A stretch of DNA of 64,000 nucleotides from Candidatus Kaiserbacteria bacterium. Its GTDB lineage: Bacteria > Patescibacteriota > Minisyncoccia > Phycocordibacterales > UBA2100. The translations under genes were made by a program, and so were the position numbers. Below are positions 1 to 64,000 of this stretch, in pieces. The notes under the pieces were generated by a model. The model was not told the origin of the DNA. It did no database searches and was given only the letters and a program-made list of their open reading frames with translations. Numbering within the stretch: the first letter of the stretch is position 1; the number at the start of each line of letters is the position of its first letter. The stretch is from the NCBI GenBank assembly GCA_016867375.1, contig VGJQ01000001.1, positions 21,394 through 85,393 of the forward strand, given 5' to 3'.

Positions 1-1
1 C

Positions 2-814
2 GATGCAATCAAAAAGACGACCGGCATGATCCTCACTACGGGCCCTACAGGCGCAGGTAAATCGACTACTCTCTATACACTGCTCGATCTCGTCAATACA
101 CCCAATGTAAACATCTCGACCGTCGAAGACCCGATCGAATACCAGATGGCGCGCGTCAACCAGACTCAGGTACGCCCGGATATCGGATTCACCTTTGCCA
201 ACGGTTTGCGTACGCTCGTGCGCCAAGACCCAGACATCATCATGGTGGGCGAAATCCGCGACAAAGAGACGGCCGCACTCGCCGTCAATGCCGCACTCAC
301 CGGTCACCTCGTGCTCTCGACTTTGCACACCAATTCGGCCGCAGGAGCGATCGCGCGCCTCCTTGATATGGGCATCGAGCCCTTCCTCCTCGTATCGACC
401 TTGCGCGTCATCATCGGCCAACGACTCGTACGCAAGATCGCCGGACAAAAAGAACAATACGAGCTCGGAAAAGACGCTCAAGAACAGCTTGCGGAGCTCG
501 TCGATCCGGCCGCTGTGCTCAAAGCACTCAAAAAAGAGCGCATCGTCTCACCGGAGAGCCTCTGGAAAGATCTTCCGTTCTTCCATCCCTCAGAGAGCGA
601 GGGACATGCGGGATACGCCGGACGCATCGGTATCTACGAAGTCTTGCCGGTGACCGCGACCATCAAAGAGCTCATCATGCAAAACGCAACAGGTGACGCG
701 ATCGGGGAGCAGGCACGCAAAGAGGGGATGCTTACCATGGCCGAAGACGGTATCTTCAAGGCAGTACAAGGACTCACCACGATCGAAGAGGTGATGCGTG
801 TGATTACGGAATAA
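2..814 (+). CDS. pilB: Type IV pilus / type II secretion assembly ATPase, GspE/PilB family (5' partial; C-terminal 270 aa present)
   Basis: Walker A motif [10 protein letters not shown], the conserved [17 protein letters not shown] and IMVGEIRD motifs of GspE-family ATPases. The ORF is open to the window edge. Confidence 0.9.
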
Positions 815-872
815 AAGAAGGATTCAATATCCTTCGATTTGACGAGTGGTACATTTTTGGTACACTTTCCGT

Positions 873-1130
873 ATGGCAACGACAAAACAACGAATACAGG
901 TGACTTTGTCGCCGGCGGCGCGCCGCGCACTATCGATTATCGCCAAAGGGCGCAAGATACCGGCCGGCACACTCGCCTCAAGACTCATCGACGAGGCACT
1001 CGAGATGGAGGAAGATTTTGCGCTTTCAAAAATCGCCGATGAGCGCTTCTCGGCAAAACCGAAACGCTGGCTTACACATGAAGAAGTATGGGGCACACCG
1101 ACTGGACGATCGCGTACCACCCGAAAGTAG
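873..1130 (+). CDS. RelB/DinJ-like antitoxin (ribbon-helix-helix type), start assumed at MATTKQRIQ
   Basis: Small ORF (about 85 aa) immediately upstream of and overlapping a RelE/ParE-like toxin ORF. The N-terminus (TKQRIQVTLSPAARRAL) is typical of RHH antitoxins. Classic 4-codon-style overlapping type II TA arrangement. Confidence 0.55.
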   Translation: MATTKQRIQVTLSPAARRALSIIAKGRKIPAGTLASRLIDEALEMEEDFALSKIADERFSAKPKRWLTHEEVWGTPTGRSRTTRK

Positions 1131-1378
1131 CCGGCGAAGATATCCCGCAGCTGGATGCGCCGATGCGGCGCGATATAGAACGCGCGATCCGCACACGGCT
1201 CACCATTGATCCGTTCACGTTTGGCAAACCGCTCCAGTATTCCCTCAAAGGAGTACGATCATTGCGTGTCGGCGCCTATCGCGTGTTATATATGATCGAA
1301 CGTTCGACCGTCTTTATCGGGGCGATCAAACATCGGTCGATAGCATATCGAGACGGAATCGAGAAGCGGTTTTATTGA
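1088..1378 (+). CDS. relE: RelE/ParE-family type II toxin (mRNA interferase)
   Basis: 96 aa. Shows the RelE/StbE-like pattern (TIAYHPKVAGEDIPQL...RLTIDPFTFGKPL...LKGVRSLRVGAYRVLYMIER). Overlaps the upstream antitoxin ORF. Confidence 0.7.
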   Translation: MGHTDWTIAYHPKVAGEDIPQLDAPMRRDIERAIRTRLTIDPFTFGKPLQYSLKGVRSLRVGAYRVLYMIERSTVFIGAIKHRSIAYRDGIEKRFY

Positions 1379-1593
1379 TAACACACCATACACCGCTGAT
1401 AAAATGCTCGCGAAGTCATGCACCTCTTCTTGAAGCCATGTATCATGGTCCTGGCGATGAGGGGGCGACGTATCATGAGGGCCTTATGGCAAAAGCACAC
1501 CAAATCATCTTCGAACTATTGTGGGGCCGGCTCACCTAGTACTACCCACATCAAACGATAATTGAGATCATATACCACGGTATACTGGAGTAC

Positions 1594-2814
1594 ATGGCTC
1601 ATTTTACGTATACCGCTACGAAAAGCACCGGCGAACCGTATTCTGGTTCGGCGGAAGCAGCTGATCGTTTTGAGCTCTATCAGGCGATCCGTCGCGAGGG
1701 AGGGCATCTGATTTCGGTCAAAGAGGAGGTGGAGAATAAATGGCTCACGCTTGATTATTGGAATCTGCTGGTCGCACGCGTCGGCGAATACGACAAGATC
1801 CTGCTCGCCCGCAATCTCGGCGCTATGCTCGCGGCAGGCCTCTCGCTCACACGCGCACTCGCCGTCATCGAACGCCAATCCAAAAATGCAAAGCTCAAGT
1901 ATGTAGTATCACAGATCGCCGAAGAGGTACGCCGTGGCGACAACTTCAACACGGCACTTTCAAAATTCCCCGGCGTTTTTTCCCCGATTTTCATCGCAAT
2001 GGTCCGCGCCGGAGAAGAGGGAGGCGATCTCACCGGCTCACTCGCCACGGTCGCTGATCAGATGGAGCGCATACATGATCTCAAGAAAAAAATCCGTGGT
2101 GCGATGATCTATCCGTCTATCGTACTGATCGCCATGATTGGCATCAGCTTCCTCATGATGACAGAGGTCGTCCCGACCCTTGCACAAACATTCGAAGAAA
2201 TGAATGCCAAGCTCCCTACCTCGACGCAAATCGTCGTCGGCATCAGCAATGCGCTCCAACATTACACACTGTATGTGCTCATAGGCGCCATAGCGTTTGG
2301 TGCCGGCATCTACGGAATACTGCGGACGCGCCAAGGTCGGCGTGGATATGAGTGGATTCTACTGCATATGCCGATCATCAATACGCTGGTGCGTGAAGTC
2401 AATGCAGCGCGCACCGCACGCACACTCGCCTCACTGCTCTCCGCAGGTGTAGATGTAATCACCGCACTCTCCATTTCCTCCGAGATCGTCCAAAACTCCT
2501 ACTTCCGCGATGTCATCGACGATGCGACGAAGGCAGTCCGCGCAGGAGAACCGCTCTCGACCACCTTTGCGCGCAACGAAGACCTCTATCCGGCATTCGT
2601 CGGGGAGATGATGATGGTCGGAGAAGAGACGGGTGCCACCGCCGACATGCTCAAACGCCTCGCGCTCTATTATGAGATGGAGGTCGATCGCAAGACCAAA
2701 GACATGTCCACGATCATTGAGCCGTTCCTCACGCTCCTCATCGGCGGCGGCGTCGGCTTTTTCGCGGTGTCGATGATCACGCCGATCTACCAGATGACCG
2801 AAAAAATTGGCTAA
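1594..2814 (+). CDS. pilC: Type IV pilus assembly inner-membrane platform protein PilC/GspF
   Basis: 406 aa with two GspF-type repeats. The N-terminus resembles PilC (FxYxAxxxxGExxxGxxEA...). Polytopic with hydrophobic helices. Lies downstream of pilB. Confidence 0.9.
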   Translation: MAHFTYTATKSTGEPYSGSAEAADRFELYQAIRREGGHLISVKEEVENKWLTLDYWNLLVARVGEYDKILLARNLGAMLAAGLSLTRALAVIERQSKNAKLKYVVSQIAEEVRRGDNFNTALSKFPGVFSPIFIAMVRAGEEGGDLTGSLATVADQMERIHDLKKKIRGAMIYPSIVLIAMIGISFLMMTEVVPTLAQTFEEMNAKLPTSTQIVVGISNALQHYTLYVLIGAIAFGAGIYGILRTRQGRRGYEWILLHMPIINTLVREVNAARTARTLASLLSAGVDVITALSISSEIVQNSYFRDVIDDATKAVRAGEPLSTTFARNEDLYPAFVGEMMMVGEETGATADMLKRLALYYEMEVDRKTKDMSTIIEPFLTLLIGGGVGFFAVSMITPIYQMTEKIG

Positions 2815-2870
2815 GGCACAGCAGGGTACAGGGCCCGGTGTCCTCCAAGCGGTTATGGTACAATCCGCAC

Positions 2871-3623
2871 ATGCAATGGCTCGTGGTCGCAAATTGGAAG
2901 ATGAACCCGGGGACGGCCGCCGCGGCACTCTCGCTTTTCGAGGCAACGAAGAAAGCATCCGAAAAAGCGCGTAATGCGACCATCATCATCGCCCCTCCGG
3001 CGATTTTCTTGCCTCGCTTGCGCACGTCGTATCGCGGAAAAAAGGTCCAATTCGGCATCCAGCACGGACATTTCGAGCACAGCGGCTCCTATACCGGCGA
3101 GATATCGCTCACGCAGGCGAAAGATGCGGGTGCCTCATGGGCAATCATCGGCCACGCCGAACGCCGCGCAGTGGGAGAGACCGACGAAGATGTCTGTAAA
3201 CAGGTCGTCAGAGCACTTACCCTAAAAATGACGCCGATTCTCTGTATCGGTGAAAAAGTGCGCAGTGCCTCGGGCGATCACCTGCACTTTATAAAAGAGC
3301 AACTCAGGATAGGACTTGCCGACGTGTCTCCCGCAAAGCTCGGAAAAATAGTGATCGCGTACGAGCCAGTATGGGCGATCGGCGCCGCGGAAGCCATGCA
3401 GCCGCGCGACATGCACGAAATGGCGATCTTTATACGCAAAACGATCGTCGATACCCATGGTAAGCCCGGCCTTTCTGTAAAAATACTTTACGGTGGCTCA
3501 ATCGACGAGACCAATGCAGGAGCGATGCTTCGGGAAGGGGATGTGCAGGGCCTTCTCGTCGGGCGCGCCTCGGCGGATGCTGCACAATTTGCACACCTTG
3601 TGAGCGCAATTGAAAAAGCATAG
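2871..3623 (+). CDS. tpiA: Triosephosphate isomerase
   Basis: N-terminal VVANWKMN motif, the catalytic AIIGHAERR and VIAYEPVWAIG motifs, and YGGS. The start was chosen at the MQWLVVANWKMN methionine rather than the upstream ATG. Confidence 0.9.
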   Translation: MQWLVVANWKMNPGTAAAALSLFEATKKASEKARNATIIIAPPAIFLPRLRTSYRGKKVQFGIQHGHFEHSGSYTGEISLTQAKDAGASWAIIGHAERRAVGETDEDVCKQVVRALTLKMTPILCIGEKVRSASGDHLHFIKEQLRIGLADVSPAKLGKIVIAYEPVWAIGAAEAMQPRDMHEMAIFIRKTIVDTHGKPGLSVKILYGGSIDETNAGAMLREGDVQGLLVGRASADAAQFAHLVSAIEKA

Positions 3624-3685
3624 TTCCCGTTAGAAATCAGACACCACAAACATAATGCGTATGAACATTACCTATCGTTTCTAAC

Positions 3686-4819
3686 GTGATGAAATACCTA
3701 ACCGACATTCCATCAGACACTCTCTCCGGCACGTACGTCCTCGTCCGCGCTGGTCTTGATGTGCCACTCGACGAGCATGGCGATGTCGCCGATCTTTTTC
3801 GCGTAGAGCGCGCGGCACAGACGATCCGCTACCTGCGCGACCGCGGCGCCAAAGTGATCGTCATGTCCCATATCGGCCGCGACCCGGAGACCACCAATGA
3901 AGCGGTTGCTCGGGCCCTCAAAGCTCATGTACCCGTCTTCTACGTCCCTGACATCGTAGGGGTACAGGCCCAACATGCGCGCAGGAGTATGAAAAACGGC
4001 GACGTGCTCCTTTTGGAAAATCTCCGCACCGACCCGCGCGAGACTGCCAACGATCCGGGATTCGCGCAAGAGCTCGCCGCACTCGGCGATGTGTATGTCG
4101 ACGACGCGTTTTCAGTCGCACACCGCGCACACGCCTCGATCGTCGGTGTCCCTCGACACATTCCTGGCTATGCGGGAATCCTCGTATGCGAGGAGATCGA
4201 GCGCCTCAAGGAGGCACGTACGCCCGCCTCACCCAATGTCGCGATCCTCGCGGGGGCCAAATTTGAGACAAAAGAACCCCTCATCAAGCTCCTCCTTGAG
4301 ACCTACGATCACGTCTTCGTGGCCGGGGCCTTGGCCAACGACATCTTCAAGGCACGCGGCCTCGCCGTCGGCACCTCGCTCATTTCCGAAGGTGTGCCTG
4401 GTCTCGATGTGCTCCAACATCCAAAGCTTCTCGTGCCTGTCGACGTCACCGTCGAACGTCCCGACAAACAGGCGCATGTGAAAAAAGCGACCGAAGTCGA
4501 TGCTGATGAGCGCATCGTCGATATGGGACCCGATTCACTCGGCCTTCTCGCACCACTCGTCGCATCTGCAAAATTCATCCTCTGGAACGGTCCGACGGGC
4601 ATGTACGATCACGGATACGGCACCTGGACAGATCGCGTCGCAGAAATGATCGCGCGCTCAGATGCGCAGGCGGTCCTCGGCGGAGGAGACACCGTCGCCG
4701 CGATCCAGCAGGCCCACACCCAATTGAACGAGCGTATTTTCCTCTCGACCGGCGGCGGTGCCATGCTCGAGTATCTGACCAAAGGTACGCTGCCGGGCAT
4801 TGAGGTATTGACTCAATAG
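3686..4819 (+). CDS. pgk: Phosphoglycerate kinase
   Basis: 377 aa with PGK signatures (LLLENLR, FVAGALAND, STGGGAMLE). Confidence 0.95.
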   Translation: MMKYLTDIPSDTLSGTYVLVRAGLDVPLDEHGDVADLFRVERAAQTIRYLRDRGAKVIVMSHIGRDPETTNEAVARALKAHVPVFYVPDIVGVQAQHARRSMKNGDVLLLENLRTDPRETANDPGFAQELAALGDVYVDDAFSVAHRAHASIVGVPRHIPGYAGILVCEEIERLKEARTPASPNVAILAGAKFETKEPLIKLLLETYDHVFVAGALANDIFKARGLAVGTSLISEGVPGLDVLQHPKLLVPVDVTVERPDKQAHVKKATEVDADERIVDMGPDSLGLLAPLVASAKFILWNGPTGMYDHGYGTWTDRVAEMIARSDAQAVLGGGDTVAAIQQAHTQLNERIFLSTGGGAMLEYLTKGTLPGIEVLTQ

Positions 4820-4871
4820 ATACGTTTGATAAAAAGACGCGAGAGCCCAATAGGCTCATCTGGAGGAAGAA

Positions 4872-5030
4872 ATGCGCGTAACCTCGGACCTCAAAAAATT
4901 CGTTGATGAGTTGCTACCCGCAATCGTTCGGGACATCAAGATAGGCGCACTGATCGTCGCTGGATTTTTGACGCTCTTGGCAATTCTTCTAATTGCGGAT
5001 GCAATATGGAGAATGTTTCCGTCGCACTAG
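4872..5030 (+). CDS. Candidate small membrane protein (52 aa)
   Basis: GGAGGAAG ribosome-binding site 3 nt upstream of the ATG. A single hydrophobic helix (IGALIVAGFLTLLAILLIA). Followed by a hairpin terminator. Below the 60-aa ORF-track cutoff. Confidence 0.3.
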   Translation: MRVTSDLKKFVDELLPAIVRDIKIGALIVAGFLTLLAILLIADAIWRMFPSH

Positions 5031-5042
5031 ACGTGCGCACAA

Positions 5043-5068
5043 CTCCCGCAAGAAATTGCGGGAGTTTT
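5043..5068. terminator. Rho-independent terminator-like hairpin (ctcccgcaa-gaaa-ttgcgggag plus T-run), between convergent genes
   Basis: Perfect 9-bp stem followed by TTTT. Sits between the plus-strand small ORF and the stop of the minus-strand HIT gene. Confidence 0.6.
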
Positions 5069-5474
5069 ATATGTGGGCGGCAATTTTTCCTCGCACCGTT
5101 TCCGCTTCGCCCTCCCTATATGCACCATGTGGCCAGAGCTTGAGGCCGTCTCCGCGATAGCGGGGGATAAGGTGCATGTGGGGATGCTCAATGATCTGTC
5201 CGGCATGCTCGCGATTGTTCATCATGAGATTGACGCCATCAGCCTGCAGCGACTCCTCGATCGCGATCGCGACTTTGCGCACGGACTCAGAGACCGCACC
5301 CCAGCTCTCCGGAGCAATATCAAAAATATTCATCGCATGCGCCTTGGGTACGACGAGCGTATGTCCCGACGTGACCGGATGAATGTCGAGAAAAGCAAGC
5401 GTGTGCTCATCCTCATACACCGTGAAACTCGGTATCTCACCGCGCACTATTTTGCAAAAAAGACAATCCTGCAT
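5067..5474 (-). CDS. HIT-family (histidine triad) nucleotide hydrolase
   Basis: 135 aa with the HIT motif HPHMHLIPR and an N-terminal CLFCKIV zinc-binding segment. Confidence 0.85.
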   Translation of the reverse strand: MQDCLFCKIVRGEIPSFTVYEDEHTLAFLDIHPVTSGHTLVVPKAHAMNIFDIAPESWGAVSESVRKVAIAIEESLQADGVNLMMNNREHAGQIIEHPHMHLIPRYRGDGLKLWPHGAYREGEAETVRGKIAAHI

Positions 5475-5510
5475 AGATACCCAATTATACCAATATCACA
5501 CCACATCGCA

Positions 5511-5550
5511 CACTTGTTTATAGTTCGCGGCCGCGAACTATAAACAAGTG
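5511..5550. promoter_or_regulatory. 40-bp perfect palindrome cacttgtttatagttcgcggccgcgaactataaacaagtg (copy 1)
   Basis: Perfect dyad symmetry. Lies 36 bp downstream of the PaaX-like gene stop and 27 nt upstream of a TGgTATAAT extended -10 preceding the HIT gene start. A near-identical copy lies upstream of the PaaX-like gene. Confidence 0.6.
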
Positions 5551-5585
5551 CCTCATAATACAACGTTCACATTGTTTGCATTCTC

Positions 5586-6206
5586 TTAATCCAGTGGTAA
5601 GCCGAAGTGCTTACGGAGTGGTCGATCATATTCGACCGCATCGGCAATAAGGTATAGGAGGTTGGTACCGATGCACAGATTCGACTTGAGTAGAGCGATC
5701 ACTTCTTCGCAGTCATACGGATAGACCCACACACTATGTTGCAGTCGTAAGAAGCCAAGGTGGCGGACAAGGTATCGGATATGGTCACGCTGCGCTTTTC
5801 GTTTCTCCGGTATGTCAAAGATGACGATGCGCCAGCGACGATCCCACCGTTTTGGCTTGACGATAGATTTTATGCGACTCAGCTCCGCTTCCAAAAAATC
5901 CTTCCCCTTGTCAGTGATGCACATGCGCTTGCGGCCATTTTCATATCGGAACTCGACCAAACCCTTTCGTTTAAGACGCGAAGCCGTTTCATGGAGGCGC
6001 TGACGTGGGTCGGAAGGAAGGATCATATCGAGATGCTCGTTTTTCACGAGCGACAACACTTTTGGCGCCGCCATGGCCACTGTAAGAAGCCCTCCAGTGA
6101 CCAGCGTACCTAAAAGAACCTTCTCGAGTGCACCACGGCGAGCACGCTTCCTGACAACTCCCTCTAGGGTGAGAGTGGATACATTTTTACCGGGTAGTCT
6201 TTTCAT
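5586..6206 (-). CDS. PaaX-family-like transcriptional regulator (winged-HTH plus C-terminal Cas2-like/PaaX_C-type domain), with an N-terminal hydrophobic segment
   Basis: wHTH-like segment ASRLKRKGLVEFRYENGRKRMCITDKGKDFL. C-terminal WDRRWRIVIFDIPE...LGFLRLQHSVWVYP pattern as in PaaX C-terminal domains. The family assignment is by motif recall only. Confidence 0.5.
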   Translation of the reverse strand: MKRLPGKNVSTLTLEGVVRKRARRGALEKVLLGTLVTGGLLTVAMAAPKVLSLVKNEHLDMILPSDPRQRLHETASRLKRKGLVEFRYENGRKRMCITDKGKDFLEAELSRIKSIVKPKRWDRRWRIVIFDIPEKRKAQRDHIRYLVRHLGFLRLQHSVWVYPYDCEEVIALLKSNLCIGTNLLYLIADAVEYDRPLRKHFGLPLD

Positions 6207-6227
6207 AATGCAATGCGGAGATTATAG

Positions 6228-6267
6228 CACTTGTTTACAGTTCGCGGCCGCGAATTGTAAACAAGTG
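6228..6267. promoter_or_regulatory. 40-bp near-perfect palindrome cacttgtttacagttcgcggccgcgaattgtaaacaagtg (copy 2)
   Basis: One mismatch from perfect dyad symmetry. Its end, ...aacaaGTG, runs directly into cTATAAT (an extended -10), about 10 nt before the ATG of the PaaX-like gene on the minus strand. Confidence 0.6.
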
Positions 6268-6445
6268 TTAGCGCGTCTATAGCACCGTTTATTGACTCAG
6301 ACCAAAGTGTTCGGCGAGGCGATAGAGTTTTTGGGAGATCTTTTAAAAGACCTCCTTTACCATATGTGGATCTGAAAATACCATAGCACACTGTTTCAAT
6401 CTGTCCATTGAACTCCAATTAGGTCACGATGCTACAATCATTGCG

Positions 6446-8143
6446 ATGAACGATGTTGGTATATCAGACCTCGTGCGTACACTGCTTGCCAAACGCGGTG
6501 TTGAATCAGAAGAAGACGTCGCCGCGTTTCTTTCTCCCGATTACGATGCACACACGCATGCGCCGGAATTATTGCACGACATGAAGATCGCAGTCGACCG
6601 CATCTTGAAAGCGATCGAGAACAACGAGCGGATTGCATTCTATACCGACTTCGATTGTGACGGGATTCCCGGAGCGGCGATTCTGTCGGACTTTTTTGCA
6701 AAAATAAAATACGACAATGTCGAAGTATATATTCCACATCGCGACAGGGAAGGATACGGCTTCCATGTCGCAGCGATCGAGCAGCTCGCTGCACGCGATG
6801 TGAAGGTGATCATCACTGTCGACGTCGGCACGGTCGCGCGCGAAGGATGTGCAGCCGCTCACGCATTGGGGATCGACGTCATCGTGACCGATCATCACGA
6901 AATCATCGGGGAGCGCCCCGCATGCTTGGCACTCGTGAATCCAAAGATTGCACCCTACCCGTTTGGCGGACTCTGCGGGGCGGCGACCGCATTCAAGCTC
7001 GTGCAAGCCACACTCGCCGAAGGGAAGCGGCGCGGACTCGAATCGTTCACGTCGATTCCCGATGGATGGGAAAAGTGGCTTCTTGATCTCGTCGCGATTG
7101 CGACCGTCGCGGACATGATGCCGCTCGTCGGCGAAAATCGCACGCTCGTACATTGGGGCCTCAAGGTGCTGCGCAAATCCGCTCGCCCCGGGATCGACGC
7201 CTTGTGCGCGGCGGCGCGCATCCGCAAAAGCGAGCTCACTGAAGATGATATTGGATTCACCATCGCACCTCGTGTGAATGCCGCTTCACGTATGGATGAG
7301 CCGAATCTCGCACTCAAACTCCTCACGACCCGTGACCGCGATGAGGCACAGTACCTCGCTGCGCAGCTCGAGCACCTCAACGCGAGCCGCAAGGGCGTCG
7401 TCGCAGGGATCGTAAAAAACGCGCGCAAGCACGTGGCCGCCCGCTATGGCGAAGGCGATAAAGTCGTCGTACTCGGCGACACAGCGTGGAAGCCCTCCCT
7501 CCTCGGGCTCGCCGCAAATTCGATCATGAACGATCGCGGCGGCATCGTGTGCTTGTGGGGCCGCGACGCACATGGAAAACTCAAAGGCTCGTGCCGCTCC
7601 GATGGCGAGATCAGTCTGGTGGACCTTTTTACCCATGCGCGCGACGTGTTTGAAGAGTGCGGCGGACATGCAGCATCGGGCGGATTCTCCGTTTCACACG
7701 AGCACGTACACACGCTTCCTGAGGCGCTTGCGCGCACCGTTTCACAGATTCAGTCCGATATGTCTGCGGACCCAAAGGCAAGCAACGCACCAGATCATGA
7801 CTCCATCATTACATTACGGGAAGCTTCTTGGGCGCTTTTCAAAGACATCTCGCTTCTCTCTCCATTTGGTATAAGCAACACGAAGCCCGTGTTTCGAATT
7901 TCGACCGTGACGATCCGATCAGTGCGACAATTTGGAAAAGAAAATAATCATGTCGAACTCCAACTCATAGAAGAGCGGACCAACGCGGCCGCGCGTGCAT
8001 TTCAATTCTTCAAAACCGCTGAAGATTTTTCACACACGCCCCGCGTAGGTGACACCGTGCACGTACTCGCCACACTGGAGCGCGACACCTTCCGTGGAGA
8101 GACCGCGACGTGCCTCCGCGTGATCGACATCCTCTCCGCGTAA
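6446..8143 (+). CDS. recJ: Single-stranded-DNA-specific exonuclease RecJ
   Basis: 565 aa with DHH family motifs (DFDCDGI, VTDHHE) and the DHHA1 region. A TACAAT -10 box lies about 9 nt upstream of the ATG (possible short leader). Confidence 0.9.
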   Translation: MNDVGISDLVRTLLAKRGVESEEDVAAFLSPDYDAHTHAPELLHDMKIAVDRILKAIENNERIAFYTDFDCDGIPGAAILSDFFAKIKYDNVEVYIPHRDREGYGFHVAAIEQLAARDVKVIITVDVGTVAREGCAAAHALGIDVIVTDHHEIIGERPACLALVNPKIAPYPFGGLCGAATAFKLVQATLAEGKRRGLESFTSIPDGWEKWLLDLVAIATVADMMPLVGENRTLVHWGLKVLRKSARPGIDALCAAARIRKSELTEDDIGFTIAPRVNAASRMDEPNLALKLLTTRDRDEAQYLAAQLEHLNASRKGVVAGIVKNARKHVAARYGEGDKVVVLGDTAWKPSLLGLAANSIMNDRGGIVCLWGRDAHGKLKGSCRSDGEISLVDLFTHARDVFEECGGHAASGGFSVSHEHVHTLPEALARTVSQIQSDMSADPKASNAPDHDSIITLREASWALFKDISLLSPFGISNTKPVFRISTVTIRSVRQFGKENNHVELQLIEERTNAAARAFQFFKTAEDFSHTPRVGDTVHVLATLERDTFRGETATCLRVIDILSA

Positions 8144-8155
8144 AAACGCCGAGGT

Positions 8156-8320
8156 GCGGCAACCCGGGCTGCAGTGCACATTTCAACTGTTCGAGCACAG
8201 CATACATCATGTCATCACCGGACCCGAAGCCCAGCAATTCTCTGATTGAAGAGTGGAAAGCGGGCGAGTTTTGAAACGTGCACTGCAGCCCGGGTTGCCG
8301 CGCCCAAAGGACAATCCACA
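8156..8320 (+). repeat. Long-stem hairpin element, family 1, copy A (31-bp closing stem with 1 mismatch, about 100-nt loop)
   Basis: The arms gcggcaacccgggctgcagtgcacatttcaa and ttgaaacgtgcactgcagcccgggttgccgc pair. The loop carries ctgttcgagcacagca...cggacccgaagcccag...gcgggcgagt, which is shared with copy B. Confidence 0.75.
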
Positions 8321-8365
8321 TGCTTCATTTTCCCCACGCCATCTCCATGATAGCGTTATATATGT

Positions 8366-9031
8366 ATGAATACCTTTTCACCGAGTTCGTCATTACAATT
8401 TGGTTGGCACACTTTTAAAAAGCGCGGGTGGTTTTTGGTCGGCAGCACCCTTCTGATGCTTGTGATCTTTTGGATGATTAGTGCGATCCAAAGTGCACCA
8501 CAGGACAACGCCGGGGTAGGACTCCTGATTTTTCTCGCGACCACTACAGCGTCGACTTTCGCGAGCATGGGCCTCACCGCGTTCTTCATCCGCGCGCATG
8601 ATGACGTCATGCATGTATCGCTCAATGAACTGTGGCACCCACAGCAGTTTTGGCAATTCCTCGCCGTGTCGATCCTGGTCGGCATCGCGAGCGTCATAGG
8701 CTTGATACTACTCATCATTCCCGGCCTCATCCTCATCACCATGTTTGCGTTTGCTAAGCTTCTCGTGATCGATCGTGCCATGGGTCCGATCGATGCGATG
8801 AAGGAAAGCATGCGCCTCACCAAAGGCAGTCGACTCAAGTTGTTCTTGCTCTTACTCGCGCTTCTTGTCATCAATATCCTCGGCGCTTTGACGCTGCTCA
8901 TCGGCCTACTCGTCACGATTCCCGTGAGCATGCTCGCGCTCACGCATGCATATCGCTCGCTTTCGCACAAAGGCACGCACCACCCCAACACGACACAGCT
9001 TCCGCACGCGCCGAATACATCTGCGATATAA
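8366..9031 (+). CDS. Polytopic membrane protein (DUF975-like)
   Basis: 221 aa with about 5 predicted transmembrane helices. No catalytic motif recognised. Confidence 0.5.
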   Translation: MNTFSPSSSLQFGWHTFKKRGWFLVGSTLLMLVIFWMISAIQSAPQDNAGVGLLIFLATTTASTFASMGLTAFFIRAHDDVMHVSLNELWHPQQFWQFLAVSILVGIASVIGLILLIIPGLILITMFAFAKLLVIDRAMGPIDAMKESMRLTKGSRLKLFLLLLALLVINILGALTLLIGLLVTIPVSMLALTHAYRSLSHKGTHHPNTTQLPHAPNTSAI

Positions 9032-9035
9032 TCGG

Positions 9036-9452
9036 ATGATGGAACGCGTGACGATTTATACAGACGGGGGAGCGCGCAACAACCCCGGACCAGCCGCGGC
9101 GGGTGCCGTTATCATGCATGGTGGAGAGGCAGTGACAGAAATCAAACAGTATCTCGGACCGCAAACAAATAATTGGGCTGAGTACGAGGCAGTCGCACTT
9201 GCCCTTGCCGAAGCAAAGCGACTCGGTCTCAACGGCACCCCGATCGAAGTCCGTCTCGACAGCAAGCTCGTCGCCGAACAACTCATGGGCAATTGGAAAA
9301 TCAAAGAGCCTACCCTCAAACCGCAGTGGGCCAAAGTGCGCGCGATGATGGCAGCGGATTTCCCCGATATCACATTCACACACATCCCGCGCGAGCAAAA
9401 TAAAGAAGCCGATCGACTCGTCAACGAAGCGCTTGATGAAGCCGGACACTAA
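9036..9452 (+). CDS. rnhA: Ribonuclease HI
   Basis: MMERVTIYTDGGARNNPGPAAAG N-terminus (carrying the first catalytic Asp) plus the conserved ...EYEAV...DSKLV...D core. 139 aa. Confidence 0.85.
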   Translation: MMERVTIYTDGGARNNPGPAAAGAVIMHGGEAVTEIKQYLGPQTNNWAEYEAVALALAEAKRLGLNGTPIEVRLDSKLVAEQLMGNWKIKEPTLKPQWAKVRAMMAADFPDITFTHIPREQNKEADRLVNEALDEAGH

Positions 9453-9463
9453 AGATACGCGGG

Positions 9464-9607
9464 TGCGGCAGTGGTGTGGGCGTGAGTGTTTCAACTGTTC
9501 GAGCACAGCACATACTATTTATTCCTCGGACCCGAAGTCCAGAAAACTCTGTTCGATACAAAAACGCGGGCGAGTTTTGAAACACTCACGCCCACACCAC
9601 TGCCGCA
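9464..9607 (+). repeat. Long-stem hairpin element, family 1, copy B (perfect 31-bp closing stem, about 82-nt loop)
   Basis: The arms tgcggcagtggtgtgggcgtgagtgtttcaa and its exact reverse complement pair. The stem sequence is completely different from copy A, but the loop core is conserved. It sits immediately 5' of the comEC start. Confidence 0.75.
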
Positions 9608-9635
9608 TATCACACTCGTCAGGGATGCTGCTCGG

Positions 9636-11153
9636 ATGTATAATCCCCGCCACATGGGGTCAACCATACTCTGGTCTACGGTAATCGGATTTCTCTCTGG
9701 CGTATTTGCGCGGTCTTTTATCCCACTCGGGTACGCTACGATGGGCACGCTTGTCCTCACGTCTTGGGCGCTTCTTGCATACGTCGCTCTCGGTAAAAGA
9801 TACGCGCGCATATGCATCTCATTGGCCGCTTTTTGTTTTCTGTGTGCGGCAGGGATATGGCGCATGGACATGGCGATCATCCCCGTCGACACGACCCTTC
9901 AGGCGCACACTGGTCAACGTGTCACTTTGTCGGGATACGTATTTGCCGAGCCCGACGCGCGCGAAGGCAGCACACGCGTATCCCTCAAGGTCCGCACACT
10001 GAGCATCGCGAGCACCACACTACCCGCACATGCCGGCATACTCGCCGTCCTGCCACCCCATACGCACGTCTCATACGGGGATATCGTCACGGTCTCGGGC
10101 ATCGTACGCATGCCCGAAGCATTTGATACCGGCATCGACCGGACATTCGACTATCCTGGATACCTCGCCACCAACGGTATTTCATACCTGGTATCTTCCG
10201 CACATCTCGAATCCATCGATGGCAACGAGGGCAACATCGCGCAGGCCTCCGTACTGCGCATAAAAAAGATATATCTCGACGGCCTCCATCAGACCTTGAG
10301 CGAGCCACAGGCGGGCCTCGCCGCAGGTATCACCGTCGGCGACAAACGATCCATCGGACCGGAGCGCTCGGAAGAATTCGTACGCGCCGGACTCGTCCAT
10401 ATGCTTGTCCTGTCCGGTTACAACATCACGATCATCCTCAACGCGGCAGCGTACTTCGTATCCTCCTTGCCGCGCGTCCTCCAATTGGGCACGAGCGGCA
10501 TCGTCGTCATGTTTTTTATCCTCCTTTCAGGCGGGGCATCGAGTGCGATACGCGCCGGACTCATGGCGCTCGTCGCTGCATTCGCCCGCCAGCACGGACG
10601 CATCTACCTGCCACTGCGCGCTATCGGGATCGTCGCAGCCGGTATGGTGCTCTGGAATCCATATATCCTTGCATTTGACCCAGGATTCCAGTTATCGGCA
10701 CTTGCCACCATTGGTCTCGTCGCCTTTACGCCGCCTATCGCCTCACACCTCCCTTGGATCACCGCCCGCCTTGGACTGCGCGAGATTGTTGCATCAACCC
10801 TCGCGACCCAAATCACCGTACTACCATTGCTCCTCTACCAAAACGGGCAACTTGCCGCCCTCTCACTTCCGGCAAACATTTTGGCACTCATTCCCGTACC
10901 TTTTGCGATGGCGGCATCGTTTGGCGCAGCGGTACTTGGAGCATTGTTTGGATCGACTGCGGCTATACTGGCATTTCCTGCATATGCACTCCTTTCGTAT
11001 ATACTCAGCATCGCTCATTTTTTCGCCTCGCTTCCGTTTGCGTCGGTATCTATCCGCGCATTCAGCGCCTGGTGGCTCACCATCGTATATATGGGACTCT
11101 TCATGTGGTGGCGATATTATGTCTCTGATGATAAAAACGAAAAAGCGGCCTGA
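9636..11153 (+). CDS. comEC: ComEC/Rec2-family DNA-uptake channel protein (N-terminal DUF4131 plus competence domain; no fused MBL domain)
   Basis: Polytopic. The conserved competence-domain region (HMLVLSGYNITII...GGASSAIRAGLMALVA) is present. The start was set at the first ATG downstream of hairpin element B. The ORF track starts at 9486, inside the hairpin. Confidence 0.8.
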   Translation: MYNPRHMGSTILWSTVIGFLSGVFARSFIPLGYATMGTLVLTSWALLAYVALGKRYARICISLAAFCFLCAAGIWRMDMAIIPVDTTLQAHTGQRVTLSGYVFAEPDAREGSTRVSLKVRTLSIASTTLPAHAGILAVLPPHTHVSYGDIVTVSGIVRMPEAFDTGIDRTFDYPGYLATNGISYLVSSAHLESIDGNEGNIAQASVLRIKKIYLDGLHQTLSEPQAGLAAGITVGDKRSIGPERSEEFVRAGLVHMLVLSGYNITIILNAAAYFVSSLPRVLQLGTSGIVVMFFILLSGGASSAIRAGLMALVAAFARQHGRIYLPLRAIGIVAAGMVLWNPYILAFDPGFQLSALATIGLVAFTPPIASHLPWITARLGLREIVASTLATQITVLPLLLYQNGQLAALSLPANILALIPVPFAMAASFGAAVLGALFGSTAAILAFPAYALLSYILSIAHFFASLPFASVSIRAFSAWWLTIVYMGLFMWWRYYVSDDKNEKAA

Positions 11154-11164
11154 GGCCGCTTTTT
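11138..11164. terminator. Bidirectional Rho-independent terminator (aaaaagcggcc-tgag-gccgcttttt)
   Basis: Perfect GC-rich stem flanked by an A-run and a T-run. It overlaps the comEC stop codon and lies 19 nt from the stop of the convergent minus-strand gene. Confidence 0.75.
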
Positions 11165-11182
11165 CTCTGATGCACCAGATGC

Positions 11183-11638
11183 TTACATCATTGGCGTCTG
11201 TGCCCTGCCAGACTTCATCTGGAGGTACCACCCGACGACAACAGCAGGGATCACCCAGTATGCGAGGACGACGAGCGTCGACCAATTCCACAGGAAGGGG
11301 AAGAAGCGTGGCAACACACCAACCACTTCAGCGAGCGAGCCCGTCTGCAAGACGACGCCGGCCAACCCAGAGACAAATGTGGTAGCTACTGAAACCAAGA
11401 AGCCGACGACGCCAAAAATGACGCCCGTCTTCATCATCCTGCCGCGCGATTCACCGCCGAAATACCACCATGCGATGAGTCCGCTCGCGATGAGCGCAAA
11501 CACGACAAACATGACGTACTGCATAGTAAGCAGGCCGCCTGTCTGCGATGCGGGGAAGAGTGCCGCAAGAGCCGCTACGACGTTGTTGATAAGATAGTTA
11601 CCCAAAAACGGAATCAAAATGAGTCTTTCGATCTTCAT
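11183..11638 (-). CDS. Hypothetical 4-TM membrane protein
   Basis: 151 aa and hydrophobic. No recognised motif. Confidence 0.45.
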   Translation of the reverse strand: MKIERLILIPFLGNYLINNVVAALAALFPASQTGGLLTMQYVMFVVFALIASGLIAWWYFGGESRGRMMKTGVIFGVVGFLVSVATTFVSGLAGVVLQTGSLAEVVGVLPRFFPFLWNWSTLVVLAYWVIPAVVVGWYLQMKSGRAQTPMM

Positions 11639-11689
11639 ACCTATAATTGTTTATATTTCTCCTACTAATGGTAATACCGTAATGATAGC

Positions 11690-12289
11690 CTACCCCTGCG
11701 CCTGTGCAAATCGGTTTTCCACTGCCTGCCAGTTGAGGTTTTTGAAGAAGGCTTCGACATGTTTGGCCTTCTCGGCAGGGATATAGTCCACCATATAGGC
11801 ATGCTCCCACATATCCATAGCTAAGAGCACCTTCACGTCTGCAAGCGTGCCGAGCTCATGGTCTGCCGTCCAGTATATATGCGGTGTTTTACCTGCAACA
11901 TCCCATACGAGCGTGCACCAGCCGGATCCTCGACTCATACCCACTTGCTTAAAATGAGCAATAAAGTTGTCCCACGAACCGTATTTTTGAGATACGGCGG
12001 CATCGAGCGCGCTACCGCGCGACTCATCGGAAGAACCTCCTTCCCATTGAGGAAAGTAGAATTCGTGCATGCGCATGCCATTGAATTCAAATCCTATGCG
12101 GCGACGCGTTGATTCGATGGCAAAAGCGTATTTTTGAGGGTCGACCGCAGTCAGATCAGCAATCTGCTCTCGTAGGAGATTGATATGCTTCACGTATCCC
12201 TGGTAGAGCGCCAGGTGTACGTCGATCTGCTTCTGCGAGATCCCGTCGAGTGCGGGAATATCAAAGCTTTTTGGTTCGTACGTATGCAT
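11690..12289 (-). CDS. sodA: Fe/Mn superoxide dismutase
   Basis: 199 aa with the DMWEHAYY signature and metal-ligand His residues in the N-terminal helices. Confidence 0.9.
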   Translation of the reverse strand: MHTYEPKSFDIPALDGISQKQIDVHLALYQGYVKHINLLREQIADLTAVDPQKYAFAIESTRRRIGFEFNGMRMHEFYFPQWEGGSSDESRGSALDAAVSQKYGSWDNFIAHFKQVGMSRGSGWCTLVWDVAGKTPHIYWTADHELGTLADVKVLLAMDMWEHAYMVDYIPAEKAKHVEAFFKNLNWQAVENRFAQAQG

Positions 12290-12366
12290 AGGGAAATGAT
12301 GAGGGCTGAGTAATGAAGAAAGTATAGCATTTTGAGGAATGCAGTCTCAGTGAGATACTGCCGCCC

Positions 12367-13254
12367 ATGCGCCGAAGTGCCCAGATTACCGGCATCGCCA
12401 TAGCGATCCTCTGCATGACGGCAGGCATCATCTGGTATGCTGTGGTGCAAGAGAGTCGGGCAGGCGTCCTTACGGTATCTTTTCTCGATGTGGGTCAGGG
12501 AGATGCCGTATTCATCACATCACCATCCGGCAATACCGTACTGATCGATGGGGGTCAGACCTCGAGGGTTTTACGTGAGCTCGGCACCGTTATACCGTGG
12601 TACGACCGATCGATCGACGTGATCATCCCGACGCACGCGGATGCCGATCATATAGGTGGCCTTATCGACGTACTCGACCGCTACCAGGTAAGCCATATCA
12701 TCCGCCCGAGCACCGAGGGCACTACTGCACTGTGGCGCACATTCACTGAGAAGATCAAAGTAGCCACCACACAGGGGACACACGTGACGATCGCACAACG
12801 TGGGCAGATCATTAATCTCGGTGGTTCGACAGGCTCACCACAGGCGCCGCACGCCTACCTTGAGGTACTTATGCCTGATCGCCCTGCCCCAGACCTCGAC
12901 ACCAACACAGGCTGCATCGTCACCCGTCTCGTATACGGTGATACGGCTTTTTTGCTCCCGTGCGATGCACCACAAGCGATAGAAAAGTACCTTGTGATGC
13001 TCGATGGCACCGATCTGCGCTCCGACGTACTCAAAGCGGGACATCACGGGTCAAAAACCTCATCCGGCCCCTTATTTTTGGGTTACGTAAATCCACATTT
13101 CGGCGTGTACTCACGTGGCTGCGACAATACATATGGTATGCCGCACAAAGAAACCATCGCCACGTTTGAAGCATTCGACATTCCGACCCTTGATACATGC
13201 GAGCAGGGGACGATCACGTTTGAGAGCGATGGACAAAAAGTGACCGTAAAATAA
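12367..13254 (+). CDS. MBL-fold metallo-hydrolase resembling the ComEC C-terminal beta-lactamase-like domain, N-terminally membrane-anchored
   Basis: HADADHIGG metal-binding motif. N-terminal transmembrane helix. GHHGS motif near the C-terminus. Confidence 0.7.
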   Translation: MRRSAQITGIAIAILCMTAGIIWYAVVQESRAGVLTVSFLDVGQGDAVFITSPSGNTVLIDGGQTSRVLRELGTVIPWYDRSIDVIIPTHADADHIGGLIDVLDRYQVSHIIRPSTEGTTALWRTFTEKIKVATTQGTHVTIAQRGQIINLGGSTGSPQAPHAYLEVLMPDRPAPDLDTNTGCIVTRLVYGDTAFLLPCDAPQAIEKYLVMLDGTDLRSDVLKAGHHGSKTSSGPLFLGYVNPHFGVYSRGCDNTYGMPHKETIATFEAFDIPTLDTCEQGTITFESDGQKVTVK

Positions 13255-13346
13255 AGCTCGTTTAGGAGGAGGTTAAACCTCCTGCTTGACGTAACAGACG
13301 AGATTAGGTGCCCTCTCGATGATGTGCCTGCCCGGCACACAGAAAA

Positions 13347-13369
13347 AACGGAGGGGGATGACCTCCGTT
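13347..13369 (-). terminator. Rho-independent terminator for the minus-strand gene 13391..13786
   Basis: aacggaggg-ggatga-cctccgtt hairpin followed, on the minus strand, by a T6 run. Confidence 0.6.
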
Positions 13370-13390
13370 TCTAAGTCCATCATTATTATT

Positions 13391-13786
13391 TCATAACAGA
13401 ATTGGTACGAGCAACGGATCGATGGATGTAATCTTGCTCTTCAAAGATTCATAGGCTTGCGGGTAGTTGGTAGGCGACGCCCCCCACTTATTGATAAGGT
13501 AACGGACCTCAGCCATGTCCGCTACCCCATTCTCACAAGGTCTCACCTCAATGACCTCTATGTATTCGCGTGCACAAATTTCAATACCATTGATGCACTT
13601 GCCGATCTTTTGTGCGAACATAATATCCGGCGCTTCGACGATCACATTTCTATCTTTGTCACTTTTTACAGAACGATCATCCACATCATCGTAATAGATG
13701 GTCGCGTATTTGATGCTAAACAACGACATTTTCAAGCTCCTCGGTTTTTGTGTTCTATATAACAACCCCAATATCCAAACTATCAA
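13391..13786 (-). CDS. Hypothetical protein in an AT-rich islet (alternative start at 13729, MSLFSIKY)
   Basis: ORF with no recognisable motif. Local GC is clearly lower than in flanking genes. Confidence 0.35.
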   Translation of the reverse strand: MIVWILGLLYRTQKPRSLKMSLFSIKYATIYYDDVDDRSVKSDKDRNVIVEAPDIMFAQKIGKCINGIEICAREYIEVIEVRPCENGVADMAEVRYLINKWGASPTNYPQAYESLKSKITSIDPLLVPILL

Positions 13787-13840
13787 AAATATATCTTATC
13801 GGCAAACTGCCTGAATCTCACTTTATGATATAGTTTCTCG

Positions 13841-16800
13841 GTGAACGCCGAATCCCGATACTTACACGGTCTCAACGAACGACAAAAAGAGGCGGTACTC
13901 CACACCGAGGGGCCGCTTCTCATCATTGCAGGAGCGGGGGCGGGCAAGACTAAGACCATCACACACCGCATCGCACACATGATCGAGCAGGGGGTACCAG
14001 CGCGACAAATCCTCGCCGTGACGTTTACCAATAAGGCGGCGGGGGAGATGCGTGAACGCGTCAAGAAATTGATCCCTGAGGGAAGGGGCGTCCCTTTGGT
14101 CGCGACATTTCATAGCCTGGGTGTGCGGCTTTTGCGCGAATTCCATGAGGAAGCGGGGCTTGAGCGCGGTTTTAGTATCTGGGATCGCGACGATAGTATG
14201 CGCGTCATCAAGCGTGCGCTCGAAAAGCTCAATATCGAGACGATCCCCGGCCGCAATGTACTGTCGGCGATTTCCCGCGCAAAAGGGGATGGCATCTCGC
14301 GCGAGGAGTACGATCGCGACGCCAATTCATTCCACGAGCGCACGGTCGCCCAAGTATGGCAGATCTACGACAAGGCGCTTCACGAAGAGGGTGCCTTGGA
14401 TTTCGACGACCTCCTGGGTCGTACACTTATGCTTCTACAGAACTCGCCGCGCGTGCTTGAACTTTTGAGGGGTCGCTGGCACTACATCACGATCGACGAA
14501 TATCAAGACACCAACGCCGCGCAATACGAGATTGCACGCTTGCTTTCTGGCGAGCGCCGCAATCTCTGCGTCGTCGGCGATATCGACCAGTGTGTTGCGG
14601 AAGGAACACTCATTACTATGGCAGATGGAGAAAAAAAACCTATCGAACGTGTCAAAAAGGGTGATTTAGTGCTATCAAACTATGGCAGCGGCGCCATGCG
14701 CCCATCACACGTCCATCGGATACACAGGCGATCAACAAGGGAAACAGTGACTATCACCACAAAATCCGGCCGTAGACTGACGACCACATCGGATCATGTA
14801 CATTTTGCCGGATATCGGCTCGGTATCGTGCCACAGATGTATTTCACGTACCTTATGTATAAGCACGGCGTCGGGTACCGACTTGGAGTATCACAAGTCT
14901 ATGCCAACGGCCAACGAACTCCAATGGTCGGATTCCAACAACGCTGCAACCATGAACACGGGGATGCTGTATGGATCATTGGAACTCATACCGCCTCGAA
15001 CGATGCGCGCGTCATGGAGTACACACTCTCTCTCCAATACCAAATACCGACACTACCATTCGTGGCGCGCAAAGGAGTGAGTGTCGGCGGATATGTACAC
15101 GACCAAAGGGTTATAGATGCACTATTCGCCACAATCGATACAGAAAAGGGAGCCTTTCGGCTACTTCGAGACCGTGGCCTGTCGCGCGATTACCCCCACC
15201 ACCGAGCACAGTCTCGAGACAGTAATCGGCGTAATGTAACGATCACGCTCTGTGGCGATCAGCGCGGTAAAACCCCTATGCATCGTATATCAATGACCGG
15301 AAATGACGACGAAGGGAAACATCTTTTGCAATCTATCGGACTTTCCGTGCGTTCTGTAAAGAATGGATCATCGAGCTGGCGTTTCGAGAGTGCACACGCC
15401 GACTACGCAGCCTTGCGTGAACGTGTCATGCACATCTCTACTGTGTTTCCCAGACTTGCCATAATTGAGAATGCACGACTTGGTGGCAATAAGGCAAATC
15501 CAAAAGATGGAAATTCGCTCGGTTTCCTACCAGCCGCATCGGTGCTTCCTGGCATGGCCCTGTTCGACGAGGTGGGAGGATACGACATTATAACTGGTGT
15601 AGAAAAAGCTACTCAAACCAGGCGCGTTTACGACATCGACATCGAACACACACACAATTTCATCGCAAATGGCATTATCACGCACAATTCGATATATACT
15701 TGGCGCGGGGCCGACATCGAACACTTGATGAACTTCGAGACTCAGTTCCCGGGTACCAAAGTCATCCTCCTCGAACAAAATTACCGTTCTACGCGCACCA
15801 TCCTCACCGCTGCCAATGCGGTGATTGCTAAAAACAAACGCCGCAAAGAGAAAAATCTTTTTACCGACAACGACACAGGCGAACCGATCCATACATACGC
15901 CGCGCGCAATGAAATGGACGAATCGTGGTTTGTCGCACAGACAGCGGTCGAGATGATACAGGGGGGCATCAGGCCCGACGAAATCGCAATCCTTTACCGG
16001 GAGAACTTCCAGTCGCGTGCACTCGAAGAGGCACTCCTCGCATTCTCAGTGCCCTATCGCGTGCTCGGCACCAAATTCTTCGAACGCAAAGAAGTGAAAG
16101 ACACGCTCTCATATCTGCGCGCTGCGCTCAATCCGAAAAGCAAAGTCGATCTCGTGCGCGTGGCCGCTGTACCACCGCGCGGTATCGGCAAAGTGACGCT
16201 CGATAAAATGCTTGCCCCGTTAGAAAAACCAGATACTAACGGCTTCACGTCAATATGGGACCAGTTTTTTCTAACGGGGCGAGTGGGGGATGAGTCTTCC
16301 ATCACAGGAGCAACACTCATCAAGGTGACAAAATTCCGTGAACAGATCGCGGCTATACGCAAAGCAATCGAAACGTTACCCGCATCTGAAGCGGTGCGAT
16401 ACACCGTCGAAGTGTCCGGTATGGAAAAGATGTATCAGGAAGACAAGAAAGAGGGGATAGAGCGTCTCGAAAACATCCACGAGCTCGTCAATCTCGCCGT
16501 GCGCTACGATGAGGAGCTCCCCCCAGTTGGTATCGAAAAGCTCCTCGAAGAAGCCGCCCTCCAGTCCGACCAGGATGAGCTTGAGGAGCCCCAGGCAGCA
16601 GTCTCCCTTATGACCATTCATGCGTCCAAAGGTCTCGAATTCGACGCGGTGTTTGTGACCGGCCTCGAGCAAGGCCTCTTTCCGTCACTACGCGAAGATA
16701 CGCGCGACCCCGAAGAAGAGCGCCGACTCTTCTACGTCGCTGTCACACGCGCGCGCAAGCGGCTCTTCCTCAGTCATGCCGGCGAACGCATGAAATACGG

Positions 16801-16918
16801 CTCGCGCGAGCGCGCCCTGCGATCAGAATTCATCCACGACATCGACCAGCGCCTCATCGTCCACTCCTCACGCGACGGTGGCGTAGAAGGGCAATCGGGA
16901 GAGGGAATTATTTGGTAA
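13841..16918 (+). CDS. uvrD: UvrD/PcrA-family ATP-dependent DNA helicase interrupted by an intein
   Basis: Motif I AGAGAGKTKTITHRIAH. Helicase motif VVGDIDQ / SIYTWRGA is split by a 366-aa insertion. The C-terminal motifs (TIHASKGLEFDAVFV, RLFYVAVTRARKRL) are intact. The extein alone is about 659 aa. Confidence 0.9.
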   Translation: MNAESRYLHGLNERQKEAVLHTEGPLLIIAGAGAGKTKTITHRIAHMIEQGVPARQILAVTFTNKAAGEMRERVKKLIPEGRGVPLVATFHSLGVRLLREFHEEAGLERGFSIWDRDDSMRVIKRALEKLNIETIPGRNVLSAISRAKGDGISREEYDRDANSFHERTVAQVWQIYDKALHEEGALDFDDLLGRTLMLLQNSPRVLELLRGRWHYITIDEYQDTNAAQYEIARLLSGERRNLCVVGDIDQCVAEGTLITMADGEKKPIERVKKGDLVLSNYGSGAMRPSHVHRIHRRSTRETVTITTKSGRRLTTTSDHVHFAGYRLGIVPQMYFTYLMYKHGVGYRLGVSQVYANGQRTPMVGFQQRCNHEHGDAVWIIGTHTASNDARVMEYTLSLQYQIPTLPFVARKGVSVGGYVHDQRVIDALFATIDTEKGAFRLLRDRGLSRDYPHHRAQSRDSNRRNVTITLCGDQRGKTPMHRISMTGNDDEGKHLLQSIGLSVRSVKNGSSSWRFESAHADYAALRERVMHISTVFPRLAIIENARLGGNKANPKDGNSLGFLPAASVLPGMALFDEVGGYDIITGVEKATQTRRVYDIDIEHTHNFIANGIITHNSIYTWRGADIEHLMNFETQFPGTKVILLEQNYRSTRTILTAANAVIAKNKRRKEKNLFTDNDTGEPIHTYAARNEMDESWFVAQTAVEMIQGGIRPDEIAILYRENFQSRALEEALLAFSVPYRVLGTKFFERKEVKDTLSYLRAALNPKSKVDLVRVAAVPPRGIGKVTLDKMLAPLEKPDTNGFTSIWDQFFLTGRVGDESSITGATLIKVTKFREQIAAIRKAIETLPASEAVRYTVEVSGMEKMYQEDKKEGIERLENIHELVNLAVRYDEELPPVGIEKLLEEAALQSDQDELEEPQAAVSLMTIHASKGLEFDAVFVTGLEQGLFPSLREDTRDPEEERRLFYVAVTRARKRLFLSHAGERMKYGSRERALRSEFIHDIDQRLIVHSSRDGGVEGQSGEGIIW
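14591..15688 (+). mobile_element. Intein (366 aa) in the UvrD helicase motif (VGDxDQ|S)
   Basis: Begins CVAEGTLITMADG (block A, Cys1). TTTSDHVHF (block B, TxxH). Ends IANGIITHN followed by Ser+1. The host motif is restored to VGDIDQSIYTWRGA on in-silico excision. No clear LAGLIDADG motif is seen in the central region. Confidence 0.8.
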
Positions 16919-16956
16919 GGGTTCGTCCACGAATAACGTACCCGTTATGTGTGAAC
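16916..16956 (+). repeat. REP-like TAAGGGYTCGTCC-hairpin element (copy 1; its TAA is the uvrD stop codon)
   Basis: taagggttcgtccacgaataacgtacccgttatgtgtgaac. This is a member of a 5-copy family. Confidence 0.7.
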
Positions 16957-17019
16957 TATGGCACATCGGCATAGTATTTTTGGAAACCAGGTTCCTTAAT
17001 GATAGTATGCCGGTACTTT

Positions 17020-17766
17020 ATGGCTTCACGCAAAGTACCGCTTGTACCCAATGAATATTTCCATGTCTACAATAGGGGTGTAGACGGTCGCTCTATTATT
17101 CAAGATAAAGAAGATCTTGGACGCCTGTTAAACAGTATGCGCGTTTTTAACCGCGTCGAACCGGTGGGAAGCCTTTATGCGTTTTCATTCCACGACCCTC
17201 AGTTAAGGAACCAGGTTCCTAAGTTGGAAGACAGTAAGCACCTTGTGTCTATCGTGTCTTTCAACATTCTCCCGAATCACATCCATTTCGTCCTGAAGCC
17301 ACTCGTTGAGAAAGGTGGGAGTGAGTATGTAAAACGTGTTATCGGAGGATTCACATTGTTCTTCAATGAAAAGTACGGGCGAACTGGGCCTCTTTTTCAA
17401 AGTCCGTTTAAAAGTACGCATATCCGCAGCACTCACCACTTGTTACACATGCAAACGTATGTCAATTTAAATGATTATATTCACGGACGAGGGCAATTTC
17501 CTGAATGGGTGGGTGCCAGCAGTTGGGGTATGTTCACCACTAAAACAATGAACGATATCTGCGACCCAATTGAGGTCGAAGCTATTCTTTCCCATTTTCC
17601 CAATCGTAGTGAATATCGAAAACGGGCCCTCGAAACTGCCGATGCAATATGGCAAGAGCGTATGGCAGACGAAATCGAGCAAACAACGCAGGGACGCGAT
17701 ATTGCGGACCAAGCCGCTCTGGAGAAGAATATTCTTCCCCAACTTAGGAACCAGGTTCCTAAGTGA
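17020..17766 (+). CDS. IS200-like / REP-associated tyrosine transposase (COG1943-type Y1 transposase)
   Basis: YFHVYNRG N-terminal motif, the HUH motif NHIHFVL, and a C-terminal Y-containing helix (YVNLNDYIHG). It is flanked by, and internally contains, the 21-nt palindrome ttaaggaaccaggttcctaag at about 16984, 17203 and 17743. Confidence 0.7.
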   Translation: MASRKVPLVPNEYFHVYNRGVDGRSIIQDKEDLGRLLNSMRVFNRVEPVGSLYAFSFHDPQLRNQVPKLEDSKHLVSIVSFNILPNHIHFVLKPLVEKGGSEYVKRVIGGFTLFFNEKYGRTGPLFQSPFKSTHIRSTHHLLHMQTYVNLNDYIHGRGQFPEWVGASSWGMFTTKTMNDICDPIEVEAILSHFPNRSEYRKRALETADAIWQERMADEIEQTTQGRDIADQAALEKNILPQLRNQVPK

Positions 17767-17771
17767 TTACT

Positions 17772-18572
17772 ATGGGTATTCGTCTTGGTCAGCATTTTTT
17801 GAAAAATCAGTATTTTGCGCAAATGCTCGCGCAGGCTGCTCACATTACTCCGGATGACACCGTCGTCGAGGTCGGCCCCGGCAAGGGAGCACTCACCAAA
17901 GAGCTCCTCAAACATTCGCGCAGGGTCCTCGCCATCGAAAAAGACCCTGCACTGATCGAAAAACTGCGCGAAACATTTCCCGATGAAGTTGCAGGCGGCG
18001 CACTCACTATTATCAGTGGGGACATTCGCAATTTTAAACCAGAAACCTGTCGAGGTCTGACCTCGACAGGGTATGTGGTTGCGGCGAATATTCCTTACTA
18101 CATCACCGGCGAGATCATCCGCCAATTTTTGGAGTGCGACACACCTCCACGCACCATGGCGCTTTTGATCCAAAAAGAAGTGGCGCAGCGCATCGTCGCA
18201 CACGACAAAAAAGAAAGCATCCTTTCTATCTCGGTCAAAGCGTATGGACGCCCGCGCATCGTGGCAAAGGTAGGGAAGGGGTGTTTTAACCCACCACCAT
18301 CGGTAGATTCTGCCATCATCGCCATCGAAGATATCTCAAAAGACTTTTTCTCGGGATTTGATGAGCAATCTTTTTTCAAAGTGGTCCGTGCCGGCTTCGC
18401 CTCAAAACGCAAGTATCTCGGCAATAATTTGGCCGTCATATTTGAAAAGGAGAGGGTGTCGCAGGTATTTGCAGCACTCGACATCGCGGAAAAGACCCGC
18501 GCCGAAGATGTGCCGCTCCAAAAATGGAAACTTTTGACATTGCAATTATTCGAACGAGGCTTTCAAAATTGA
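17772..18572 (+). CDS. rsmA: 16S rRNA (adenine1518/1519-N6)-dimethyltransferase
   Basis: GQHFL N-terminal motif, VVEVGPGKGALT SAM-binding motif, and the NIPYYIT motif. Confidence 0.9.
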   Translation: MGIRLGQHFLKNQYFAQMLAQAAHITPDDTVVEVGPGKGALTKELLKHSRRVLAIEKDPALIEKLRETFPDEVAGGALTIISGDIRNFKPETCRGLTSTGYVVAANIPYYITGEIIRQFLECDTPPRTMALLIQKEVAQRIVAHDKKESILSISVKAYGRPRIVAKVGKGCFNPPPSVDSAIIAIEDISKDFFSGFDEQSFFKVVRAGFASKRKYLGNNLAVIFEKERVSQVFAALDIAEKTRAEDVPLQKWKLLTLQLFERGFQN

Positions 18573-18674
18573 GTGCGATTCTAGGAGCGCGAGAAAAATA
18601 TTTTGAGCCGTACTAGAGGTACGGTGAAACATATTTTGCGATGGGCGACGACGAAGCGTACCAATTTTGGAAGC

Positions 18675-19016
18675 CTACTGCGAAGAGCCGTGCATGATGA
18701 TCGAGCTACCTGACCGCACATCAATCGGCACGATGGTATAGAGACAAGCAGTCGGAGCACCCGCAAGCCCCAGGAGCCACTGCCCAGCATGGCTCGGCGG
18801 GCCAAAAGCGTACGAGCGCGTCCCGCTTGTCCAGATATAGACCCCTGGCACCGGGGGGCCGAGGCGAACGTAGATTGTCCTGTTGTAACAACGATGCACT
18901 TCGGACGCCTGACCACCGAAGGGAAATGCATACACGAGAGAAGGAAGCATCGCACATACCACCAGCAAGAGTGTCATCAATGCGACCGGTGTGCGCCACG
19001 TAGCGATGAGGGTCAT
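18675..19016 (-). CDS. Hypothetical small secreted/membrane protein
   Basis: N-terminal signal-like hydrophobic segment. Lies opposite what is probably a non-coding 5' extension of the plus-strand ORF. Weak support. Confidence 0.3.
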   Translation of the reverse strand: MTLIATWRTPVALMTLLLVVCAMLPSLVYAFPFGGQASEVHRCYNRTIYVRLGPPVPGVYIWTSGTRSYAFGPPSHAGQWLLGLAGAPTACLYTIVPIDVRSGSSIIMHGSSQ

Positions 19017-19115
19017 ATGCGTATCCTATCACCCCTTTTAGACACGAAGCGAGTTATCCCCCACGGCACAAAAGTGACACACACCCTCTCCAGGACCCGG
19101 TGTATCATTATCCGC

Positions 19116-20030
19116 ATGAAGTATCCGTACTTTTTGGGTGTCGTCGGCATTATCGCATTACTCGCCATAGGGGGAGCAATCGTTGACACGCGCGTGCCCA
19201 TCGGCGCTGGCGAGAGTACGTATAGCGGGGGTACACCCATTTATTTTGACACTTCCTCCTATGCACCCTATCAGCCGTCGACGCAGAATCAGACCCCTGA
19301 TGACAGCACTCCGGCAATCCCCACCATGCGTACGTATGACTCGTTTTCATATACACCAGACCCAAGCAAGGGCTCTGCGACAAACATCCCGAGCACGATC
19401 ATCCATTCTGATTCAAGCTTTGATTTCAATGCATTCATGCAGAAGCTGTCTTCATCGGGTACATCGGCTTCACAGATCCCTGTAGGCACATCGATTAATA
19501 CTCCTATTATCCAAGAAGAATCGTATCCGTTCGTCCCCCCCGAGCTTTTTTCATCGCCTGACGCACCACCTGCGCGCTCCGCACTCCAACAAGAGCTCTA
19601 TACGTATGGCAACACAGCAGGCTCTTTCCTAAAGACATACGAACAGATGCATGCCAACGACGTCGCGGTGATGCAGCGCTTTTTTGACACCCGGACAAGC
19701 GCACCAAATACGACCGCGCTGCGCCAAGTCGCCAACGACTTTAAGGCGGTGGGCCTCAATATGAAGACCGTGCAGCAGGTCCCCGCACCAGCCGCGTCGA
19801 TCCATAAAAATCTCGCTGAGTCGTACATCGTCGTCGCAGATAAGATGATCGCCATGCTCTCTACCGCAAACGACGAAGACTTCATCCAGGCAGTCCTCAC
19901 ATACAATGCGGCCGTTGAAGAAAACCTCAAACACCTCGTCGCGCTCATCGACACTTTTGCCAACAACGGCGTGAAATTTGGACCGAGTGAATCCGGGAGT
20001 GTCTTTATGTTTTCAAGCGTCGGCTTGTAA
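19116..20030 (+). CDS. Hypothetical N-terminally membrane-anchored protein (304 aa from MKYPYF)
   Basis: One N-terminal transmembrane helix followed by a Ser/Thr/Pro-rich linker and a helical domain. The stop codon TAA is part of a REP-like element. The ORF-track start at 18789 gives an Arg/Cys/His-rich, non-protein-like extension. Confidence 0.55.
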   Translation: MKYPYFLGVVGIIALLAIGGAIVDTRVPIGAGESTYSGGTPIYFDTSSYAPYQPSTQNQTPDDSTPAIPTMRTYDSFSYTPDPSKGSATNIPSTIIHSDSSFDFNAFMQKLSSSGTSASQIPVGTSINTPIIQEESYPFVPPELFSSPDAPPARSALQQELYTYGNTAGSFLKTYEQMHANDVAVMQRFFDTRTSAPNTTALRQVANDFKAVGLNMKTVQQVPAPAASIHKNLAESYIVVADKMIAMLSTANDEDFIQAVLTYNAAVEENLKHLVALIDTFANNGVKFGPSESGSVFMFSSVGL

Positions 20031-20116
20031 GGGCTCGTCCACACATAACGTACCCGTTATGTGTGGACTACACTTATGGCCCCGTTCATTTCGAGTTGTT
20101 AATGAACGGGATCTAA
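20028..20116 (+). repeat. REP-like element, full-length two-hairpin form (copy 2)
   Basis: taagggctcgtccacacataacgtacccgttatgtgtggac followed by tacacttatggccccgttcatttcgagttgttaatgaacgggatctaa. The same two-hairpin arrangement is at 36769-36862. Confidence 0.7.
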
Positions 20117-20170
20117 ACACACGCACATTCGGCATCACAACAACGCGCAGACGGATGATATACTTAATGA

Positions 20171-20986
20171 GTGGAAAACGAACGCTTTGACACCGGCGGG
20201 TCTTGGCGCATTATCGCGAGCGCAGCGCTTTCGATAGCGGTCGTCATCGGGATTCTTGCGTGGCAGTTCCACACACGGGTCATACAAGCACGACGAGTAG
20301 GGGATGCTTCTGCGACGAGCACCTCTCTGGAAACCCCGCGCAACAGTGCACGAGAGCTCGCCGAAAAACTCGGGCTACCAGACCCGACCGCGACATCGTC
20401 CACACCGGAAGAAATCGCACAGATCGGATCCAATGCATTCGGACAGATAGCGACGTACTATGCGATCTTGGAACAGAACAACGCCTACACACCGGAGATC
20501 GGCGCACAGATCGCGGCGAGCATTGCACCGAGCATCCATGCACGCGTCCCGTACTCGATGTACGACGAAAAGTCGCTTTCGACACATGGCGACACGTCAT
20601 ACGCGGGCATGCGCGCCTATCGCACCGCCCTGCAGACGTCACTTGCCCCGCTCAAACTCAACAAGGAGTACGAGCTGCACCTGTACGGTGCATACATGGA
20701 GACGCGTGATGTGACATACCTGACCAAACTCACTGCTGCCGCGCAGCATTATCGTGAAGCAGCAGGCCTCACGGCGCGCATCACGGTACCCAAAGATGCA
20801 ACATCTATCCATATCGCGGTTTTAAACGCAATGCAAAAATTTGCATCCACACTCGACCTCATGGTCGCCAATATTTCCGACCCGATCACATCGCTCGCAC
20901 TCCTGAGCGCATATAGCAAAGCGGAAGACGATATGGTCAACGCATTCACCACGCTCGACGACTACTATGCCAGCAAACAACCATGA
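20171..20986 (+). CDS. Hypothetical N-terminally membrane-anchored protein, architecture like 19116..20030
   Basis: Single N-terminal transmembrane helix then a soluble helical domain. It is the first gene of a long co-oriented block. Confidence 0.55.
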   Translation: MENERFDTGGSWRIIASAALSIAVVIGILAWQFHTRVIQARRVGDASATSTSLETPRNSARELAEKLGLPDPTATSSTPEEIAQIGSNAFGQIATYYAILEQNNAYTPEIGAQIAASIAPSIHARVPYSMYDEKSLSTHGDTSYAGMRAYRTALQTSLAPLKLNKEYELHLYGAYMETRDVTYLTKLTAAAQHYREAAGLTARITVPKDATSIHIAVLNAMQKFASTLDLMVANISDPITSLALLSAYSKAEDDMVNAFTTLDDYYASKQP

Positions 20987-22719
20987 AAACTAGCACACGC
21001 ATATATACTCAACAAAAAAAGGGAGTGATCATCGCATTCGCTTGTTTGACGATTGCATATCTCACACTCCTCCCTGCTATAGGCCTCGCACAGGAACAGC
21101 AATCACTCCCGGCACAAATCACCTCCTGCAGCCAAAACGGCAACGTCCCTGTAGAATCAGGAAATTCCGTGGGTGTCTCGCAGGGAAGCGGCACATTTGT
21201 CCCGGTCGCGGATCAGGCCGTCATCACAAACACAAATCTCATGATTCAAAACACGAGCAGGATCATCAGAAACACCGGCATGCTCGTATACAAAGAATGC
21301 GTCTTGCGCCCGCTCGTCAACGCACAACGAAAAGCGGTCACCTCGATGGTCGTGCGCAACGGTATAAACGCATACAACACGCAGCGCAACGGCGGACCGC
21401 TCTTCGCACAGAATATTATCCAAGAGCGTTTGTACCTCGCGCTGGATCCGCAAATCCTGGTGACCCTTGCCAATGGTACCTTCGACGCACTCAATGACCT
21501 CTTTGAAGGCACTATCAAATCCGCCGTCGGCAACAACTACTACAAGGCGACTCGCGAAAAGGCGAGCAGCACACTCGCGTGTCCGTATCGGGGAAATCTC
21601 AATGCAGCACTCAATGGCAGCCCCCAAGGGTCGACGCGCGATGCTCTTTTGGCATTTAGAAATCCGGCGTGCGTCCCACATATGGCGGCAGAAATGGCAA
21701 ATCAGGTGGCGTTCGACTATATGGGCGCTGCCGAAGAGAGTCTCCTTACCAACGTCAATTGGGGGCAGGGAAACTATCCGCAGGTACAGCTCGACGACAA
21801 CGGCAACTACGTCTTCACGACAGACACGATCGTGACCGCTCCCGCCTCTGCAGTGAAAACGGTCCAAGAACAACTCCTCACGTCGGGCTTCCGCATGCAG
21901 GAAAACGCCAACAACGTCAATGAGATGGTCGATGTACTCTTCTCCGACGTGGGGTCACGGATGATGTCGAGCCCGCAAGGCATGGGTGGTCTCGTTATGC
22001 CCGGCACCGGAGGCAGCAGCGGGGGTTCGTATCTGGATCAGGTCGTATCTCGATCCGGCGGCCAACTCATACAGATCGGAGGCAACGCGGCGCTCCAAAT
22101 CCTCAACGCCGCACTGACAGTCGAGCGCGCATACAATCAGGCGGTGTCTGCTATTGCCGCAAATCTCATCCAGACCATCAACCAGCTGCGCGCCGTCGAA
22201 CGCCAGTGCTTTACATCTCTGACACAAAATGTGTGTGTCGCGGGTACGATCTCCCCAGATGGCACTTCGTGTACGGGGGTTTCCGGCAACAATCTCACCC
22301 GTATTGCCACATCGACCGCCTTTTCTCAAGCGGTCGTCACCAATCAGATCGCACCACTGGCATCGACCACGCAGGCCAACATCACAAAATCAAACAACGC
22401 CATAACCATCCTCAGTCAAATGATTTCGACTGTCACCAACAATCCGAATGCACAAGCGAGCGTGCTTGCACAATACAATCAGCTCGCCGCACAAGGCACC
22501 TTCCATACCCAATCCGATGTCACATCTGCACAAGCGCAGCTGCAGACCGTCGCTGCCGCCACGAGCAATCTCGTACAAAACACCATCAACACCTGGGCAG
22601 GGACCGACAGCCAAGGAGAATCGACTATTCCATGGGATCACAGCATCTCTCCTGGAGTAGGGTGGTGTAATTATCAGAGCCAGGGGACACTCACCTCATG
22701 GGATCAGCGGTGGCGTTAA
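20983..22719 (+). CDS. Large secreted protein (signal peptide, 578 aa), Asn/Gln/Thr-rich C-terminal half
   Basis: N-terminal signal peptide ending AIGLAQEQ. No catalytic motif recognised. Overlaps the upstream gene by 4 nt. Confidence 0.55.
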   Translation: MKTSTRIYTQQKKGVIIAFACLTIAYLTLLPAIGLAQEQQSLPAQITSCSQNGNVPVESGNSVGVSQGSGTFVPVADQAVITNTNLMIQNTSRIIRNTGMLVYKECVLRPLVNAQRKAVTSMVVRNGINAYNTQRNGGPLFAQNIIQERLYLALDPQILVTLANGTFDALNDLFEGTIKSAVGNNYYKATREKASSTLACPYRGNLNAALNGSPQGSTRDALLAFRNPACVPHMAAEMANQVAFDYMGAAEESLLTNVNWGQGNYPQVQLDDNGNYVFTTDTIVTAPASAVKTVQEQLLTSGFRMQENANNVNEMVDVLFSDVGSRMMSSPQGMGGLVMPGTGGSSGGSYLDQVVSRSGGQLIQIGGNAALQILNAALTVERAYNQAVSAIAANLIQTINQLRAVERQCFTSLTQNVCVAGTISPDGTSCTGVSGNNLTRIATSTAFSQAVVTNQIAPLASTTQANITKSNNAITILSQMISTVTNNPNAQASVLAQYNQLAAQGTFHTQSDVTSAQAQLQTVAAATSNLVQNTINTWAGTDSQGESTIPWDHSISPGVGWCNYQSQGTLTSWDQRWR

Positions 22720-22728
22720 AATAGTGCT

Positions 22729-25362
22729 ATGAGTCGCTTTCACATACCACAGGTTCTCACACACAGCGTCTTGTATGTATTTTTTGCCTGCGCGATACTC
22801 TTCCTTCCCCTCCAGGTGTCATTACCCGCGCCAACCACACAAACCACTTCAATCGGTTACTCCGTGACGCTGAGTGCCGCACACGCCCAGACAGGCCCGT
22901 CCGCATCGACCAAAACGAAAGATCTCCCCACCTCATGCGGCGGCTGGGGATGGCTCCAAGTAGGAGTGGTCACCTGCGCCACACGATGGACCATATCCGT
23001 CCTCGCCACGCTCGTGATCCAGGCCGGTGTCCTTATCCTCGGCCTCGCAAGCGGACTATTTGGCCTCTTGATTGATCGCACTATCATCGGCTTTGGCGCC
23101 GCTGATGGTATTCTCACCAAAGGGGTGCAGGATGGCATCACTATCGCGTGGACCGCTTTGCGCAATATCTCCAACATCCTCATCATCGGCTTTTTCACCT
23201 TTATCGCCATCAACATCATTCTCGGCAGCGCCGAATTCGGTCAAAAGAAGCTCGTCGCCCGCGTCCTCATCGTCGCGATCCTCATCAATTTCAGCCTCTT
23301 CTTTACGAAAGTCATTATTGATTTTTCCAACTACACTGCCACACAGTTCTATCGCCAGGCGACCATACTGCAGACGAGACCAAACACCGGCGGCACCCCT
23401 GAAGGTATCGGCGACCAGTTTATGAATGCCCTCGGCGTGACCTCGTTTGCCCAGACCCAAGGGGAGATCTCCAAGCTCGGGGAGACACAAAATGGCATCG
23501 CATCCATGCTACTCATCTCGATCATGTCGTTTGTCATTCTGCTTGCCACAGCTATGGTGCTTTTCTACGGGTCATTCATCCTCGCTTCTCGCGCGATCCT
23601 CCTCGTCTTTCTCATGATTACCGCTGCTCTTGCGTTTACCACCTGGCTCATCCCGACATTTGCAAGTAAAGGATGGGACACGTGGAGAAAGGCGCTTATC
23701 GAAAGTGCGGTGCTCGCACCCATGCTCATGCTCTTCCTGTGGGCGACGCTCGCAATCGCACGCGCCCTCAAAGCGGCCAACAACGGCGGCACACTCGGCG
23801 GGGTGCTGGTAAATCCTGCCAACGCAGGTGATCTTGGTGCCTTGTTCTCATATCTCGTCATTCTCGGGTTGTTGTTTGCGACCTTTAAGGTGACGTATAG
23901 CTTCTCGCGAGACATCAGCGGATTCAATTGGGCCTCCGTCGCACCCGCAATCGGCGTCGCCGGCTTCGCGCGCGCTGGGGCATTTGCCGGTAAAAATATG
24001 AGTGCAATCGCCAGCCGCGGACTCAACGCCGCCGCGAATCGCATCACCTCGAACTCAAAAATGGCGACCCTCGGCAAGGGCGCCTTGTATGGCGCATCGG
24101 CACGTGCCGCTACCCTCAGTCTGCGCAGCCAAAACCTCATGAATACGGGTGTCGGTGCGCTCGTCGCGAGCCAAGTAAAGAAAACCGGCCTGACACAGCC
24201 AGTCTTGGCCGGAGCAAATCGCCCGCCCATCTTCAATGCAGCCCAACAAAGCGCCACAAATTCAATCCTGCAGGCTATTGCCGCAAAGAAGCCTCCCGCA
24301 CCACCAAGCATCACCCCGCCGCCAGTACAGAAGGCGCTGCCAAAGCCGCCGACTACTCCTCCCACACCCACAAAACCTCCGACAGCACCGGTTGGCGCCG
24401 CCTTACCAAAACCTCCTACAGCTCCGTCTACTGGAGCAGTGCAGCCTACCCAAGCTAAACCCGCAGCAGCTGGCCCGCAAGCGCTACCAAAACCGGCGGC
24501 GGCGAGTGCTCCCGGCACCACTCCACCTACGGGCGTACAGCGCGGCGGTGCCACTGATGCAGTGGGCAGCCAGATCGCAGAGGCACTGAAGGAAGGGGAG
24601 AAGAATAAGGCCGAGAGTAATAAGGCGGCAGCGGCAGCGAGTGACCAGAAGCAAAAACAGCTCACCGAAGAAATCGGCAGGGCGGTTGCGGGCGCTACAG
24701 CCGAAAGTGCACGAGAAACAGCGGAGGCAGTGAGAGCGGCAGGTACGGAGACACAAGCGGCTGTTGGAAAAATCGCAGAACAAGCAAGTACATCCCAAAA
24801 GGAAGTCGGGCAGAAACTAGCAGAAGAATTCAAAGGTGCTGCTGCTGACGTGAAAGGTGCCGCAGCCTCCGACGCCGCGACATTTACCAAGGGCCTGGAG
24901 ACCTTCCAAAAGACACGAAAAGAGGAGCTCGACCAAGCAACGGCTTCGGGAGCATGGGAGCGCGCCGCTTCTTCCCGCAAAGCGGAGGCGCGCGCTGTAG
25001 CTGAAAATATCCGTTCGGCCGCCCAACAAACGACGATACAAGCCTCGGCACGTTTTGCCCCCACACCCTCACATCCGCTCACTATTCCATCGGGGGGTAC
25101 TGCTGACACACAAGCGGCACAATCCCTATCCATGCGGCCCCAAAATATGCCCGGGAGTGCAACCGCGCATGTCGGCCAACCATCCATGAATATAAACAAT
25201 CTCTCATACGCGGACATCATCCGCGCGGGTACGCGCAGGGGCGGCGACAAACCCGGCACCGTCCCCGTCATTCGTCTGAGCGAACAACTCAAAGCCAAAC
25301 ACATGCCGCAGCCGTCCAATCCTGCCAATGACAACAGGCCGCCACATTCTCTCACCGCATAA
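22729..25362 (+). CDS. VirB6/TrbL-like polytopic membrane protein with a Pro-rich linker and a long Ala-rich helical C-terminal extension
   Basis: About 500 aa with many transmembrane helices. Then a PPAPPSITPPPVQKALPKPPTTPPTPTKPPTAP linker and an AxxxA-rich coiled C-terminus. Its position upstream of VirB3-like and VirB4 genes matches Gram-positive-type T4SS organisation. Confidence 0.5.
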   Translation: MSRFHIPQVLTHSVLYVFFACAILFLPLQVSLPAPTTQTTSIGYSVTLSAAHAQTGPSASTKTKDLPTSCGGWGWLQVGVVTCATRWTISVLATLVIQAGVLILGLASGLFGLLIDRTIIGFGAADGILTKGVQDGITIAWTALRNISNILIIGFFTFIAINIILGSAEFGQKKLVARVLIVAILINFSLFFTKVIIDFSNYTATQFYRQATILQTRPNTGGTPEGIGDQFMNALGVTSFAQTQGEISKLGETQNGIASMLLISIMSFVILLATAMVLFYGSFILASRAILLVFLMITAALAFTTWLIPTFASKGWDTWRKALIESAVLAPMLMLFLWATLAIARALKAANNGGTLGGVLVNPANAGDLGALFSYLVILGLLFATFKVTYSFSRDISGFNWASVAPAIGVAGFARAGAFAGKNMSAIASRGLNAAANRITSNSKMATLGKGALYGASARAATLSLRSQNLMNTGVGALVASQVKKTGLTQPVLAGANRPPIFNAAQQSATNSILQAIAAKKPPAPPSITPPPVQKALPKPPTTPPTPTKPPTAPVGAALPKPPTAPSTGAVQPTQAKPAAAGPQALPKPAAASAPGTTPPTGVQRGGATDAVGSQIAEALKEGEKNKAESNKAAAAASDQKQKQLTEEIGRAVAGATAESARETAEAVRAAGTETQAAVGKIAEQASTSQKEVGQKLAEEFKGAAADVKGAAASDAATFTKGLETFQKTRKEELDQATASGAWERAASSRKAEARAVAENIRSAAQQTTIQASARFAPTPSHPLTIPSGGTADTQAAQSLSMRPQNMPGSATAHVGQPSMNINNLSYADIIRAGTRRGGDKPGTVPVIRLSEQLKAKHMPQPSNPANDNRPPHSLTA

Positions 25363-25371
25363 CCACATCAT

Positions 25372-25908
25372 ATGGACACATCACACACTATAGACTTCGA
25401 AAAGGTAATGCATGAGCGGTTTGCACAGCTCCCTCCATCTATACAGGCCGCCATCACATCGGCCGATGTCGAGACGCACCTACGTGAGCTCGCCAAGACC
25501 CACCAACTTCATCTCGACCAGTGGAATCTGCTCGAAAACGAGGTCATGCTCACACTCTTGGGCCTCCAACAAATGTCCCAACTCAAGGATAATATTATGA
25601 AAGAGGTTGGTGTCTCCGATCAGGTGGCAACAGAGCTCGCCAACGACATCACACAAAATGTCTTCCAGCCGATCCGTGACGAGCTCGAACAACTACTCGA
25701 ACACCCCGCATCACAACCGGACACACCACCATCAGCCTCTGGCGCGGCCCAAGCATCAACACCAGCTTCCACTACACCCACGCCGACCCCTCCCACGCCA
25801 GACATAAAGGTGGCACGTGCCGCCACACCATCTACCTATCTGTCGCAGACTCCGAGTCATGAACGTAAAACCATAGACGGTGACCCTTATCGCGAACAAA
25901 TTAATTAA
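25372..25908 (+). CDS. Hypothetical protein with Thr/Pro-rich C-terminus
   Basis: ORF within the co-oriented block. No motif recognised. Confidence 0.45.
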   Translation: MDTSHTIDFEKVMHERFAQLPPSIQAAITSADVETHLRELAKTHQLHLDQWNLLENEVMLTLLGLQQMSQLKDNIMKEVGVSDQVATELANDITQNVFQPIRDELEQLLEHPASQPDTPPSASGAAQASTPASTTPTPTPPTPDIKVARAATPSTYLSQTPSHERKTIDGDPYREQIN

Positions 25909-26026
25909 ATCCTCTACGTATGTAGATTTGTGTGGGGGGATAGGGCACAAGCACAGTACCTGGACTGTAGTAGAATATAGATATGGTTGAAAGGAAGAGG
26001 GGTCATTCCACCAGCCTCATTTATCT

Positions 26027-26530
26027 ATGCAATTCCAGGTTCCCCAATTCATCGAGGTCGAGGACAAGATCTTTGGTCCGTTCACGTTCAGACAGTTCAT
26101 CTATCTCGTGGGTGGTGCTGGTGCGTGCTACCTTGTATGGCGCGTCCTGCCGGTATTTGTATCGTTGCCACTGATCATCTTTATCGCGCCGTTTTCCGTG
26201 GCGCTTGCCTTCTTTCAAATGAACGGCCGTCCGTTTATTCTCGCGCTCGAAAGCGGCTTCTTTTATCTCATACACTCAAAGTTGTACCTATGGAACAACA
26301 CGAAAAAACCGCTTGTCGCACGCGAAAAGACAAAAACAGCCGCAGCGACCAAGAACGGTCTCTACATACCTCGGCTTTCCGACAGCAAACTTCACGAGCT
26401 CGCCTGGAGCCTTGATATTAGAGAGCGCATCGCGAGCGGCACGACAGTGGAGGCCGAGCGGCAGCCAGCTCCCGTCGACGTACTCGCCCCCGTCCGCACT
26501 GCCCGCGACGCCATGACTAAAGCATCATAA
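26027..26530 (+). CDS. VirB3/PrgI-like small membrane protein (two TM helices)
   Basis: 167 aa. Two adjacent hydrophobic helices near the N-terminus (FRQFIYLVGGAGACYLVWRVLPVFVSLPLIIFIAPFSVALAFF). Sits immediately before the VirB4 gene, as VirB3/PrgI genes do. Confidence 0.45.
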   Translation: MQFQVPQFIEVEDKIFGPFTFRQFIYLVGGAGACYLVWRVLPVFVSLPLIIFIAPFSVALAFFQMNGRPFILALESGFFYLIHSKLYLWNNTKKPLVAREKTKTAAATKNGLYIPRLSDSKLHELAWSLDIRERIASGTTVEAERQPAPVDVLAPVRTARDAMTKAS

Positions 26531-26534
26531 ATCT

Positions 26535-27191
26535 ATGGAAGAAACCAACGCGCGCACATCCACCCGTTCGACACAAGACTTCGTCCCTATTTCGGAAGTC
26601 CGCGACGGCATTGTCGTTTTGAAAAACGGGGAATTGCGCGCAATACTCCTTGCATCATCCATCAACTTTGCCCTGAAATCCGAAGACGAGCAGACGGCAT
26701 TCATTATCCAATTCCAAAACTTCCTCAACTCACTCGATTTTTCCTGCCAGATCTTCGTACAATCGCGTATGCTCGACATCCGCCCCTACATCACCACCCT
26801 CGAAGCGCAGTACAAACAACAGCTCGACGACCTCATGCGCATACAAATCCGCGAATACATCGAATTCATCAAGAGCTTCACCGAAGCCGCCAACATTATG
26901 ACCAAAAATTTCTTCGTCGTCGTGCCGTACACACCGACAATCATCAAGAAAGCTACCGGCCCTACCTCGTACCTCCCCTCATTCGGCGGCAAAAAAGACA
27001 GCGGCACAGTCGAGACGTCGTTTGAAGAGCACGTCTCCCAGCTCGAGCAGCGCATCTCGATCGTCCAACAGGGCCTGGTACGCACCGGAGTACGCACCGT
27101 CCAGCTCGGCACCGAGGAAGCTATCGAACTTCTCTACAAGATGTTCAATCCCGGCGAAGAAGGAAAACCTATGCCCGTACCTACCGACTGA
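26535..27191 (+). CDS. Hypothetical cytoplasmic protein immediately upstream of virB4
   Basis: 218 aa with no transmembrane helix. 4-nt gap from the VirB3-like gene. Function unknown. Confidence 0.45.
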   Translation: MEETNARTSTRSTQDFVPISEVRDGIVVLKNGELRAILLASSINFALKSEDEQTAFIIQFQNFLNSLDFSCQIFVQSRMLDIRPYITTLEAQYKQQLDDLMRIQIREYIEFIKSFTEAANIMTKNFFVVVPYTPTIIKKATGPTSYLPSFGGKKDSGTVETSFEEHVSQLEQRISIVQQGLVRTGVRTVQLGTEEAIELLYKMFNPGEEGKPMPVPTD

Positions 27192-27258
27192 TGCCAGGGT
27201 ATAATGACACACAAACGCATATGTCCTCACCACAGCACGACTACCTCATACACACACT

Positions 27259-30200
27259 ATGGCACTCCTAGACCTCCTACACCTCGGCGACAAGAACAAG
27301 AAAGATACGGAGGGCCCGGGGATAATCCCGGTATTGCCCGCGGAGATCTACCAGACGGGCGTGCTCGACCTGCAAGACGTCATCGCACCGCATGCACTGC
27401 AGATCAATTCGCGCGAGCTCGATCTCGGCGAGAAGATCGCGCGTACCTTTTTTGTGATCTCATATCCGCGCTTCCTTACGACAGGGTGGTTTGCGCCGAT
27501 CATCAACATGGACAAGGTGATCGACATTTCCATCTTCGTCCACCCGATGGATACCAATGAGATGCTACGCAAATTCCAAAAAAAGGTCGCCGAGGTGCAG
27601 AGCCAGATATCCACACGCGAAGAGAAGGGAATGGTGCGCGATCCGATGCTCGACACCGCTTACCAAGACCTCGAACAGCTGCGCGACAGCCTCCAGCAAG
27701 CGCAGGAGCGCATTTTCGATGTCGGCCTGTACCTGACGATCTACGGCAACACACGCGAGGAGATCGACAAGGCCGAGGCAGCGGTACGCTCGATCCTCGA
27801 AAGCCGCCTCGTCTACATCCGCCCCGCACTCTTCCAACAAGAACAGGGGTTCCGATCTGTCTTGCCCTTATGCACTGATTTACTTGATGTACACACCAAG
27901 CTCAATTCGGCCCCGCTCTCGTCGATCTTTCCCTTCATCTCGTTTGACCTCACGTCAGACCGCGGCATCCTCTATGGCATCAACCGCCACAATTCATCAC
28001 TGATCCTCTTCGACCGCTTTAGTTTGGAGAACTATAACTCGGTCACTTTTGCAAAGTCGGGCGCAGGCAAAAGTCTTCGCGGCAACGAGTCGGTACTCAT
28101 ACGCCGCAATGGTGTAATACATAGAGAAAGAATCGGTTCGGTCGTTGAGCGACTTATCAAAAAGCATGGCGCCACAAAAATCGATGAAGAGCTCGAGGGT
28201 GTCATTGACCCTGGTTTTGAAGTATTCAGTTTCGACAAGAATATGCGGGCAGGGTGGAGTATGGTTTCTGTCGCCGCACGCAAAGAGGCCCCGGATATCT
28301 ACTATACATTCAAAACAAAAAGTGGCCGGGAAGTAACCACAACCGCCGATCATAATATGCTCGTGTTGCGCGACTGCAAGGTGATCGCCGCAAAAAGTGA
28401 AGATGTACGCGAAGGGGAGTATATCCCTTTACCGCGACAGGTGCATGCGACAAGCGGCGGCTCACATCACGAGCTAACGAAAGATTTTGCTTCACTATTA
28501 GGTTGGATATCGGCCGAGGGAGCATTCACTGATCGCTCAATCGTCATCAGCAATACAGAACAAGAAGCCTTGGATCAGATTGCGACACTCTGTGCCAATC
28601 TACACTTGAATCATACGCGAAACGCGCGATGGATTGCCGTGTATGGTAAAGCATTGCGCGTATACTTGCACTCGATCGAGGCGGATGGTTTGTCGGGAAG
28701 AAAACGCGTTCCTGCGCCCGTCTTTGGCGCGTCGCGCGAAATAGTTGCCGCGTATTTGCGTGCGTATTTCGAAGGCGATGGAGGGGTCGAAGATCACGAA
28801 GTAACCGTTCTTTCAAAATCAAAAGAGCTCATTTCCGGCATATCATATCTTTTGTATTACTTTGGTATCATCTCACGCATCCAAAAACGACACAAACGAT
28901 ACGCGGCGACAGGCGGTTACCGCACGTTCTGGCAATTACAGATTTCAGGTCAGGATAATATCAGAAAATTCCAGGAGTATGTCGGTTTTGTTTCGACGCG
29001 CAAACAGTCGGCGCTCGCCCCTATTGCCGCGAAAGCGGGTAATACCAACGTTGACATTGTTCCTGGGTTGCAACCGCTCGCGCAAGAACTCGCGTCGCTT
29101 TTCGACTCGCAGCTCTCCGACATCGCCGACTTTTCCGCGCTCAAACAGGGGCGCAACCTCTCTCCACAACACCTTGGAAGGTTCGTATCGACGATGGAGG
29201 AACGTGTCCAACGCTTCAAAGACCTCTATCCATTTATGCAAAAGCTGCAAGACTTGCCTACTGTAGGCGCGATCATCAAAAAAGCCGACGAAGATCGGGA
29301 ACTGAATCGCGGACTTATCGAGGCTATGAGCAGTTCATGGTTCACCATCAAACAAGGAATGGCCCCGCGCGCCAAAAACGCATTAAAAATATTCGAGACG
29401 GCGGGAATGGATGCACCAAAGACAGTGGATGAATTAAAAACGATGCTCAACGAAGGTATCGCGAATCTCCGCGTGCCGGCGAACGGTTTTGACGGCGGTT
29501 ATCTGGCGCGGACATTAGGCGGTATGCGAGACAATGCATCATATGATTTGCTGCACGCCGCCGCCCAATTCATCGCGGGAGAGTACCACCGCATATTGCA
29601 AAACCTGAATCGCGTTGAGGAAATCATCACCACACTCAAAACGCTCGCCGAGGCGGACCTTTTTTGGGATCCGATTGTATCCATCACTAAGAAAGAGAAT
29701 ATAGGAGACAAATACGTGTATGATCTTACTGTTGATGACGAAGTGTTCCTGGCCGGGCACGGCGGCATGTTCGTGCACAATTCGTATACGACCAAACTGG
29801 AGATATTGCGCTCCCTCATGTTCGACACCGAAGTGATCGTGATCGACCCGGAGCGCGAATATGAATACCTCGCAGAGACGGTCGGCGGGCGCTACTTCAA
29901 CATCTCACTCTCCTCCGAACATCACATCAATCCCTTCGACCTGCCGATACCGCGCGAAGATGAAAATCCATCAGACGTGCTGCGCAACAACACCATCGCA
30001 CTCGTCGGACTCTTCCGCATCATGCTCGGCGGACTCACTCCCGAGGAAGATGCAATCATCGATAAAGCCATCACCGAGACATACGCGCTCAAAGACATCA
30101 GCGCTGATGCCAATTTCGCCGCCGTCGAACCGCCGCTTCTCTCAGACTTCGAGCTCGTACTCTCGGGCATGGAAGGATCAGAATCGCTCGTACAGCGACT

Positions 30201-30930
30201 CGCCAAATACACCAAGGGCACCTGGTCGGGCTTCATGAATCGCCCCACCAACGTCGATATGAATAAGAAACTCGTCGTCTTCTCGGTGCGCGACATGGAA
30301 GACGATCTCAAGCCCGCCGCCATGTACATCATCACACACCACATCTGGAACACCGTGCGTAAAGAGCTGCGCAAGCGCCTCCTCGTCATCGACGAGGCAT
30401 GGTGGATGATGCGCTCTGAAGATACTGCATCATTTCTCTTCTCGATCGCAAAGCGCGGACGCAAATACTACCTCGGCATCTCGACCATCACCCAAGACGT
30501 CTCCGACTTCCTCAACTCTCCGTACGGCATTCCCATGATCACCAACTCATCGATTCAGCTCCTCCTGCGCCAATCTCCGACATCGGTCGATCTCGTCCAG
30601 AGCACCTTCAAACTCTCCGATGAGGAAAAATATCTCTTGCTCGAATCCGACGTGGGGGAGGGGATTTTCTTCGCCGGACTCAAGCACGTCGCACTCAAAG
30701 TGATTGCATCGTACACCGAAGACCAGATCATCACCTCTGACCCATCACAAATCCTCGCCATCAAGAAAGCGAAGCAAAATCTCGCCGCAGCAGGTGAGGG
30801 CGGCCCCGCCGCTGAAGCAGCTATCGCCGAAGTGTCCGCCCAAACGATGGTAGAACATGCTGCGCCCGGTGCCGACACCGCGGGCGTGGGTGCAAGCTCT
30901 CTCAACAGCAATGCGCTTAAGAGCGTATGA
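27259..30930 (+). CDS. virB4: VirB4-family type IV secretion ATPase (Gram-positive TraE/PrgJ-like) interrupted by an intein in the Walker A P-loop
   Basis: The N-terminal region (RTFFVISYPRFLTTGWFAPII...ISIFVHP) matches VirB4/TraE proteins. Walker A FAKSGAGK|...|SYTT is split by a 570-aa insertion. Walker B LLVIDEAWWM and C-terminal motifs are intact. The extein is about 653 aa. Confidence 0.85.
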   Translation: MALLDLLHLGDKNKKDTEGPGIIPVLPAEIYQTGVLDLQDVIAPHALQINSRELDLGEKIARTFFVISYPRFLTTGWFAPIINMDKVIDISIFVHPMDTNEMLRKFQKKVAEVQSQISTREEKGMVRDPMLDTAYQDLEQLRDSLQQAQERIFDVGLYLTIYGNTREEIDKAEAAVRSILESRLVYIRPALFQQEQGFRSVLPLCTDLLDVHTKLNSAPLSSIFPFISFDLTSDRGILYGINRHNSSLILFDRFSLENYNSVTFAKSGAGKSLRGNESVLIRRNGVIHRERIGSVVERLIKKHGATKIDEELEGVIDPGFEVFSFDKNMRAGWSMVSVAARKEAPDIYYTFKTKSGREVTTTADHNMLVLRDCKVIAAKSEDVREGEYIPLPRQVHATSGGSHHELTKDFASLLGWISAEGAFTDRSIVISNTEQEALDQIATLCANLHLNHTRNARWIAVYGKALRVYLHSIEADGLSGRKRVPAPVFGASREIVAAYLRAYFEGDGGVEDHEVTVLSKSKELISGISYLLYYFGIISRIQKRHKRYAATGGYRTFWQLQISGQDNIRKFQEYVGFVSTRKQSALAPIAAKAGNTNVDIVPGLQPLAQELASLFDSQLSDIADFSALKQGRNLSPQHLGRFVSTMEERVQRFKDLYPFMQKLQDLPTVGAIIKKADEDRELNRGLIEAMSSSWFTIKQGMAPRAKNALKIFETAGMDAPKTVDELKTMLNEGIANLRVPANGFDGGYLARTLGGMRDNASYDLLHAAAQFIAGEYHRILQNLNRVEEIITTLKTLAEADLFWDPIVSITKKENIGDKYVYDLTVDDEVFLAGHGGMFVHNSYTTKLEILRSLMFDTEVIVIDPEREYEYLAETVGGRYFNISLSSEHHINPFDLPIPREDENPSDVLRNNTIALVGLFRIMLGGLTPEEDAIIDKAITETYALKDISADANFAAVEPPLLSDFELVLSGMEGSESLVQRLAKYTKGTWSGFMNRPTNVDMNKKLVVFSVRDMEDDLKPAAMYIITHHIWNTVRKELRKRLLVIDEAWWMMRSEDTASFLFSIAKRGRKYYLGISTITQDVSDFLNSPYGIPMITNSSIQLLLRQSPTSVDLVQSTFKLSDEEKYLLLESDVGEGIFFAGLKHVALKVIASYTEDQIITSDPSQILAIKKAKQNLAAAGEGGPAAEAAIAEVSAQTMVEHAAPGADTAGVGASSLNSNALKSV
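28072..29781 (+). mobile_element. Intein (570 aa) with a LAGLIDADG homing-endonuclease domain, inserted in the VirB4 P-loop
   Basis: Starts SLRGNESVLIRRNG (Ser1). TTTADHNMLV (block B). LAGLIDADG-like motifs LLGWISAEGAF and LRAYFEGDGGV. Ends GMFVHN followed by Ser+1. Removal restores GAGKSYTT. Confidence 0.8.
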
Positions 30931-31280
30931 GTCCACATCGTGGTATAAGTCTCGGAGCCAATATCGCGCTTCAGACATGTGCGCTCATTATTGATGGTCT
31001 GCAAGTTGTTGTCAGTCTGTTGAGTTTACTTCCATTCGTTGGATTCGTGCTCTCTTATGTTTTAGGTGTCACACTTAATATCTTAGCGTTCCTTCTCTTT
31101 GGGTTTTGGTTTTCCGTGCTCGGTGTCTGTATTTTTAGGAGTTATCCGCTCCATTTTATTGTCGCAATCATCCTGGAGAATGTCCCTCTCTTTAATTTTG
31201 TTCCTGGGTGGTGGGGATTTGTCTCATATATCATCGATAGGGAGAATGCGAAAGCATCTGGCTCATCCGGTACGCTATAA
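30927..31280 (+). CDS. Hypothetical small polytopic membrane protein
   Basis: 117 aa with 3-4 transmembrane helices. 4-nt overlap with the virB4 stop. Confidence 0.5.
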   Translation: MSPHRGISLGANIALQTCALIIDGLQVVVSLLSLLPFVGFVLSYVLGVTLNILAFLLFGFWFSVLGVCIFRSYPLHFIVAIILENVPLFNFVPGWWGFVSYIIDRENAKASGSSGTL

Positions 31281-31288
31281 TATACAAT

Positions 31289-32344
31289 ATGGCCTTAGTT
31301 AAAAGAGCGGGAATGTTGGTACCGACGATTCTCTTGTTCCTACTCATTTTCTTCACGTTTGCGCAAGCCCAAGCAATCTTCACCGCACCAGATCCTGGCA
31401 CACATATACAGATCATCATGAGCCCGCAATACCCTTCTGCGGGGGAGACCGCACATCTCGTCGTCCGAGGGGGATCGCTTATCAACATCAGCGACAGCAC
31501 CATCATCTGGTCTTTAAATGGCACTGTCATCTCAAAAGGGGTGGGGCGCTCTTCTATCGATATGAAAATTGGCCCGCTCGGACAAGCACACAATATCACG
31601 GTGATCATACAATCGCCCGACGGTTCGAGTACATCAGAATCACTTTCATTCGTACCTACCCATATCGATCTTCTCATTGATTCCGACTCGTATACACCGC
31701 CATTTTACCGAGGACGCGCCCTCCCGTCTCCGGGCACGCAGCTACATCTACAAGCTTTGACGTATTTCAAGCGCACAAACGGAACACACATCCCTTCCAG
31801 TTCGATCATATACACATGGAGACGCAACAATCAGGTCCTCGGCACCGTATCGGGAAAAGGACGCTCAACCGTCACCATACCGGCTCCCGTACCCTACAGT
31901 ACCGACACCCTCTCGGTCGATGCGACCACCGCAGATGGCTCTCTGCGCGGATCTGCCACCATACGCCTCTCATCGGTTGATCCTGTCCTCGCACTATACC
32001 AAGATCACCCACTGTTTGGCGTGATGTATCATCAACTGATGGGAGGTGACACGATGATTCCTGATTCGGAGGCGACATTTGTTGCAGTGCCATACTTCTC
32101 GGGAATCTCAAGCCCCACCGACCCACAACTGCGCTACACCTGGACAGTCAACAGTGTGGCCGCCCCGACAAATGCCACGCGCCCCGACAAAATCGTCATC
32201 AATGCGGACAAGTCGGACGGCAAAGCTGTAATCGAGCTTTCACTGACACACGCCACCAACTTCTTTATGAATCTCAAACAGACATGGGACGCCGTGTTTC
32301 GGACCACCACCTCTTTTGACAATCCGTTTTCAGCTGGCCTATAA
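31289..32344 (+). CDS. Hypothetical secreted protein (signal peptide, 351 aa)
   Basis: Signal peptide MALVKRAGMLVPTILLFLLIFFTFAQAQA. No recognised domain. Confidence 0.5.
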   Translation: MALVKRAGMLVPTILLFLLIFFTFAQAQAIFTAPDPGTHIQIIMSPQYPSAGETAHLVVRGGSLINISDSTIIWSLNGTVISKGVGRSSIDMKIGPLGQAHNITVIIQSPDGSSTSESLSFVPTHIDLLIDSDSYTPPFYRGRALPSPGTQLHLQALTYFKRTNGTHIPSSSIIYTWRRNNQVLGTVSGKGRSTVTIPAPVPYSTDTLSVDATTADGSLRGSATIRLSSVDPVLALYQDHPLFGVMYHQLMGGDTMIPDSEATFVAVPYFSGISSPTDPQLRYTWTVNSVAAPTNATRPDKIVINADKSDGKAVIELSLTHATNFFMNLKQTWDAVFRTTTSFDNPFSAGL

Positions 32345-32350
32345 CACCGT

Positions 32351-33619
32351 ATGAAAACATTGAGACTCGTACTACTCTACATGCTTGCCGCACTCCTCGT
32401 TATTATTTTAGGAGGTGTTACCGGCTGGTATTTCTTTTTACACATTCCTCAAGAAAAAAGTGCTGCTATAGACGCCGCGCGCGGACTGGGGCCCTCGCCG
32501 CTCTCCTTTACAGGAGGAAGCACACAAAAAAATGTAAGCATGGTCGTGAGCGGCGAATCTGGGACAAGCACCACTCCAACGCCCGACACAGCTTCGTCGA
32601 CACCCTCACACCTCTGGCAGGTCGACAAAACGCCCGTGGCAGGCATGCGCTTCGTGAAGCAGGGGACCACGACGACACTTCATTTTGTAGAGCGCGCCAA
32701 CGGATTCTTGTTTACCGCTGACTATGCGCAGCGATCGACTGTCCGCATCACTGAAACACTCATGCCGAAAATGTATGAGGCATTTATGAGTGCCGACGGG
32801 GGGGTTATACAACGATCACTTGATGAGAGTGGCTCCATCACCACCTTCGTGTCGACCGTGGGTGCGACCACCTCGAAGACAAGCACCTCGACCGAAAAGA
32901 ATTCACTCAACGGCTCATATATCGCAAAAAATATTCACATACTCGCTGTTCATCCGTCCGCACGCTCGTTCTTCTATTTTATCTCCAATGACTCCGGCGG
33001 GGTCGACGGCATGACCGCTTCTTGGAGCGGGACAAAACCGAAAAAGATATTCAGCTCGACCATGAGGCATTGGATTCCACTCTGGCTCGCTGACAACCGT
33101 CTCGTCATTACAGAAGGTGCGTCTGACGACCTTCCAGGCCATAGTTATAGTGTCGCAAGCGACGGATCTCTCGTACTCCTTCTCGGTAATGTGCCAGGGC
33201 TCACCATCCTCCCACACCCTTCCTCAAAAGCGCTAATCTACGGATCGTCGATGGGCGGCAAGCTGACACTCTTCACGCAGGGGGTAGCGAGTACGACGCC
33301 AACCGCGCTTGAAATAGAGACTATCGCGGACAAATGTGTATGGCTTGAGAGTAAGAGTCTGATCGCATACTGTGCAGTGCCCTCCACCCCACCATCCGGA
33401 AAATTTCTCGACTCGTGGTACCGCGGAGCAGTGCACACTGTCGATAACTGGTGGAAGATCGATGTGGCCGCGAACGCAGCGATGCAGATCTACTCACCAA
33501 AAGAATCTGACGGTGTAAAAATCGACGTCGAGCGCCCCATGATCGACCCGACCGGAAATTATCTCGCCTTTATCAATGCATCCGACAAGTCGTTGTGGAT
33601 GTTAAAAATACCTCAATAA
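32351..33619 (+). CDS. Hypothetical N-terminally anchored extracellular protein (422 aa)
   Basis: N-terminal transmembrane helix then a Ser/Thr-rich linker. No recognised domain. Confidence 0.5.
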   Translation: MKTLRLVLLYMLAALLVIILGGVTGWYFFLHIPQEKSAAIDAARGLGPSPLSFTGGSTQKNVSMVVSGESGTSTTPTPDTASSTPSHLWQVDKTPVAGMRFVKQGTTTTLHFVERANGFLFTADYAQRSTVRITETLMPKMYEAFMSADGGVIQRSLDESGSITTFVSTVGATTSKTSTSTEKNSLNGSYIAKNIHILAVHPSARSFFYFISNDSGGVDGMTASWSGTKPKKIFSSTMRHWIPLWLADNRLVITEGASDDLPGHSYSVASDGSLVLLLGNVPGLTILPHPSSKALIYGSSMGGKLTLFTQGVASTTPTALEIETIADKCVWLESKSLIAYCAVPSTPPSGKFLDSWYRGAVHTVDNWWKIDVAANAAMQIYSPKESDGVKIDVERPMIDPTGNYLAFINASDKSLWMLKIPQ

Positions 33620-34050
33620 TAAGTATGCGCATACGTACTATCGCCACCCCACTTGTCGTCTGTTTGTGCATGATCGCAGTGTTTTATGTGGCCACGACCA
33701 TGGCGGCACATGCACAAGGCCAGCCTGGTCAACAAACATTCGTGTCGTTATCAAAAATTGAACAACAATCTCAAAAAACAAGCGGAATGTTTGCGGACAG
33801 AGATCTTCCCACCTTCATCAACCGTATTTTCTTCTTCCTCATCACGCTCGGCGCTATGCTCGCAGTGGGACGACTCGCATACGCCGGATGGCTGTACATG
33901 CTCGGCGACAATTACGGCAACCTCAGCAAGGCAAAGACTATCATCGGCAATGTGGTAATCGGCCTCTTACTCCTCCTCTCAATCTGGCTGATCCTCAACC
34001 TGATAAATCCGCAGATTCTCAATCTGGATGTGCTCCAGTCGATCAAGTGA
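33595..34050 (+). CDS. Candidate VirB2/TrbC-like pilin (signal peptide plus two hydrophobic helices); probable start at 33625
   Basis: Signal peptide ending AAHAQ. The mature part of about 110 aa has two long hydrophobic helices separated by a short polar turn, the generic T4SS pilin architecture. Assigned by architecture only. Confidence 0.35.
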   Translation: MDVKNTSIISMRIRTIATPLVVCLCMIAVFYVATTMAAHAQGQPGQQTFVSLSKIEQQSQKTSGMFADRDLPTFINRIFFFLITLGAMLAVGRLAYAGWLYMLGDNYGNLSKAKTIIGNVVIGLLLLLSIWLILNLINPQILNLDVLQSIK

Positions 34051-34134
34051 TTGATGATGGGGGCGATATCCATCACCCACACTGCTGAACCCCGCAAGAG
34101 AGCTGCAGGATAGGTGGCTTGCAATAGTAGATGG

Positions 34135-34701
34135 CTAGGCTGCGTATCGGATAACGACTCGGCGATTACGTCCTTCGCCCTGTGATTCTGTTTTTACATT
34201 GGACGCGCCCGAGAGCGTAGCGTGTATGATAAGGCGCTCATAGGCGCTCATAGGGGAGAGCTCTACATCATATTGGAAGGAGCGCGCGCGCTCAGCCATA
34301 ATCAGTGCCTTTGATTGGAGATCTTTGATATGTTTGGTCCGCTGATCGTTGATATCGACCAAAAAGAGATTGCGGGCATGATCTTCTACCTTTTCTGATC
34401 CCGCGGCGGAGGCCGTGCGTTTTTCAGTAATCTTTTTTACTAAAAAGTCAATCGCATGCGCCACATCAGCCTGAAAACCATATGGCCCTTGATTGAGATT
34501 TTTGGTCGAGATCGAATAGATTATTTGTCCGGCTAATTCATTCTCGGACACGTCGCTATATTCGATACCGGCTGCGTTCAATAATTCTTTGACGGTGGAG
34601 ATGATGTCGGCGCTCACCTCGTTAGAAAGCCGTTCACGCACCTTTTCAGTCGGATTCTGATCTGGTTGGGTATGTTCTTCGAAGTTTCTAAGAGGGTTCA
34701 T
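34135..34701 (-). CDS. jag: Jag/KhpB-like RNA-binding protein (KH plus R3H domains)
   Basis: C-terminal R3H signature (SPMSAYERLIIHATL...VKTESQGEG..RRVVI). Located downstream of yidC as in the canonical rnpA-yidC-jag operon. Confidence 0.8.
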   Translation of the reverse strand: MNPLRNFEEHTQPDQNPTEKVRERLSNEVSADIISTVKELLNAAGIEYSDVSENELAGQIIYSISTKNLNQGPYGFQADVAHAIDFLVKKITEKRTASAAGSEKVEDHARNLFLVDINDQRTKHIKDLQSKALIMAERARSFQYDVELSPMSAYERLIIHATLSGASNVKTESQGEGRNRRVVIRYAA

Positions 34702-34766
34702 TGAGCCTTTGTATCACACAACAGGCCCCTCATGCAAATAAGGGCTCACGATACCTCCAGTCTTGT

Positions 34767-35489
34767 CTAGTTAAATCTTCGACCAGAGGCGTATTCTTGC
34801 ACGATCATGAAGAGGTTGCTCGTGACATAATAGAGCGCCGCTGCCGCCGGGACGACATATACGACGAAGCCGACCACGATCGGCAAGATATACCGCACCT
34901 GCAGATCAAAACTGCGCGCCATATCGGCAGAAAGCGACTCCTCAACGGCCGTCTGCCCGACGCGCGGCCCCATAGAGAGCCTTGAATACACGAGTTGGGT
35001 GAGGGCTGTCAGTGCGGCAAGCGGGATATTGTACTTGGCACCCATATCGACAAACCCAAGAAAGAGCATACTGATCGATTCGGGACTAGGGACAAAGGAG
35101 TAGAGAACGTTTGCATTCACTTCCGGCAGTCCACCCATAGCAAATATCCAGTAGAGTGCGATCAAGATCGGTAGCTGAATGAGCATCAAACCGAGACCCG
35201 CAAACGGATGAATGTCGTGTTCGCGATAGTACGCGAGAACGGCCTGCGTCTGCTCTGGTGAGTTCTTTTTAAACTTCTTTTTCAGCTCTTCCACTTCAGG
35301 AACGGCCTTTTTCATCGCCATTTGGGACTGAATAGCGCGCTTGGAGAGGGGATATATGATGATTCTGACCAATAGAGTCAATACAACAATCGCAACCCCC
35401 ACATCATGTCCCGGCAATATATCCACCAAAAACATGAGTCCGTTGTACAGCGGATCATATACGATTGCGTGGAATATCGAAGAAATCAT
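34767..35489 (-). CDS. yidC: Membrane protein insertase YidC (short form)
   Basis: 240 aa with 5 transmembrane helices and the conserved YidC/Oxa1 core. Gene order matches rnpA-yidC. Confidence 0.85.
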   Translation of the reverse strand: MISSIFHAIVYDPLYNGLMFLVDILPGHDVGVAIVVLTLLVRIIIYPLSKRAIQSQMAMKKAVPEVEELKKKFKKNSPEQTQAVLAYYREHDIHPFAGLGLMLIQLPILIALYWIFAMGGLPEVNANVLYSFVPSPESISMLFLGFVDMGAKYNIPLAALTALTQLVYSRLSMGPRVGQTAVEESLSADMARSFDLQVRYILPIVVGFVVYVVPAAAALYYVTSNLFMIVQEYASGRRFN

Positions 35490-35507
35490 AGGATTAATTG
35501 TAGCGTG

Positions 35508-35548
35508 TAAGGGCTCGTCCGCAAATAATACACCTGTTATGCGCAGAC
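35508..35548 (+). repeat. REP-like TAAGGGCTCGTCC-hairpin element (copy 3, degenerate stem)
   Basis: taagggctcgtccgcaaataatacacctgttatgcgcagac. Confidence 0.55.
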
Positions 35549-35745
35549 TACGCGTTAGTCATCGGAAAAGTGAAAGGCAGCGCGATTCCTTTCAGGAATC
35601 GCGCCACCCCTACAACCCTACATGGCACAAGTCTGACTTGTGCCATTACCACTTTTAATCACAGACTCCGCTGTTGAGCCACTTGTGTGGCATGCCATGG
35701 AGCGCGTCGTGGATGAAAGTGCAGTCGTCGATGTAGTATGGCTAA

Positions 35746-35784
35746 AAAGGCGTCGCCTTTATCGGATAAAGGCGACGCCTTTTA
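35746..35784. terminator. Palindromic Rho-independent terminator downstream of rnpA
   Basis: aaaaggcgtcgcctttatcggataaaggcgacgcctttt, a 14-bp stem flanked by A and T runs. Confidence 0.7.
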
Positions 35785-35813
35785 GAAAAAATGAACTCGT
35801 GCAGGACGTGAGA

Positions 35814-36155
35814 TTATTGATAAAAATTATTAGTGCATAGTAGAGTGTGAATATCAGCCCTCAACTGATCAAATGTGGCTTGTACGCTCGCCGCATTTGC
35901 ATAAAGGGCAAGGGCGACCGGCTTCTTGATATGCCCCACCTCCAGACGCACGATTTCCCGGCAGCGACGCTTGATGCGGTTGCGGTCCGTCGCCTTCCGA
36001 ACAGCTTTTTTGGCTACAATACAAGCTATTTTAGGGTGTGTGCCCACGGGAAGGGGGGTTATGGCAAGCATACAATAGACCCCGCGCACGCGGCGCGTCT
36101 TTTGGGTAGAAAGTGCCTTAAAATCAGAGCGTGTAAGCCGAAATCGAGAGGGCAT
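35814..36155 (-). CDS. rnpA: Ribonuclease P protein component
   Basis: 113 aa and basic. The start codon overlaps the rpmH stop (TAATG). RLTRSDFKAL...KRRCRE pattern. Confidence 0.85.
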   Translation of the reverse strand: MPSRFRLTRSDFKALSTQKTRRVRGVYCMLAITPLPVGTHPKIACIVAKKAVRKATDRNRIKRRCREIVRLEVGHIKKPVALALYANAASVQATFDQLRADIHTLLCTNNFYQ

Positions 36156-36289
36156 TAGACGGTGATTTTTGCGCGCCCCTTGCGGCGGCGGCGGACAAGG
36201 ACTTTGGCGCCGGTCTTGGTGGCACTACGCACCAAAAAACCATGGGTCTTCGCTCGTTTACGCTTTTTGGGCTGGTATGTTCGCTTCAT
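36155..36289 (-). CDS. rpmH: 50S ribosomal protein L34
   Basis: Translates to [44 protein letters not shown] (44 aa). Absent from the ORF track because it is under 60 aa. Confidence 0.95.
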
Positions 36290-36345
36290 GCGGCCACTAT
36301 ACCGTATCTATACCCAAACTCAAGTTATTGGGGAGGGGTTATTGG

Positions 36346-36461
36346 GGAGGGGTGTGGCCGTATGGTGTTCTGGAACCATACCTACATTTTCACGCTTGCT
36401 GTTTGAGCTCCTGCTCTACATATGTGCCGGATATCCGTTCGCTGCGCGATGTTCCAGAACA
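36346..36461 (-). repeat. Long-stem hairpin element, family 2, copy C (21-bp stem ending ggaac/gttcc)
   Basis: The arms ggccgtatggtgttctggaac and gttccagaacaccatacggcc pair. The inner sequence is the reverse complement of the conserved core of copy D. Confidence 0.7.
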
Positions 36462-36554
36462 CCATACGGCCACATTCCTGACACCAACCTCCGGGCAACG
36501 TGCGTGGCCGTGTGTTTTGCCGTCTTCGCAGCCGCGACTAATCACACCCACCCT

Positions 36555-36685
36555 CAAGCGGTAGTGGCATACTGTTTTGGAACATCGCGCAGCGAACAAA
36601 CATCTGGCACACTAGTAGAGCAGGAGCTCGAAAAGAAAGGGTGGGACGAGGGTGTGGTTCCGAAACAGTATGCCACTACCGCTTG
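36555..36685 (+). repeat. Long-stem hairpin element, family 2, copy D (29-bp stem ending ggaac/gttcc)
   Basis: The arms caagcggtagtggcatactgttttggaac and gttccgaaacagtatgccactaccgcttg pair. The inner core atcgcgcagcgaacaaacatctggcacactagtagagcaggagctc is conserved with copy C (inverted). Confidence 0.7.
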
Positions 36686-36768
36686 TCCCCACCTTATCCA
36701 CACCTTGTGAACAACTCCGGAGAAAAGCGCCTTGCTTCTTAAAAAAGAATAGAAGCGTATAATGTGGA

Positions 36769-36862
36769 TAAGGGCTCGTCCACAAATAACGTACTCGTTA
36801 TTTGTGGCAGCCACTTATGGACCCGTTCATTTTATGTTGAACTTTTTATGAACGGGTCCTAA
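36769..36862 (+). repeat. REP-like element, full-length two-hairpin form (copy 4), inside the oriC region
   Basis: taagggctcgtccacaaataacgtactcgttatttgtggc ... ggacccgttcattttatgttgaactttttatgaacgggtcctaa. Confidence 0.65.
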
Positions 36863-36887
36863 CTAATACATATCACTCCAACTACCT

Positions 36888-38243
36888 ATGATGGCAAACC
36901 GAGAATTGTGGCAAAATGCACTCGTACAGATCGAGCTCGGCACGTCGGAGACCAGTTTTCGGACGTGGTTTCGCAATACGGATATCGCCAGTCGGGAAGG
37001 GGGAGTGGTACACGTCGCCGTACCATCAAAGATCGTAAAAGAGTGGCTCACCGACAAGCACAACAAGCTCATCCTCAAAACACTCCGTAGTTTAGATCCT
37101 TCGGTACGGACGGTAGAATACACGATTCACAAATCTATCGCCTCTCCTGTGAATGACCGTAAAACACCTCGCCAACCTTCCCCTGAAAATGCATCGCTCG
37201 ACCTCAGCAGCCTCTACATCGATAAGCGGGACAATTTGAACCCTCGCTATACCTTTGAAACCTTTGTGGTGGGACCATTCAATCAGCTCGCGCACGCGGC
37301 TGCAAAAGCAGTGCTTGAGCGCCCCGGACTCACCTATAATCCACTTTTTATCTATGGATCGACCGGACACGGAAAAACCCACCTTATTCAGGCAGTGGGG
37401 AATTACTTCAAGAAAACCCACGCCAATAAAAAGGTTTTGTATGTGACTTCCGAACGATTCGCCATCGACTACATAAACGCCGTGCGCTCCGGCCACGCCA
37501 ACACCTTCAAAGACCAGTATCGCCAATATGACGTCCTCATCATGGACGACATCCAATTCATCGCAAACACGGAAAAGACCCAAGAGGAGCTTTTTCACCT
37601 CTTCAACGCGCTTCGAGACAACAATAAACAGATCGTGTTTTCATCTGACAAACATCCATCACTCCTGAGCGGTCTCGAGGAGCGCCTCAAGAGCCGTTTT
37701 GCAGGGGGTATGATCGCCGAGATCCCTGAGCCGGACGTCGAGTCACGCACAGCGATCATCCGTGCCAAGATCGAACAGCACGGATTCTCGATCCCTGAGG
37801 ATATCATCAGCTACATCGCCGAAAACGTCCGCGGCAACATCCGCGAACTTGAAGGTGTCTTGAATATGATCGTCTGCCGATCGCAGTTGAAAGGCAAAAC
37901 CATCTCTCACGCCGACGTAAAAGCGCTTATTAAACACAATATGAAACCCTCGAAAGGCGTTTCGGTGGATGAGGTGGTGCGCCGCATCGCCCACTACTAT
38001 GACATCACCGAGAAAAACATCTATGAAAAGACGCGTAAAAAGGAGGTGGTGCGGCCGCGCCAAGTCATTATGTACATCCTTCGCGAGGAATTCAACATCT
38101 CATACCCTTCAATAGGGGAAAAGCTTGGAGGGCGAGATCACACCACCGTCATACACTCGTGTGAAAAAATCAAAGAGGAGGTGAAGGCAAACCCATCACT
38201 CGAAGCTGAGATCGAGCATATCCGCTCGCTTATCCAGGTATAA
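36888..38243 (+). CDS. dnaA: Chromosomal replication initiator protein DnaA
   Basis: AAA+ motifs (GSTGHGKTHL, IMDDIQF) and the C-terminal DNA-binding domain (RPRQVIMYI...). Confidence 0.95.
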   Translation: MMANRELWQNALVQIELGTSETSFRTWFRNTDIASREGGVVHVAVPSKIVKEWLTDKHNKLILKTLRSLDPSVRTVEYTIHKSIASPVNDRKTPRQPSPENASLDLSSLYIDKRDNLNPRYTFETFVVGPFNQLAHAAAKAVLERPGLTYNPLFIYGSTGHGKTHLIQAVGNYFKKTHANKKVLYVTSERFAIDYINAVRSGHANTFKDQYRQYDVLIMDDIQFIANTEKTQEELFHLFNALRDNNKQIVFSSDKHPSLLSGLEERLKSRFAGGMIAEIPEPDVESRTAIIRAKIEQHGFSIPEDIISYIAENVRGNIRELEGVLNMIVCRSQLKGKTISHADVKALIKHNMKPSKGVSVDEVVRRIAHYYDITEKNIYEKTRKKEVVRPRQVIMYILREEFNISYPSIGEKLGGRDHTTVIHSCEKIKEEVKANPSLEAEIEHIRSLIQV

Positions 38244-38479
38244 CCTGTGTATATGAATGGGTATAATAATATGAATAACAAGAGGAGTCTTTATAGGAAA
38301 TTCTGTGGGTATCTTCACTTTTTTTTCGACACGATCCTTTATCCCCGTAGGTATACATACACAGACACACTGTTTTCAACAGCGATCGATTGCTGTTACA
38401 GCTTTTCTTTCTGCCATATTTTGCCTTTTCCCCATTATCCACACCACTAGTAGTAATAGTAGTTTTTAATATAAAAGAT
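38244..38479. other. AT-rich dnaA-dnaN intergenic region with a DnaA box (candidate DNA-unwinding element / second oriC module)
   Basis: Strongly AT-rich relative to surroundings. TTATCCACA at 38435-38443 and degenerate TTTATCCCC nearby. Confidence 0.5.
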
Positions 38480-39583
38480 ATGAAGATCAGCGTAAGAAAA
38501 GATTCGATACTTCAAGCAGTTCTCATCTCAGAACGCATCACGGGAAAGAAGGAGTCGCTCCCTGTCCTTTCGTGCATCTTGATAGATACCCAAGATGAAG
38601 TAGTGGTCCGGGCAACCAACCTTGAGGCGGGCGTCGAGGTCCAGGTACCTGCCGATATCGAGGAGAAGGGGAGGGTGGCGGTGGTTGCGGGAATACTCGC
38701 ACAGACTATTCGTTCGATCAGTGGTGAGACGATAACACTCAAAACGAGTGATGACGGAAACCTCATTATCGAGGCAAAGGGTACCAAGACGATCATGAAA
38801 GCGATACCCCATGAGGAATTCCCGGTGCTGTCGCGTGAAAATGCAGATATTAAAGGCGTTGTGGTGGCGCGTGAGCGCTTTTTGCGCGGCATTCAGGCGG
38901 TCATTTATGCGACATCTCCTTCTATGATCCGTCCCGAGCTTGGGAGCGTGTATATTTCCATCAAACAGGGCGCCATTGTGTGCGCGGCGACCGATTCTTT
39001 CCGCTTGTCCGAAAAGACGATTCCAGGCGGATCAGTGGAAGATGTGGGGGATATTCTTGTGCCATTGAAACATGCACTCGAAATGGTTCATATTTTGGAG
39101 AAGATATCATCTGAGACTATTGCTATCAGACTCGAAGAGACAGATCTCGATATTCGTTCCGGCTCGGTGCGGTTTGTCTCGAGGATCGTCGATGCGACCT
39201 TCCCAAACTACAAAGAGATAATCCCAAAGAAATTTGCGACCGAGGCGACCCTGCTTAAGGGTGATTTTATGGAGATGCTTAGAAAGGCGCGGATTTTTTC
39301 TGGCAACGACCAGTATGTGGGGCTGCACGTCTATCCGTCACGAAAGATATTTTCTGCAACGGCACGCAGTAATGATGTGGGGGAGATGTCCGATACGATC
39401 GATGCGGCGATTTCCGGCGAGGATATCGATATCAATTTTCACATCGGCTATCTCGCCGACTGTCTCTCTTCGATAGAGTCCGACAGTATTACAATCGGAT
39501 TCGGCGGCATCGGGCGCCCAATGGTGATCCGTGGCGTCTCTGATGCGACATTTACCTACCTGGTAATGCCACTTAATCGCTAG
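38480..39583 (+). CDS. dnaN: DNA polymerase III beta sliding clamp
   Basis: N-terminus MKISVRKDSILQAVLISERITGKKESLPVLSCILI. Three-domain length (367 aa). Directly follows dnaA. Confidence 0.9.
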   Translation: MKISVRKDSILQAVLISERITGKKESLPVLSCILIDTQDEVVVRATNLEAGVEVQVPADIEEKGRVAVVAGILAQTIRSISGETITLKTSDDGNLIIEAKGTKTIMKAIPHEEFPVLSRENADIKGVVVARERFLRGIQAVIYATSPSMIRPELGSVYISIKQGAIVCAATDSFRLSEKTIPGGSVEDVGDILVPLKHALEMVHILEKISSETIAIRLEETDLDIRSGSVRFVSRIVDATFPNYKEIIPKKFATEATLLKGDFMEMLRKARIFSGNDQYVGLHVYPSRKIFSATARSNDVGEMSDTIDAAISGEDIDINFHIGYLADCLSSIESDSITIGFGGIGRPMVIRGVSDATFTYLVMPLNR

Positions 39584-39595
39584 ACTATACCGTCT

Positions 39596-39700
39596 CTCAT
39601 TAAGGGCTTGTCCGTCAATGGAAAATTCCGTCTTTGCGAGGCCTTTGGCCGAAGCAATCCAGAGTGCTACCACTCACCCTAGGCTGCTTCGTTTTGCACC
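39596..39700 (+). repeat. About 100-nt repeat, copy 1 (degenerate stem)
   Basis: tcaatggaaaattccgtctttgcgaggcctttggccgaagcaatccagagtgctaccactcaccctaggctgcttcg. It is about 90 percent identical to 56461-56570. Confidence 0.6.
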
Positions 39701-39787
39701 ACAAGGGCACTTCCATTTTTCTAAGCCTTGGCTAAGAAAAATTGGTCGCTCGCAAAGACACTACCGGTAGGTTGGTTGGAAATGGTA

Positions 39788-42028
39788 TTAGAATTGCGGA
39801 ATGATTGTGTGGAGGGGGATGGTGGTCCCAGGGATTGTTGTCGTCTGTTGGGTGGGAAGATTTGTGGTAGGGAACGGGCCTTCGCCCGAAGGCGTACTGG
39901 AACCTACCTTCGGTTCCATCCATAGCTGTACAGCGTGATCCCAGTAAGGGAACTGCGAATCACTGTACGGATTTCCGGTTTGGGCGAGGCGAGGGTTATC
40001 CCGCTGTACCCAAAAGAGAATTTCGTGTACTCCCCGGCTGGGGTCGGTATTCCAGTTACCACGAAGTACGGAAGGGGTTGTCAGTATGTCTGGGTCGGGA
40101 GACGGAGGGGTGAATCGATCAGCGGGATACTTTTCAGTGGCATACATGACGACCTCGTGCCACGGTGGGGCGACGATGAAGGAGGCAACTTTTTTAAACA
40201 TGGGACTATTGTCGTTGTTGCCAGCCCATGCCCCCACAACGATAGAGGGGCTATAACCGATGATCCATGCGTCGCGCGAGTCGTTGGTGGTACCGGTCTT
40301 AGCGGCGATGTCCATCCCAGGGAAGTGGAGGGGGCTGCTTGCGCCAAATGCCGGTGTGCGGGCGATATTGTCTGAAAGGACGTTGTTGATGAGTCGTGCC
40401 ACTTGTGGATCAAGTACGCGCTCGGAATTATCCTCGTACTTTTCCAGTACGTGTCCGCGATTATCGCGTATCTCGAGGATGCCTGTCGACGGATTTCGGA
40501 CGCCGTCGTTGGCAAACACGCCGTACGCACTCGTCATATCGAGGAGAGTGACTTCACCACCACCGAGCACGAGAGTGAGCCCATATCGATCAGGATCTCC
40601 GAGTGTGGAAATACCAAATGATTCGGCGAGGTTGATGGAGTTTTGTATGTTGGCGAGGTAGAGGGTCTTGATGGCGGGAATATTTTGGGATTGTGCGAGC
40701 GCATTGCGAAGCGTCATAGGGCCCTTAAATGTCTCGTCATAATTCTGAGGGCTGTAGCAAGGGGGTTCGTTGTTGGCGACATCCTGTACACTGCAGGCGG
40801 TAGAAAATTGCGTCTGAAGGTCAAAGACGATTGTCTCTGGTGTGTATCCTTTGGCAAATGCTGCAGCGTACACAAACGGCTTAAATGATGATCCTGGCTG
40901 ACGGTGAGCTATCGTTACATTGACCTGCCCATCGATATCTTCACTGAAGAATTCTTTTGATCCCACCATAGTAAGGATGTGTCCGGTCTTCGGGTCGATC
41001 GCGACGAGTCCCATATTGGATGCATTGAAATTGCCTTGCATACCGGGTGCATACGCTCGTATGACCGATTCGGCCTTTTCTTGCAGGTCATAATCAAGTG
41101 TTGTGATGACGCGCAGGCCCTCGTTGTTGACCGCGTCAACGCCGTATTTCTCTTCGAGATATTGTCGGATGAAGAATACAAAATGCGGCGCCTTGATGCC
41201 GGCCTCTTTTTCTATGCGAAACTCTACCTTTTCATTCTTTGCGGTCTCATACTCTTCTGGAGTGATATGTCCCAACACTTTCATCCTTTGTAGTACGAGA
41301 TCTTTGCGCCTGTCGAGTGACTCGCGGTTGTTGCCATATGGTGAATAGTATGTCGGTGCCTGTGGGATCGCGGCGAGGTACGCTGCCTGCGCAAGATCGA
41401 CATCTTTTGCATCGATGCCGAAGAAGTATTGTGATGCCTCTTGGACACCATACAGCGTGCCGCCGTAGGGCGACTCGTTCAGATACGTGTTGAGGATCTG
41501 ATCTTTTGAATAAATGCGTGTCAGGCGAAGCGCAAGGATGATTTCCTGGAGTTTACGAAGGATGGTTTTGTTTTGGGAGAGGAGGGCGTTTTTGACGACC
41601 TGTTGGGTGATGGTGGATCCGCCTTGGCGATATGAACCGCTGGTGATGTCGACAAATATCGCGCGGGCGAGGGAGAGGGGGCGGAATCCGGCGTTGGTAT
41701 AGAAGGTGGAGTCTTCGATGGCGATGGTCGCGTTGCGGATGTAGGGAGAGATTTCCTCGATAGGGACTGAGGTGCGGCGTACTGTCCCGTGCACATCGTA
41801 GAGCACGATATTGCCTGTGCGATCGTATATTTTGGTTGATTCTGCTACCTGGCGCGCCTCAAAGTTGTTGATCGAGGGGATCGGCATGATCGCCGCCCAT
41901 ATGAGCATGGCGCCAAAAATGAAGAGAAATAAGGAAAAAGCGCCTATAGCGGCGAGTTTTAGCCACTGTAAAGTAGTATTCTCTTCCAGTTTTTTAAGCG
42001 GCCGTAGGTGGCGGCGTAATCTGTGCAT
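39788..42028 (-). CDS. ponA: Bifunctional penicillin-binding protein 1A (glycosyltransferase GT51 plus transpeptidase)
   Basis: N-terminal transmembrane anchor. GT51 motifs (EDSTFY, GGSTITQQ). Transpeptidase SxxK/SxN/KTG-type region (KTGTTND). Confidence 0.9.
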   Translation of the reverse strand: MHRLRRHLRPLKKLEENTTLQWLKLAAIGAFSLFLFIFGAMLIWAAIMPIPSINNFEARQVAESTKIYDRTGNIVLYDVHGTVRRTSVPIEEISPYIRNATIAIEDSTFYTNAGFRPLSLARAIFVDITSGSYRQGGSTITQQVVKNALLSQNKTILRKLQEIILALRLTRIYSKDQILNTYLNESPYGGTLYGVQEASQYFFGIDAKDVDLAQAAYLAAIPQAPTYYSPYGNNRESLDRRKDLVLQRMKVLGHITPEEYETAKNEKVEFRIEKEAGIKAPHFVFFIRQYLEEKYGVDAVNNEGLRVITTLDYDLQEKAESVIRAYAPGMQGNFNASNMGLVAIDPKTGHILTMVGSKEFFSEDIDGQVNVTIAHRQPGSSFKPFVYAAAFAKGYTPETIVFDLQTQFSTACSVQDVANNEPPCYSPQNYDETFKGPMTLRNALAQSQNIPAIKTLYLANIQNSINLAESFGISTLGDPDRYGLTLVLGGGEVTLLDMTSAYGVFANDGVRNPSTGILEIRDNRGHVLEKYEDNSERVLDPQVARLINNVLSDNIARTPAFGASSPLHFPGMDIAAKTGTTNDSRDAWIIGYSPSIVVGAWAGNNDNSPMFKKVASFIVAPPWHEVVMYATEKYPADRFTPPSPDPDILTTPSVLRGNWNTDPSRGVHEILFWVQRDNPRLAQTGNPYSDSQFPYWDHAVQLWMEPKVGSSTPSGEGPFPTTNLPTQQTTTIPGTTIPLHTIIPQF

Positions 42029-42091
42029 AACGTGTGGATATTGTAACCCCGATTCCCGCCCAAAGACAACTAATAGAGGTGTTTATCGCAG

Positions 42092-42562
42092 CTATCTTTG
42101 GTGTGCCAAATGGGTCACACCAACGGCGATAGCATCATATTCGTCGTCGTATCGGACCACTTTTTCGATTTTGAGCAACATACGGAGCATGCGGGCGACG
42201 GTCGTCTTGTCAGCGGCGCCAAACCCTGCTGCTGCATTTTTGATCTGACCAGGAGTGTATTCAAAAGCAGGAATACCCGCGAGCGCAGCAGTATTGAGGA
42301 GTGCCCCGCGCATCTCGGCCACGCGCATCGCCGTCTTCTGATTATTGCTAAAATAGAGCCGCTCCATCGCCATATGGTCCGGGGAGTGTTCGGTGATGAG
42401 TCGTGCGCAGGCGTCTGCGACTGCCGCGAGCCGCTCGCTAAACTCATCTTTCGGCGACGTCTCGACACAATCGGAGTAAATGAGTATCTCTTTGCCGCCC
42501 ACCTTCTCCACTACTGCCATACCACAGCGACCGTAGCCAGGGTCTATCGCGAGGACTTTCAT
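42092..42562 (-). CDS. ruvC: Holliday-junction resolvase RuvC
   Basis: MKVLAIDPGYGRCG N-terminus and the C-terminal DEYDAIAVGVTHL motif. Start taken at MKV. Confidence 0.8.
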   Translation of the reverse strand: MKVLAIDPGYGRCGMAVVEKVGGKEILIYSDCVETSPKDEFSERLAAVADACARLITEHSPDHMAMERLYFSNNQKTAMRVAEMRGALLNTAALAGIPAFEYTPGQIKNAAAGFGAADKTTVARMLRMLLKIEKVVRYDDEYDAIAVGVTHLAHQR

Positions 42563-42591
42563 GAGGTGAATTGTAACAGAGAGCATCTAAA

Positions 42592-43143
42592 ATGTATGAT
42601 GCGTATATGATCGAATACGTCCACCAAGTAAATGCTCGTGCGTGGGGGATGCGGATCTCGGTACGGGTGGATGGGGAAGTGGTGGTAACGACGCCGCGAT
42701 TTGTGACCAAGAGGATGATTGATTCGTTTGTGGCCACACACACTGACTGGATATCGCGGCATGTCGCGCGAGCGCGAGCACGCACGGTGATGAGGATACC
42801 GCGCAAGGATGTCGCGACGCTCAAAAAGCACGCGCGAGAGCTCGCAGAAAGCCGCTGCGCGCACTTTGCAAGACAGTACGGCCTGACATACAAAAAGATA
42901 TCTATCCGCGCGCAGAAATCGCGATGGGGGAGCTGCTCGACCGCGGGCAATCTCAGTTTCAATTACAAGATCGCGCTTTTGCCGCCACATCTCGCCGACT
43001 ACATCGTCGTGCACGAGATATGCCACCTCGTACACATGAATCATTCAAAAAAGTTTTGGGACCTCGTGGCACAGACCATGCCGGATCACAAGAAATATCG
43101 CACGGAACTGCGCCGGACACATATAGTAAGGGCCCGTTCATAA
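42592..43143 (+). CDS. YgjP/DUF45-family (SprT-like) zinc metallohydrolase
   Basis: HEICHLVHMNH (HExxH) motif near the C-terminus. 183 aa. Confidence 0.7.
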   Translation: MYDAYMIEYVHQVNARAWGMRISVRVDGEVVVTTPRFVTKRMIDSFVATHTDWISRHVARARARTVMRIPRKDVATLKKHARELAESRCAHFARQYGLTYKKISIRAQKSRWGSCSTAGNLSFNYKIALLPPHLADYIVVHEICHLVHMNHSKKFWDLVAQTMPDHKKYRTELRRTHIVRARS

Positions 43144-43302
43144 ATAACTAGACCCCGATACCATGTATGCATGACTTCCATGGAGAGTGGAATTACACGA
43201 TCGGGCCGCACCGAAGGATACAATTATTTACGGAAGAGCCCTAATTAGTTAGTCAAAAGCCAGGCTTTCTACAGTTGTGCAAGCCTGGCTTGCACAACAG
43301 GC

Positions 43303-43836
43303 CTACTCCGCATTGGTGTAGACGTCTTCGACATCGTCGTGATTATCGAGCTCGTCCATGACCTTCATGAGGGCTTCGTTGTCGGCTTCGGAGAGGGGGA
43401 CTGTCGTCTGCGCTTCGTAGCTTCCATCGGCTTGGCGAGCAAAAGCCCATGCAGCGGAGCCCTGTGCGGCGAGCGCGAGGCCGTTCTTAGAAAGGAGGTG
43501 TTTGATCTCTTGTGCGGTGCGGTTGCGGTTGTCGGTCAGTGCTGCAGCGATGATCGCGGCACCTCCGGGGCCATATGCCTCATATACGACCGGCTCCATG
43601 GCGCCGGCGTCCTTCGATACACCTTTGGCCACCGCGGCCTCAATCTTGTCTTTTGGCATATTGGCCTTGCGGGCCTTTTCGATATAGGTGCGCAGAGAGG
43701 GCGAGGTGGTGTCGCCACCAGCCAGCTTGGATTCGACCGTGATGCGGCGTGAGAGCTTACCCCACTCTCTACTCTTGCTTGCATCCGTCGCTGCCTTTTT
43801 ATGCTTTATCTGCGCCCATTTGTTGTGTCCGGACAT
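43303..43836 (-). CDS. yebC: YebC/PmpR-family DNA-binding regulator (short form)
   Basis: MSGHNKWAQIKHKKAATDASK N-terminus, diagnostic of the YebC family. 177 aa. Confidence 0.8.
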   Translation of the reverse strand: MSGHNKWAQIKHKKAATDASKSREWGKLSRRITVESKLAGGDTTSPSLRTYIEKARKANMPKDKIEAAVAKGVSKDAGAMEPVVYEAYGPGGAAIIAAALTDNRNRTAQEIKHLLSKNGLALAAQGSAAWAFARQADGSYEAQTTVPLSEADNEALMKVMDELDNHDDVEDVYTNAE

Positions 43837-43885
43837 ATGGACCTACTGTATATCGGAAGCAGTGCTGCCGCAATTTACCAAGCTC

Positions 43886-44458
43886 TTATTTGGTTTGGAA
43901 TGGATATTTTCCCGTATCAATCCGATATAAAAGGAGTGAGGAGAGTGTTACGGCAATAGCAGATGGCCAGGGATTAAAGAAAAAGATGCCAGCGAGAAAC
44001 GGCATGGCCGCAGCTCCAAATGTCAAAAACCCAAACATAGAGCGCATACGAATCAGCTCGTAGGCGAATAGTATGGCCGGGATAACACCAAGTAGTATGG
44101 CGAGATTGGCGAGCATGTTACCAGTCCTTCCTTCAAATGAAGTAAAACCGTCGCCCCCAAATACTATTGATAAACCAACTAAGCCAATACCAATACCGAA
44201 CATAACAGATGCCCCTATAAGCAAGGCGACTGATATTGAGAAACGTTTTCCACCATACGACTCTGCCACTACCACATACCCATAGAGATGCCTCGCAAAC
44301 ACCATAGTGGAAAAGGTGAGTATAAGGAACAAGGGTAGTAAGTGTTCAGACAAGGTCAGTATCGATGTAAGGGAGAGAAAAAGAATGCACACACAGATGA
44401 AAAGAATCCCCGCAACAATGGACTTTCTAATTTGAGGACTGTGCACAGCCGACAACAT
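43886..44458 (-). CDS. Hypothetical polytopic membrane protein in an AT-rich islet
   Basis: Multiple transmembrane helices. Start taken at MLSAVH to avoid overlap with the convergent ORF. No motif recognised. Confidence 0.4.
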   Translation of the reverse strand: MLSAVHSPQIRKSIVAGILFICVCILFLSLTSILTLSEHLLPLFLILTFSTMVFARHLYGYVVVAESYGGKRFSISVALLIGASVMFGIGIGLVGLSIVFGGDGFTSFEGRTGNMLANLAILLGVIPAILFAYELIRMRSMFGFLTFGAAAMPFLAGIFFFNPWPSAIAVTLSSLLLYRIDTGKYPFQTK

Positions 44459-44509
44459 GCATGTAGTATACCAACACCTATGTAATAAGGGATGGTGTAA
44501 AATAAACGA

Positions 44510-45610
44510 ATGGAATTTATTAAATTGGTGTTCACTTCTATTGCAGTATTGTTTGGTAGCTTGTTTGGGGGAGGACACTCGACGTCGGCACCTCCTCCCA
44601 CGCTACTCAGCGATCAGGAAACTACCGTTATAGAACAACGCATCCGCGATGAATTATCGACGGAGCGCGATCGTGTTGGTCCTGGGCCTGCAAAACAGTC
44701 GCAGGTCACTCCGGTTCCTGTTGATCCCACACAGCCCGACCCTCCGGTTTGCAATAGTCCTTCTGTGAGTGATGAGCGGGATATAAAGAAGCTTTCTCAA
44801 ATCGAAGCAGAAATCCAATCACTCAACAATCGCCTATCATCCATATCAGATACAAATGTCGATGCGTCCCTGCGGCTACAAATACAGCGAGAAGATCTGC
44901 TTTCGCAGTACGATCAACTTACCGCATCAATTACAAAACAACAGGTGGGAACAGTATCAGCTTCGATGCAATCCTCTATATACAAGGCCTATTGTGGTAC
45001 CTCTACGCGTATTGCTGGTGTAGATGGCTTACCGGCACAATCCTTTAACGAGACGCTTTCAAAAACCGACTTCAACACACTCACGTGTAATCTGAGTAAG
45101 AAGACCTACCAGGGCGCGCAAGTACCAGTCGCCCTCTATTATATGGGATTTAAGCTTTTCCAGGCCGACAGATTTGACGATAGCTTCGCTTTTTATTCGT
45201 GTGCGGCGCACACATATTTCCATCTTACAGCAATCTACAGAGTAGCTCAGGTATATCTCTATGGATCCGATGACCTCAGAGAAGACAACGCATCGCTCGT
45301 CATCAAGAAACCTATTCTACAAGATAAAAAGAAGGCGTATTTTTGGATAGCGGTACTTTTTCATACAGAGTCGGCACAAAATACGGGAATGTTGGATACC
45401 GCAACCACTATGGGTTGGAATAGTGTCGGTATGTTGGATACCCTACAACAAGACCAAACTCTCTCCGACAACGACTTACTACAGATCGAACAAGAAGCAC
45501 GGGCCTTTGTTGGCAAAAAATATCCATCCGTCCTCAGCTCAAAATCATCTCTCTATAATCACTCGATGCGCGCCATGATCCCTGCACTCGAACAAGCCAC
45601 CGCCCGATAA
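44510..45610 (+). CDS. Hypothetical secreted protein, possibly Sel1/TPR-like repeats in the C-terminal half
   Basis: N-terminal hydrophobic signal. Repeated A..Y...AA/Y..G patterns. The repeat assignment is tentative. Confidence 0.4.
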   Translation: MEFIKLVFTSIAVLFGSLFGGGHSTSAPPPTLLSDQETTVIEQRIRDELSTERDRVGPGPAKQSQVTPVPVDPTQPDPPVCNSPSVSDERDIKKLSQIEAEIQSLNNRLSSISDTNVDASLRLQIQREDLLSQYDQLTASITKQQVGTVSASMQSSIYKAYCGTSTRIAGVDGLPAQSFNETLSKTDFNTLTCNLSKKTYQGAQVPVALYYMGFKLFQADRFDDSFAFYSCAAHTYFHLTAIYRVAQVYLYGSDDLREDNASLVIKKPILQDKKKAYFWIAVLFHTESAQNTGMLDTATTMGWNSVGMLDTLQQDQTLSDNDLLQIEQEARAFVGKKYPSVLSSKSSLYNHSMRAMIPALEQATAR

Positions 45611-45648
45611 AAGGACACAAGCCAGACCCCTGTACCCACAAACAAAAA

Positions 45649-45678
45649 AACGAGCGGATCATACAATGTCCGCTCGTT
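45649..45678 (-). terminator. Rho-independent terminator for gene 45687..46496
   Basis: aacgagcggatcatacaatgtccgctcgtt hairpin with a T7 run on the minus strand. Confidence 0.65.
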
Positions 45679-45686
45679 GTACATCG

Positions 45687-46496
45687 CTATGCCCCACTGA
45701 AAAAGCGTTTCGCTTCCTTCCAATAGTCTATCGTCATTCCTATATCGATAGGATCGAGCGCATTCCTGCTTGGACGAAGTCGCACTTGTGCGCAGATACT
45801 GATGTCTGTATGAAGACCTTCTCGTTTGAAGGGATTCAGTAGATTGATGGTCGTAGGACCCAGTCCACCCGCCGCAATCATACCCACACACTTATCGGAG
45901 AGACGTTTACGAAGTGCTTTGCAGTACGTGATCAACAACTCCGCATCCATACCCTTTCCCTGGCCCATGCTTTTGTCGAAGAGTACTGCGTCGAGGCAGT
46001 TGGCCTGATAGTACTCCACCAATTTTTCGGCAACGATATCTGGGTCGTTGCCCGCCTCCTCCATGGCACGAGCACCGACCTGTAGGATTATTTTGTGACG
46101 AATGGTGGTATAGCGCTTGAATGCCTGTCGGATATCATTGATATCCGGCCAGACCATGTCAAGCTGAATCGCATTCAGATGTTTACCACCCCAGCTGATT
46201 GCCTCACGGTAATCTTCTATGGTCGTCACATTGTCGTAGTCGGCGTAATGCAGGACGTTGCATACGAAAGGGTCGTCGAGAAAGATATTCGCGATCACTT
46301 CTTTAGGAGGAAACGCATTCGCCCACTTTGTTGGCAGGCCGTGAAGAGTTTTATAACTCATCATCACCCCGACCCCAAGCAGGTGTCGCGTTTTATGCGC
46401 AGTATCACTTTTTACGACCTTAAGGAGCTGCTGAACCTGCTCCGCGGATGTGATATCCGTGACACTGATATATGGGTCGAATGAGTTCATCTGCAT
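45687..46496 (-). CDS. Hypothetical protein, possibly a TIM-barrel enzyme (weak TrpF-like LFDKSMGQGKGMD motif)
   Basis: 269 aa. Only a weak motif resemblance, so function is left open. Confidence 0.35.
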   Translation of the reverse strand: MQMNSFDPYISVTDITSAEQVQQLLKVVKSDTAHKTRHLLGVGVMMSYKTLHGLPTKWANAFPPKEVIANIFLDDPFVCNVLHYADYDNVTTIEDYREAISWGGKHLNAIQLDMVWPDINDIRQAFKRYTTIRHKIILQVGARAMEEAGNDPDIVAEKLVEYYQANCLDAVLFDKSMGQGKGMDAELLITYCKALRKRLSDKCVGMIAAGGLGPTTINLLNPFKREGLHTDISICAQVRLRPSRNALDPIDIGMTIDYWKEAKRFFSGA

Positions 46497-46561
46497 GTAC
46501 TATCTCCATGACTCAAAGAGGTGTCCGCTCATAGAATACAGGACGCCAACTGAACAGGCAA

Positions 46562-47575
46562 TTACATGAGTGGTTGTTTTCTGAGCGGCGCTTCAGCGCC
46601 GATATGTGCGTATCCTTTTTTAGTCACGATGCGGCCGCGGGGGGTGCGCTCGAGGAGGCCGGCTTGGATGAGGTACGGCTCATGGACTTCTTCGATCGTC
46701 GCTTCTTCCTCGGAGAGCGCGGCGCCGATCGTCTTGAGGCCGACAGGGCCGCCGTTGAATTTGTCGGCGATCGTCGTGAGGATGTCGCGGTCTATCTGAT
46801 TGAGGCCGATCTCGTCGATTTCGAGGAGCGCGAGCGCTTTTTTGATCGTTTTGATGGTGAGCGGCTCACCTGAGACTTCGGCAAAGTCGCGTGCTCGCTT
46901 AAGGAGGTAATTAGCAGTGCGTGGTGTCGCCCGGCTGCGACGGGCGATCTCCATCGAGGACGCTTCGTCGATATCGATATTGAGAATTTTTGCCGAGCGT
47001 CGCAGTATCTCGGCGATCTCGGCATCGGTATAGTAATTGAGGCGGAAGGTGCCGCCGGAGAAGCGGCTGCGCAGCGGTGCCGAGAGGAGCGAGATGCGCG
47101 TCGTGGCAGCGATCAGGGTAAAGGGTGGGAGCTCGAGCTGTACGGTGCGCGCGGCAGGACCCTTGCCGATCACGATATCGAGCACTCCCGCTTCCATGGC
47201 AGGGTAGAGGACCTCCTCGATCATCCGATTGAGGCGGTGGATCTCGTCGATGAAGAGAACGTCGCCGGGTGAAAGATTGGTAAGGATACTGGCGAGGTCC
47301 CCGACGCGCTCGATGGCGGGTCCGGAGGTGCTGCGCAGCGATGCACCGATCTCTTTGGTGATGAGATGGGCGAGGGTGGTCTTGCCGAGGCCTGGCGGGC
47401 CGTAGAGGAGGATGTGCTCGGACTGCTGGGAGCGGCCTTTGGCGGCTTGGAGCAAAATACGTAGGTTTTCCTTGATGGTAGCCTGGCCCACATACTCGCC
47501 CCAGACGCCTGGACGCAGGGCCTGATCGAGCGATCGGGGGCTTTTTTCGAGGGGGGTGGGGGAGGGTTTTGTCAT
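46562..47575 (-). CDS. ruvB: Holliday-junction branch-migration helicase RuvB
   Basis: LLYGPPGLGKTTLA Walker A. RuvB N/AAA+ and C-terminal winged-helix regions. 337 aa. Confidence 0.95.
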   Translation of the reverse strand: MTKPSPTPLEKSPRSLDQALRPGVWGEYVGQATIKENLRILLQAAKGRSQQSEHILLYGPPGLGKTTLAHLITKEIGASLRSTSGPAIERVGDLASILTNLSPGDVLFIDEIHRLNRMIEEVLYPAMEAGVLDIVIGKGPAARTVQLELPPFTLIAATTRISLLSAPLRSRFSGGTFRLNYYTDAEIAEILRRSAKILNIDIDEASSMEIARRSRATPRTANYLLKRARDFAEVSGEPLTIKTIKKALALLEIDEIGLNQIDRDILTTIADKFNGGPVGLKTIGAALSEEEATIEEVHEPYLIQAGLLERTPRGRIVTKKGYAHIGAEAPLRKQPLM

Positions 47576-47685
47576 ACAAAATCTATTGACTTTTATGTTG
47601 TATATGATATACTTCCATCAGCTGAAGTTTTTCAGGAGTTTTCGATTCATCAGCCACAAACAGAGGATCAATCCGGCTCGACGGA

Positions 47686-47817
47686 GGCGCGATTCTCTCA
47701 ACGATTGTATCATCATCCAGGACGGCGGCAGTCTGCCGCCACGCGGAATAGCACTTCCCCTATCCTGAGGTCATGACGCAGCTTTTCATTCAAAAGTGTC
47801 GTTGAGAGAATCGCGCC
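47686..47817 (+). repeat. Long-stem hairpin element (copy E; perfect 18-bp closing stem, about 96-nt interior with an internal ggcggcag-tctg-ccgcc hairpin)
   Basis: ggcgcgattctctcaacg ... cgttgagagaatcgcgcc. Confidence 0.6.
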
Positions 47818-47893
47818 CCTGTCTACCAATGATCACGATAGCATCTGCGGGCGCGCACACAAAGAGACTATCGTGGTGTGATGGAGGAAAGAC

Positions 47894-47992
47894 ATGTCAG
47901 TCGAAGTGGCACACGAACTCTCCAACGCCGTCGCGTATATTGCCGCGGCAGCTGTTGCAATCTTCTTCCTCAAATACGTCTTTCGAGGATAA
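47894..47992 (+). CDS. Candidate 32-aa hydrophobic peptide
   Basis: GGAGGA ribosome-binding site 5-10 nt upstream. MSVEVAHELSNAVAYIAAAAVAIFFLKYVFRG. Followed by a terminator hairpin. Confidence 0.25.
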   Translation: MSVEVAHELSNAVAYIAAAAVAIFFLKYVFRG

Positions 47993-48024
47993 GAAGAAGA
48001 CAAATTTATTCGACCTAATCTTGA

Positions 48025-48048
48025 GCGGCCCCATTTGGGCCGCTTTTT
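48025..48048. terminator. Bidirectional terminator (gcggccc-cattt-gggccgc plus T5)
   Basis: GC stem plus T-run. The pilB-2 stop (48047) overlaps it. Confidence 0.6.
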
Positions 48049-49747
48049 ACGCCGCTTCCACAAAAAGCGTATCATCATTGAGATCCACCATGCGTCCGAG
48101 CTCGTCGAGCGAGGTGACTCCTTGTAATACTTTCACAATGCCGTCTTGTGCCATGCGGCGGATTTGCTGATGCTTTGCGGCGGCCCAGATGTCGCGATCT
48201 GATGCGCCTGCACGCACTGTCTCCTCGATTTGTTTATCCATGAGTATCACTTCGACGACCGAGATGCGGCCCTTGTAGCCCAGACCACCGCATTTGTCAC
48301 AGCCTTTCGGTATCCACATACGCGTCCTGTTTTCAGGGAGTTCATCAGCGTGGGGGATATTGCTCAATATCTTGTCGACGAGCTCTTTGTTGGCGCCTTC
48401 GATCGGCACTTCTTCGTGACAAGTCTTACACAGGCGGCGCACGAGGCGCTGCGCCATCGCCACCGTGAGTGCAGCACCGAGGATGTCGGGCGAGACACCC
48501 ATGTCCATGAGGCGGGGGAAGGTGCCTGCAGCGTCGTTGGTGTGAAGTGTGGAGAAGACGAGGTGGCCGGTGAGTGAGGCATTGACGGCGGTCTGCGCCA
48601 CTTCAGCATCTCGGATTTCGCCCACCATGATGATGTCCGGGTCTTGGCGGAGTGTAGAGCGCAAGCCTTGTGCAAAGGTGTAGTCTTTGGACACCTGTGT
48701 CTGCACGATGCCGTTGAGGTGGTATTCGATTGGGTCTTCGATGGTGACGATCTTGATGCCGGGCTCGTTGACCTTACTCAAGAATGCATAGAGGGTCGTC
48801 GTCTTACCGGATCCGGTAGGGCCTGTGTTGAGGATCATACCATTGGGCTTTGCGATTTCGTGATCGAAGATGTCCATGAGGTATTTATCGAAACCGAGTG
48901 CTTCCATTGGAAGGCCGATCGTCGTCGGGTCGAGGATACGCATGACCATTGTCTCTGCATAGGCGCCGGGCAAGACCGAGGAGCGGATTTCAATCTCTTT
49001 TTCGTTGACGACGATGGAGAAACGGCCATCTTGTGCTGCGTTTTTGATATTGAGTTTGAGGCCCGAGAGGAGCTTGAGGCGGCTTGAGATGAGTCCGTAG
49101 GTGGCAAAATCGAAGCGAGAGACGTCGATCAGGACGCCGTCGAGACGGTAGCGCATACGCACGTCTTCTTCTTGTGGTTCAAGGTGGATGTCGGATGCAC
49201 CGAGCGAGAGTGCGCCGGACATAGTGATCTCGAGGATGCGTGAGATACGATGTGTGTCCTTGCTCTCGACATTGCCTTTGATTTCATTCTGCACATCCTC
49301 AATCTTCTTGAGTTTCTGGAGCATCTCTTGGATGGTCTCATTGGAGAGAGTGAGGACGCCGGCTTCCGTCTCGGTGGCATAGGAGATGTCGTGATAGCGT
49401 TCCCAGGCGTGTTCGAGGCTGGCGCGCGAGGCGATGAATCGCCGTACGCTGTAGCCGAGCCGCTCCACATCTGCTATCGCTTGGAGCGAATCTGTGCGCT
49501 CTGGTGCGCGCATGGCCACAGAGATGACTTTATTATTCTTGTGAAAAGCGGCGACTTCGAGCTCCTCTGCCCGCTCTTTAGGGATGAGACGCAGTGCGTC
49601 GGTGTTGATTGATTTATTCGTCAGGTCGACATAATCGACGCCGTATTTACCAGCAAGCATCTGTGCGAGCTGCTCTTCCTCGCGGTGGCGCAACTCCTCC
49701 AGTCGCTCCTCCTGCTTCTTTTCGTTAAAATCCGTGACCATTGGCAC
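48047..49747 (-). CDS. pilB: Type IV pilus assembly ATPase GspE/PilB family, full length with N-terminal GSPII_E_N domain (second paralog)
   Basis: 566 aa. Walker [20 protein letters not shown]. The C-terminal tetracysteine motif (CKTC...CDKCGG). Confidence 0.9.
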   Translation of the reverse strand: MPMVTDFNEKKQEERLEELRHREEEQLAQMLAGKYGVDYVDLTNKSINTDALRLIPKERAEELEVAAFHKNNKVISVAMRAPERTDSLQAIADVERLGYSVRRFIASRASLEHAWERYHDISYATETEAGVLTLSNETIQEMLQKLKKIEDVQNEIKGNVESKDTHRISRILEITMSGALSLGASDIHLEPQEEDVRMRYRLDGVLIDVSRFDFATYGLISSRLKLLSGLKLNIKNAAQDGRFSIVVNEKEIEIRSSVLPGAYAETMVMRILDPTTIGLPMEALGFDKYLMDIFDHEIAKPNGMILNTGPTGSGKTTTLYAFLSKVNEPGIKIVTIEDPIEYHLNGIVQTQVSKDYTFAQGLRSTLRQDPDIIMVGEIRDAEVAQTAVNASLTGHLVFSTLHTNDAAGTFPRLMDMGVSPDILGAALTVAMAQRLVRRLCKTCHEEVPIEGANKELVDKILSNIPHADELPENRTRMWIPKGCDKCGGLGYKGRISVVEVILMDKQIEETVRAGASDRDIWAAAKHQQIRRMAQDGIVKVLQGVTSLDELGRMVDLNDDTLFVEAA

Positions 49748-49830
49748 TATTGTAGCAACATTTCTTGTCCAATGTGCTACTGTGATAGGAAATCAGACAT
49801 TATTTAACACTTGTAAATACACTAAAGCGT

Positions 49831-50244
49831 ATGTTTGAATCTTGGTTTAATAAAAAGAAGCAAGGTGAGAAACCTCAAAGAAAGATTGCTGATGCAAAGG
49901 TGGCACGGATGATGGCTGCCGGTATCATCACGGCGGTTTCTAATACTGAGCCCGCACACGGTATAGAGTCACAGCAACCATCGTTTACATCAGACACGGC
50001 CATTGAGAATACTATAACCGCCACACCAGCTGCGGAGGCGGCCATACAGAAACTAGCCCAGATGTCGTTTGAAGATGGTAAGGCGTTCGTTGAAGCATTT
50101 AGACAAACTTCAAAAAATCCAGAAGATCTCATCTATGATCCAGCGCAAGACCTCTACGACGCCATCTTGAACAATCCGAATCATGGTCTATCGGAAGAGC
50201 TTGTGCAATATATTAAAAATCAGATACAAGAGGTGAACGAATAA
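49831..50244 (+). CDS. Hypothetical protein
   Basis: 137-aa ORF. No motif. Confidence 0.4.
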   Translation: MFESWFNKKKQGEKPQRKIADAKVARMMAAGIITAVSNTEPAHGIESQQPSFTSDTAIENTITATPAAEAAIQKLAQMSFEDGKAFVEAFRQTSKNPEDLIYDPAQDLYDAILNNPNHGLSEELVQYIKNQIQEVNE

Positions 50245-50246
50245 TA

Positions 50247-50564
50247 TTGAGAATTATGGAAAAGTTCGAAAAACCAAAGAAGAGGAGGGCAGGTGAACAA
50301 GTAGCCCGGGCACTTGGTGCTGCACTTGTAGCGGCTAGTCCGAGCGCAGCGCAGGCAGGGTCAGGTTTTGATGGTAATTTCCCGACTCATCATTATGAAA
50401 TGAAAGTCCCTGCCACTCCGGAAGGACTAGAAGCTGCTAAAAAAAGGCAGGAGCTGGAAGACCTAAGAGATAAGTTCAACGACTACGGTCTCCCGATGCC
50501 GCCTGAACTGGTGAGAGAGTTGGAGGCAAACAATATCCCTCTTCGCGATCCTAATGTAAAGTAA
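50247..50564 (+). CDS. Hypothetical protein
   Basis: 105-aa ORF. No motif. Confidence 0.4.
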   Translation: MRIMEKFEKPKKRRAGEQVARALGAALVAASPSAAQAGSGFDGNFPTHHYEMKVPATPEGLEAAKKRQELEDLRDKFNDYGLPMPPELVRELEANNIPLRDPNVK

Positions 50565-50565
50565 T

Positions 50566-50994
50566 ATGCGCATTGAAGGCGTGGGGGAAATGGAATCGTA
50601 CGCGCGTGAGTTTATCGCGGCTCTAGCTTTGCGCACAGATTGCGCGACGATCGTCGCGCTCTCGGGGGACCTAGGGGCAGGGAAGACGACTTTTACTCAG
50701 GGGGTCGCCCATGCGCTTGGTGTGGAGGAGGTGGTGACCAGCCCGACCTTCGTCATTGAAAAGGTATATGAGTTACACGATCAAAAATGGTCGCGGCTCA
50801 TTCATATCGATGCCTACCGACTCGTGAGTGAGCATGAGCTCGAGGTACTCGGCTGGCACGACATGATCGCCGACTCGCGTAATCTAATCCTCATCGAATG
50901 GCCGGAGATGGTGGCGGAGCTTATACCTGAGAAGGCAGTGCGTGTCACACTCTCGGGCGACGACGATACGAGAGAGATAACAGTTGACTTGTAA
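50566..50994 (+). CDS. tsaE: tRNA threonylcarbamoyladenosine biosynthesis ATPase TsaE (YjeE)
   Basis: P-loop LSGDLGAGKTTFTQG and the SPTF..ID.YRL pattern typical of TsaE. Confidence 0.8.
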   Translation: MRIEGVGEMESYAREFIAALALRTDCATIVALSGDLGAGKTTFTQGVAHALGVEEVVTSPTFVIEKVYELHDQKWSRLIHIDAYRLVSEHELEVLGWHDMIADSRNLILIEWPEMVAELIPEKAVRVTLSGDDDTREITVDL

Positions 50995-51636
50995 GTGCCC
51001 TGTGTTTATCTTTGTCTTAGTGTCATTGCGACGGAGGTACTGATGAGCAACATCGTACACTTCAGACAACAGGGACCATTGCAATACTGCTCCGAGGTCG
51101 AGCTTCCTGTTTTGTATGGGAAGTTTAGTCCCTCAACGATCTTTTGCATCGGAAATGTGATCGGCGGCATACCAATCGGAAACATGGACGATGAGTTTAT
51201 GCGACTCTTCCTTCCTATCCCGTTTCCAGATCCGACAAGATGGTCACCTACCAAAAAAATCTCCCCAATACCGAAGCTTCGGGTATCGTACTGGGATTTG
51301 TTGCGAGATACACGCGATATCGACATCTTCTCCGTATGGCTTGGTGAGGAAAAAAGGGTGGTGGATTTGGTGAGGGTCTTTCAAATTATGAGTCTCGGAC
51401 AAAAGGGGCCTGCCTTATGCAACAATATGATGAATGTGGCGTTCGTTACCCCGGTCTTCGATGATCGTCCGCATACCTTGTATTGGAACACCTATTTGGG
51501 GACGTGGCATATCAACCTCGTGCCCGGACCTGTCGAGGAGCTGCAAAAGCTAAAATATCGACGCAAGCTTCCGCAGGGAGCGCGTATATTTGGCGGACTG
51601 TCGCCAGATGAAAAACATGAGCCCTTAGCCTTCTGA
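50995..51636 (+). CDS. Hypothetical protein (lower local GC)
   Basis: 213-aa ORF. No motif. A possible internal start is at 51043. Confidence 0.35.
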   Translation: MPCVYLCLSVIATEVLMSNIVHFRQQGPLQYCSEVELPVLYGKFSPSTIFCIGNVIGGIPIGNMDDEFMRLFLPIPFPDPTRWSPTKKISPIPKLRVSYWDLLRDTRDIDIFSVWLGEEKRVVDLVRVFQIMSLGQKGPALCNNMMNVAFVTPVFDDRPHTLYWNTYLGTWHINLVPGPVEELQKLKYRRKLPQGARIFGGLSPDEKHEPLAF

Positions 51637-51698
51637 TCCTCTCGTGGGATTGGGAGGCTTTTGTTTTTCACGACGCGCGAGGCCGTCTGCGCTATACT

Positions 51699-54110
51699 GT
51701 GGCCATGGTAGCTAAAAAGGACAAGGAAGATGCCACAACGGCGCGCAAGCGTCTGATTATCCTCGATACGCATGCAATCATCCACCGTGCCTATCATGCA
51801 ATTCCCGACCTCACGACTTCTAAAGGCGAGCCGACGGGTGCGCTCTACGGACTCGTCTCGATGCTCCTGCGTACGATCAATGATCTGAAGCCCGACTACC
51901 TCATCGCGTGCCGGGATTTGCCGGGTCCGACACACCGGCACGAGCGCTTTGAAGGCTACAAGGCGACGCGCGTGAAAGCGGAGGATGCACTTGTGGCTCA
52001 GCTTGAGCGTGCGCCGATTGTCTTTGAGGCGTTTGGTATTCCTATGTACGCAGCGCCCGGATACGAGGCGGACGATTGCATCGGCACGATCGTGCGCGAG
52101 CTTCAGGCGCACGATCATGTCGATACGATCATCGCGTCCGGCGACATGGACACGCTTCAGCTTGTGTCGCCCTCGGTCGGTGTGTACACGATGCGCAAAG
52201 GAATCACTGACATAAAGTTTTATGATGCCGCTGAGGTCAAGGAGCGCTACGGATTCGGCCCCGAGCATGTGGTCGATTACAAAGCCTTGCGCGGCGATCC
52301 GTCGGACAACATCCCCGGCATCAAAGGTATCGGCGAGAAGACGGCGACCGAGCTCATCAAAATAGGCGGCTCGCTCGAAAACCTCTATGCGCTGCTCGAG
52401 AAACATCCGGATACGCTCATAAAAAAGGGCATAAAGCCGCGCATCGTGCAGCTCCTGATTGATGGTAAGGAGGCGGCCTTTTTCTCCAAAGAGCTTGCGA
52501 CGATTCATACCGATGCACCGATTTCATTTACGGTGCCCGACAGGCCGTGGGTGCTTGCCGAGCATCAGGGTGGCATCGAGCAGCTGTGTGACACGCTTGA
52601 ATTCCGTACGCTCAAGGAGCGTGTGCGCGGATTTGTCCGTGCGGAGAGCGGTGCAGCCGCCCAGGAGGCAGCGACAGACACTCCTTCGGTCGACAAGACG
52701 ACGCTCGCGGAAGTATCGGTCGCGCTCTGGGTGCTCAATTCCGATATCGCCAATCCGTCGCTTGCGGACATTTTCGAATTTGCGCAGACCGATGATTTCG
52801 AGAAGGCGCGCGAGAAGATATTTGCACAGCTACATGAGAGTCCGGCGCTTCAAAAAGTGTACGAAGACATTGAGCGCCCGCTCATACCCATCGTGAATAG
52901 GATGCATGACGACGGAGTGATGATCGATGTAAAGTATCTCGCCTCGCTCGCGCGCGAATATGGCAAAGGTCTCTCGGAGATCGAGAAGCGCATCTACGCT
53001 CATGCGGGCCACGAATTCAATATCAATTCTCCCAAACAGCTCGGTGTCGTCTTGTATGACGAGCTCAAAATCACGCCAGAGCGGCAAAAGCGGACTGCCG
53101 GCGGTGCGCGCACGACGCGCGAAGAGGAGCTTTCGAAGCTTGTCGATATGCACCCCATCATTGCCGATATCCTCGCGTACCGCGAACTGCAGAAACTCCT
53201 CTCCACCTACATCGAGAAGATCCCCACTATGGTCGCCGCAGACGGCAGGCTCCATGCCCAATTCCTGCAAGCAGGATCCGCGACGGGGCGCATGGCAAGC
53301 CAGAATCCCAATGTCCAGAATATTCCCATCAAGACCGAATATGGCCGCCGTATCCGCAGTGCATTTGTCGCCGCACCGGGATACGTGCTCGCTGCGATCG
53401 ACTACTCACAGATCGAGCTGCGTATCGCTGCGGGGCTTTCAGGTGATGAAAAGCTGATCAAAATCTTTCAAGAGGGTGGCGATATTCACACCGAGGTTGC
53501 GTCATTTGTCTTTGGTGTCGAGCCGGAAAAAGTAGATCGTGAGATGCGCCGCCGCGCCAAGGTGATCAATTTTGGCATCCTCTATGGTATGGGTGTCAAT
53601 GCGTTGCGTGCCAATCTCGGTGGCGATGTGACGCGCGCGCAGGCGGCCGAGTATCTCGAAGATTATTTCAAGACATTCTCAGGCGTGGCCGCATACATCG
53701 AAAAGACGAAAGCTTTTGCAAAAAAACAGGGCTACACCGAGACGCTCTACGGCCGCCGCCGGCATTTCCCAGGACTCACATCCTCCTTGCCAGGCGTCGT
53801 CGCTGCGGCGGAGCGCATGGCGGTGAATGCACCGATGCAGGGCACGCAAGCCGACATCATCAAACTCGCCATGATCGAAGCCGACAAAGTGATCGAGCGC
53901 GAAGACCTCCGGGACCGAGTGAAATTGCTTTTGCAAGTGCACGATGAACTCATCTACGAAGTACGCGCAGAAGATACTGATACGCTCGTGCCGCGCTTGC
54001 GACAGGTAATGGAATCGGTGGTGACAGGGGATATGCTCGCTGGCGTGCCCATCATCGCCGAGGCTTCGGTGGGGAAAAATTGGGGAGAGATGCGCAAGAT
54101 CAGTCACTAG
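51699..54110 (+). CDS. polA: DNA polymerase I (5'-3' exonuclease plus polymerase domains; 803 aa)
   Basis: N-terminal FEN-like region (LIILDTHAIIHRAYHA...). Pol A motifs RRAKVINFGILYGMG and LLQVHDELIYEV. Too short to contain a full 3'-5' proofreading domain. Confidence 0.95.
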   Translation: MAMVAKKDKEDATTARKRLIILDTHAIIHRAYHAIPDLTTSKGEPTGALYGLVSMLLRTINDLKPDYLIACRDLPGPTHRHERFEGYKATRVKAEDALVAQLERAPIVFEAFGIPMYAAPGYEADDCIGTIVRELQAHDHVDTIIASGDMDTLQLVSPSVGVYTMRKGITDIKFYDAAEVKERYGFGPEHVVDYKALRGDPSDNIPGIKGIGEKTATELIKIGGSLENLYALLEKHPDTLIKKGIKPRIVQLLIDGKEAAFFSKELATIHTDAPISFTVPDRPWVLAEHQGGIEQLCDTLEFRTLKERVRGFVRAESGAAAQEAATDTPSVDKTTLAEVSVALWVLNSDIANPSLADIFEFAQTDDFEKAREKIFAQLHESPALQKVYEDIERPLIPIVNRMHDDGVMIDVKYLASLAREYGKGLSEIEKRIYAHAGHEFNINSPKQLGVVLYDELKITPERQKRTAGGARTTREEELSKLVDMHPIIADILAYRELQKLLSTYIEKIPTMVAADGRLHAQFLQAGSATGRMASQNPNVQNIPIKTEYGRRIRSAFVAAPGYVLAAIDYSQIELRIAAGLSGDEKLIKIFQEGGDIHTEVASFVFGVEPEKVDREMRRRAKVINFGILYGMGVNALRANLGGDVTRAQAAEYLEDYFKTFSGVAAYIEKTKAFAKKQGYTETLYGRRRHFPGLTSSLPGVVAAAERMAVNAPMQGTQADIIKLAMIEADKVIEREDLRDRVKLLLQVHDELIYEVRAEDTDTLVPRLRQVMESVVTGDMLAGVPIIAEASVGKNWGEMRKISH

Positions 54111-54189
54111 CGACTAGGGTTTAGCCAATAGGGCGTGGCTGTTCTTGGATTATACTAGTGGCTATACCCTAGTGGCCAATCACTATTTT

Positions 54190-54840
54190 ATGCTTTACCT
54201 CTATATCGGTACAGACAGAAAGAAGGCACATGCGGCGTTGCGTGCTGATGCGGCGCTATTGTCGAAAAAAGCGGCAGTTATCCACATCACCGACGCACAT
54301 ACAATAGAAGACCTGGATGCCGCTATAAGCGGTGGTGGGCTCTTCGCACAAGCGAGAGTCGTCATACTTGATGGCGTCTTTGACAGGGAAGACATGCGAG
54401 AGCGGATTCTATCGCGGACGGACGATATTGCATCTATGAGTGACCACTTTTTGCTGTATACAGAGAAGATCGACGCAGCGACACGTAAGCGTCTGGAACG
54501 CATGGCTGCAAAGGTCCAACAATTCGATCTGCCAAAAAAAGCCGATAAAGAAAGCACTATCTTCACTATAGGCAATGCGTTGCGCGTAGGTGACAAGAAG
54601 CGTCTCTGGGTCGGCTACCAAGGGGAGCTGCTTGCTCAGACAGCGCCCGAAGCAATTCATGGAGTCCTCTTTTGGGCCGCAAAGCAGATGCTGCTTGCTG
54701 CACGAGGCGATACGGAGCGTATCCGCGGCAAAAGGCTCGTAGCACAGCTCGCGGAGCTACCGCACAAAGCACGCCGCCGTGGCGAAGAACTCGAATATGC
54801 ACTTGAACGATTTGTGCTCTCTATTGACGTGATAAAATAA
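54190..54840 (+). CDS. holA: DNA polymerase III delta subunit-like (HolA-like), start at MLYLYIGTD
   Basis: N-terminal LYLYIGTD...GGLFAQARVVIL pattern typical of the delta subunit. Short (216 aa). Confidence 0.5.
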   Translation: MLYLYIGTDRKKAHAALRADAALLSKKAAVIHITDAHTIEDLDAAISGGGLFAQARVVILDGVFDREDMRERILSRTDDIASMSDHFLLYTEKIDAATRKRLERMAAKVQQFDLPKKADKESTIFTIGNALRVGDKKRLWVGYQGELLAQTAPEAIHGVLFWAAKQMLLAARGDTERIRGKRLVAQLAELPHKARRRGEELEYALERFVLSIDVIK

Positions 54841-54845
54841 TCACT

Positions 54846-56432
54846 ATGAATATGCAAAACAGTATTTCGATGACGATGCTCGTCGTCTCTGTGATGTCGT
54901 TGGTTACCTTTATTGTGGTTGTGCTGCCGCGCACTGCTGTGGCGATGAATGCAGCAGAATCAGCAAATGCGATGTGTAATCCAGTCATTCCGCCTTGTGG
55001 TTGTCAGCAAATATTAGACCCAATAACAGGGCAATGCACAGGAGGTGCGAACATGAATCAATGTCCCTGCCAGGCGACCGTGAGCGGTATTACTTTTTCT
55101 GGCATATGTATCGCACCCAAAAAATGCGAAACCAAATCCGCCGGCGGTGGCGGTGTCGATAGTATGCTCAGTCAGCTCGGCCAGATGCTCAGTCAAGCGA
55201 TGCAGGCCCTTCAGGGAGGAGGGGGTGGAGGAGGAGGGGGTGGTCAACAGCCTCAGATGCCCCCAATGGGTGGCATGGGAGGGACCGGGATGGGCGGCTC
55301 GCAAGGATGCACGAGTTACTACCAGGTATCCACTCCGTCGAGCGATCCGTGTGCGTACTACGTCCCATCGTCCATTGGTAGTGATCTCAACGGTGCGCTC
55401 GGTAGTACCGCAGGCAACGACCTCCTCAATGCACTAAACGGCGGTACAAATACCAATATACCGAGCATTCCTGGGACGGGAACGGGTATCAACAATAATA
55501 ATACGAACGGTACGGTCAACCCCCCACAAAATCCCAACAATAGTGGATCGGGCGGTATTAATAATGGGACAGGACCCCAGATTGGTACCACACAAGGGAA
55601 GACCAGCGCACCCAATTCGATCATAGGTCTCATCTCAAATCCAAACAACCTGAGGATCGCGAGTACTACGGAAACGGTAATAGTAAATCCTGATGGGACG
55701 ACATCCACCACCACGACGTATTCGTTTTTTGGCCTCGAAATTACACTTCCGAGTAATAAGACCTCAGCGGGTGATCTCACTGCATTTATGACGATAGCCA
55801 ATATCATCAGTGGCAAAGGGGCATCCTCACAGGGAGGGGATTTGTTTTTGGGCGGCAATGGTGCCACCATATATTCCTCCAATTTTGATTCAAAAACGAA
55901 TACAGCCATCTCAGGGTTCATTGGTGCCAATTCTTCTGGTGGATCGGTCGGCTTGGCTGCATGGTTGTGTCGGACACGGCCGTGGGCCAACAACATCATC
56001 TCTCGCATCATACCGTCGTCGTTCTTCGATTCGCTCTGCACGCGTCGCGGATATGCGGTAGGTGCTCAGCCGGTAAGGACGGTGACTCCAGGCCTGACAC
56101 AGACACGATTGCCTGCCGTTAAAAAGACGGCAACGCCTGTAAAAAACACGACGACAACCGCCACATCCACTGTCCCTACTATACCGCCGAGGGTCCAGGT
56201 CTGGGCGGTGCCAGCGACGGTTTCGATTGGTTCCCGCACCTCGATCTTTTGGAGTGCGCGTGGCGTGGAAAACTGTCTCGTGACCAGTCCCGATGGGAGT
56301 TTCCGCCAAACGACGCTTTCGGGAGGCGCATCGACCGTCCCGCTCACGACGTCGACTACGTATACCATCTCCTGCCTAACGCCCGATGGTACGCCGGTGA
56401 CCGACTACTTCACGGTGCGGATGGCGATATAA
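54846..56432 (+). CDS. Secreted low-complexity (Gly/Asn/Thr-rich) protein with a folded C-terminal domain
   Basis: Signal/transmembrane segment at the N-terminus. Poly-Gly tract. Cys-rich segment. C-terminal beta-rich region. Confidence 0.5.
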   Translation: MNMQNSISMTMLVVSVMSLVTFIVVVLPRTAVAMNAAESANAMCNPVIPPCGCQQILDPITGQCTGGANMNQCPCQATVSGITFSGICIAPKKCETKSAGGGGVDSMLSQLGQMLSQAMQALQGGGGGGGGGGQQPQMPPMGGMGGTGMGGSQGCTSYYQVSTPSSDPCAYYVPSSIGSDLNGALGSTAGNDLLNALNGGTNTNIPSIPGTGTGINNNNTNGTVNPPQNPNNSGSGGINNGTGPQIGTTQGKTSAPNSIIGLISNPNNLRIASTTETVIVNPDGTTSTTTTYSFFGLEITLPSNKTSAGDLTAFMTIANIISGKGASSQGGDLFLGGNGATIYSSNFDSKTNTAISGFIGANSSGGSVGLAAWLCRTRPWANNIISRIIPSSFFDSLCTRRGYAVGAQPVRTVTPGLTQTRLPAVKKTATPVKNTTTTATSTVPTIPPRVQVWAVPATVSIGSRTSIFWSARGVENCLVTSPDGSFRQTTLSGGASTVPLTTSTTYTISCLTPDGTPVTDYFTVRMAI

Positions 56433-56460
56433 AGGAAATCATCTTTTTATACCATCTCTC

Positions 56461-56570
56461 ACATTAAGCGTCCATCAATGGGAAATTTCGTCTTTGCCGT
56501 CTTTGCGAGGCCTTTGGCCGAAGCAATCCAGAGTTCTACCACTCACCCCTGGATTGCTTCGCTTCACTCA
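56461..56570 (+). repeat. About 100-nt repeat, copy 2 (intact 13-bp stem cgaagcaatccag/ctggattgcttcg)
   Basis: About 90 percent identical to 39596-39700 over the core. It also carries an internal ggcctttggcc mini-hairpin. Confidence 0.6.
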
Positions 56571-56585
56571 CAAAGACACCATTGG

Positions 56586-56626
56586 TAAGGGCTCGTCCAC
56601 AAATCACGTACTCGTTATTTGTGGAC
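56586..56626 (+). repeat. REP-like TAAGGGCTCGTCC-hairpin element (copy 5)
   Basis: taagggctcgtccacaaatcacgtactcgttatttgtggac. Confidence 0.65.
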
Positions 56627-56747
56627 TACACTTATACTTCGCCCCAAATGGCTACGAAGGACTACTTCGCGCTCGCTCGCCAAGTCATTGCGGATATACG
56701 TAAAAATCTGCGTCTGTGCCGTGCACTACGAAGCTTTAGCGAAGTAG

Positions 56748-56820
56748 TGCGCCCAGTTGGATTCGAACCAACGACCATCTCCTTAAAAGGGAGTTGCTCT
56801 ACCGCCTGAGCTATGGGCGC
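56748..56820 (-). tRNA. tRNA-Lys (anticodon UUU)
   Basis: Manual cloverleaf: acceptor GCGCCCA/UGGGCGC, D-arm GCUC-AGGCGGUA-GAGC, anticodon loop CUUUUAA, T-arm GUUGG-UUCGAAU-CCAAC, discriminator A. No encoded CCA. Confidence 0.85.
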
Positions 56821-56860
56821 GCGTTGAAAGAGAATATACCACATTTCTGTCAAACGGCGA

Positions 56861-58228
56861 GTGAGCTCGGATGATACAATATATAGCATGTTTATGCATG
56901 GCCCCGAAGCCAAAAAGAGCACATATGAGGCGTCTCGTGCGCCACAGGCGCTCCACGAGGTACTTACTAACCCAAGGATGAGGGGGTTGTTTACGCGGTA
57001 TCTCAATACCCTTCAGAACGACACTGAAATCGTACGAGACATATTTGAGACACATAAGGCAAACGGGCAGTATACCCAAGAACAAATCACATTCCTCAAC
57101 GATCACTTCCCGAAGTTTAAGGAGCATTTTTTGCTCGCCGAAGAGGTGCGATATATGTTCGACACAAAAGAAATAGAGCAGGCCGCAAAAAATCATGAGC
57201 CTCTGCGCGAACTGCTCGCTCTCAATAATGGATCCCCGCAGATCCTAAAAAGATATATGGAGGTCATGGCTATGGAGCGTCCTGAAGAGTTGCGCGCGAT
57301 ACTCGATCTCAAGCGAAGTGTCAACGAAAAACGTCGCTCTATACGCTACAAGGCGCATGAGCGCATGACACAGACCATCCTCAAGCGCTTCAAGCTTTCC
57401 AACACGGATTTCGAAGAATTAAAAAATATTTCCAATGAGCGCGAGCGTAGGCAGCGCTTTCGTGAATTGGTCCAAGAGAGAGTGGATGGCTTACAAAAGG
57501 CAGTCGGCTGGCTACGCGGGACGCACACTGAACGCGGCATCGAACACGCATTTGATACACTTAATCAGTTTGAAAAAGACGAAGTGAAGCGCGAGATTGG
57601 CGAGCATCTCCATGCGGTGGCCGATGTCCTCAATGGGTTTGTGCGAGGAGACCATGAATTTATGGAAGCTATCCAATATGCCCGCATACCGGGAGAGGGA
57701 CGAGAAGATGAAGGTGCACCCGAAGAGCTCAGTGACGACGAGCGTTGGAAGAAAAATATGCAACGCATCATCCTTGGTGCTAGGGATCTGATAGGGGACT
57801 ACATCAAGGGGGAGGCGTCGTGGGCGTGGGGTATTGCGAGCGCTCTCCTCACAGAAGCGACAGGGATTTACAATTCTCCGAATCGACAGGAGACCAAGCG
57901 CAACAGTAAGAAGGAACCAAAAGAAAAAAGCGCGGAAGAAATAGGGCGTGAAGAAGAGAAGCGGCTGGAAAAAGAGCGCTTCAAGAATCCGCAGGAGCTC
58001 TACGACGCGGTTGGACGGCAGTTAAGAGAGAATAATAAAAAAGGGGCATGGAAACTCGTCGATGAATATCTTGGGTTGCACATAACAAGAAAAAACGATC
58101 TTAAGCGTATAAAGAGCGAGATCGAGGGCATTCTCATAAAACAAAAAGGATCAAGCGAAGATGCGCTGCAAAAACTGAGTGAAGCACTCGGTCTTTTCCA
58201 AGAGGAAAGGGAATCAAATAACACATAA
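56861..58228 (+). CDS. Hypothetical charged (Lys/Glu/Arg-rich) cytoplasmic protein in a lower-GC islet
   Basis: 455-aa ORF. No motif recognised. Confidence 0.45.
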   Translation: MSSDDTIYSMFMHGPEAKKSTYEASRAPQALHEVLTNPRMRGLFTRYLNTLQNDTEIVRDIFETHKANGQYTQEQITFLNDHFPKFKEHFLLAEEVRYMFDTKEIEQAAKNHEPLRELLALNNGSPQILKRYMEVMAMERPEELRAILDLKRSVNEKRRSIRYKAHERMTQTILKRFKLSNTDFEELKNISNERERRQRFRELVQERVDGLQKAVGWLRGTHTERGIEHAFDTLNQFEKDEVKREIGEHLHAVADVLNGFVRGDHEFMEAIQYARIPGEGREDEGAPEELSDDERWKKNMQRIILGARDLIGDYIKGEASWAWGIASALLTEATGIYNSPNRQETKRNSKKEPKEKSAEEIGREEEKRLEKERFKNPQELYDAVGRQLRENNKKGAWKLVDEYLGLHITRKNDLKRIKSEIEGILIKQKGSSEDALQKLSEALGLFQEERESNNT

Positions 58229-58231
58229 AGT

Positions 58232-58501
58232 ATGATGAATCGCACCGCCCTACAAACAATGCACGATCAACTCGAAGCGCTCGCGCAAGCGCAGGACTAC
58301 CGTGCCGCACAGGCGCTCTTGAAAGATCGCTTCATGCTACTCCCTGAAGATCTCCAAGGAAGGATCCTTACAATGCTCCTCGCTGACGCGCTTGTGAGCG
58401 AAGCGCGTATGCTCGACGGCGCGCTCGCGCTCGAAAATGAAAGCATCACCGCACTCAAAGCACTCGAAGAGATGCGGATTGTCTTAGGTCCTGATCATTA
58501 G
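58232..58501 (+). CDS. Hypothetical small protein
   Basis: 89-aa ORF 4 nt after the upstream gene. Confidence 0.4.
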   Translation: MMNRTALQTMHDQLEALAQAQDYRAAQALLKDRFMLLPEDLQGRILTMLLADALVSEARMLDGALALENESITALKALEEMRIVLGPDH

Positions 58502-58510
58502 GACGAGCCC

Positions 58511-58921
58511 TTAGAACGGTAGATCAAATGCAAATGCGCCAGCACCGGTGATCACGAGCGATACACAGATGACGAGAAGGAGGGCGAGTGTGCCACGCGA
58601 AAACGGTGTGATAGGCAAGCCCCAGCGTGACCACAGCATATGCTTCAAAAGGAAAAGTGCGCCGAGTATCGCGGCGACCTGTGTGTACAAGCCGATGGCG
58701 AGCATGACGCCGATGAGAAGGCTCGCTGCGGCGGCAATCCAAATCATCCACAGAGGTGGATGGCCGACGATGGGGAAGCGTGTCCGTGCGATCTCTCGTC
58801 GGTTTTGTACCAAACGGCTGGCAAGATACAAAAAAGCGTATGCACATGCGATGCGCAGAAGTGTGACCGCCAGAGGAGAAAGAAAGAAAAGCTCGGGGAA
58901 AACGGCAAATACATGTCCCAT
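58511..58921 (-). CDS. DoxX-family membrane protein
   Basis: 4 transmembrane helices. The C-terminal GAGAFAFDLPF matches the DoxX signature ending. Confidence 0.7.
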   Translation of the reverse strand: MGHVFAVFPELFFLSPLAVTLLRIACAYAFLYLASRLVQNRREIARTRFPIVGHPPLWMIWIAAAASLLIGVMLAIGLYTQVAAILGALFLLKHMLWSRWGLPITPFSRGTLALLLVICVSLVITGAGAFAFDLPF

Positions 58922-58959
58922 ACTGCGCAGTATAGCACTATTTGTTATAGTGTCTTGTC

Positions 58960-59430
58960 ATGCAGGTTGCACTTTTGCTTCACAATATCAGGAGTTCGCA
59001 CAATGTCGGATCGATATTTCGCACCGGCGATGGTGCGGGTGTTTGCGTGATCTACCTCAGCGGCTATACGCCGGTACCCGTCGATCGCTTCGGGCGACCG
59101 CAAAAAGAGATCGCCAAGACCGCGCTCGGCGCGGAGCGATCCATCCCGTGGCAGTATGCAAAGACGCCTGGCACGCTCATCAGACGACTCAAGCGCGAGG
59201 GGTGGCGGATTGTCGGTATCGAGCAGGACGCGCGAGCGCAGGACTATCGCGGGTTTAAAGCTGATCACAGGCCGATTCTTTTTATACTTGGCAACGAAGT
59301 GCGCGGTATTTCACCCTCCCTGCGCGCCCTCTGTGATGATCTCGTCGAAATACCGATGCATGGCGCCAAAGAGTCGCTCAATGTGGCGGTGGCAGCGGGG
59401 ATCGTGCTGTTTTCGCTAGGTGATGCATAG
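58960..59430 (+). CDS. SPOUT-class RNA 2'-O-methyltransferase (TrmH/SpoU/TrmL-like)
   Basis: NVGSIFRT, LGNEVRGI and ESLNVAVAAGIVLF motifs. Confidence 0.8.
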   Translation: MQVALLLHNIRSSHNVGSIFRTGDGAGVCVIYLSGYTPVPVDRFGRPQKEIAKTALGAERSIPWQYAKTPGTLIRRLKREGWRIVGIEQDARAQDYRGFKADHRPILFILGNEVRGISPSLRALCDDLVEIPMHGAKESLNVAVAAGIVLFSLGDA

Positions 59431-59515
59431 GCAGCGCTTTATTCCATTTGACGGGTGTGCTTCAATGAGGGAAGTGGGTCTTTGACTAAAACAAGTAACA
59501 AGAGAGGAGTGAGCG

Positions 59516-61282
59516 ATGGACGAGCTTCAGAGAGAAGCGCTGTCGTTCCTCATAGTGGAGGGGAGGCAGCGGCACAATCATGCGTATCGGCGTAGTCGGA
59601 TCAAGGCATTGTGTGCATTTCTAGCACGGTGCACGCCGGTACAACGCCGCCAGATATTCGATGGGGTGAAAGAGCCGGCATCACCATACCACGGACCAAA
59701 ACAAGAAACGCGATACTGGTTCTTCCAACACCCGACATTTGAGGTGTTTGAGCGATTTTGTGCAGACGAGGTCATATGTGCGATCTTCGCCGATTACCTC
59801 ACGCTCGTAGAATCGCAGCCACACAACATGTCATGGTCTCCCGGGGTATGTGAGATCGAGGCTTTATCGCAACACTACATACGTATCCTGTCCGAGTTTT
59901 TCTTCACATTCAAACCGAATGGGAAGCATCACTACATGACCGCGCCAATCTTCGAGATCACTGATGGTATGAAAGTGCGTGCATACCAGCGCCTCAAAGA
60001 GGAAATACACCGGCGTACAATGGATAAATTACGCACCTCACTTGGTATCCCAGTCGATGTGAGGATATACGAAGAAGTGTTTGGACTTGAGCCGTCGCCA
60101 AACGCAATTCTCTTTACAGTTGACGAAATAGTCGTAGAGGTGCCTGTTGAAACCTTTGTCCGTGTCATACCGCAAGGCTGGATATCGACAGTAACCCTCA
60201 TAGGCAAGCATCAAAACTCGCTTTCCGAGGGAGTGTGGCCGACGTTCAAAATCGAACGAGTGACAGAGGCTGCGGTTGCGGTGTCACGAGAAAAATATCG
60301 GATCAATGAGGTAGGTTTTGAGGAAGTGCACCGCCGATACCAGAGCGCGATGAAGCCAATTCATCGTATTCGTCGGATACATAATGGGCGGCTATCAATC
60401 GGTATCAAAATTCATACCGCACAGGATGCCCCAAAGGGACTATCGTTACCCAAGGGAATGTTCCGCGTCCCAGAAGGCCGGACCAAAGAGGCTTTCGTGC
60501 TGCCGGCTGTTGGGAGTATAGAGCATGTAGTCGAGATGTTTGAGTCGCTCGAAGAGCGCACCGGCATTTCGTATCTGAAGACTGGTCGCCATGCAAAAAG
60601 TGATGATTTTCAGATTCAGGTGTGTTCGCCCGGTCAGCTCAATGCACGTCGATCAGCGCTTCTGGGCGTGAGCTTCTATCTCGGCACCGACAATCTTCGG
60701 CGCTTCGCGCGCGAGGATTTTGTGACGACGAGCTTGGAATACACGGGTAATCGTCTGATTGTGTACGGTGCGGGACAGCTTGACCGCTTCTTTAGTTGGT
60801 GGGGAGTCGACAGGCAAGGAAATCTTTCCGTGCAGGACTTCTTTCCGCGTCGTCTTGAGGGGCGCACTGATGTCTTGATGTGTCAGACATTGCGCGACAT
60901 CGACAATATCAATTTTGTCGCTACTCTTCTGGTCCACGCACAATATGGCGGGTATTGGGCATCTCTGGGTGAGGAGTTTTCGCATGAGATGTCACAGCTC
61001 CTGATCCGCCATGGGCTCGCGGGAATTCTCGACGCACCCTGGGTAAAGACCGAATATGCTTCGCAAGTCGGCGCGAGTGTTGATGATGAACGATTCTTCG
61101 ATGCACTCAGTGAGCTCATGGACTACGCGTTTGAAGAGCTTGATCGAGGCGATCGTGCAAAGGTCCGCAAGGCCGCTGCGCGGCAATACTCTGGTATCCT
61201 GTATGAAGCGAGTGATCTGCTCGATTACTACCGTACCGAGCTTGCTGCGCGCGCGAGCTTGCTGGTCAAAAAGGGAGGTTGA
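59516..61282 (+). CDS. Hypothetical 588-aa cytoplasmic protein
   Basis: Long ORF. No motif recognised. Confidence 0.5.
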   Translation: MDELQREALSFLIVEGRQRHNHAYRRSRIKALCAFLARCTPVQRRQIFDGVKEPASPYHGPKQETRYWFFQHPTFEVFERFCADEVICAIFADYLTLVESQPHNMSWSPGVCEIEALSQHYIRILSEFFFTFKPNGKHHYMTAPIFEITDGMKVRAYQRLKEEIHRRTMDKLRTSLGIPVDVRIYEEVFGLEPSPNAILFTVDEIVVEVPVETFVRVIPQGWISTVTLIGKHQNSLSEGVWPTFKIERVTEAAVAVSREKYRINEVGFEEVHRRYQSAMKPIHRIRRIHNGRLSIGIKIHTAQDAPKGLSLPKGMFRVPEGRTKEAFVLPAVGSIEHVVEMFESLEERTGISYLKTGRHAKSDDFQIQVCSPGQLNARRSALLGVSFYLGTDNLRRFAREDFVTTSLEYTGNRLIVYGAGQLDRFFSWWGVDRQGNLSVQDFFPRRLEGRTDVLMCQTLRDIDNINFVATLLVHAQYGGYWASLGEEFSHEMSQLLIRHGLAGILDAPWVKTEYASQVGASVDDERFFDALSELMDYAFEELDRGDRAKVRKAAARQYSGILYEASDLLDYYRTELAARASLLVKKGG

Positions 61283-61285
61283 TCG

Positions 61286-61477
61286 ATGGTCGACGCAATC
61301 CAGCCGGGGTCTGTCCCATTTCGCAAGCCCGAAGAGGAGCGGCCCAATCCTGCCGTGAAGCCCCTGAGGCTTCCGCGGGACGCGCCCGAGCATCCTTCTC
61401 GAGAGGTTCCATCGCCGGTTCAGCCGGCACAGGAACCCTCCAAACCTCTACGCAAGCCCGAAAAGGCTCCTGCGTAA
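61286..61477 (+). CDS. Hypothetical Pro-rich 63-aa protein
   Basis: ORF 4 nt after the upstream stop. Followed by a terminator. Confidence 0.3.
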   Translation: MVDAIQPGSVPFRKPEEERPNPAVKPLRLPRDAPEHPSREVPSPVQPAQEPSKPLRKPEKAPA

Positions 61478-61486
61478 GGAAAACAA

Positions 61487-61519
61487 GCCCGCCGCATATA
61501 TCCTTGCGGCGGGTTTTTA
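61487..61519. terminator. Bidirectional Rho-independent terminator (cccgccgca-tatatcct-tgcggcggg plus T5)
   Basis: GC-rich stem plus T-run. Lies between convergent genes. Confidence 0.7.
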
Positions 61520-62479
61520 GTATGAAATTGCATCCACGGTGCGGCTTTGGGCATCCAAGAGTCGGATGATGTCGTGCCGATCATCCCATACGCCGCGTTG
61601 TGCATTGAGGAAGAGGCGCCACGATGTCTGCAGGAACGAAGGCGTGTTTTGATAGCGGTACACGCATCCGTTGTATGAAAAGGTGTCCATCACAAATGTG
61701 CGGCAGTTTGGTGTAAGTGATGCGGGAGGGTCTTTGGGGAATTCGCACGAGGCGAGGCTGCGCACGTAGTCGATGCAGGCGGATCCATAGGCACGAAGGT
61801 TTTCGGCGGTCATAGGGAGTGCATCCGAAGGGTCGGGACATGAGGCGAAGGTGAAGCTCGGGTAAAAAGACTGCAGTTTGCCGAGGTACCCACTGCAGAT
61901 GTTTTCTCTAAACGAGACTCCAACTGGCGAGACGCCTGAAGAGATGATGGCTTTTCCGCCGGGAGCGAGCATGACGCGATCCGCAGTATTCACGGCGCCG
62001 CCGACAAACATCGGTGCTGCCGTCGGCAGATAGTAGCGCTCTCCCGAGACGGCGCTCTGCAGCGACCAACCTGTGATATCGATGGACTCAGTATTGTCTC
62101 GTGCGGCTGTGATATTTAAGTATTCTTTGGAGGGATCGCTTTCGATGGCGCGACCGTCTTGGAGTGTGACTTGTGAACGATAAGGGGAGGGGAGGCCAAA
62201 CATTTTTACTTGCTGAAGCTGATCTTCAGAATATCCACCTGTGCCGGATCCGATGTATTGCGAAATATCCGCACCCTGGATATCAGGGATTGAGCCGCGC
62301 CACGGAAGTTGGAACGAAGCGAATGAGTCGAAGAGCCTGCCGTTGAGTATCGCGGAAAGAGGATCAGGTTGATTTTTCGCGGCGTTGATGATCTTGGACG
62401 GACCGCCGCTGATCAGCCAAAATGCGATACCGAGAACGAAGATACCAATCACGAGCACACCAAGGATTCGGAGGATCAT
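61517..62479 (-). CDS. Hypothetical N-terminally anchored extracellular protein (start at MILRIL)
   Basis: Transmembrane helix then a Cys-containing soluble domain. A TATAAT lies about 10 nt upstream of the chosen start. The longer ORF-track start would overlap murE. Confidence 0.5.
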   Translation of the reverse strand: MILRILGVLVIGIFVLGIAFWLISGGPSKIINAAKNQPDPLSAILNGRLFDSFASFQLPWRGSIPDIQGADISQYIGSGTGGYSEDQLQQVKMFGLPSPYRSQVTLQDGRAIESDPSKEYLNITAARDNTESIDITGWSLQSAVSGERYYLPTAAPMFVGGAVNTADRVMLAPGGKAIISSGVSPVGVSFRENICSGYLGKLQSFYPSFTFASCPDPSDALPMTAENLRAYGSACIDYVRSLASCEFPKDPPASLTPNCRTFVMDTFSYNGCVYRYQNTPSFLQTSWRLFLNAQRGVWDDRHDIIRLLDAQSRTVDAISY

Positions 62480-62490
62480 ACGTACATGTA

Positions 62491-63783
62491 TTATACCTGA
62501 CGATTTTTCGCAGCAAGGAGCTTGTGCAATTCTTCGCGCGCTACCCCCGCATCGCTCCATGGTGTCTTGGATCCATCGGGGCCGCAGATGCACGGGTCAG
62601 TGCCTTTGCCACTAATGAGCACTGCCCAGTGTTCATTAGTGCCCTGAGCGAGCCGAACCTTTTCTTCGGCGAGTCGAAGGGCTGTCGCAATCGCTTCGCG
62701 CCGGTCCATGATGATCTGTGGCGCGCGCTTCATGCCGTGCGCCATACTTTCGATGATCATGCGCGGGTCTTCGTCGTACGGGTCCTCATTTGTGAGGATC
62801 ACATGGTCGCATCGTGCATCTGCAATACTGCCCATAACGGGGCGTTTCCAGGTGTCGCGTCCGCCGCCCGTTGACCCGAGCACACATATCTTACGGTCTG
62901 AGTCATAGGCATCATAGAGTGCGGTGAGCGAGTCGGGAGTATGTGCATAGTCGACGACGACCGTGAAGTCCTGGCCTTCTTCGATGCGCTCGGCGCGGCC
63001 GGGGATTGAGTGCAGGCGATCGAGCCCGGTAGCGATATCGGCAGTCTGTACGCCGATCGCATCAGTGAGGAGTGCGGCAGCGAGTGCGTTGCGTAATGAA
63101 AATTCTCCGGGGAGATGTGTGCGCAGATGCATATCCTTGAAACGAAACTGCCCCCCATGTGCATCCGATGTGTGTTCGGTGCTCGAGAGATTAAATGGGA
63201 TGATCCTGTCGACAGGCAGGGAAAGATATCGTTTCCCTTGCGCGTCTTCTTCATTGGCGACGATGATGCGGGGGCGTTTGCGGGAGCGTGCGAGCTGCTT
63301 GCCGATCTCATATTTTGCGTTGGCATACGCTTCCAGTGATCCGTGCGATTCGATGTGCTCGGGTGTGAGATTGGTGAAGATGAGGCCGTCGAGATCGATC
63401 GCGCGGTGTCGGTATTGGCGCGCTCCTTCCGAAGTCATTTCAATGATGGCGACCGTGCAGCCTGCGTCGACTGCCTGGCGAAGGAAATGCTGGATGAAAA
63501 ATCTACCCGGCATCGACATGCGCATGAGGTTGGGCTCGGATTCATCGGCCACTTTGATGCGGATTGAATTAAGGAGTGCCGTTTTGTGGCCTGCTGCTTC
63601 GAGGATTGCGTTGAGCATCTCGGTCGTACTTGATTTGCCTTTGGTGCCGGTGACGGCAAGTACGATGAGGCGGCGGGAAGGGTATCGGTAGATACATGCG
63701 CCTATGTGGGGCACAAGAAAGTGGTATGCCCGCAGGAGGGGGGATGGGATTATGCGGGTGATGATTTTTTTGATGGAGCGCAT
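62491..63783 (-). CDS. murE: Mur ligase family protein (MurE-like UDP-MurNAc-tripeptide synthetase)
   Basis: ATP-binding VTGTKGKSST. FTNLTPEHIESHG. C-terminal Mur ligase domain. Confidence 0.75.
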   Translation of the reverse strand: MRSIKKIITRIIPSPLLRAYHFLVPHIGACIYRYPSRRLIVLAVTGTKGKSSTTEMLNAILEAAGHKTALLNSIRIKVADESEPNLMRMSMPGRFFIQHFLRQAVDAGCTVAIIEMTSEGARQYRHRAIDLDGLIFTNLTPEHIESHGSLEAYANAKYEIGKQLARSRKRPRIIVANEEDAQGKRYLSLPVDRIIPFNLSSTEHTSDAHGGQFRFKDMHLRTHLPGEFSLRNALAAALLTDAIGVQTADIATGLDRLHSIPGRAERIEEGQDFTVVVDYAHTPDSLTALYDAYDSDRKICVLGSTGGGRDTWKRPVMGSIADARCDHVILTNEDPYDEDPRMIIESMAHGMKRAPQIIMDRREAIATALRLAEEKVRLAQGTNEHWAVLISGKGTDPCICGPDGSKTPWSDAGVAREELHKLLAAKNRQV

Positions 63784-63786
63784 ATG

Positions 63787-64000
63787 TCATCGGGAGCCCA
63801 GTAGACGCAGAGCTTCGCGCAGGCGATCGTTGCTGTGGGTGATGTCTGGAGGGACCTTGCGCAGAGCGTCGCGCGCCTCTTGTGTGGAATAGCCGAGCGC
63901 CCGCAGCGCTTCGAGGGTGTCGACGTCGCCCGAAACGGTCTCGGATGACCCTTCGGTGGCAAGGCCCACCTTGTCTCGCAGTTCGAGGATGATCTTTTCG
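63787..64000 (-). CDS. ruvA: Holliday-junction DNA helicase RuvA, C-terminal part (gene continues beyond the window end)
   Basis: The reverse-strand reading frame stays open to the window edge. The C-terminal domain III pattern ALRALGYSTQEARDAL...REALRLL is present. Confidence 0.7.
   Translation of the reverse strand, partial: EKIILELRDKVGLATEGSSETVSGDVDTLEALRALGYSTQEARDALRKVPPDITHSNDRLREALRLLGSR

Follow-up and report, generated by a model that had tools for sequence, protein, structure and literature searches.

Hairpin repeats dispersed in a Candidatus Kaiserbacteria genome are probably ISAzo13-type miniature elements that target TAA

The results of our analysis indicate that the short hairpin repeats dispersed in a 64-kb window of Candidatus Kaiserbacteria (the whole stretch of DNA that was analyzed, 64,000 nucleotides) are very probably MITEs, namely short, non-coding derivatives of ISAzo13-family IS that target the trinucleotide TAA. 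The repeats have inverted-repeat ends that match the ends of ISAzo13-type IS, they lie between direct copies of TAA, and the same two-hairpin plan recurs in other lineages of the Candidate Phyla Radiation (CPR).

The family is defined by the head sequence TAAGGGCTCGTCC, nine copies of which are present in the window with at most two mismatches, against 1.3 expected (mean 1.29 and maximum 4 in shuffled sequences); this count covers 64 kb of one contig of about 92 kb. That miniature hairpin repeats form a dispersed family, as advanced in the original prediction, is thus confirmed, and the five copies listed there were all recovered at the same coordinates (table 1). A partial copy that had been placed on the reverse strand is now delimited as the mini element of table 1, whereas three further elements, one of type C and two of type B, had been overlooked. 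The head is shared as predicted, except that the copy at 16916 differs by one mismatch. A stem of 12–14 bp with a 4-nt loop follows the head TAAGGGCTCGTCC and is intact and very stable in the copies at 20028, 36769 and 56586, while it is degenerate in those at 16916 and 35508, as reflected in their RNA folding z scores (table 1). The compensatory changes previously noted between copies are genuine for 20028 (ACACAT/ATGTGT) compared with 36769 (ACAAAT/ATTTGT), but the pair acgaat/atgtgt of 16916 is uncompensated, having two mismatches and one wobble. Pairwise divergence among the window copies ranges from 15 to 37%, which gives no indication of recent activity of the elements. An Rfam search returned one tRNA and nothing else; in the 4.6 kb past one end of the window we met a tRNA gene and no repeat.

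Table 1. Elements of the family in the 64-kb window, with their matches to the ISAzo13-type IS-end consensus
Coordinates	Strand	Type	Length and flanks	Folding z	Match to IS-end consensus	Remarks
16916..16966	+	A, degenerate		-1.2	left 15/20	Head TAAGGGTTCGTCC and decayed hairpin 1; TAA (16916-16918) is the uvrD stop codon; right boundary uncertain, the next TAA (16997-16999) overlapping the ATG of the Y1-like gene
20028..20116	+	A, complete	89 nt including both TAA; TAA/TAA	-6.3	left 16/20, right 15/20	Left inverted repeat and hairpin 1, then hairpin 2 bearing the right inverted repeat; left TAA (20028-20030) serves as the stop of ORF 18789-20030
35508..35560	+	A, degenerate		-2.6	15/20	Right boundary uncertain; in the rnpA-yidC spacer, antisense to the two genes
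36769..36862	+	A, complete	94 nt including both TAA; TAA/TAA	-9.8	left 17/20, right 15/20	In the rpmH-dnaA spacer, its right end 25 nt before the start codon of dnaA; a perfect DnaA box (36763-36771) shares bases with the left TAA
39601..39724	+	B	124 nt; TAA...TAA		left 12/20, right 2/20	Related head TAAGGGCTTGTCC; body unlike type A
43127..43244	.	C	118 nt; TAA...TAA		left 19/20, right 16/20	YgjP-like ORF ends 15 nt inside the element
56465..56588	+	B	124 nt			4-nt deletion in head; right TAA is the left TAA of the 56586 element
56586..56640	+	A, hairpin 1 intact (56595-56626)		-5.5	16/20	Stretch after hairpin 1 unlike other copies; right end not defined
58484..58513	-	Mini element	24-nt core between two TAA copies			Core GGGCTCGTCC...GGACC (minus-strand reading); outer TAA (58513-58511) is the stop of the minus-strand DoxX gene; convergent ORF 58232-58501 ends inside the element

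The boundaries of the elements are particularly informative. Both ends can be defined in six elements, and each of these carries the same trinucleotide on its two sides in direct orientation, namely TAA, read on the plus strand in five elements and on the minus strand in the sixth, in line with a preference for TAA as target; two adjacent elements, those at 56465 and 56586, have one TAA in common, and the right end is not definable in three copies of type A. In types A and C the ends are imperfect inverted repeats of GGGCYCGTYCRYAAATAAC, which match at 15–19 of 20 positions on the left and 15–16 of 20 on the right a consensus built from 28 distinct ends adjoining ISAzo13 transposase genes. Fewer than 1 in 10,000 of the 20-mers in the window match this consensus equally well, while the right ends of type B do not match the inverted repeat (2/20 and 6/20). 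Because the inverted repeats are imperfect, a strict search for TAA-flanked inverted ends (≥11/14) missed the family.

Between the flanking TAA copies the elements measure 24–121 nt and contain no ORF of their own. In type A, each terminal repeat pairs with an inverted internal copy of the repeat, which gives the two hairpins, and the second hairpin reported earlier for the copies at 20028 and 36769 is indeed present. The type C element is organized as MITEs classically are, both ends bearing inverted repeats of about 18–20 nt, and has no terminal hairpins; the two type B elements have a 52-nt core in common. With respect to neighboring genes, the leading TAA was correctly recognized as the stop codon of uvrD and of the ORF ending at 20030, to which the stop codon of DoxX can now be added. 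The proposed location at gene ends holds for most elements, since seven of the eight that can be assigned to a strand lie directly downstream of a gene in sense orientation; the copy at 35508 is antisense within the rnpA-yidC unit. This unit has a spacer of 324 nt, compared with mostly about 15–120 nt in relatives. The copy assigned to the origin region is the one in the rpmH-dnaA spacer, where it overlaps a perfect DnaA box.

We then used an end pattern derived from the window elements alone, which retrieved at least 114 metagenome loci, 46 of them with an ISAzo13-family DDE transposase directly beside the match. In three loci (L104, L127 and L188) both ends are present in inverted orientation, 1.36 kb apart, around an ORF of 409–412 aa. 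This ORF is recognized by Pfam DDE_Tnp_ISAZ013 (E = 1.6e-142), and with NCBIfam transpos_ISAzo13 it scores 577 bits, where the cut-off is 200. These full IS copies are flanked by TTA/TTA (L104 and L188) or TTA/TAA (L127), and target duplications of 3 bp have been reported both for ISAzo13 and for Zator, its relative in eukaryotes (PMC10045372). Given that the inverted-repeat ends match those of ISAzo13 and that the flanks correspond to the 3-bp duplications reported for this family, we therefore identify the window elements as ISAzo13-type MITEs. They resemble ISAzo13 IS (PF07592, the prokaryotic counterpart of Zator) in having the end GGGCYCGTYCRYAAATAAC at 15–19 of 20 positions, inverted-repeat ends and a 3-bp TWA duplication (PMC10045372), but differ in being only 24–121 nt long and non-coding, with no transposase gene in the window, and in having right ends more diverged than those of full IS copies.

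According to this identification, an ISAzo13-family DDE transposase supplied in trans would bind both ends and cut the element out; the excised element would then insert at a TWA site, where repair of the staggered cuts would duplicate the 3 bp. TAA stop codons may be among the few TAA sites at which insertion does little harm, for an insertion there would keep one TAA in frame and the element would merely seem to supply the stop. That some elements supply stop codons would thus follow from their insertion at TAA. The sequences of the ends suggest mobilization by a putative ISAzo13-type transposase in this very genome; tblastn with an ISAzo13 transposase found no match in the window, in the 1.4 Mb of 80 loci from related Kaiserbacteria or in MITE-bearing CPR contigs. 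A search for homologues of the ISAzo13 transposase returned 8000 matches without organism names and is therefore uninformative on carriage by CPR bacteria. One feature is not predicted by simple insertion in random orientation at TWA, namely that TAA rather than TTA lies beside the head end in all nine window elements, as it does in 19 of the 21 distinct MITE copies from metagenomes.

Those metagenome loci contain about 20 distinct copies of two-hairpin MITEs, approximately 80–105 nt long, that have the same head and plan as the window elements. Flanks match in 15 of the 20 copies with a definable right end, and in 4 of 20 the left TAA terminates a long ORF (open for ≥120 codons), as some copies do in the window. 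All seven host contigs of matches that could be named derive from CPR lineages; MITEs were found on contigs of Gottesman-, Lloyd- and Roizmanbacteria, and a match to the end pattern also on a Staskawiczbacteria contig. The MITEs of the former three lineages (e.g., L111, L125, L134, L150, L193 and L200) share with the window elements the head, the TAA flanks and a plan in which the left repeat is folded on its internal copy and followed by a second hairpin bearing the right repeat; hairpin 1 of L150 and L200 is nearly identical to that of the window. The second hairpin differs in sequence, being GCCGCATC.../...GATGCGGC in other CPR MITEs and CCCGTTCAT.../...ATGAACGGG in the window, and the whole head is paired in other CPR MITEs whereas the outer part of hairpin 1 is decayed in the window. 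In 25 copies drawn from several CPR lineages, hairpin 1 has three pairs that change on both sides, each in 7–10 sequences, with a covariation score reached by none of 500 shuffles and a pairing of 86% compared with 33–42% in slid controls. Hairpin 2 covaries too.

Closer to the source genome the family has a restricted distribution, for it is absent from 80 related Kaiserbacteria dnaA loci (1.4 Mb), among which the closest relatives found have a DnaA at most 85% identical and are too distant for aligning empty sites; the two copy-bearing spacers near dnaA are longer here than in most of these 80 relatives. Scans with the exact pattern of head plus stem gave no match in species-representative genomes or JGI metagenomes, neither of which includes the source genome, and a protein search with the six-frame translation of the element gave none either; a scan of viral contigs gave a single match. 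We also considered that Logan contigs ending inside the repeats might signal many copies, but this was rejected since the breaks fall in hairpin loops, and a palindrome by itself could be enough to interrupt a de Bruijn assembly. No description of ISAzo13-family MITEs, or of MITEs in CPR bacteria, was found in the literature that we searched.

The original prediction had regarded the repeats as REP-like and possibly mobilized by the adjoining RAYT-like gene. On such a reading, this Y1 HUH transposase would recognize the hairpin and its 5′ head on single-stranded DNA and thereby spread both. As in REP/REPIN systems, the window contains short extragenic repeats in which a conserved 5′ head precedes an imperfect palindrome, many of them at gene 3′ ends, and a single-copy Y1 gene nearby (ORF 16999-17766), which has the copy at 16916 directly 5′ of it. 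This ORF retains the HUH motif (in the form HIH) and the conserved tyrosine and shows weak matches to REP_Tyr_transpos (E = 2.5e-6) and Y1_Tnp (E = 0.008); however, it scores only 27.4 bits with NCBIfam REP_Tyr_transpos (cut-off 80) and 16.7 bits with Pfam Y1_Tnp (cut-off 23), and thus we consider it to be a Y1 enzyme rather than a curated RAYT. REPINs nearly always flank the RAYT gene to which they belong (PMC5581495), whereas the Y1 gene here has a copy of the family on its 5′ side only, and a degenerate one. What brackets the gene is a different palindrome, ACTTAGGAACC-A-GGTTCCTAAGT, which is private to it, its three copies in the 64 kb lying at the 5′ and 3′ ends of the gene and within its coding sequence. 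The same three-site layout is found in four of five loci with Y1 homologues (L003, L004, L205 and L206 having gene-private palindromes at their flanks), each with a palindrome of its own sequence, and no copy of the head was found on loci L003–L007. Inverted-repeat ends and direct 3-bp flanks, moreover, are hallmarks of DDE cut-and-paste transposition and not products of HUH transposition; REP/REPIN elements have neither inverted-repeat ends nor target duplication. The orientation of the elements shows no reversal at the replication origin either, and overall both the REP-like nature and the role ascribed to the adjoining gene appear highly improbable. Another type of single-strand transposition would be that of miniature IS200/IS605-type elements (PATEs), with left- and right-end hairpins and insertion 3′ of TAA. 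IS608 has a similar geometry, with a hairpin near each end and a position directly 3′ of its target, and the two-hairpin copies do have a hairpin near each end, directly 3′ of TAA, with a Y1 gene in the vicinity. Yet the ends form inverted repeats with one another and with ISAzo13 IS ends, in the 46 loci mentioned above such ends border DDE transposase genes, TAA is present on both sides, the type C element has simple inverted repeats in place of terminal hairpins, and the origin brings no strand switch, so a PATE nature seems extremely improbable.

A different kind of explanation is that the repeats are structural RNA or DNA elements selected by the host, such as T-tract-independent terminators, stabilizers of mRNA 3′ ends or insulators, in which transposon ancestry is incidental and mobility has been lost. 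This proposal, which does not exclude a MITE origin, accords with the predominant sense position downstream of genes, with the compensatory changes that keep hairpin 1 in 25 copies and the covariation of hairpin 2, and with the failure to find a transposase on any of the CPR DNA sampled. We deem it unlikely, given that the copy at 35508 is antisense within its gene unit, that several copies are decaying (z from −1.2 to −2.6) and that part of the covariation may stem from co-evolution, within each genome, of the inverted repeat and its internal copy; absence of the family from 80 related species further argues against a conserved host function at fixed sites. Intrinsic (Rho-independent) termination, in particular, was rejected as the main explanation because neither hairpin is followed by a T-run and no element was picked up in terminator scans of 16–21 kb and 35–44 kb. 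The repeats could also be orphan MITEs, either kept for a host function (e.g., transcript 3′-end formation, canonical terminators being perhaps few in these genomes) or mobilized by a transposase from outside the CPR cell, the source of which may be a host bacterium or a mobile element. The maintenance of the two-hairpin plan by compensatory changes in Kaiser-, Lloyd-, Gottesman- and Roizmanbacteria, together with the lack of ISAzo13 transposase on about 1.5 Mb of CPR DNA, makes this possible, if rather unlikely; in that case selection, or a directional step during insertion, would account for the bias for TAA over TTA at the head end.

ISAzo13-type MITEs, as we interpret the window elements, have counterparts in the Correia elements of Neisseria and similar bacterial MITEs, which are short and non-coding, have inverted-repeat ends and a short target duplication composed only of A and T, lie in intergenic positions near gene ends and can form hairpins in transcripts. 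The window elements share with Correia elements the inverted-repeat ends, the short A/T-only duplication, the location near gene ends and the hairpins, but differ in their parent family, in the duplication of 3 bp instead of TA and in having two hairpins instead of one long hairpin.

Our results replace REP/RAYT, an incorrect label, with one that can be tested, namely ISAzo13-type MITEs targeting TAA. Their conceptual value is modest unless the repeats prove to be orphan or domesticated elements, and in practice they are of use for annotation and for the typing of strains by insertion polymorphism. Mobile DNA of CPR bacteria has been little described, and the present identification explains small hairpin repeats situated on stop codons, hairpin repeats that coincide with the ends of short-read contigs, and the lengthening of otherwise compact spacers, including the region upstream of dnaA beside DnaA boxes.

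The repeat family of the original prediction is real, its conserved left-end sequence or head (TAAGGGCTCGTCC, with at most two mismatches) occurring nine times in the 64-kb window, part of a Candidatus Kaiserbacteria MAG, versus 1.29 times expected and its intact copies folding far beyond shuffled sequences (z of -6.3, -9.8 and -5.5); by the same comparison, the copies at 16916 and 35508 have decayed hairpins. The five copies initially listed, at 16916, 20028, 35508, 36769 and 56586, are all present, together with three elements beyond that list, two of type B (39601 and 56465, with a common 52-nt core) and one of type C (43127). As also predicted, some copies supply stop codons: the leading TAA is the stop of uvrD and of ORF 18789-20030. 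The same applies to the minus-strand DoxX gene, whose stop (58513-58511) is the leading TAA of the element there, and a YgjP-like ORF ends 15 nt within the type C element. The hairpins are not followed by a T-tract, and terminator scans of 16-21 kb and 35-44 kb called none of them. Logan contigs of the same organism (L001, L002 and L008) have ends inside the hairpin loops of the 20028, 36769 and 56586 elements and also terminate in the type B core, but such breaks do not constitute evidence of copy number, since an assembly graph could be interrupted by perfect palindromes even if each occurred once.

Coordinates of the repeat elements and other features of the window, and of homologues of the Y1-like gene
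Feature	Position	Observation
Element, type A	20028-20116	flanks TAA/TAA
Element, type A	36769-36862	flanks TAA/TAA
Element, type B	39601-39724	flanks TAA/TAA
Element, type C	43127-43244	flanks TAA/TAA
Element, type B	56465-56588	flanks TAA/TAA
Element, minus strand (flanks read on that strand)	58484-58513	flanks TAA/TAA
40-nt palindrome CACTTGTTTATAGTTCGCGGCCGCGAACTATAAACAAGTG, two copies 93% alike	5511-5550; 6228-6267	first copy perfect
PaaX-like regulator gene, minus strand	5586-6206	between the two 40-nt palindromes
57-nt direct repeat, 81% identical	8181-8237; 9489-9545	one site just past recJ, other at ComEC-like ORF start
Intein in UvrD	13841-16918	Hint and intein-splicing domains between helicase halves
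Intein in VirB4/TraC-like ATPase	27259-30930	with LAGLIDADG endonuclease domain
Type IV secretion-like cluster, plus strand	20171-34050	PrgI, VirB4/TraC-like ATPase, T4SS pilin; many ORFs without Pfam match
Long imperfect palindrome, ~340 nt	36342-36690	-102.6 kcal/mol folded as DNA, z -9.5; single copy in window
Perfect DnaA boxes, upstream of dnaA	36694-36702; 36763-36771	
Y1-like ORF	16999-17766	palindrome ACTTAGGAACC-A-GGTTCCTAAGT, copies within 16980-17764
Homologue, 58% identical	L003, 5274-6052	GGAAACC-A-GGTTTCC, three sites, compensated changes
Homologue, 31% identical	L004, 9841-10735	CCCGTACCCC-T-GGGGTACGGG at 5', internal and 3' sites
Homologue, 33% identical	L206, 1307-2099	TGCAGAAGC-CTT-GCTTCTGCA at 5', internal and 3' sites
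Homologue, 33% identical	L205, 2929-3706	TTGTTAGACACCGGGGTTCTAACA at 5' (twice) and 3'

All six elements in which both ends can be defined have identical flanking trinucleotides in direct orientation, the elements at 56465 and 56586 adjoining each other with one TAA common to both. The type C element terminates in two mutually inverted repeats, each some 18-20 nt long (GGGCCCGTTCATAAATAA and GGGCTCTTCCGTAAATAA). Both complete copies of type A, the two-hairpin form, have a right end (GGACCCGTTCATAAAAAG and GATCCCGTTCATTAACAA) whose other strand is a diverged version of the left end (GGGCTCGTCCACAAATAA). In hairpin 1 the left repeat pairs with its own internal inverted copy, and in hairpin 2 an internal copy pairs with the right repeat. 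Type B elements show no match to the inverted repeat at their right ends. Small elements with imperfectly inverted ends and directly repeated 3-bp flanks have the layout of a miniature inverted-repeat transposable element (MITE); the head end lies next to TAA, not TTA, in nine of nine window elements. In an alignment of 25 copies from several lineages of the Candidate Phyla Radiation (CPR), the two arms of hairpin 1 have changed in a compensatory manner, for instance at the pairs formed by columns 12-42 (CG 12, UA 10), 14-39 (GC 16, AU 9) and 15-38 (UA 18, CG 7). None of 500 shuffles reached its covariation score, and 86% of its cells pair versus 33-42% in slid controls.

A degenerate pattern derived solely from the ends of the window elements (TWAGGGCYCKTYCRYAAATAA) matched at least 114 stretches in JGI metagenomes. 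Three of these loci (L104, L127 and L188) contain two inverted matches 1.36 kb apart, between which lies an ORF of 409-412 aa that encodes a DDE transposase of the ISAzo13 family (Pfam PF07592, E 1.6e-142; NCBIfam transpos_ISAzo13, 577 bits versus a cut-off of 200). By tblastn, such a transposase (44-100% identical) adjoins the matched end in 46 of the at least 114 loci, and none is present in the window or in the sampled Kaiserbacteria loci; the CPR DNA sampled likewise yielded no partner transposase. When 28 distinct IS ends are reduced to a consensus, the ends of types A and C agree with it at 15-19 of 20 positions, a match equalled by fewer than 1 in 10,000 window 20-mers. Target duplications of 3 bp are described in the literature for ISAzo13 and for Zator, its relative in eukaryotes (PMC10045372; PMC5718144); the IS copies of L104 and L188 have TTA on either side, and among full IS copies TAA is favoured over TTA at the head end only about 2:1.

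The metagenome loci also contain about 20 distinct copies (23 matches) of a two-hairpin element of ~80-105 nt with the consensus TAA|GGGCTCGTYCGTAAATAAC-loop-GTTATTTACGRWTACGGCCCTTTGTGCCGCATC-loop-GGATGCGGCC|TAA, in which hairpin 2 covaries too. Identical flanks are found in 15 of the 20 copies with a definable right end (14 TAA, 1 TTA), 19 of 21 distinct copies have TAA, and not TTA, at the head end, and in four copies the left TAA is the stop of a long ORF. Exact protein look-ups named Gottesman-, Lloyd- and Roizmanbacteria as hosts, and the end pattern also matched a Staskawiczbacteria contig; two loci of one Lloydbacteria genome (L150 and L200) have a hairpin 1 nearly identical to that of the window. 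We consider it very likely that the window repeats are ISAzo13-type MITEs targeting TAA. Five other metagenome loci (L105, L121, L128, L171 and L184; GC 41-49%) combine the same ISAzo13-type head with a different conserved body (TAAGGGCTCGTTCATAAATAACTTGGCATAATCTGTTTTC...) and have no transposase adjoining the head matches; they probably represent a further miniature family.

The original prediction had instead considered the repeats REP-like and perhaps mobilised by the adjacent RAYT-like (Y1) gene. The product of this gene, which matches NCBI 'hypothetical protein FJY93_00190' from a 92-kb contig with 100% identity, retains the HUH motif and conserved tyrosine and scores well under curated RAYT and Y1_Tnp cut-offs. 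The gene has a palindrome of its own, situated just 5' of the ATG, within the CDS and over the last codons, and all three copies in the window are at this gene. The same three-site arrangement (5', in-frame internal, and at or just past the stop) is seen in four of five Y1 loci (window, L003, L004 and L206), the fifth (L205) having the palindrome at 5' and 3' only. Its sequence differs at each locus; from the window to L003, both arms are altered, and the encoded peptide with them (LRNQVPK to LGNQVSK). These palindromes look like IS200-type end hairpins plus an extra internal copy. The hairpins of the Y1 gene are thus distinct from the dispersed family; given also that RAYT genes are almost always REPIN-flanked (PMC5581495) and that the dispersed elements do not flip orientation across the origin, we reject mobilisation by this gene.

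The origin region (~34-42 kb) contains jag, yidC, rnpA and rpmH on the minus strand, dnaA and dnaN on the plus strand and a class A PBP on the minus strand, with the cumulative GC-skew minimum at ~36-38 kb; judging by this skew, the type IV secretion-like cluster meets replication head-on. Gene order around dnaA is kept in 80 dnaA loci from Kaiserbacteria and other Paceibacterota (1.4 Mb, DnaA 68-85% identical), which contain zero copies of the repeat family. The copy-bearing spacers of the window are longer than in most relatives: 324 nt versus ~15-120 nt for yidC-rnpA and 598 nt versus ~170-420 nt for rpmH-dnaA. Much of the latter spacer is occupied by the long imperfect palindrome, of which a 26-nt central part is also present in the rpmH-dnaA spacer of one relative (L019). 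The MITE at 36769 used the closing TAA of the second DnaA box as its target and so now lies between the DnaA boxes and the dnaA start.

Follow-up and report, generated by a model that had tools for sequence, protein, structure and literature searches.

A probable Patescibacteria-type secretion system beside the replication origin of a Candidatus Kaiserbacteria genome

Gene content of the block

We analysed a 64,000-nucleotide stretch (the window) of a Candidatus Kaiserbacteria MAG, class Paceibacteria. Between positions 20171 and 34050 it carries a tight run of plus-strand genes with short or overlapping junctions, in agreement with the initial annotation. The fourteen genes counted there were not recovered: this interval holds 11 ORFs, the total becomes 12 once an upstream paralog (19116-20030) is included, and 14 is reached only when 16999-17766, ksgA and 18789-20030 are added. 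All features described below lie on the plus strand. Conservation was scored at 80 loci from related Patescibacteria species genomes, and synteny was compared among Paceibacteria species representatives.

The first two genes encode paralogous proteins. g02 (19116-20030) combines an N-terminal TM anchor with a C-terminal helical domain; its long ORF opens at 18789 and places the TM segment at aa 114-132, and the start is likely the ATG at 19116, just ahead of that segment. g03 (20171-20986) likewise has one N-terminal TM segment and a helical domain. Profile-profile comparison with hhalign linked the two families (97.7% probability, E=2.4e-12, ~140 columns). The pair reported at the 5' end is thus borne out, but one member falls outside the interval originally drawn, and the true block start is therefore ~19116. 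g02 was syntenic in 18 of the 80 loci and matched no Pfam or NCBIfam family; g03 was found in 29, and its family had no sequence match in Pfam or PDB. The following gene, g04 (20983-22719), encodes a 578-aa secreted or anchored protein with an N-terminal hydrophobic segment and cysteine columns conserved in its family alignment. It was present in 22/80 loci and gave no match in Pfam or PDB.

Downstream lies an extended VirB6/TrbL-like polytopic protein (22729-25362). It has ~7-8 hydrophobic segments and a linker rich in proline, and its long tail is hydrophilic. It was found at 63 of the 80 loci, upstream of PrgI-TrsD-VirB4 in every case. The window protein itself had no direct significant match in family searches; among its orthologs, 4/19 matched PF04610 TrbL (best E=1.4e-5) and 1/19 matched TrbL_4. 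The architecture first described for this protein was therefore recovered but a direct family match was not, and it is only through the orthologs that the protein may be identified as VirB6. Next comes g06 (25372-25908), a soluble, probably cytoplasmic protein of 178 aa. It has no TM segment. Its C-terminus bears the motif D-P-Y-x-E, which reads DPYRE in the window's copy, and D171, P172, Y173 and E175 are invariant in the family alignment; g06 occurred in 58/80 loci, and family searches gave no match.

The call of a two-TM PrgI/VirB3-like protein (26027-26530; 76/80 loci) was confirmed by PF12666 PrgI (E=2.3e-11; 44.5 bits, cutoff 27). So was that of a pilin-like protein at the far end of the block. 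This VirB2-like T4SS pilin (33625-34050), which combines a signal peptide with two hydrophobic helices, matched PF18895 T4SS_pilin above its cutoff (E=7e-9 to 1.6e-8, 35-36 bits, cutoff 26.6) and the NCBIfam Mbov_0395 pilin-like family at E=7e-4. An alternative GTG start lies at 33595, and the public gene call takes the 141-aa form. The pilin was present in 55/80 loci.

Three further genes precede the pilin. g10 (30927-31280), a small, very hydrophobic membrane protein of 117 aa, was detectable in just 4/80 loci; it had no family match and no similarity to the pilin when the two were compared. Structure prediction, which had been suggested for the uncharacterised secreted proteins, was run on two conserved ones. 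The exported g11 (31289-32344) was modelled as three tandem Ig/FN3-like beta-sandwich domains, and g12 (32351-33619) as a seven-bladed beta-propeller joined through a disordered linker to an N-terminal TM helix. The g12 protein matches Kaiserbacteria FJY93_00250 with 100% identity. Family and profile searches found no VirB8-like or VirB1-like component among the block proteins.

VirB4, its separate N-terminal domain and its intein

The VirB4 ATPase is encoded as a 1223-aa precursor (27259-30930) that matched P-loop_TraG, AAA_10 and TraC_F_IV, and its spliced form passed the NCBIfam conju_CD1110 cutoff (364 bits against 325), which upholds the VirB4-family assignment. It is 74-94% identical to the VirB4 of the 80 Patescibacteria species genomes, with values of up to 94% within Ca. 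Kaiserbacteria, and relatives are present in at least 559 species-representative genomes. Directly ahead of it lies a gene that the initial annotation had left unassigned (26535-27191), whose product matched NCBIfam TrsD NF041427 (E=4.5e-8) and corresponds to a separately encoded VirB4 N-terminal domain (78/80 loci, median identity 61%). This TrsD-like protein aligns to the N-termini of VirB4 models (VirB4_plasma 98-233, CD1110 2-119), and the VirB4 gene product aligns to the remainder (VirB4_plasma 293-893, CD1110 185-732). By these alignments, the two account for complementary portions of full-length VirB4 models.

The length of the precursor is explained by a 570-aa intein in its Walker A motif, inserted between GAGK and S (28072-29781, aa 272-841; Intein_splicing and LAGLIDADG_3), which includes a LAGLIDADG homing-endonuclease domain. 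The motifs Ser1, TxxH, terminal HN and Ser+1 were read off the sequence, and on these motifs the intein is predicted to be splicing-competent; its removal would leave a VirB4 of 653 aa. The intein was carried by 0/80 related loci, is precisely missing from one aligned ortholog (L003), where the flanks are flush, and has a GC content of 0.502 versus 0.553 in the exteins. Related inteins occur at the same site, between GK and S, in other Patescibacteria VirB4 proteins wherever the host protein was identifiable; identity was 33-43% in most of these alleles and 54-64% over short stretches in three.

Five VirB4 inteins have been described from Firmicutes and Proteobacteria (Novikova et al. 2016, PMC4760082). 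Like them, the present intein is of class 1, carries a LAGLIDADG endonuclease and interrupts the nucleotide-binding motif of a P-loop ATPase, whereas its host here is a chromosomal Patescibacteria VirB4. The literature searched contained no mention of Patescibacteria VirB4 inteins, nor does PMC12102498 mention one; the intein is one previously unreported detail of the locus.

Genomic setting beside the origin

The block is directly followed by jag, yidC, rnpA, rpmH, dnaA and dnaN. The reported proximity to jag-yidC-rnpA-rpmH and oriC was corroborated by perfect DnaA boxes and by the cumulative GC skew, which reaches its minimum at ~37-39 kb. A palindrome of ~350 nt also lies at oriC.

The order ksgA-[block]-jag-yidC-rnpA-rpmH-dnaA-dnaN is shared by most of the 80 related species genomes, the commonest arrangement being ksgA-g02..pilin-jag-yidC-rnpA-dnaA-dnaN-PBP. 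Because this order recurs, the block belongs to the vertically inherited core of the chromosome rather than to an integrative conjugative element (ICE); loss from close relatives, which would have suggested an island, is contradicted across the 80 loci. An ICE or its decayed remnant, with relaxase, T4CP and integrase beyond the window, could be argued from the best-matching VirB4 family, CD1110, which is conjugative, from the PrgI, TrsD and pilin-like families, all defined on mobile elements, and from the relaxases found in 103/3,035 Patescibacteria genomes (PMC12102498). However, the synteny largely refutes this reading, and the 74-94% VirB4 identity across relatives is what a core gene passed on vertically would show. 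Furthermore, the GC content of the block is host-like, as first noted, and no tRNA, integrase or repeat boundary was found nearby. VirD4, VirB11 and relaxase families had no match in any window ORF of at least 150 aa, consistent with the absence reported earlier, and no relaxase or T4CP was found within >19 kb of sequence on the left, 30 kb on the right or the next 4.6 kb rightward. We therefore regard an ICE as highly implausible. A T4CP or relaxase could be encoded elsewhere in the genome, and many distant VirD4 homologues are known in Patescibacteria (PMC12102498).

Elsewhere in the window, comEC and a separate MBL-domain gene were both located as described; of the two PilB/PilC sets, two PilB-type ATPases were found but only a single PilC.

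Proposed function and relation to known systems

The block encodes a cytoplasmic-membrane translocon, comprising VirB4 with its TrsD-like partner, a PrgI/VirB3 anchor, a VirB6-like protein and a VirB2-like pilin exported by Sec. A conserved extracytoplasmic set is encoded as well, namely the anchored beta-propeller, the three-Ig protein, the paralogous helical pair and the Cys-containing 578-aa protein. We consider it very likely that this is a T4SS of the Patescibacteria clade, origin-adjacent and part of the core chromosome, that serves cargo translocation between epibiont and host rather than DNA conjugation. VirB4, TrsD, PrgI and VirB6 would assemble at the membrane, and in this genome VirB4 would become an active ATPase only after the intein has left its Walker A motif. 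Energised by VirB4, pilin would be extracted and polymerised into a pilus-like conduit, as has been proposed (PMC12857230); the anchored extracellular proteins would form a wall-spanning or host-contact part, and protein or other cargo may then pass between the two cells. In Saccharibacteria, epibiotic growth requires the counterpart locus, SEML1_0006-0019 (Wang et al. 2023, PMC10633639), and to suppose essentiality and a non-DNA role in Paceibacteria is to extrapolate from that one species.

The VirB4-centred, non-conjugative apparatus proposed at the outset is retained on the strength of synteny, host-like GC content and the absence of a nearby tRNA, integrase, relaxase or T4CP. It is not minimal, since it has at least 12 conserved genes including the TrsD-like one, and the DNA-uptake option offered with it is disfavoured in light of published Saccharibacteria genetics. 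Import of host or environmental DNA to ComEC by a ComB-like or Ced-like T4SS would fit a system lacking both relaxase and T4CP, as in H. pylori ComB; ComB and archaeal Ced alike resemble the block in being chromosomal and in having a VirB4-type ATPase but no relaxase. Such import would also fit the position of comEC 9 kb upstream, the MBL-domain gene, recJ and UvrD-type helicase in the same window, and the T4SS loci of class ABY1 that sit with comF, recG and radA (PMC12102498). A match of VirB4 to the archaeal DNA-import ATPase CedB points the same way. Yet that match is local and weak (35 bits against a cutoff of 700, ~70 residues at the P-loop region only), neither the VirB7/VirB9/VirB10 outer-membrane core of ComB nor a CedA-like protein was found, and the conserved neighbours of the block in Paceibacteria are origin and housekeeping genes rather than competence genes. 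In Southlakia, deletion of comEC abolishes competence and not viability, competence needs type IV pili, and the T4SS is essential (PMC10633639, as summarised in PMC12857230). We judge DNA uptake unlikely.

Slightly less likely still is an organelle that is chiefly a pilus or serves adhesion, in which VirB4 builds a VirB2-like pilus and the Ig and propeller proteins attach to the host with no substrate translocated. MPF_FATA systems normally lack the VirB2-like pilin seen here (PMC12102498), three-Ig and beta-propeller architectures are typical of adhesins or scaffolds, and a substrate-recruiting coupling protein is absent; but the channel subunits VirB6 and VirB3 are kept and conserved, such genomes already have type IV pili with which to adhere (PMC10633639), and the T4CP-less Ptl and Brucella VirB systems still secrete proteins (PMC12102498; PMC12857230).

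The gene block itself, including its position, has already been described as the Patescibacteria T4SS (PMC12102498; PMC10633639); the new points are small and concern the intein allele of VirB4, the folds of the accessory proteins and the oriC palindrome. With the Paceibacteria-type loci catalogued by Quinonero-Coronel et al. 2025 (PMC12102498) the locus shares PrgI/VirB3, VirB6, a VirB2-like pilin and a VirB4 next to a TrsD homologue. It further shares with them the absence of a relaxase and nearby T4CP, the position beside dnaA, dnaN, rnpA, rpmH and ksgA, and monoderm (MPF_FATA) ancestry. It differs in having a single pilin gene and no array, and no VirB1-like hydrolase was detectable here, whereas the study reports VirB1 homologues in association with virB4 in Paceibacteria; the propeller, three-Ig protein and paralog pair are not named in that study.

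SEML1_0006-0019 of Southlakia epibionticum ML1 (PMC10633639) is likewise an origin-proximal chromosomal cluster of Gram-positive-like subunits and pilins with no recognisable relaxase or coupling protein. ML1 belongs to class Saccharimonadia, however, and has six divergent pilins and, downstream of virB4, peptidase and lysozyme genes; essentiality was shown there by experiment.

Among conjugative MPF_FATA systems, pCF10 Prg/Pcf (PrgH-PrgI-PrgJ-PrgK-PrgL) has both a T4CP and a relaxase, together with the hydrolase PrgK, the VirB8-like protein PrgL and LPXTG adhesins. None of these five was found here, and comparison of the window families with PrgH and PrgL by hhalign was not significant. pCF10 also has no pilin, in contrast to the block with its VirB2-like one. 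Nevertheless, the order VirB6-like, VirB3-like, VirB4 is common to both, both VirB4 proteins fall in the CD1110 family, and the TrsD-like protein ahead of VirB4 recalls TrsC-TrsD-TrsE of pGO1 Trs (PMC12102498).

Composition of the T4SS gene block

The plus strand from 20171 to 34050 carries an unbroken series of ORFs with short or overlapping gene junctions. The ORF listing gave 11 genes in this interval, not the fourteen counted in the initial annotation, a number reached only when 16999-17766, ksgA (17763-18572) and 18789-20030 are added. The two paralog-like anchored proteins described for the 5' end do form a pair, but one member lies upstream of the start that had been assigned. This was shown by comparing the families of g02 (likely start 19116) and g03 (20171-20986), two TM-anchored helical proteins, which gave a profile-level match of 97.7% (E=2.4e-12). 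By BLASTP the two proteins were not significantly similar, and their paralogy is visible only at the profile level. Because the g02 paralog lies upstream, the functional block extends from ~19116 to 34050. Promoter and terminator scans gave no excess over shuffled expectation. By eye, no obvious Shine-Dalgarno (GGAGG-like) motif was seen in the 30 nt before block start codons (for instance 20141-20170, 20953-20982 and 22699-22728).

The core components were assigned by profile searches. The gene at 27259-30930 indeed encodes a VirB4 ATPase, as proposed, with Pfam matches to P-loop_TraG, AAA_10 and TraC_F_IV. After removal of its intein, VirB4 scored 364 bits against NCBIfam conju_CD1110 (cutoff 325), which is the monoderm (MPF_FATA) type, and PrgJ of the conjugative plasmid pCF10 is annotated in the same family. 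Immediately upstream of virB4, 26535-27191 encodes a TrsD-like protein that matched NF041427 with E=4.5e-8, under the curated cutoff. On full-length VirB4 models, this protein aligns with the N-terminal region (VirB4_plasma 98-233, CD1110 2-119) and the spliced VirB4 with the complementary rest (VirB4_plasma 293-893, CD1110 185-732). Given this complementary coverage, the TrsD-like protein and VirB4 behave as a split VirB4. The VirB3/PrgI-like and pilin-like calls were likewise borne out, the former (26027-26530) by PF12666 PrgI (44.5 bits, cutoff 27) and the latter (33595-34050) by T4SS_pilin PF18895 (35-36 bits, cutoff 26.6). The pilin start is more likely the ATG at 33625, since this start is used in a public gene call and retains the PF18895 match. 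The small hydrophobic protein g10 (30927-31280) showed no similarity to pilin.

The protein at 22729-25362 had been called VirB6/TrbL-like. Its 877 aa include ~7-8 hydrophobic segments, as well as a linker rich in Pro and a long tail. Topology and position fit the call, but the window protein itself had no direct match in Pfam, NCBIfam, PDB sequences or plasmids, and its VirB6-like domain gave zero tblastn matches against 72,556 plasmids. Among 19 orthologous TM domains from related genomes, PF04610 TrbL/VirB6 was matched in four (best E=1.4e-5) and TrbL_4 in one. The family alignment to PrgH, the VirB6-like protein of pCF10, was not significant (hhalign, E=0.087). The order VirB6-like, PrgI, VirB4 is the same as that of PrgH-PrgI-PrgJ in pCF10. 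Based on the transitive ortholog matches, the topology and the conserved place upstream of PrgI-TrsD-VirB4, we consider this protein a probable VirB6.

Conservation and position at the replication origin

With the spliced VirB4 as query, relatives were found in at least 559 species-representative genomes, of which the best 80 were analysed. These best 80 were 74-94% identical and carried a Patescibacteria/CPR label or were unclassified; the top matches were named Ca. Kaiserbacteria. For the accessory protein g12 (32351-33619), a Ca. Kaiserbacteria MAG encodes a 100% identical counterpart, FJY93_00250. Every window protein was then compared by tblastn with the 80 VirB4 neighbourhoods. Matches to the TrsD-like protein and PrgI were found in 78/80 and 76/80 loci, the TrsD-like gene being immediately upstream of virB4 in those 78, and those to the VirB6-like protein and the pilin in 63/80 and 55/80. 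Among the accessory proteins, g11 (31289-32344), the predicted three-Ig protein, was matched in 79/80 species and g12, the predicted propeller, in 73/80, and the genes for both can be counted as conserved across Paceibacteria. The remaining proteins were less widespread, with g06 in 58/80 loci, g03 in 29/80, g04 in 22/80, g02 in 18/80 and g10 in 4/80. The commonest order in the 80 loci was ksgA-g02-g03-g04-VirB6-g06-PrgI-TrsD-VirB4-g11-g12-pilin-jag-yidC-rnpA-dnaA-dnaN-PBP, with pilin and g12 exchanged in more distant loci. These counts and the conserved gene order showed that the block belongs to the vertically inherited core chromosome and is not an island, and its GC content of 0.535 is host-like.

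The reported proximity to jag-yidC-rnpA-rpmH and oriC held as well. oriC maps just downstream of the block, as judged by rpmH (36155-36289, minus strand), by two perfect DnaA boxes (36694 and 36763) and by the minimum of the cumulative GC skew. The block adjoins dnaA, dnaN, rnpA, rpmH and ksgA, a Paceibacteria/Microgenomatia pattern, and this position is kept in related loci. The rpmH-dnaA intergenic region (36343-36692) contains a near-perfect hairpin or palindrome of ~350 nt directly 5' of the two DnaA boxes, next to a 14-nt tandem duplication at 36324-36351. Folded as RNA, the palindrome had a dG of -195 kcal/mol (z=-12.4 vs shuffles). Rfam had no match for it, none of the 84 fetched loci contained a copy, and the yidC-dnaA gap measures 1399 nt in the window versus 667 nt (median) in relatives. 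Either insertion of a MITE-like element or a structure of the origin itself could account for the palindrome.

Two further features of the neighbourhood were observed. Upstream of ksgA, 16999-17766 encodes an IS200/REP-associated tyrosine transposase (RAYT)-like protein (Pfam Y1_Tnp, E=0.008; NCBIfam REP_Tyr_transpos, E=2.5e-6). In related loci, L011 (8098-8586) among them, g06 and PrgI flank a RAYT homolog within the T4SS block, which suggests a mobile or domesticated element hopping within the region. Downstream of polA, 54145-61282 holds five large plus-strand ORFs in a row (231, 528, 455, 236 and 588 aa) that matched no family in Pfam and NCBIfam.

An integrative conjugative element was rejected on synteny, that is, on the core-gene order conserved across the 80 species. 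As the initial annotation had stated, VirD4, VirB11 and relaxase are missing: no Pfam family match to a relaxase, a T4CP (VirD4/TcpA) or VirB11 was found among window ORFs of at least 150 aa, nor was any found in a further stretch of 4.6 kb past the right end of the window. No integrase was found in the window, whose sole tRNA is at 56747. The synteny and the published T4SS description agree that the block is not a classical conjugative element. Taken together, the initial observation is real and was confirmed in part, and its interpretation is broadly right.

DNA uptake had been offered as one function of the block, with comEC, an MBL-domain gene and two PilB/PilC sets in the same window. The comEC gene (9486-11153) encodes DUF4131 and Competence domains only, and the metallo-beta-lactamase domain, which is usually fused to ComEC, is encoded by a separate gene 1.2 kb downstream (12367-13254). 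A superoxide dismutase gene lies between the two on the opposite strand. Two PilB-type (T2SSE) ATPases were present, the second with an MshEN domain, whereas the searches detected a single PilC (T2SSF) (features at 26-814, 1594-2814 and 48047-49747), and no PilC-sized ORF lies beside the second PilB. The window searches found no families of the ComB VirB7/9/10 core and none of the Ced system (CedA channel, CedB); VirB4 scored 35 bits against the CedB model, whose cutoff is 700. Wang et al. (2023, PMC10633639) found that epibiotic growth of Southlakia requires the cluster SEML1_0006-0019, which has a Gram-positive-like composition with pilins and lacks coupling and relaxase proteins. Deletion of comEC abolished competence but not viability (2025 nomenclature review, PMC12857230), so that the essentiality of the T4SS is not explained by ComEC-dependent DNA uptake. 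A DNA-uptake T4SS is thus disfavoured and was rejected mainly on this published Saccharibacteria genetics.

An intein in the VirB4 P-loop

VirB4 is 1223 aa long because it contains an intein, recognised by its Intein_splicing PF14890 (7.5e-18) and LAGLIDADG_3 PF14528 (8.7e-21) domains. From the Pfam domains and junction residues, the intein spans residues 272-841 (28072-29781, plus strand). It starts at Ser272 (SLRGNESV...), has TTADH as its block B TxxH motif and ends in ...FVHN, followed by Ser842. The insertion splits the Walker A motif as GAGK/S (slashes mark the junction). In an intein-less Kaiserbacteria ortholog (L003), residues 272-841 are missing and the flanks are flush (SGAGK/SYTTK), with window residues 12-271 aligned to 8-267 and 842-1194 to 268-620 of the ortholog. 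The intein-less insertion site is GCAGGCAAA/TCGTATACG. GC content was 0.502 in the intein versus 0.553 in the exteins. Judged by its domains, junctions and precise insertion, the insert is a predicted class 1 intein with a LAGLIDADG homing endonuclease.

None of the loci of the 80 closest species representatives carried an intein (0/80). A database search with the intein itself returned 21 relatives. The closest 16 (P0241-P0256) were mostly 33-43% identical, and three were 54-64% identical over short stretches. Where identifiable, the host protein was a Patescibacteria VirB4 (Yanofskybacteria, Andersenbacteria, Falkowbacteria, 'Patescibacteria group'), and the relatives inspected had the N-junction GK/S and the C-junction HN/SY, as does the window intein. 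This distribution is the pattern of a sporadic homing allele and indicates that the VirB4 P-loop is recurrently targeted by a homing intein in Patescibacteria. Between block B and the first LAGLIDADG motif, ~85 residues found in the related inteins are missing from the window intein, and its endonuclease activity is therefore uncertain. VirB4 inteins have been listed for Firmicutes and Proteobacteria (PMC4760082); no mention of Patescibacteria VirB4 inteins was found in the literature searched. The window also encodes a UvrD/PcrA-type helicase (13841-16918, 1025 aa) with Intein_splicing, Hint and Hom_end_hint matches between its helicase N- and C-terminal domains, and thus two intein-bearing P-loop proteins lie within 15 kb.

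Accessory proteins and relation to known systems

The two most conserved uncharacterised proteins, g11 and g12, were modeled by AlphaFold2 with alignments from the protein database, and both models were confident. They predict a three-Ig-domain protein for g11 and a TM-anchored seven-bladed propeller for g12. For g03, g04 (20983-22719) and g06 (25372-25908), family profile searches against PDB sequences gave nothing significant, and Pfam scans of all orthologs gave sporadic unrelated matches only. The ortholog alignment showed conserved cysteines in g04. The g06 gene encodes a soluble protein whose C-terminus carries an invariant D-P-Y-x-E motif, which reads DPYRE in the window copy. Family searches of block proteins and orthologs found no VirB1-like hydrolase or VirB8 family, and the g03 family did not significantly match PrgL, the VirB8-like protein of pCF10 (hhalign, E=0.36).

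The analysis showed directly which component families are present, that VirB4 is split, which proteins carry export signals or anchors, how far the genes are conserved across species and that conjugation-specific genes are lacking; the roles of VirB4, VirB3 and VirB6 were taken from established T4SS biology (PMC12102498, PMC12857230). PrgI and VirB6 would provide the membrane docking site for VirB4 and TrsD, and VirB4 would supply the energy for extracting and polymerising the pilin. The wall-spanning or host-contact part may be built from the anchored propeller, the Ig-domain protein, g04 and the g02/g03 pair, and the cargo might be protein or small molecules exchanged with the host cell. In the Kaiserbacteria genome, ATPase activity would need prior intein splicing. 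It is conceivable, though we regard it as unlikely, that in Paceibacteria a lineage-specific extracellular module (the propeller, the three-Ig protein, the duplicated anchored helical protein and the Cys-rich 578-aa protein) replaces the usual wall-spanning parts of Gram-positive systems (VirB8-like, VirB1-like and LPXTG adhesins) and surrounds a VirB2-like pilus with a host-contact structure not yet described; in some lineages, conditional splicing of an intein in the Walker A motif of VirB4 would then also gate the machine as a whole. One review speculates that a pilus acts as a conduit through which exchange with the host takes place (PMC12857230).

Among recent additions to the T4SS superfamily, that of Patescibacteria is considered one of the most intriguing, and it is essential to epibiotic life in Saccharibacteria. 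In a survey of 3,035 Patescibacteria genomes, Quinonero-Coronel et al. (2025, PMC12102498) described a Patescibacteria clade of VirB4 nested in MPF_FATA, with TrsD as the most abundant associated component and PrgI/VirB3, VirB6 and VirB2-like pilins near virB4. Relaxases were almost absent and T4CP genes seldom nearby, and in Paceibacteria and Microgenomatia the locus was close to dnaA, dnaN, rnpA, ksgA and rpmH. The window matches this description in its MPF_FATA-type VirB4, TrsD-like neighbour, PrgI, pilin, lack of a relaxase or T4CP in the neighbourhood and origin-side position. The system is therefore already described as the Patescibacteria-clade T4SS, and the locus is a clean Kaiserbacteria example that adds no new kind of system. 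What is new here is confined to the accessory-protein folds, the VirB4 intein allele family and the ~350-nt oriC palindrome; the accessory-gene, split-VirB4 and intein details could steer structural work (AF-multimer, cryo-ET) on the Paceibacteria machine.

Follow-up and report, generated by a model that had tools for sequence, protein, structure and literature searches.

A LAGLIDADG Intein at the Walker A Motif of a VirB4-like Type IV Secretion ATPase from Patescibacteria

Inteins are already documented in the ATPases of type IV secretion systems (T4SS). The survey of Novikova et al. 2016 (PMC4760082, Table 3) lists 5 inteins in VirB4 (COG3451), from Firmicutes and Proteobacteria, and 21 in archaeal VirB11. 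The P-loop is a common intein site, and many ATPases carry inteins there (PMC4760082). The inteins of DnaB (site b), MCM (site a), and the RFC small subunit (site a), for example, are also located inside the Walker A motif, which implies that ATP binding should require splicing, but their hosts are non-orthologous to VirB4.

With regard to architecture, PI-PkoII (PI-TkoII), the Pol-2 intein of Thermococcus kodakarensis (2cw7), combines two Hint halves with a LAGLIDADG endonuclease and is cited among the cis-inteins having Ser1 and either Ser or Thr at +1 (PMC10189870). In Ser1/Ser(Thr)+1 inteins the so-called NX motif, Arg/Lys-His, is conserved and was critical in the three inteins in which it was tested, the exceptions being Tyr and Asn, two among 58 inteins (Pasch et al. 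2023, PMC10189870). As for the host system, a 2025 phylum-wide study of the T4SS of Patescibacteria describes a chromosomal cluster adjoining dnaA and refers to evidence that epibiotic growth of one lineage requires the system (PMC12102498). Inteins are not mentioned in that study, and a full-text literature search returned nothing on a VirB4 intein from Patescibacteria or the candidate phyla radiation.

The window considered here, a stretch of 64,000 nucleotides of Candidatus Kaiserbacteria DNA, contains the same T4SS cluster (Table 1). The gene of the VirB4-like ATPase is one unbroken frame of 1223 codons, and its product has the same sequence as MBM3260832.1 at NCBI, which is labelled a "hypothetical protein" of a Candidatus Kaiserbacteria bacterium. 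The counterparts of the preceding 218-aa gene in syntenic loci match the Pfam TraC-like family (PF26593). The position of DnaA implies that the cluster adjoins the replication origin region, and this synteny agrees with the arrangement described for Paceibacteria in PMC12102498.

Table 1. Features of the VirB4 locus, in window coordinates (residue numbers in the intein count from Ser1).
Feature	Position	Strand	Description
PrgI (VirB3-like) gene	26027..26530	+	T4SS partner upstream of VirB4
218-aa gene	26535..27191	+	T4SS partner upstream of VirB4
Precursor gene	27259..30930	+	VirB4-like (CD1110/TraC-type) T4SS ATPase plus intein, 1223 aa
N-extein	27259..28071	+	aa 1-271, ends in first Walker A half FAKSGAGK
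Intein	28072..29781	+	570 aa, class 1 type, Ser1 to His569-Asn570
N-terminal Hint (splicing) subdomain	28072..28446	+	intein aa 1-125: block A Ser1, R70-K71, block B
Block B	28336..28362	+	TTTADHNML, intein aa 89-97, T91xxH94
LAGLIDADG homing-endonuclease domain	28471..29046	+	intein aa 134-325
LAGLIDADG motif 1	28495..28527	+	LLGWISAEGAF, intein aa 142-152, acidic residue E149
LAGLIDADG motif 2	28756..28788	+	LRAYFEGDGGV, intein aa 229-239, acidic residue D236
All-helical module	29071..29649	+	about 190 aa, intein aa 334-526, between endonuclease and C-terminal Hint strands
C-terminal Hint strands	29650..29781	+	intein aa 527-570: block F (YVYDLTV, D551), block G (GMFVHN)
C-extein	29782..30930	+	begins with Ser+1 (SYTTKLEILRSL...), stop codon included
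T4SS pilin gene	33595..34050	+	same cluster as VirB4
DnaA	36888..38243		3' of T4SS pilin gene

Translation of the frame confirms the 570-aa insert of the original prediction, with all the motifs listed there in their places. The insert begins with SLRGNESVLIRRNG and ends with GMFVHN, followed by SYTT of the host protein. When the insert is searched alone, it scores 68.1 bits against Pfam Intein_splicing (PF14890, cutoff 35.8 bits), 40.8 bits against TIGR01445 intein_Nterm (cutoff 24.5), and 77.1 bits against LAGLIDADG_3 (PF14528, cutoff 22.5), far above what chance would give, and the profile check proposed with the original prediction thus comes out in its favour. The remaining NCBIfam matches are intein-containing archaeal and bacterial proteins (RpoA'', DnaB, RFC, IF-2, RNR, and GyrA), the RFC and DnaB profiles matching in generic intein parts only. 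The top sequence match in the PDB is PI-PkoII (2cw7, E 1e-19), followed by the TFIIB, CDC21, VMA, and DnaB inteins. The PI-PkoII alignment comes in three pieces, one for the endonuclease and one for each of the two Hint portions (N-terminal half and C-terminal strands) that flank it.

An AlphaFold2 model of the intein, built with 41 homologs, has a mean pLDDT of 91.2 and a pTM of 0.84. The Hint halves are predicted as beta strands at aa 1-121 and 530-569. The top Foldseek match of the model in the PDB is the TliVMA intein (7qss, E 2e-21), with PI-PkoII, PI-PfuI, and PI-SceI also found; the lower-ranking matches are mini-inteins and free LAGLIDADG enzymes, I-DmoI among them. TliVMA, PhoVMA (7qst), and PI-PfuI (1dq3), with E values from 2e-21 to 4e-13, follow the same plan, in which a LAGLIDADG endonuclease is nested within a Hint domain, but they have 361-454 residues, do not contain the helical module, and are 11-16% identical to the VirB4 intein. 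For PI-PkoII the identity is about 14-25%, and its extra domain precedes the endonuclease, whereas the 190-aa helical module of the VirB4 intein follows it.

A database search with the precursor retrieves an insert at the same site (GxGK/S, the slash marking the insertion point) in at least 117 homolog clusters, defined at the 90% identity level. All of these belong to Patescibacteria, including Taylor-, Zambryski-, Nealson-, and Gribaldobacteria, Paceibacterota, and others. Conservation was assessed over 118 sequences, i.e., that of the window and 117 database homologs. Residue 1 is Ser in 113 of the 118 members and Thr in the other 5, while T91 and H94 of block B, D551 of block F, and H569 and N570 of block G are each found in 118/118. 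The +1 residue is Ser in the window and in 117/117 of the homologs. The insert thus displays the features of a class 1 intein: a nucleophile at position 1, TxxH, the block F Asp, His-Asn, a nucleophile at +1, matching profiles and fold, and intein-free orthologs. On these grounds, we consider it highly probable, at roughly 0.9, that the insert belongs to the canonical class 1 inteins, that it has a LAGLIDADG homing endonuclease nested in it, and that it is placed between the Walker A Lys and Ser.

The host protein and the junction are in line with this assignment. The flanks of the insert read ...NSVTFAKSGAGK / SLRGNES...GMFVHN / SYTTKLEILRSL..., and its in silico removal yields FAKSGAGKSYTT, restoring GAGKS. 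The C-extein completes the Walker A motif and carries Walker B (LLVIDEAW) and the remaining ATPase domain. Against the VirB4-like family NF045971 (conjugal transfer ATPase, CD1110; curated cutoff 325 bits), the precursor reaches 340.8 bits, split over two stretches, and the in silico spliced protein of 653 aa reaches 364.4 bits in a single one. The spliced extein also aligns with 4AG5, a structure of the VirB4 ATPase domain (E 2e-40), without a gap in the P-loop (AKSGAGKSYT versus AKPGAGKSFT). The expectation that excision would restore a canonical GAGKSYTT is thereby upheld, as is the earlier claim that the VirB4 Walker A is interrupted by a LAGLIDADG intein, the split falling between Lys and Ser.

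The junction can be compared directly with an intein-free allele (P0119), which is located on a contig (L001) syntenic with the window locus, with the gene order PrgI, TraC-like, VirB4, two unknown genes, T4SS pilin, R3H protein, YidC, RnpA, DnaA, and DnaN. Around the insertion site, 30 of 30 residues are identical between this allele and the window, and the corresponding 90 nucleotides differ at 19 positions, every one of them synonymous. The P-loop junction is therefore clean, as had been anticipated. The unspliced precursor is very unlikely to be active, because the 570-aa domain parts the Walker A Lys from the remaining ATPase core, and a requirement of splicing for ATPase activity is a reasonable inference from the sequence.

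The VirB4 intein deviates from PI-PkoII and from the Mja TFIIB intein in the NX motif. In alignments with these two, the NX His corresponds to K71, and R70-K71 is invariant in 118/118 members, while both PI-PkoII and the Mja TFIIB intein have Arg-His there. The VirB4 intein thus does not carry the Arg/Lys-His typical of the cysteine-independent Ser1/Ser+1 subgroup. Since an invariant Lys replaces the His, catalysis may differ or be slow. The invariant Arg-Lys at a position where Ser1 inteins usually have Arg/Lys-His is a detail that may be new. In all 5 Thr1 members, position 69, beside R70-K71, is occupied by Met instead of Ala. These five look like one clade, and the Met may reflect common descent.

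The endonuclease domain retains its catalytic acids, with E149 kept in 115/118 members and D236 in 116/118; it also has a conserved K249-S250 pair, K249 being present in 117/118. In the model, aa 137-320 form a duplicated alpha-beta-beta-alpha-beta-beta-alpha unit, and the Foldseek matches I-DmoI and I-Tsp061I have target TM-scores of 0.6-0.67. Two helices each bearing a catalytic acid, together with a core fold that occurs twice, correspond to the two-motif monomeric LAGLIDADG type. The domain may cut the intein-free allele site-specifically, a proposal that the patchy presence of the intein among close relatives supports indirectly.

The module between the endonuclease and the C-terminal Hint strands is conserved across the intein family and, when modelled alone, is predicted to adopt a confident fold (pLDDT 93.4). 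Searches of the module against Pfam at E <= 10 and against NCBIfam gave noise only, no intein-containing RFC or DnaB profile matching it by itself. The best match among PDB sequences has an E value of 1.2, and Foldseek against viral structures gave nothing below E 0.5. A module with no sequence or fold relative detectable in these searches is a second detail that may be new; the third is the intein as such in the T4SS of Patescibacteria, which the 2025 survey passes over in silence. Our guess is that it could serve the endonuclease as an accessory DNA-binding module.

The length of the insert varies in the family from 467 to 679 aa, with the mode near 665 aa. The 570-aa form of the window is devoid of about 95 aa that are common to most members and lie between the N-terminal Hint half and the endonuclease. 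A same-site intein occurs in more distant VirB4 clusters as well, in one case (P0155) with Cys as its first residue, and it is present in the Woesebacteria MAG GW2011_GWB1_39_10. A single-sequence intein search of genome contigs found two loci. When proteins were searched with the intein only, the matches were for the most part fragmentary members of the VirB4 family, the nearest non-VirB4 host being an archaeal RNA polymerase A'' at 25% identity. Neither 72,556 plasmids nor 50,697 phage records yielded a close relative of the intein; the similarity to known conjugative plasmids and phages is remote and of the generic intein/endonuclease kind (20-32% identity), and a link to them was dropped.

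A search started from an intein-free allele returns no intein among its best 120 clusters, which have 631-732 aa and 83-97% identity and come in many cases from Kaiserbacteria. Intein-minus alleles, which the original prediction had suggested looking for in related genomes, are thus found among close relatives. The window extein is 94.9% identical to intein-free alleles such as P0355 and P0332 over 606 well-aligned extein columns and is nearer to these than to any intein-bearing allele. In another case, the extein of an intein-bearing allele (P0002) is 99% identical to that of an intein-free one (P0368), with 89-90% identity at the nucleotide level. In a neighbour-joining tree calculated without support values, the 11 closest intein-bearing alleles are scattered among the 120 intein-free ones. 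Such patchiness is the outcome expected of homing, and it is consistent with a mobile element undergoing gain and loss.

The divergence of the inteins adds a second aspect to this history. Among the closest intein-bearing relatives, the inteins are 64-72% identical and the exteins 85-89%, and the intein and extein identities to the window correlate with r = 0.69. No pair of near-identical inteins in diverged exteins was seen among the alleles compared. With the inteins diverging more than the exteins, there is no direct sign of very recent intein transfer, and the correlation, together with the faster divergence of the intein, gives a history that looks mostly vertical, with occasional gain or loss. 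For each of the four subdomains of the intein, the comparison with four relatives for which DNA is available gives a pN of 0.09-0.27 and a pS of about 0.8. Since saturation of synonymous sites affects even the nearest relatives, pN/pS serves only as a bound, with pN much below pS. The low pN indicates that all parts of the intein, including the endonuclease and the helical module, are under purifying selection.

Based on these results, standard class 1 splicing by way of oxyester intermediates is the mechanism with the best support. The 1223-aa precursor would be translated with a split P-loop, and Ser1 would carry out an N-O acyl shift at Lys271-Ser272, aided by Thr91 and His94 of block B. 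The resulting ester would be attacked by Ser+1 (residue 842) in a transesterification, after which cyclization of Asn570, aided by His569 and Asp551 of block F, would free the intein. An O-N shift would then make the Lys-Ser bond, restoring GAGKSYTT and the active ATPase. The freed intein could use E149 and D236 to cut intein-free virB4 alleles across the P-loop codons, and recombinational repair would copy the intein into the cut allele, i.e., homing would take place.

We have also considered that the intein splices but that its endonuclease is inactive, in which case the element would persist vertically and the patchiness would result from repeated precise losses. The correlation of r = 0.69 and the faster divergence of inteins relative to exteins are what mostly vertical descent would give, and the failure to see near-identical inteins in diverged exteins points in the same direction. 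However, both catalytic acids and K249-S250 are kept in 115-118 of the 118 members, the endonuclease domain has a pN of 0.26 against a pS of about 0.8, and precise loss is rare without an intein-free donor allele. We therefore regard an inactive endonuclease as rather unlikely. Far less weight is given to the segment being a fixed, non-splicing accessory domain of a VirB4 subfamily or an assembly artefact, since syntenic loci hold intein-free alleles whose junction is identical, every splicing residue is invariant across the 118 members, and over 100 independent assemblies, drawn from several sources, share this architecture; this we consider practically excluded. A conserved subfamily domain, the outcome that would have spoken against the original prediction, is in fact ruled out, as the best 120 relatives of an intein-free allele are all without the segment.

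Another scenario is co-option of the intein as a conditional switch, in which splicing would await a cue and gate the T4SS ATPase, the sensor being the helical module or the Arg-Lys pair. It is attractive in that the P-loop site lies in a protein of a system that a related lineage requires for epibiotic growth (PMC12102498), that a conserved 190-aa module of unassigned role is present inside the intein, and that P-loop inteins have been argued by Novikova et al. to be possibly regulatory (PMC4760082). Most close relatives are intein-free, though, which means that the system does not need the intein, and neither a catalytic cysteine nor any other known sensor feature is present, making such a switch very improbable. 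We are equally sceptical of a broader version, according to which the P-loop intein of Patescibacteria VirB4 would be a distinct lineage whose Arg-Lys and helical module might confer a new mode of Ser1 activation and maybe conditional splicing that gates the ATPase, on which these epibiotic bacteria depend.

Compared with the VirB4 inteins in Table 3 of Novikova et al., the intein described here is alike in the T4SS ATPase host family and in the kind of element, but its hosts are Patescibacteria, which are absent from that list of Firmicutes and Proteobacteria. The original prediction set the T4SS ATPase apart from the replication and repair ATPases in which inteins are well documented, a novelty that is not sustained given the five already listed. 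The VirB4 P-loop intein is real but a fairly ordinary mobile element, which leaves the known workings of inteins unchanged, and its value lies mainly in annotation, in the NX Lys, and in the helical module. MBM3260832.1 is to be read as a VirB4 precursor with an intein rather than as a "hypothetical protein", and homologs labelled merely "LAGLIDADG family homing endonuclease" are the signature ATPase of the T4SS; several homologs carry this automatic label or "intein/homing endonuclease". It would be preferable to take the intein out of VirB4 before full-length sequences enter T4SS surveys and phylogenies of Patescibacteria. The family moreover offers more than 100 natural Ser1/Ser+1 inteins, a few of them Thr1, that have no catalytic cysteines and carry Lys in place of the NX histidine, and it could help to test nucleophile activation in oxyester inteins.

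The G+C content of the insert (50.2%) is mildly below that of the exteins (55.3%) and of the whole window (52.8%), an offset that weighs little as evidence. The patchy distribution of the intein indicates homologous DNA exchange among Kaiserbacteria-like lineages. The uptake of foreign DNA is plausible, because ComEC and a PilB-type ATPase are both encoded within the window.

An Arg-Lys pair (R70-K71 of the window's intein, counted from its Ser1) occupies the NX-motif position in 118 of 118 members of the VirB4 intein family, that is, in the window's intein and its 117 same-site homologs from Patescibacteria (clusters at the 90% identity level). Other Ser1/Ser+1 inteins normally carry Arg/Lys-His at the same position, a motif called critical by Pasch et al. 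2023 (PMC10189870).

The first intein residue is Thr rather than Ser (GxGK/T...) in five of the 117 homologs (P0052, P0053, P0070, P0076, and P0092, all outside the window). Thr at intein position 1 is probably rare. In each of these five members, Met replaces Ala as the residue preceding the invariant Arg-Lys pair.

The same 64-kb window also contains a second intein, within a UvrD/PcrA-like helicase gene. The insert splits the helicase at VVGDIDQ / SIYTWRGA, starts with CVAEGT, and ends with ITHN followed by Ser. Its start gives weak Pfam matches to Hint and Hom_end_hint. No LAGLIDADG motif was found by Pfam in its middle part. The positions of the features are collected below.

Coordinates of features in the window, except for the last row, which refers to a related intein-bearing locus
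Feature	Position	Strand	Pfam match
ComEC	9486..11153
UvrD/PcrA-like helicase ORF, 1025 aa, intein-interrupted	13841..16918	+
Second intein, 366-aa insert	14591..15688	+	Intein_splicing, 46.8 bits, C-terminal block
877-aa protein, upstream in T4SS cluster	22729..25362	+
596-aa ORF, opposite strand to 877-aa gene	23565..25355	-
218-aa gene, directly 5' of virB4	26535..27191	+
Intein R70-K71	28279..28284
dnaA-dnaN	36888..39583
PilB-type T2SSE ATPase	48047..49747
Small gene among T4SS genes	L007/L008 4374..4742		23S_rRNA_IVP / bAvd

Numerous membrane helices are predicted for the 877-aa protein, which also carries a long tail rich in Pro, Ala, and Thr and gave no Pfam match; its location in the cluster points to a VirB6-like channel component. 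The 596-aa ORF is probably a by-product of biased composition. The window's 218-aa gene likewise has no Pfam match. At syntenic loci the corresponding genes contain PF26593 (TraC-like), so this lineage may encode the N-terminal portion of a typical VirB4/TraC in a gene of its own. The small 23S_rRNA_IVP / bAvd gene of L007/L008 is without a counterpart in the window's T4SS cluster.

This cluster adjoins the replication origin region, an arrangement described for Paceibacteria (PMC12102498). Donor DNA for intein homing could come from genome-encoded DNA-uptake machinery. ComEC, the PilB-type ATPase, and dnaA-dnaN all lie within the same 64 kb.

Follow-up and report, generated by a model that had tools for sequence, protein, structure and literature searches.

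Interchangeable hairpin cassettes beside the DnaA boxes of Kaiserbacteria, and the inverted pair that may represent them between rpmH and dnaA

Two long hairpins of opposite orientation, C and D, lie between rpmH and dnaA in a stretch of 64,000 nucleotides from a Candidatus Kaiserbacteria bacterium (the window, meaning the whole of the DNA analyzed). Their position raises the question of whether the origin region of this organism tolerates structured selfish elements or whether the hairpins belong to the origin or its regulation, the two options offered by a first-pass annotation made from the letters alone. To our knowledge, the control of replication in the Candidate Phyla Radiation has received essentially no study. 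The DnaA of the window is 100% identical to a protein listed at NCBI under Candidatus Kaiserbacteria, a group of the Parcubacteria within this radiation. In the window, jag, yidC, rnpA and rpmH on the minus strand are followed by the spacer and then by dnaA and dnaN on the plus strand (Table 1). The cumulative GC skew, a check proposed with the annotation, has its minimum at 36-38 kb, which places the origin region here, and the spacer holds an upstream DnaA-box cluster together with the dnaA promoter. The tandem repeat and the DnaA boxes reported near the hairpins are both present, with perfect boxes at 36694 (plus) and 36763 (minus). Both hairpins are upstream of the rpmH promoter, which ends so close to the rpmH ATG that the mRNA is probably leaderless.

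Table 1. Positions of the features discussed, in window coordinates.
Feature	Position	Strand	Remarks
rpmH-dnaA spacer	36290-36887		598 nt
rpmH promoter	36296..36323	minus	TTGAGT, 16-nt spacer, TATAGT; 6 nt short of the rpmH ATG (36289); invariant columns across relatives
Tandem repeat TTATTGGGGAGGGG x2	36325..36352	plus	Between the rpmH -35 box and C
Hairpin C	36348..36479	minus	Arms 36348-36376 / 36451-36479; interior 36377-36450; inverted extra copy
Cassette stump	36504..36536	plus	Putative earlier occupant of another family; 5' arm and first 13 interior nt (CTTCGCAGCCGCG); between C and D
Second copy of the rpmH -35 region sequence (ACTAATCACACCCACCCTCAAG)	36537..36558		Left of D, overlapping the first 4 nt of D
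Hairpin D	36555..36685	plus	Arms 36555-36583 / 36657-36685; interior 36584-36656; canonical slot and orientation
DnaA-box cluster TCCCCAC-CTTATCCACA-CCTTGTGAACA	36686..36715	plus	Perfect box 36694-36702; conserved in all related loci
dnaA promoter -10 box TATAAT	36758-36763	plus	Overlapped by an inverted perfect DnaA box, 36763-36771 (minus)
Probable oriC core unwinding module	38435..38480	plus	DnaA box TTATCCACA, CCAC, TAG/TAA trios TAGTAGTAATAGTAG, AT-rich DNA; directly before the dnaN ATG

As structures, the two inverted hairpins are well supported. The arms of D measure 29 nt and are 97% complementary, with one T.G pair as the sole exception, and those of C, likewise 29 nt, are 93% complementary and contain a perfect 24-bp core (36353-36376 / 36451-36474); the last bases of the TTATTGGGGAGGGG tandem lengthen the C stem by two G.T pairs. 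Predicted folding energies range from -61 to -71 kcal/mol (z = -8.3 to -9.8), and none of 200 shuffled sequences folds as well. The first-pass annotation ended C at 36461 and thereby cut off its 3' arm, whereas the hairpin extends to 36474, or to 36479 with the extended stem; the stem length of 29 bp given for D is right, the 21 bp given for C is in fact 24-29 bp, and the distance between the two hairpins is 75 nt rather than about 90. Chance palindromes or assembly artefacts might be suspected in a metagenome-assembled genome, where fold-back chimeras can create inverted repeats. The shuffled sequences argue against such an origin, as do the recurrence of the same architecture, compensatory changes included, across over 40 independent assemblies produced by different projects, and the recovery of C and D by models built without the window; this reading is highly improbable and can be considered effectively refuted.

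Read on the minus strand, C resembles D. The interiors, of 73-74 nt, are inverted with respect to each other (83% complementary over 71 nt) and, with C so read, are about 80% identical over their full length, including identical blocks of 19 nt and 15 nt; the two core blocks occur at only these two sites in the 64-kb window. A shared core in opposite orientation had thus been recognized correctly, but its limitation to about 50 nt followed by a ‘variable tail' does not hold, because the tail aligns too. Both stems terminate in GGAAC/GTTCC, as described, although they are not ‘of unrelated sequence': they are homologous, with about 80% identity (GTGGC(CGT)ATGGTGTTCTGGAAC versus GTGGCATACTGTTTTGGAAC, the CGT being gapped in the latter), and the changes are compensated in the opposite arm. 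Since the whole interior is shared and the stems are homologous with mirrored changes, the duplicated unit was the entire hairpin, stem and interior together, in inverted form, and C and D are diverged copies of one element. Of the two, only D has the position and orientation that recur in related species (see below), its 3' arm ending 8 nt ahead of the first DnaA box on the plus strand, whereas C is inverted and lies 219 nt from that box; D is the slot copy and C a supernumerary inverted duplicate. Neither a start codon nor a reading frame is conserved in the interiors, and the small open reading frames over the hairpin region were rejected as spurious.

The wider comparison covered 1.54 Mb, comprising the rpmH-dnaA regions of close relatives and of 80 species-level Kaiserbacteria genomes together with the window, which were scanned for inverted repeats whose arms reach at least 18 nt and whose spacers measure 30-200 nt. 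This yielded 131 long hairpins, 46 of them in the rpmH-dnaA spacer, which itself accounts for 1.47% of the sequence, and a long-stem hairpin occupies the same slot in 41 of 86 loci. The slot hairpin begins just past the rpmH -35 box and its stem ends, on the 3' side, 0-24 nt from the first DnaA box, which in turn lies about 100 nt from the dnaA ATG, so that the slot is upstream of both divergent promoters. Its orientation is also fixed, the cassettes being read in the dnaA direction. Spacers with a hairpin are 240-600 nt long and those without are 135-230 nt, with A/T-rich sequence at the same position. The slot stems are near perfect, 20-35 bp long and AT-rich in their inner part, and the interiors fall into at least four families with a patchy distribution even among close relatives: of the nearest relatives of the window (DnaA 86-92% identical), L002, L003, L005 and L097 have a third interior family, while L093 and L095 have a three-way-junction family. 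Interiors also vary in length, as illustrated by a 52-nt module that distinguishes L006 from L005.

A covariance model of the C/D family (R2; 98 positions), built from eight other species with the window left out and searched against 1.55 Mb, matches C at 36365-36462 (minus; 41.5 bits, E = 6e-7) and D at 36572-36668 (plus; 37.5 bits, E = 6e-6), in each case over model positions 1-98 of 98, while the other members score 50-93 bits. Slot members in L020 and L029 were added by this search; 12 of the 13 matches lie in the slot, and the one outside copy is in L058, 8 kb from dnaA. The family layout comprises a variable stem of 20-35 bp, GAAC, (A/C)T-CGCGCAGC, about 25 nt, the motif ..A.AGCAG.., a variable 3' half and GTTC; from GAAC to the central block AGTGGTGAT there are 38 nt in total, with GTTC following, and the span from GAAC to GTTC is 81-83 nt in all members (82 nt in C, 81 nt in D). 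C and D both contain the 5' block (A/C)TCGCGCAGC and the GAAC...GTTC closing pairs, but the central block AGTGGTGAT is absent from both at its fixed distance from GAAC, where AGGAGCTC(A/G) is found instead. Because a model built without the window detects them, C and D can be assigned to a Kaiserbacteria family of slot cassettes, and they are divergent members of it because they share only the 5' half through ..TA.AGCAG and lack the AGTGGTGAT block. The family stem covaries strongly, with 10 of 12 pairs changed on both sides and none of 500 shuffles reaching the score. Constraint on the interior is weaker (53-70% identity between species, with only short blocks conserved), and no shared interior helix was returned by RNAalifold, which found the long stem alone; the only interior helix in common is a small TCGC-loop-GCGA hairpin seen by eye.

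Searches for relatives farther afield were negative. The core pattern CGCAGCGAAC-N10-22-GTAGAGCAGGAG had no match in a genome contig collection and five in a metagenome contig collection, all in unrelated coding DNA; core scans of a viral contig collection gave none, and the C and D interiors, compared by blastn with 1.5 Mb of related loci, returned only chance 14-15-mers. Rfam 15 found only a tRNA in the window at the gathering threshold, only chance microRNA-like matches over 36200-36950 at E<=10, and nothing in six related loci at E<=1. Hammerhead, twister, group II domain V, tRNA-like, SRP and 6S folds were rejected by eye, their defining motifs being absent, and the literature searched held no relevant description of elements of this kind, whether in Patescibacteria or in an rpmH-dnaA spacer. 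The first-pass annotation had also left open a superfamily link to the ‘family 1' hairpins at 8153-8304 and 9464-9607; neither R2 nor the model of the three-way-junction family (R1) matches these sites at E<=1, so that the link is not supported, and what they have in common with C and D is the general architecture and a GTTCG pentamer only.

The main evidence on constraint comes from the sister three-way-junction family, in which the long stem is combined with a 4-bp hairpin (loop GACG) and a 10-bp hairpin (loop AGCA, with a bulged A), both loops being invariant. Model R1, built from seven sequences, identified 17 members, whether further or original, and almost all of them are slot hairpins. 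Within the junction, 98% of cells are paired, compared with about 40-45% when the partners are slid by one to three columns, and 24 of 26 pairs are changed on both sides, which 0 of 500 shuffles match. In genome pairs with 97-99% identical DnaA, fourfold degenerate sites are only 45-63% identical and thus saturated; in the same pairs the rpmH coding sequence is 78-83% identical, the spacer flanks 39-87% and the stems 54-68% (about random), whereas the interiors of the three-way-junction family are 96-100% identical. Interior identity in this family declines along with that of the DnaA protein. Selection holds the interior while the stems drift neutrally with their pairing kept, and no special mutation process is needed; hypermutation of the stems was considered and rejected, since neutral drift with kept pairing suffices where fourfold sites are already saturated. 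Such a signature, with an interior conserved above the neighboring ribosomal-protein gene and a stem free in sequence but strictly paired, is unusual, and it has the appearance of a vertically inherited, structure-dependent functional element. The strong form of this argument rests mainly on the sister family, because the C/D family conserves short blocks only.

One strand in particular appears to fold. On the dnaA-sense strand, G.U/U.G pairs outnumber A.C/C.A pairs by 10 to 2 in the three-way-junction family, a count from a small sample with an alignment fitted to the model, whereas a cruciform would place the same constraint on both strands; in the long outer stems, mismatches are balanced (15 G.T versus 15 A.C, no excess). 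The favored folding strand is the leading-strand template in the left replichore. Single-strand transposition of the IS200/IS605 type follows a lagging-template rule, with which this arrangement does not agree, and it is most simply read as RNA. On the dnaA-sense strand no sigma-70-like promoter into the hairpins was found, the slot has no co-oriented upstream gene, and neither hairpin is followed by a U-tract or T-run terminator, the one terminator-like call being a 7-bp sub-stem inside C. Intrinsic terminators were accordingly rejected as an identity for C and D, there being no T-run 3' of either.

The alternative that the cassettes act as DNA, either as a hairpin or cruciform aiding a bipartite origin or as an absorber or insulator of negative supercoiling between the divergent promoters, draws on the same geometry: the cassettes keep a fixed distance and orientation with respect to the DnaA boxes, the GC skew switches here, no transcription is necessary for an element upstream of both promoters, the near-perfect stems have an AT-rich inner part, and hairpin-less species are A/T-rich at the same position. 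However, nearly all 88 loci have, in their dnaA-dnaN spacer, a DnaA box combined with TAG/TAA trios and an AT-rich stretch (in the window TTATCCACA-CCAC-TAGTAGTAATAGTAG-TTTTTAATATAAAAGAT directly ahead of the dnaN ATG). This arrangement is absent within 36290-36887 and matches the basal unwinding system of DnaA box, trios and AT-rich DNA defined in Bacillus subtilis (PMC6669920). Because this module is conserved there, the C/D hairpins would not be the unwinding element of the origin, and the rpmH-dnaA spacer is at most the second half of a bipartite origin; the earlier description of the hairpins as embedded in oriC is borne out by GC skew and DnaA boxes as far as the origin region is concerned, but not for the unwinding site. 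Like the B. subtilis module (incC), the cassettes adjoin DnaA boxes in the same neighborhood, but the module lies 1.75 kb away, and the cassettes contain no array of trios and are missing in half of the species. For Kaiserbacteria origins, the probable unwinding module can now be placed in the dnaA-dnaN spacer, directly before dnaN. Large, GC-rich interiors disfavor cruciform extrusion, and those of the cassettes, at 55-90 nt and often GC-rich, are unfavorable in this respect. Also against a DNA-level role are the strand asymmetry of the G.T and A.C pairs, the absence of any hairpin from half of the species and the occurrence of the same families far from the origin, and we consider it improbable.

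The cassettes also turn over, and occupancy of the slot is patchy across the DnaA tree. At 99% DnaA identity L092 has a hairpin and L019 has none, at 98% L022 and L021 have different families, and L095 and L002 combine nearly identical flanks with different interior families. Stumps are found in four loci (the window, L023, L033 and L079) and consist of the 5' arm with the first 8-13 nt of the interior, ending just past a shared CGCAG-type motif. A second copy of the rpmH -35 region and then an intact hairpin come after the stump in L023, L033 and the window, whereas no second copy is evident at the L079 stump. The part of the window stump at 36511-36536 agrees at 26 of 26 positions with the 5' half of the hairpin that occupies the L022 slot. 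With DnaA of that species only about 83-84% identical to that of the window, the agreement suggests that cassettes, stems included, may be acquired from other lineages; we infer that replacement occurs by recombination with incoming related DNA. Pre-existing palindromes were also considered as insertion sites, but the slot of hairpin-less species contains no empty long palindrome. An inverted pair of independent origin occupies the slot of L068.

This turnover is what a selfish reading would emphasize, in which the cassettes are non-autonomous hairpin repeats of a REPIN-, PATE- or MITE-like kind. A host Y1/HUH enzyme would mobilize them as single-stranded DNA, the spacer would be a permissive landing site, and they would do nothing for the host. 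Presence, absence and family swaps among relatives with 97-99% identical DnaA, the stumps of earlier occupants, the independent inverted pair of L068 and other inserted repeats nearby in the window genome all fit with mobility. Strays occur at other intergenic sites, mostly gene 3' ends (L058, L059, L066, L090, L038 and L068); most copies outside the slot closely follow the 3' end of a co-oriented gene and could be transcribed by read-through. Right of the origin, copies are on the minus strand in 4 of 4 cases, and left of it mostly on the plus strand. A replication-linked strand bias is known for single-strand transposition, and the bias by replichore is compatible with either transcription or replication as its cause. 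A possible enzyme is also encoded: an IS200-like Y1 protein at 17020-17766, flanked by palindromes, has syntenic homologues in L020, L042, L047 and L087, and although its own match to Pfam Y1_Tnp is weak (E 0.009; 16.6 bits versus a curated cut-off of 23), the homologues in L047 and L020 pass the cut-off with 25.7 and 34 bits.

Other observations argue against mobility. The Y1-flanking palindrome GGAACCAGGTTCC is without other copies in the window, occurring only at the Y1 gene (16983, 17207 and 17747), and shares just GGAAC/GTTCC with C and D. Copies are very few and strongly concentrated in one slot, and neither 1.5 Mb of related DNA nor the pattern scans of genomes and metagenomes yielded a further C/D core. 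Between species the ends of the element are not conserved, which sets it apart from REPs and from MITEs with their terminal repeats, and no target-site duplication is visible, there being no direct repeat flanking C, D or the hairpins of relatives. In addition, the better-folding strand is opposite to that expected from the lagging rule, and an interior that stays 96-100% identical in place, in the sister family, while flanks and stems decay is unexpected for an inert insertion. A selfish origin is a serious rival, though in our view somewhat less likely than a function. Of the two options set out at the start, selfish element and part of the origin or its regulation, both stand with some added support, while the evidence argues against a simple MITE.

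The reading we prefer, with rather less than even confidence, is that the cassettes are structure-constrained functional elements acting as a folded single strand, more likely RNA than DNA. Fixed position and orientation by the DnaA boxes, interior conservation above the neutral level and strong covariation all support a function. Under this proposal, cassettes in the slot would be inherited mostly vertically, with sequence constraint on the interior blocks and a pairing-only constraint on the stem, and would occasionally be lost, or be replaced through recombination with DNA of related strains; in the window, an older cassette of another family would once have occupied the slot and left its stump between C and D. 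The dnaA-sense strand would be the one that folds and functions, and a small non-coding RNA or a cis-acting RNA is somewhat likelier than a single-stranded DNA hairpin. In the cis-acting version, the long perfect helix may be a processing or stability module, that is, a substrate of the RNase III type. Any such function is dispensable or replaceable, because about half of the related species have no slot hairpin.

More broadly, though the suggestion is a tentative one, the hairpins may represent a new class of interchangeable structured cassettes beside the DnaA boxes of Kaiserbacteria and possibly other Parcubacteria, which could regulate dnaA expression or replication initiation as small RNA or single-stranded DNA, with C/D as a lineage-specific duplicated member. 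As far as can be told, the combination of a conserved slot, interchangeable cassettes and strong covariation is a new pattern, and the covariance models R1 and R2 define families that are absent from Rfam. If functional, the cassettes would constitute a new control element, defined by its structure and adjoining the DnaA boxes of the initiator gene. If selfish, they would be a type of repeat that either targets the spacer between two essential divergent promoters or survives nowhere else, and that differs from REPINs and MITEs in which of its parts is conserved.

Comparison with known systems places these alternatives in context. With REPINs and the REP-RAYT system (features as in PMC3116915) the cassettes share an intergenic location, a length of about 100-130 nt, a single long hairpin whose stem pairing is kept by compensatory changes, a frequent position at gene 3' ends, clusters of alternating orientation and a host that carries a single-copy, palindrome-flanked, putative IS200-like Y1 gene. 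In REPINs, however, the ends (the REPs) are conserved and the spacer is free, whereas in the cassettes the ends are free and interior blocks are conserved. REPINs also number tens to hundreds per genome, in comparison with two cassettes in 64 kb and 12 of 13 family matches in one slot, and the palindromes flanking the Y1 gene are not cassette sequence, so that the conserved REP ends of a RAYT system are missing. MITEs such as the Correia elements of Neisseria are likewise small and non-coding, are bounded by inverted repeats of about 25 bp, lie in promoter-proximal spacers and have long and short interior variants. Yet the terminal inverted repeats of the cassettes are not conserved, their outer stems cannot be aligned between species and C and D share similarity in the inner stem only; furthermore, they are not dispersed in high copy, both copies in the window, which covers 64 of the 92 kb of its contig, lying in one spacer, and constraint is on the interior rather than the ends.

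The attC sites of integrons are also structure-defined, single-strand hairpins with largely free stem sequence and GTT/AAC-type motifs. In attC, the R''/R' boxes (RYYYAAC...GTTRRRY) are at the outer base of the stem, extrahelical bases are present and the loop is not conserved; in the cassettes, GAAC/GTTC is at the inner end, the stems are perfect without bulges and the loop is conserved, and no integrase or cassette array is present among the neighboring genes. Stems processed by RNase III, as in rRNA precursors and the intervening sequences of 23S rRNA, offer a further parallel in that a helix of at least 20 bp, drifting in sequence with its pairing kept, encloses a functional or excised interior. 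Such stems usually tolerate more G.U pairs and bulges than the cassettes do, and transcription of the cassettes, which have no detected promoter, is putative. In architecture, the cassettes therefore resemble REPINs, MITEs, attC sites and RNase III-processed stems, but depart from each of them in a defining feature.

The third repeat family is represented by seven copies in the window, against none expected by chance, and in each unit TAAGGGCTCGTCCACAAATAA precedes a 12-bp hairpin with cgtacNcg in its loop region. One copy adjoins the IS200-like, transposase-like Y1 gene, homologues of which are syntenic in four related rpmH-dnaA loci (L020, L042, L047 and L087), with flanking palindromes that differ in each. 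Another lies in the dnaA 5' leader directly after the -10 box and lengthens it by about 90 nt compared with related genomes. The yidC-rnpA gap (35490-35813) is also extended, to about 325 nt compared with about 37 nt in related genomes, and the extra DNA contains a third-family copy, several small hairpins and a perfect palindrome. Either a small-RNA gene or mobile DNA may have inserted here, within the operon. L001, a Logan contig of 2875 nt, comes from the same organism, assembled independently; it breaks off at the repeat of window position 36769, 110 nt upstream of dnaA. Repeats in the rpmH-dnaA spacer evidently fragment assemblies.

Repeats, palindromes and other features located in the window.
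Feature	Window position	Strand	Description
PaaX-associated palindromes	5511-5550, 6225-6270		Two, near-identical, perfect, 40-46 bp; CACTTGTTTAnAGTTCGCGG|CCGCGAACTnTAAACAAGTG
Family 1 hairpins	8153-8304, 9464-9607		Arms 31-34 bp, interiors 82-84 nt
Y1 gene	17020-17766	+	IS200-like (RAYT-like)
Y1-associated palindrome	16982-16999, 17203-17222, 17745-17765		TTAGGAACCAGGTTCCTAA; flanking and inside the Y1 gene
Third repeat family	16916, 20028, 35508, 36769, 43127, 43224 (-), 56586		Seven copies
yidC-rnpA palindrome	35745-35783		Perfect, 19-bp arms
dnaA-dnaN spacer module	38435-38480		DnaA box(es), CTA(A/G)TAGTAGTAATAGTA trios, then AT-rich DNA; immediately 5' of the dnaN ATG
pilB-like/ruvB hairpin	47678-47825		Long stem, 84-99 nt interior; between the pilB-like gene and ruvB

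The slot hairpins are the long-stem cassettes beside the DnaA-box cluster in the rpmH-dnaA spacer. That of L006 (2597-2747) differs from those of L005 (5989-6087) and L007 (897-995) in its interior, by one hairpin module of 52 nt, on contigs whose DnaA proteins are identical. This nested structural module is an indel within one species, and L003 carries it too, with compensatory changes. L068 contains two related slot hairpins (9611-9746 and 9760-9894) that are inverted and separated by 13 nt, an independent case of the arrangement of copies C and D in the window. Directly past jag-yidC-rnpA-rpmH, the relatives closest to the window carry a set of genes resembling those for conjugation or type IV secretion (PrgI, TraC-like, VirB4/TraG-type ATPase and T4SS pilin), at 1-7906 of L002 and at the corresponding place in L003 and L005.

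The box, trio and AT-rich order of the dnaA-dnaN spacer is kept in nearly all Kaiserbacteria loci (L002-L092) and probably marks the core module at which Kaiserbacteria origins unwind.

Further from dnaA, the family 1 hairpins begin 10-12 nt past the stop codons of recJ and an RNase HI gene, and the two copies share 9 bp at the outer end of the stem, 6 bp at its inner end and three interior blocks, while their mid-stems are unrelated in sequence and perfectly paired. The two PaaX-associated palindromes bracket the gene of a PaaX-like regulator (5586-6206, minus strand) and may be its operators or represent a further kind of repeat. The hairpin between the pilB-like gene and ruvB, with the interior pattern CC.AGGACG..GCGG..CCGC..CTATCCT.AGGTC..GCAACTTT, is kept at the syntenic site in related loci, at distances of +7.5 to +10.8 kb from dnaA; L002 (19551-19698), L005 (13885-14032) and about 18 more have it. 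A search of Rfam returned no match, and the element resembles a non-coding RNA gene or leader that has escaped annotation.
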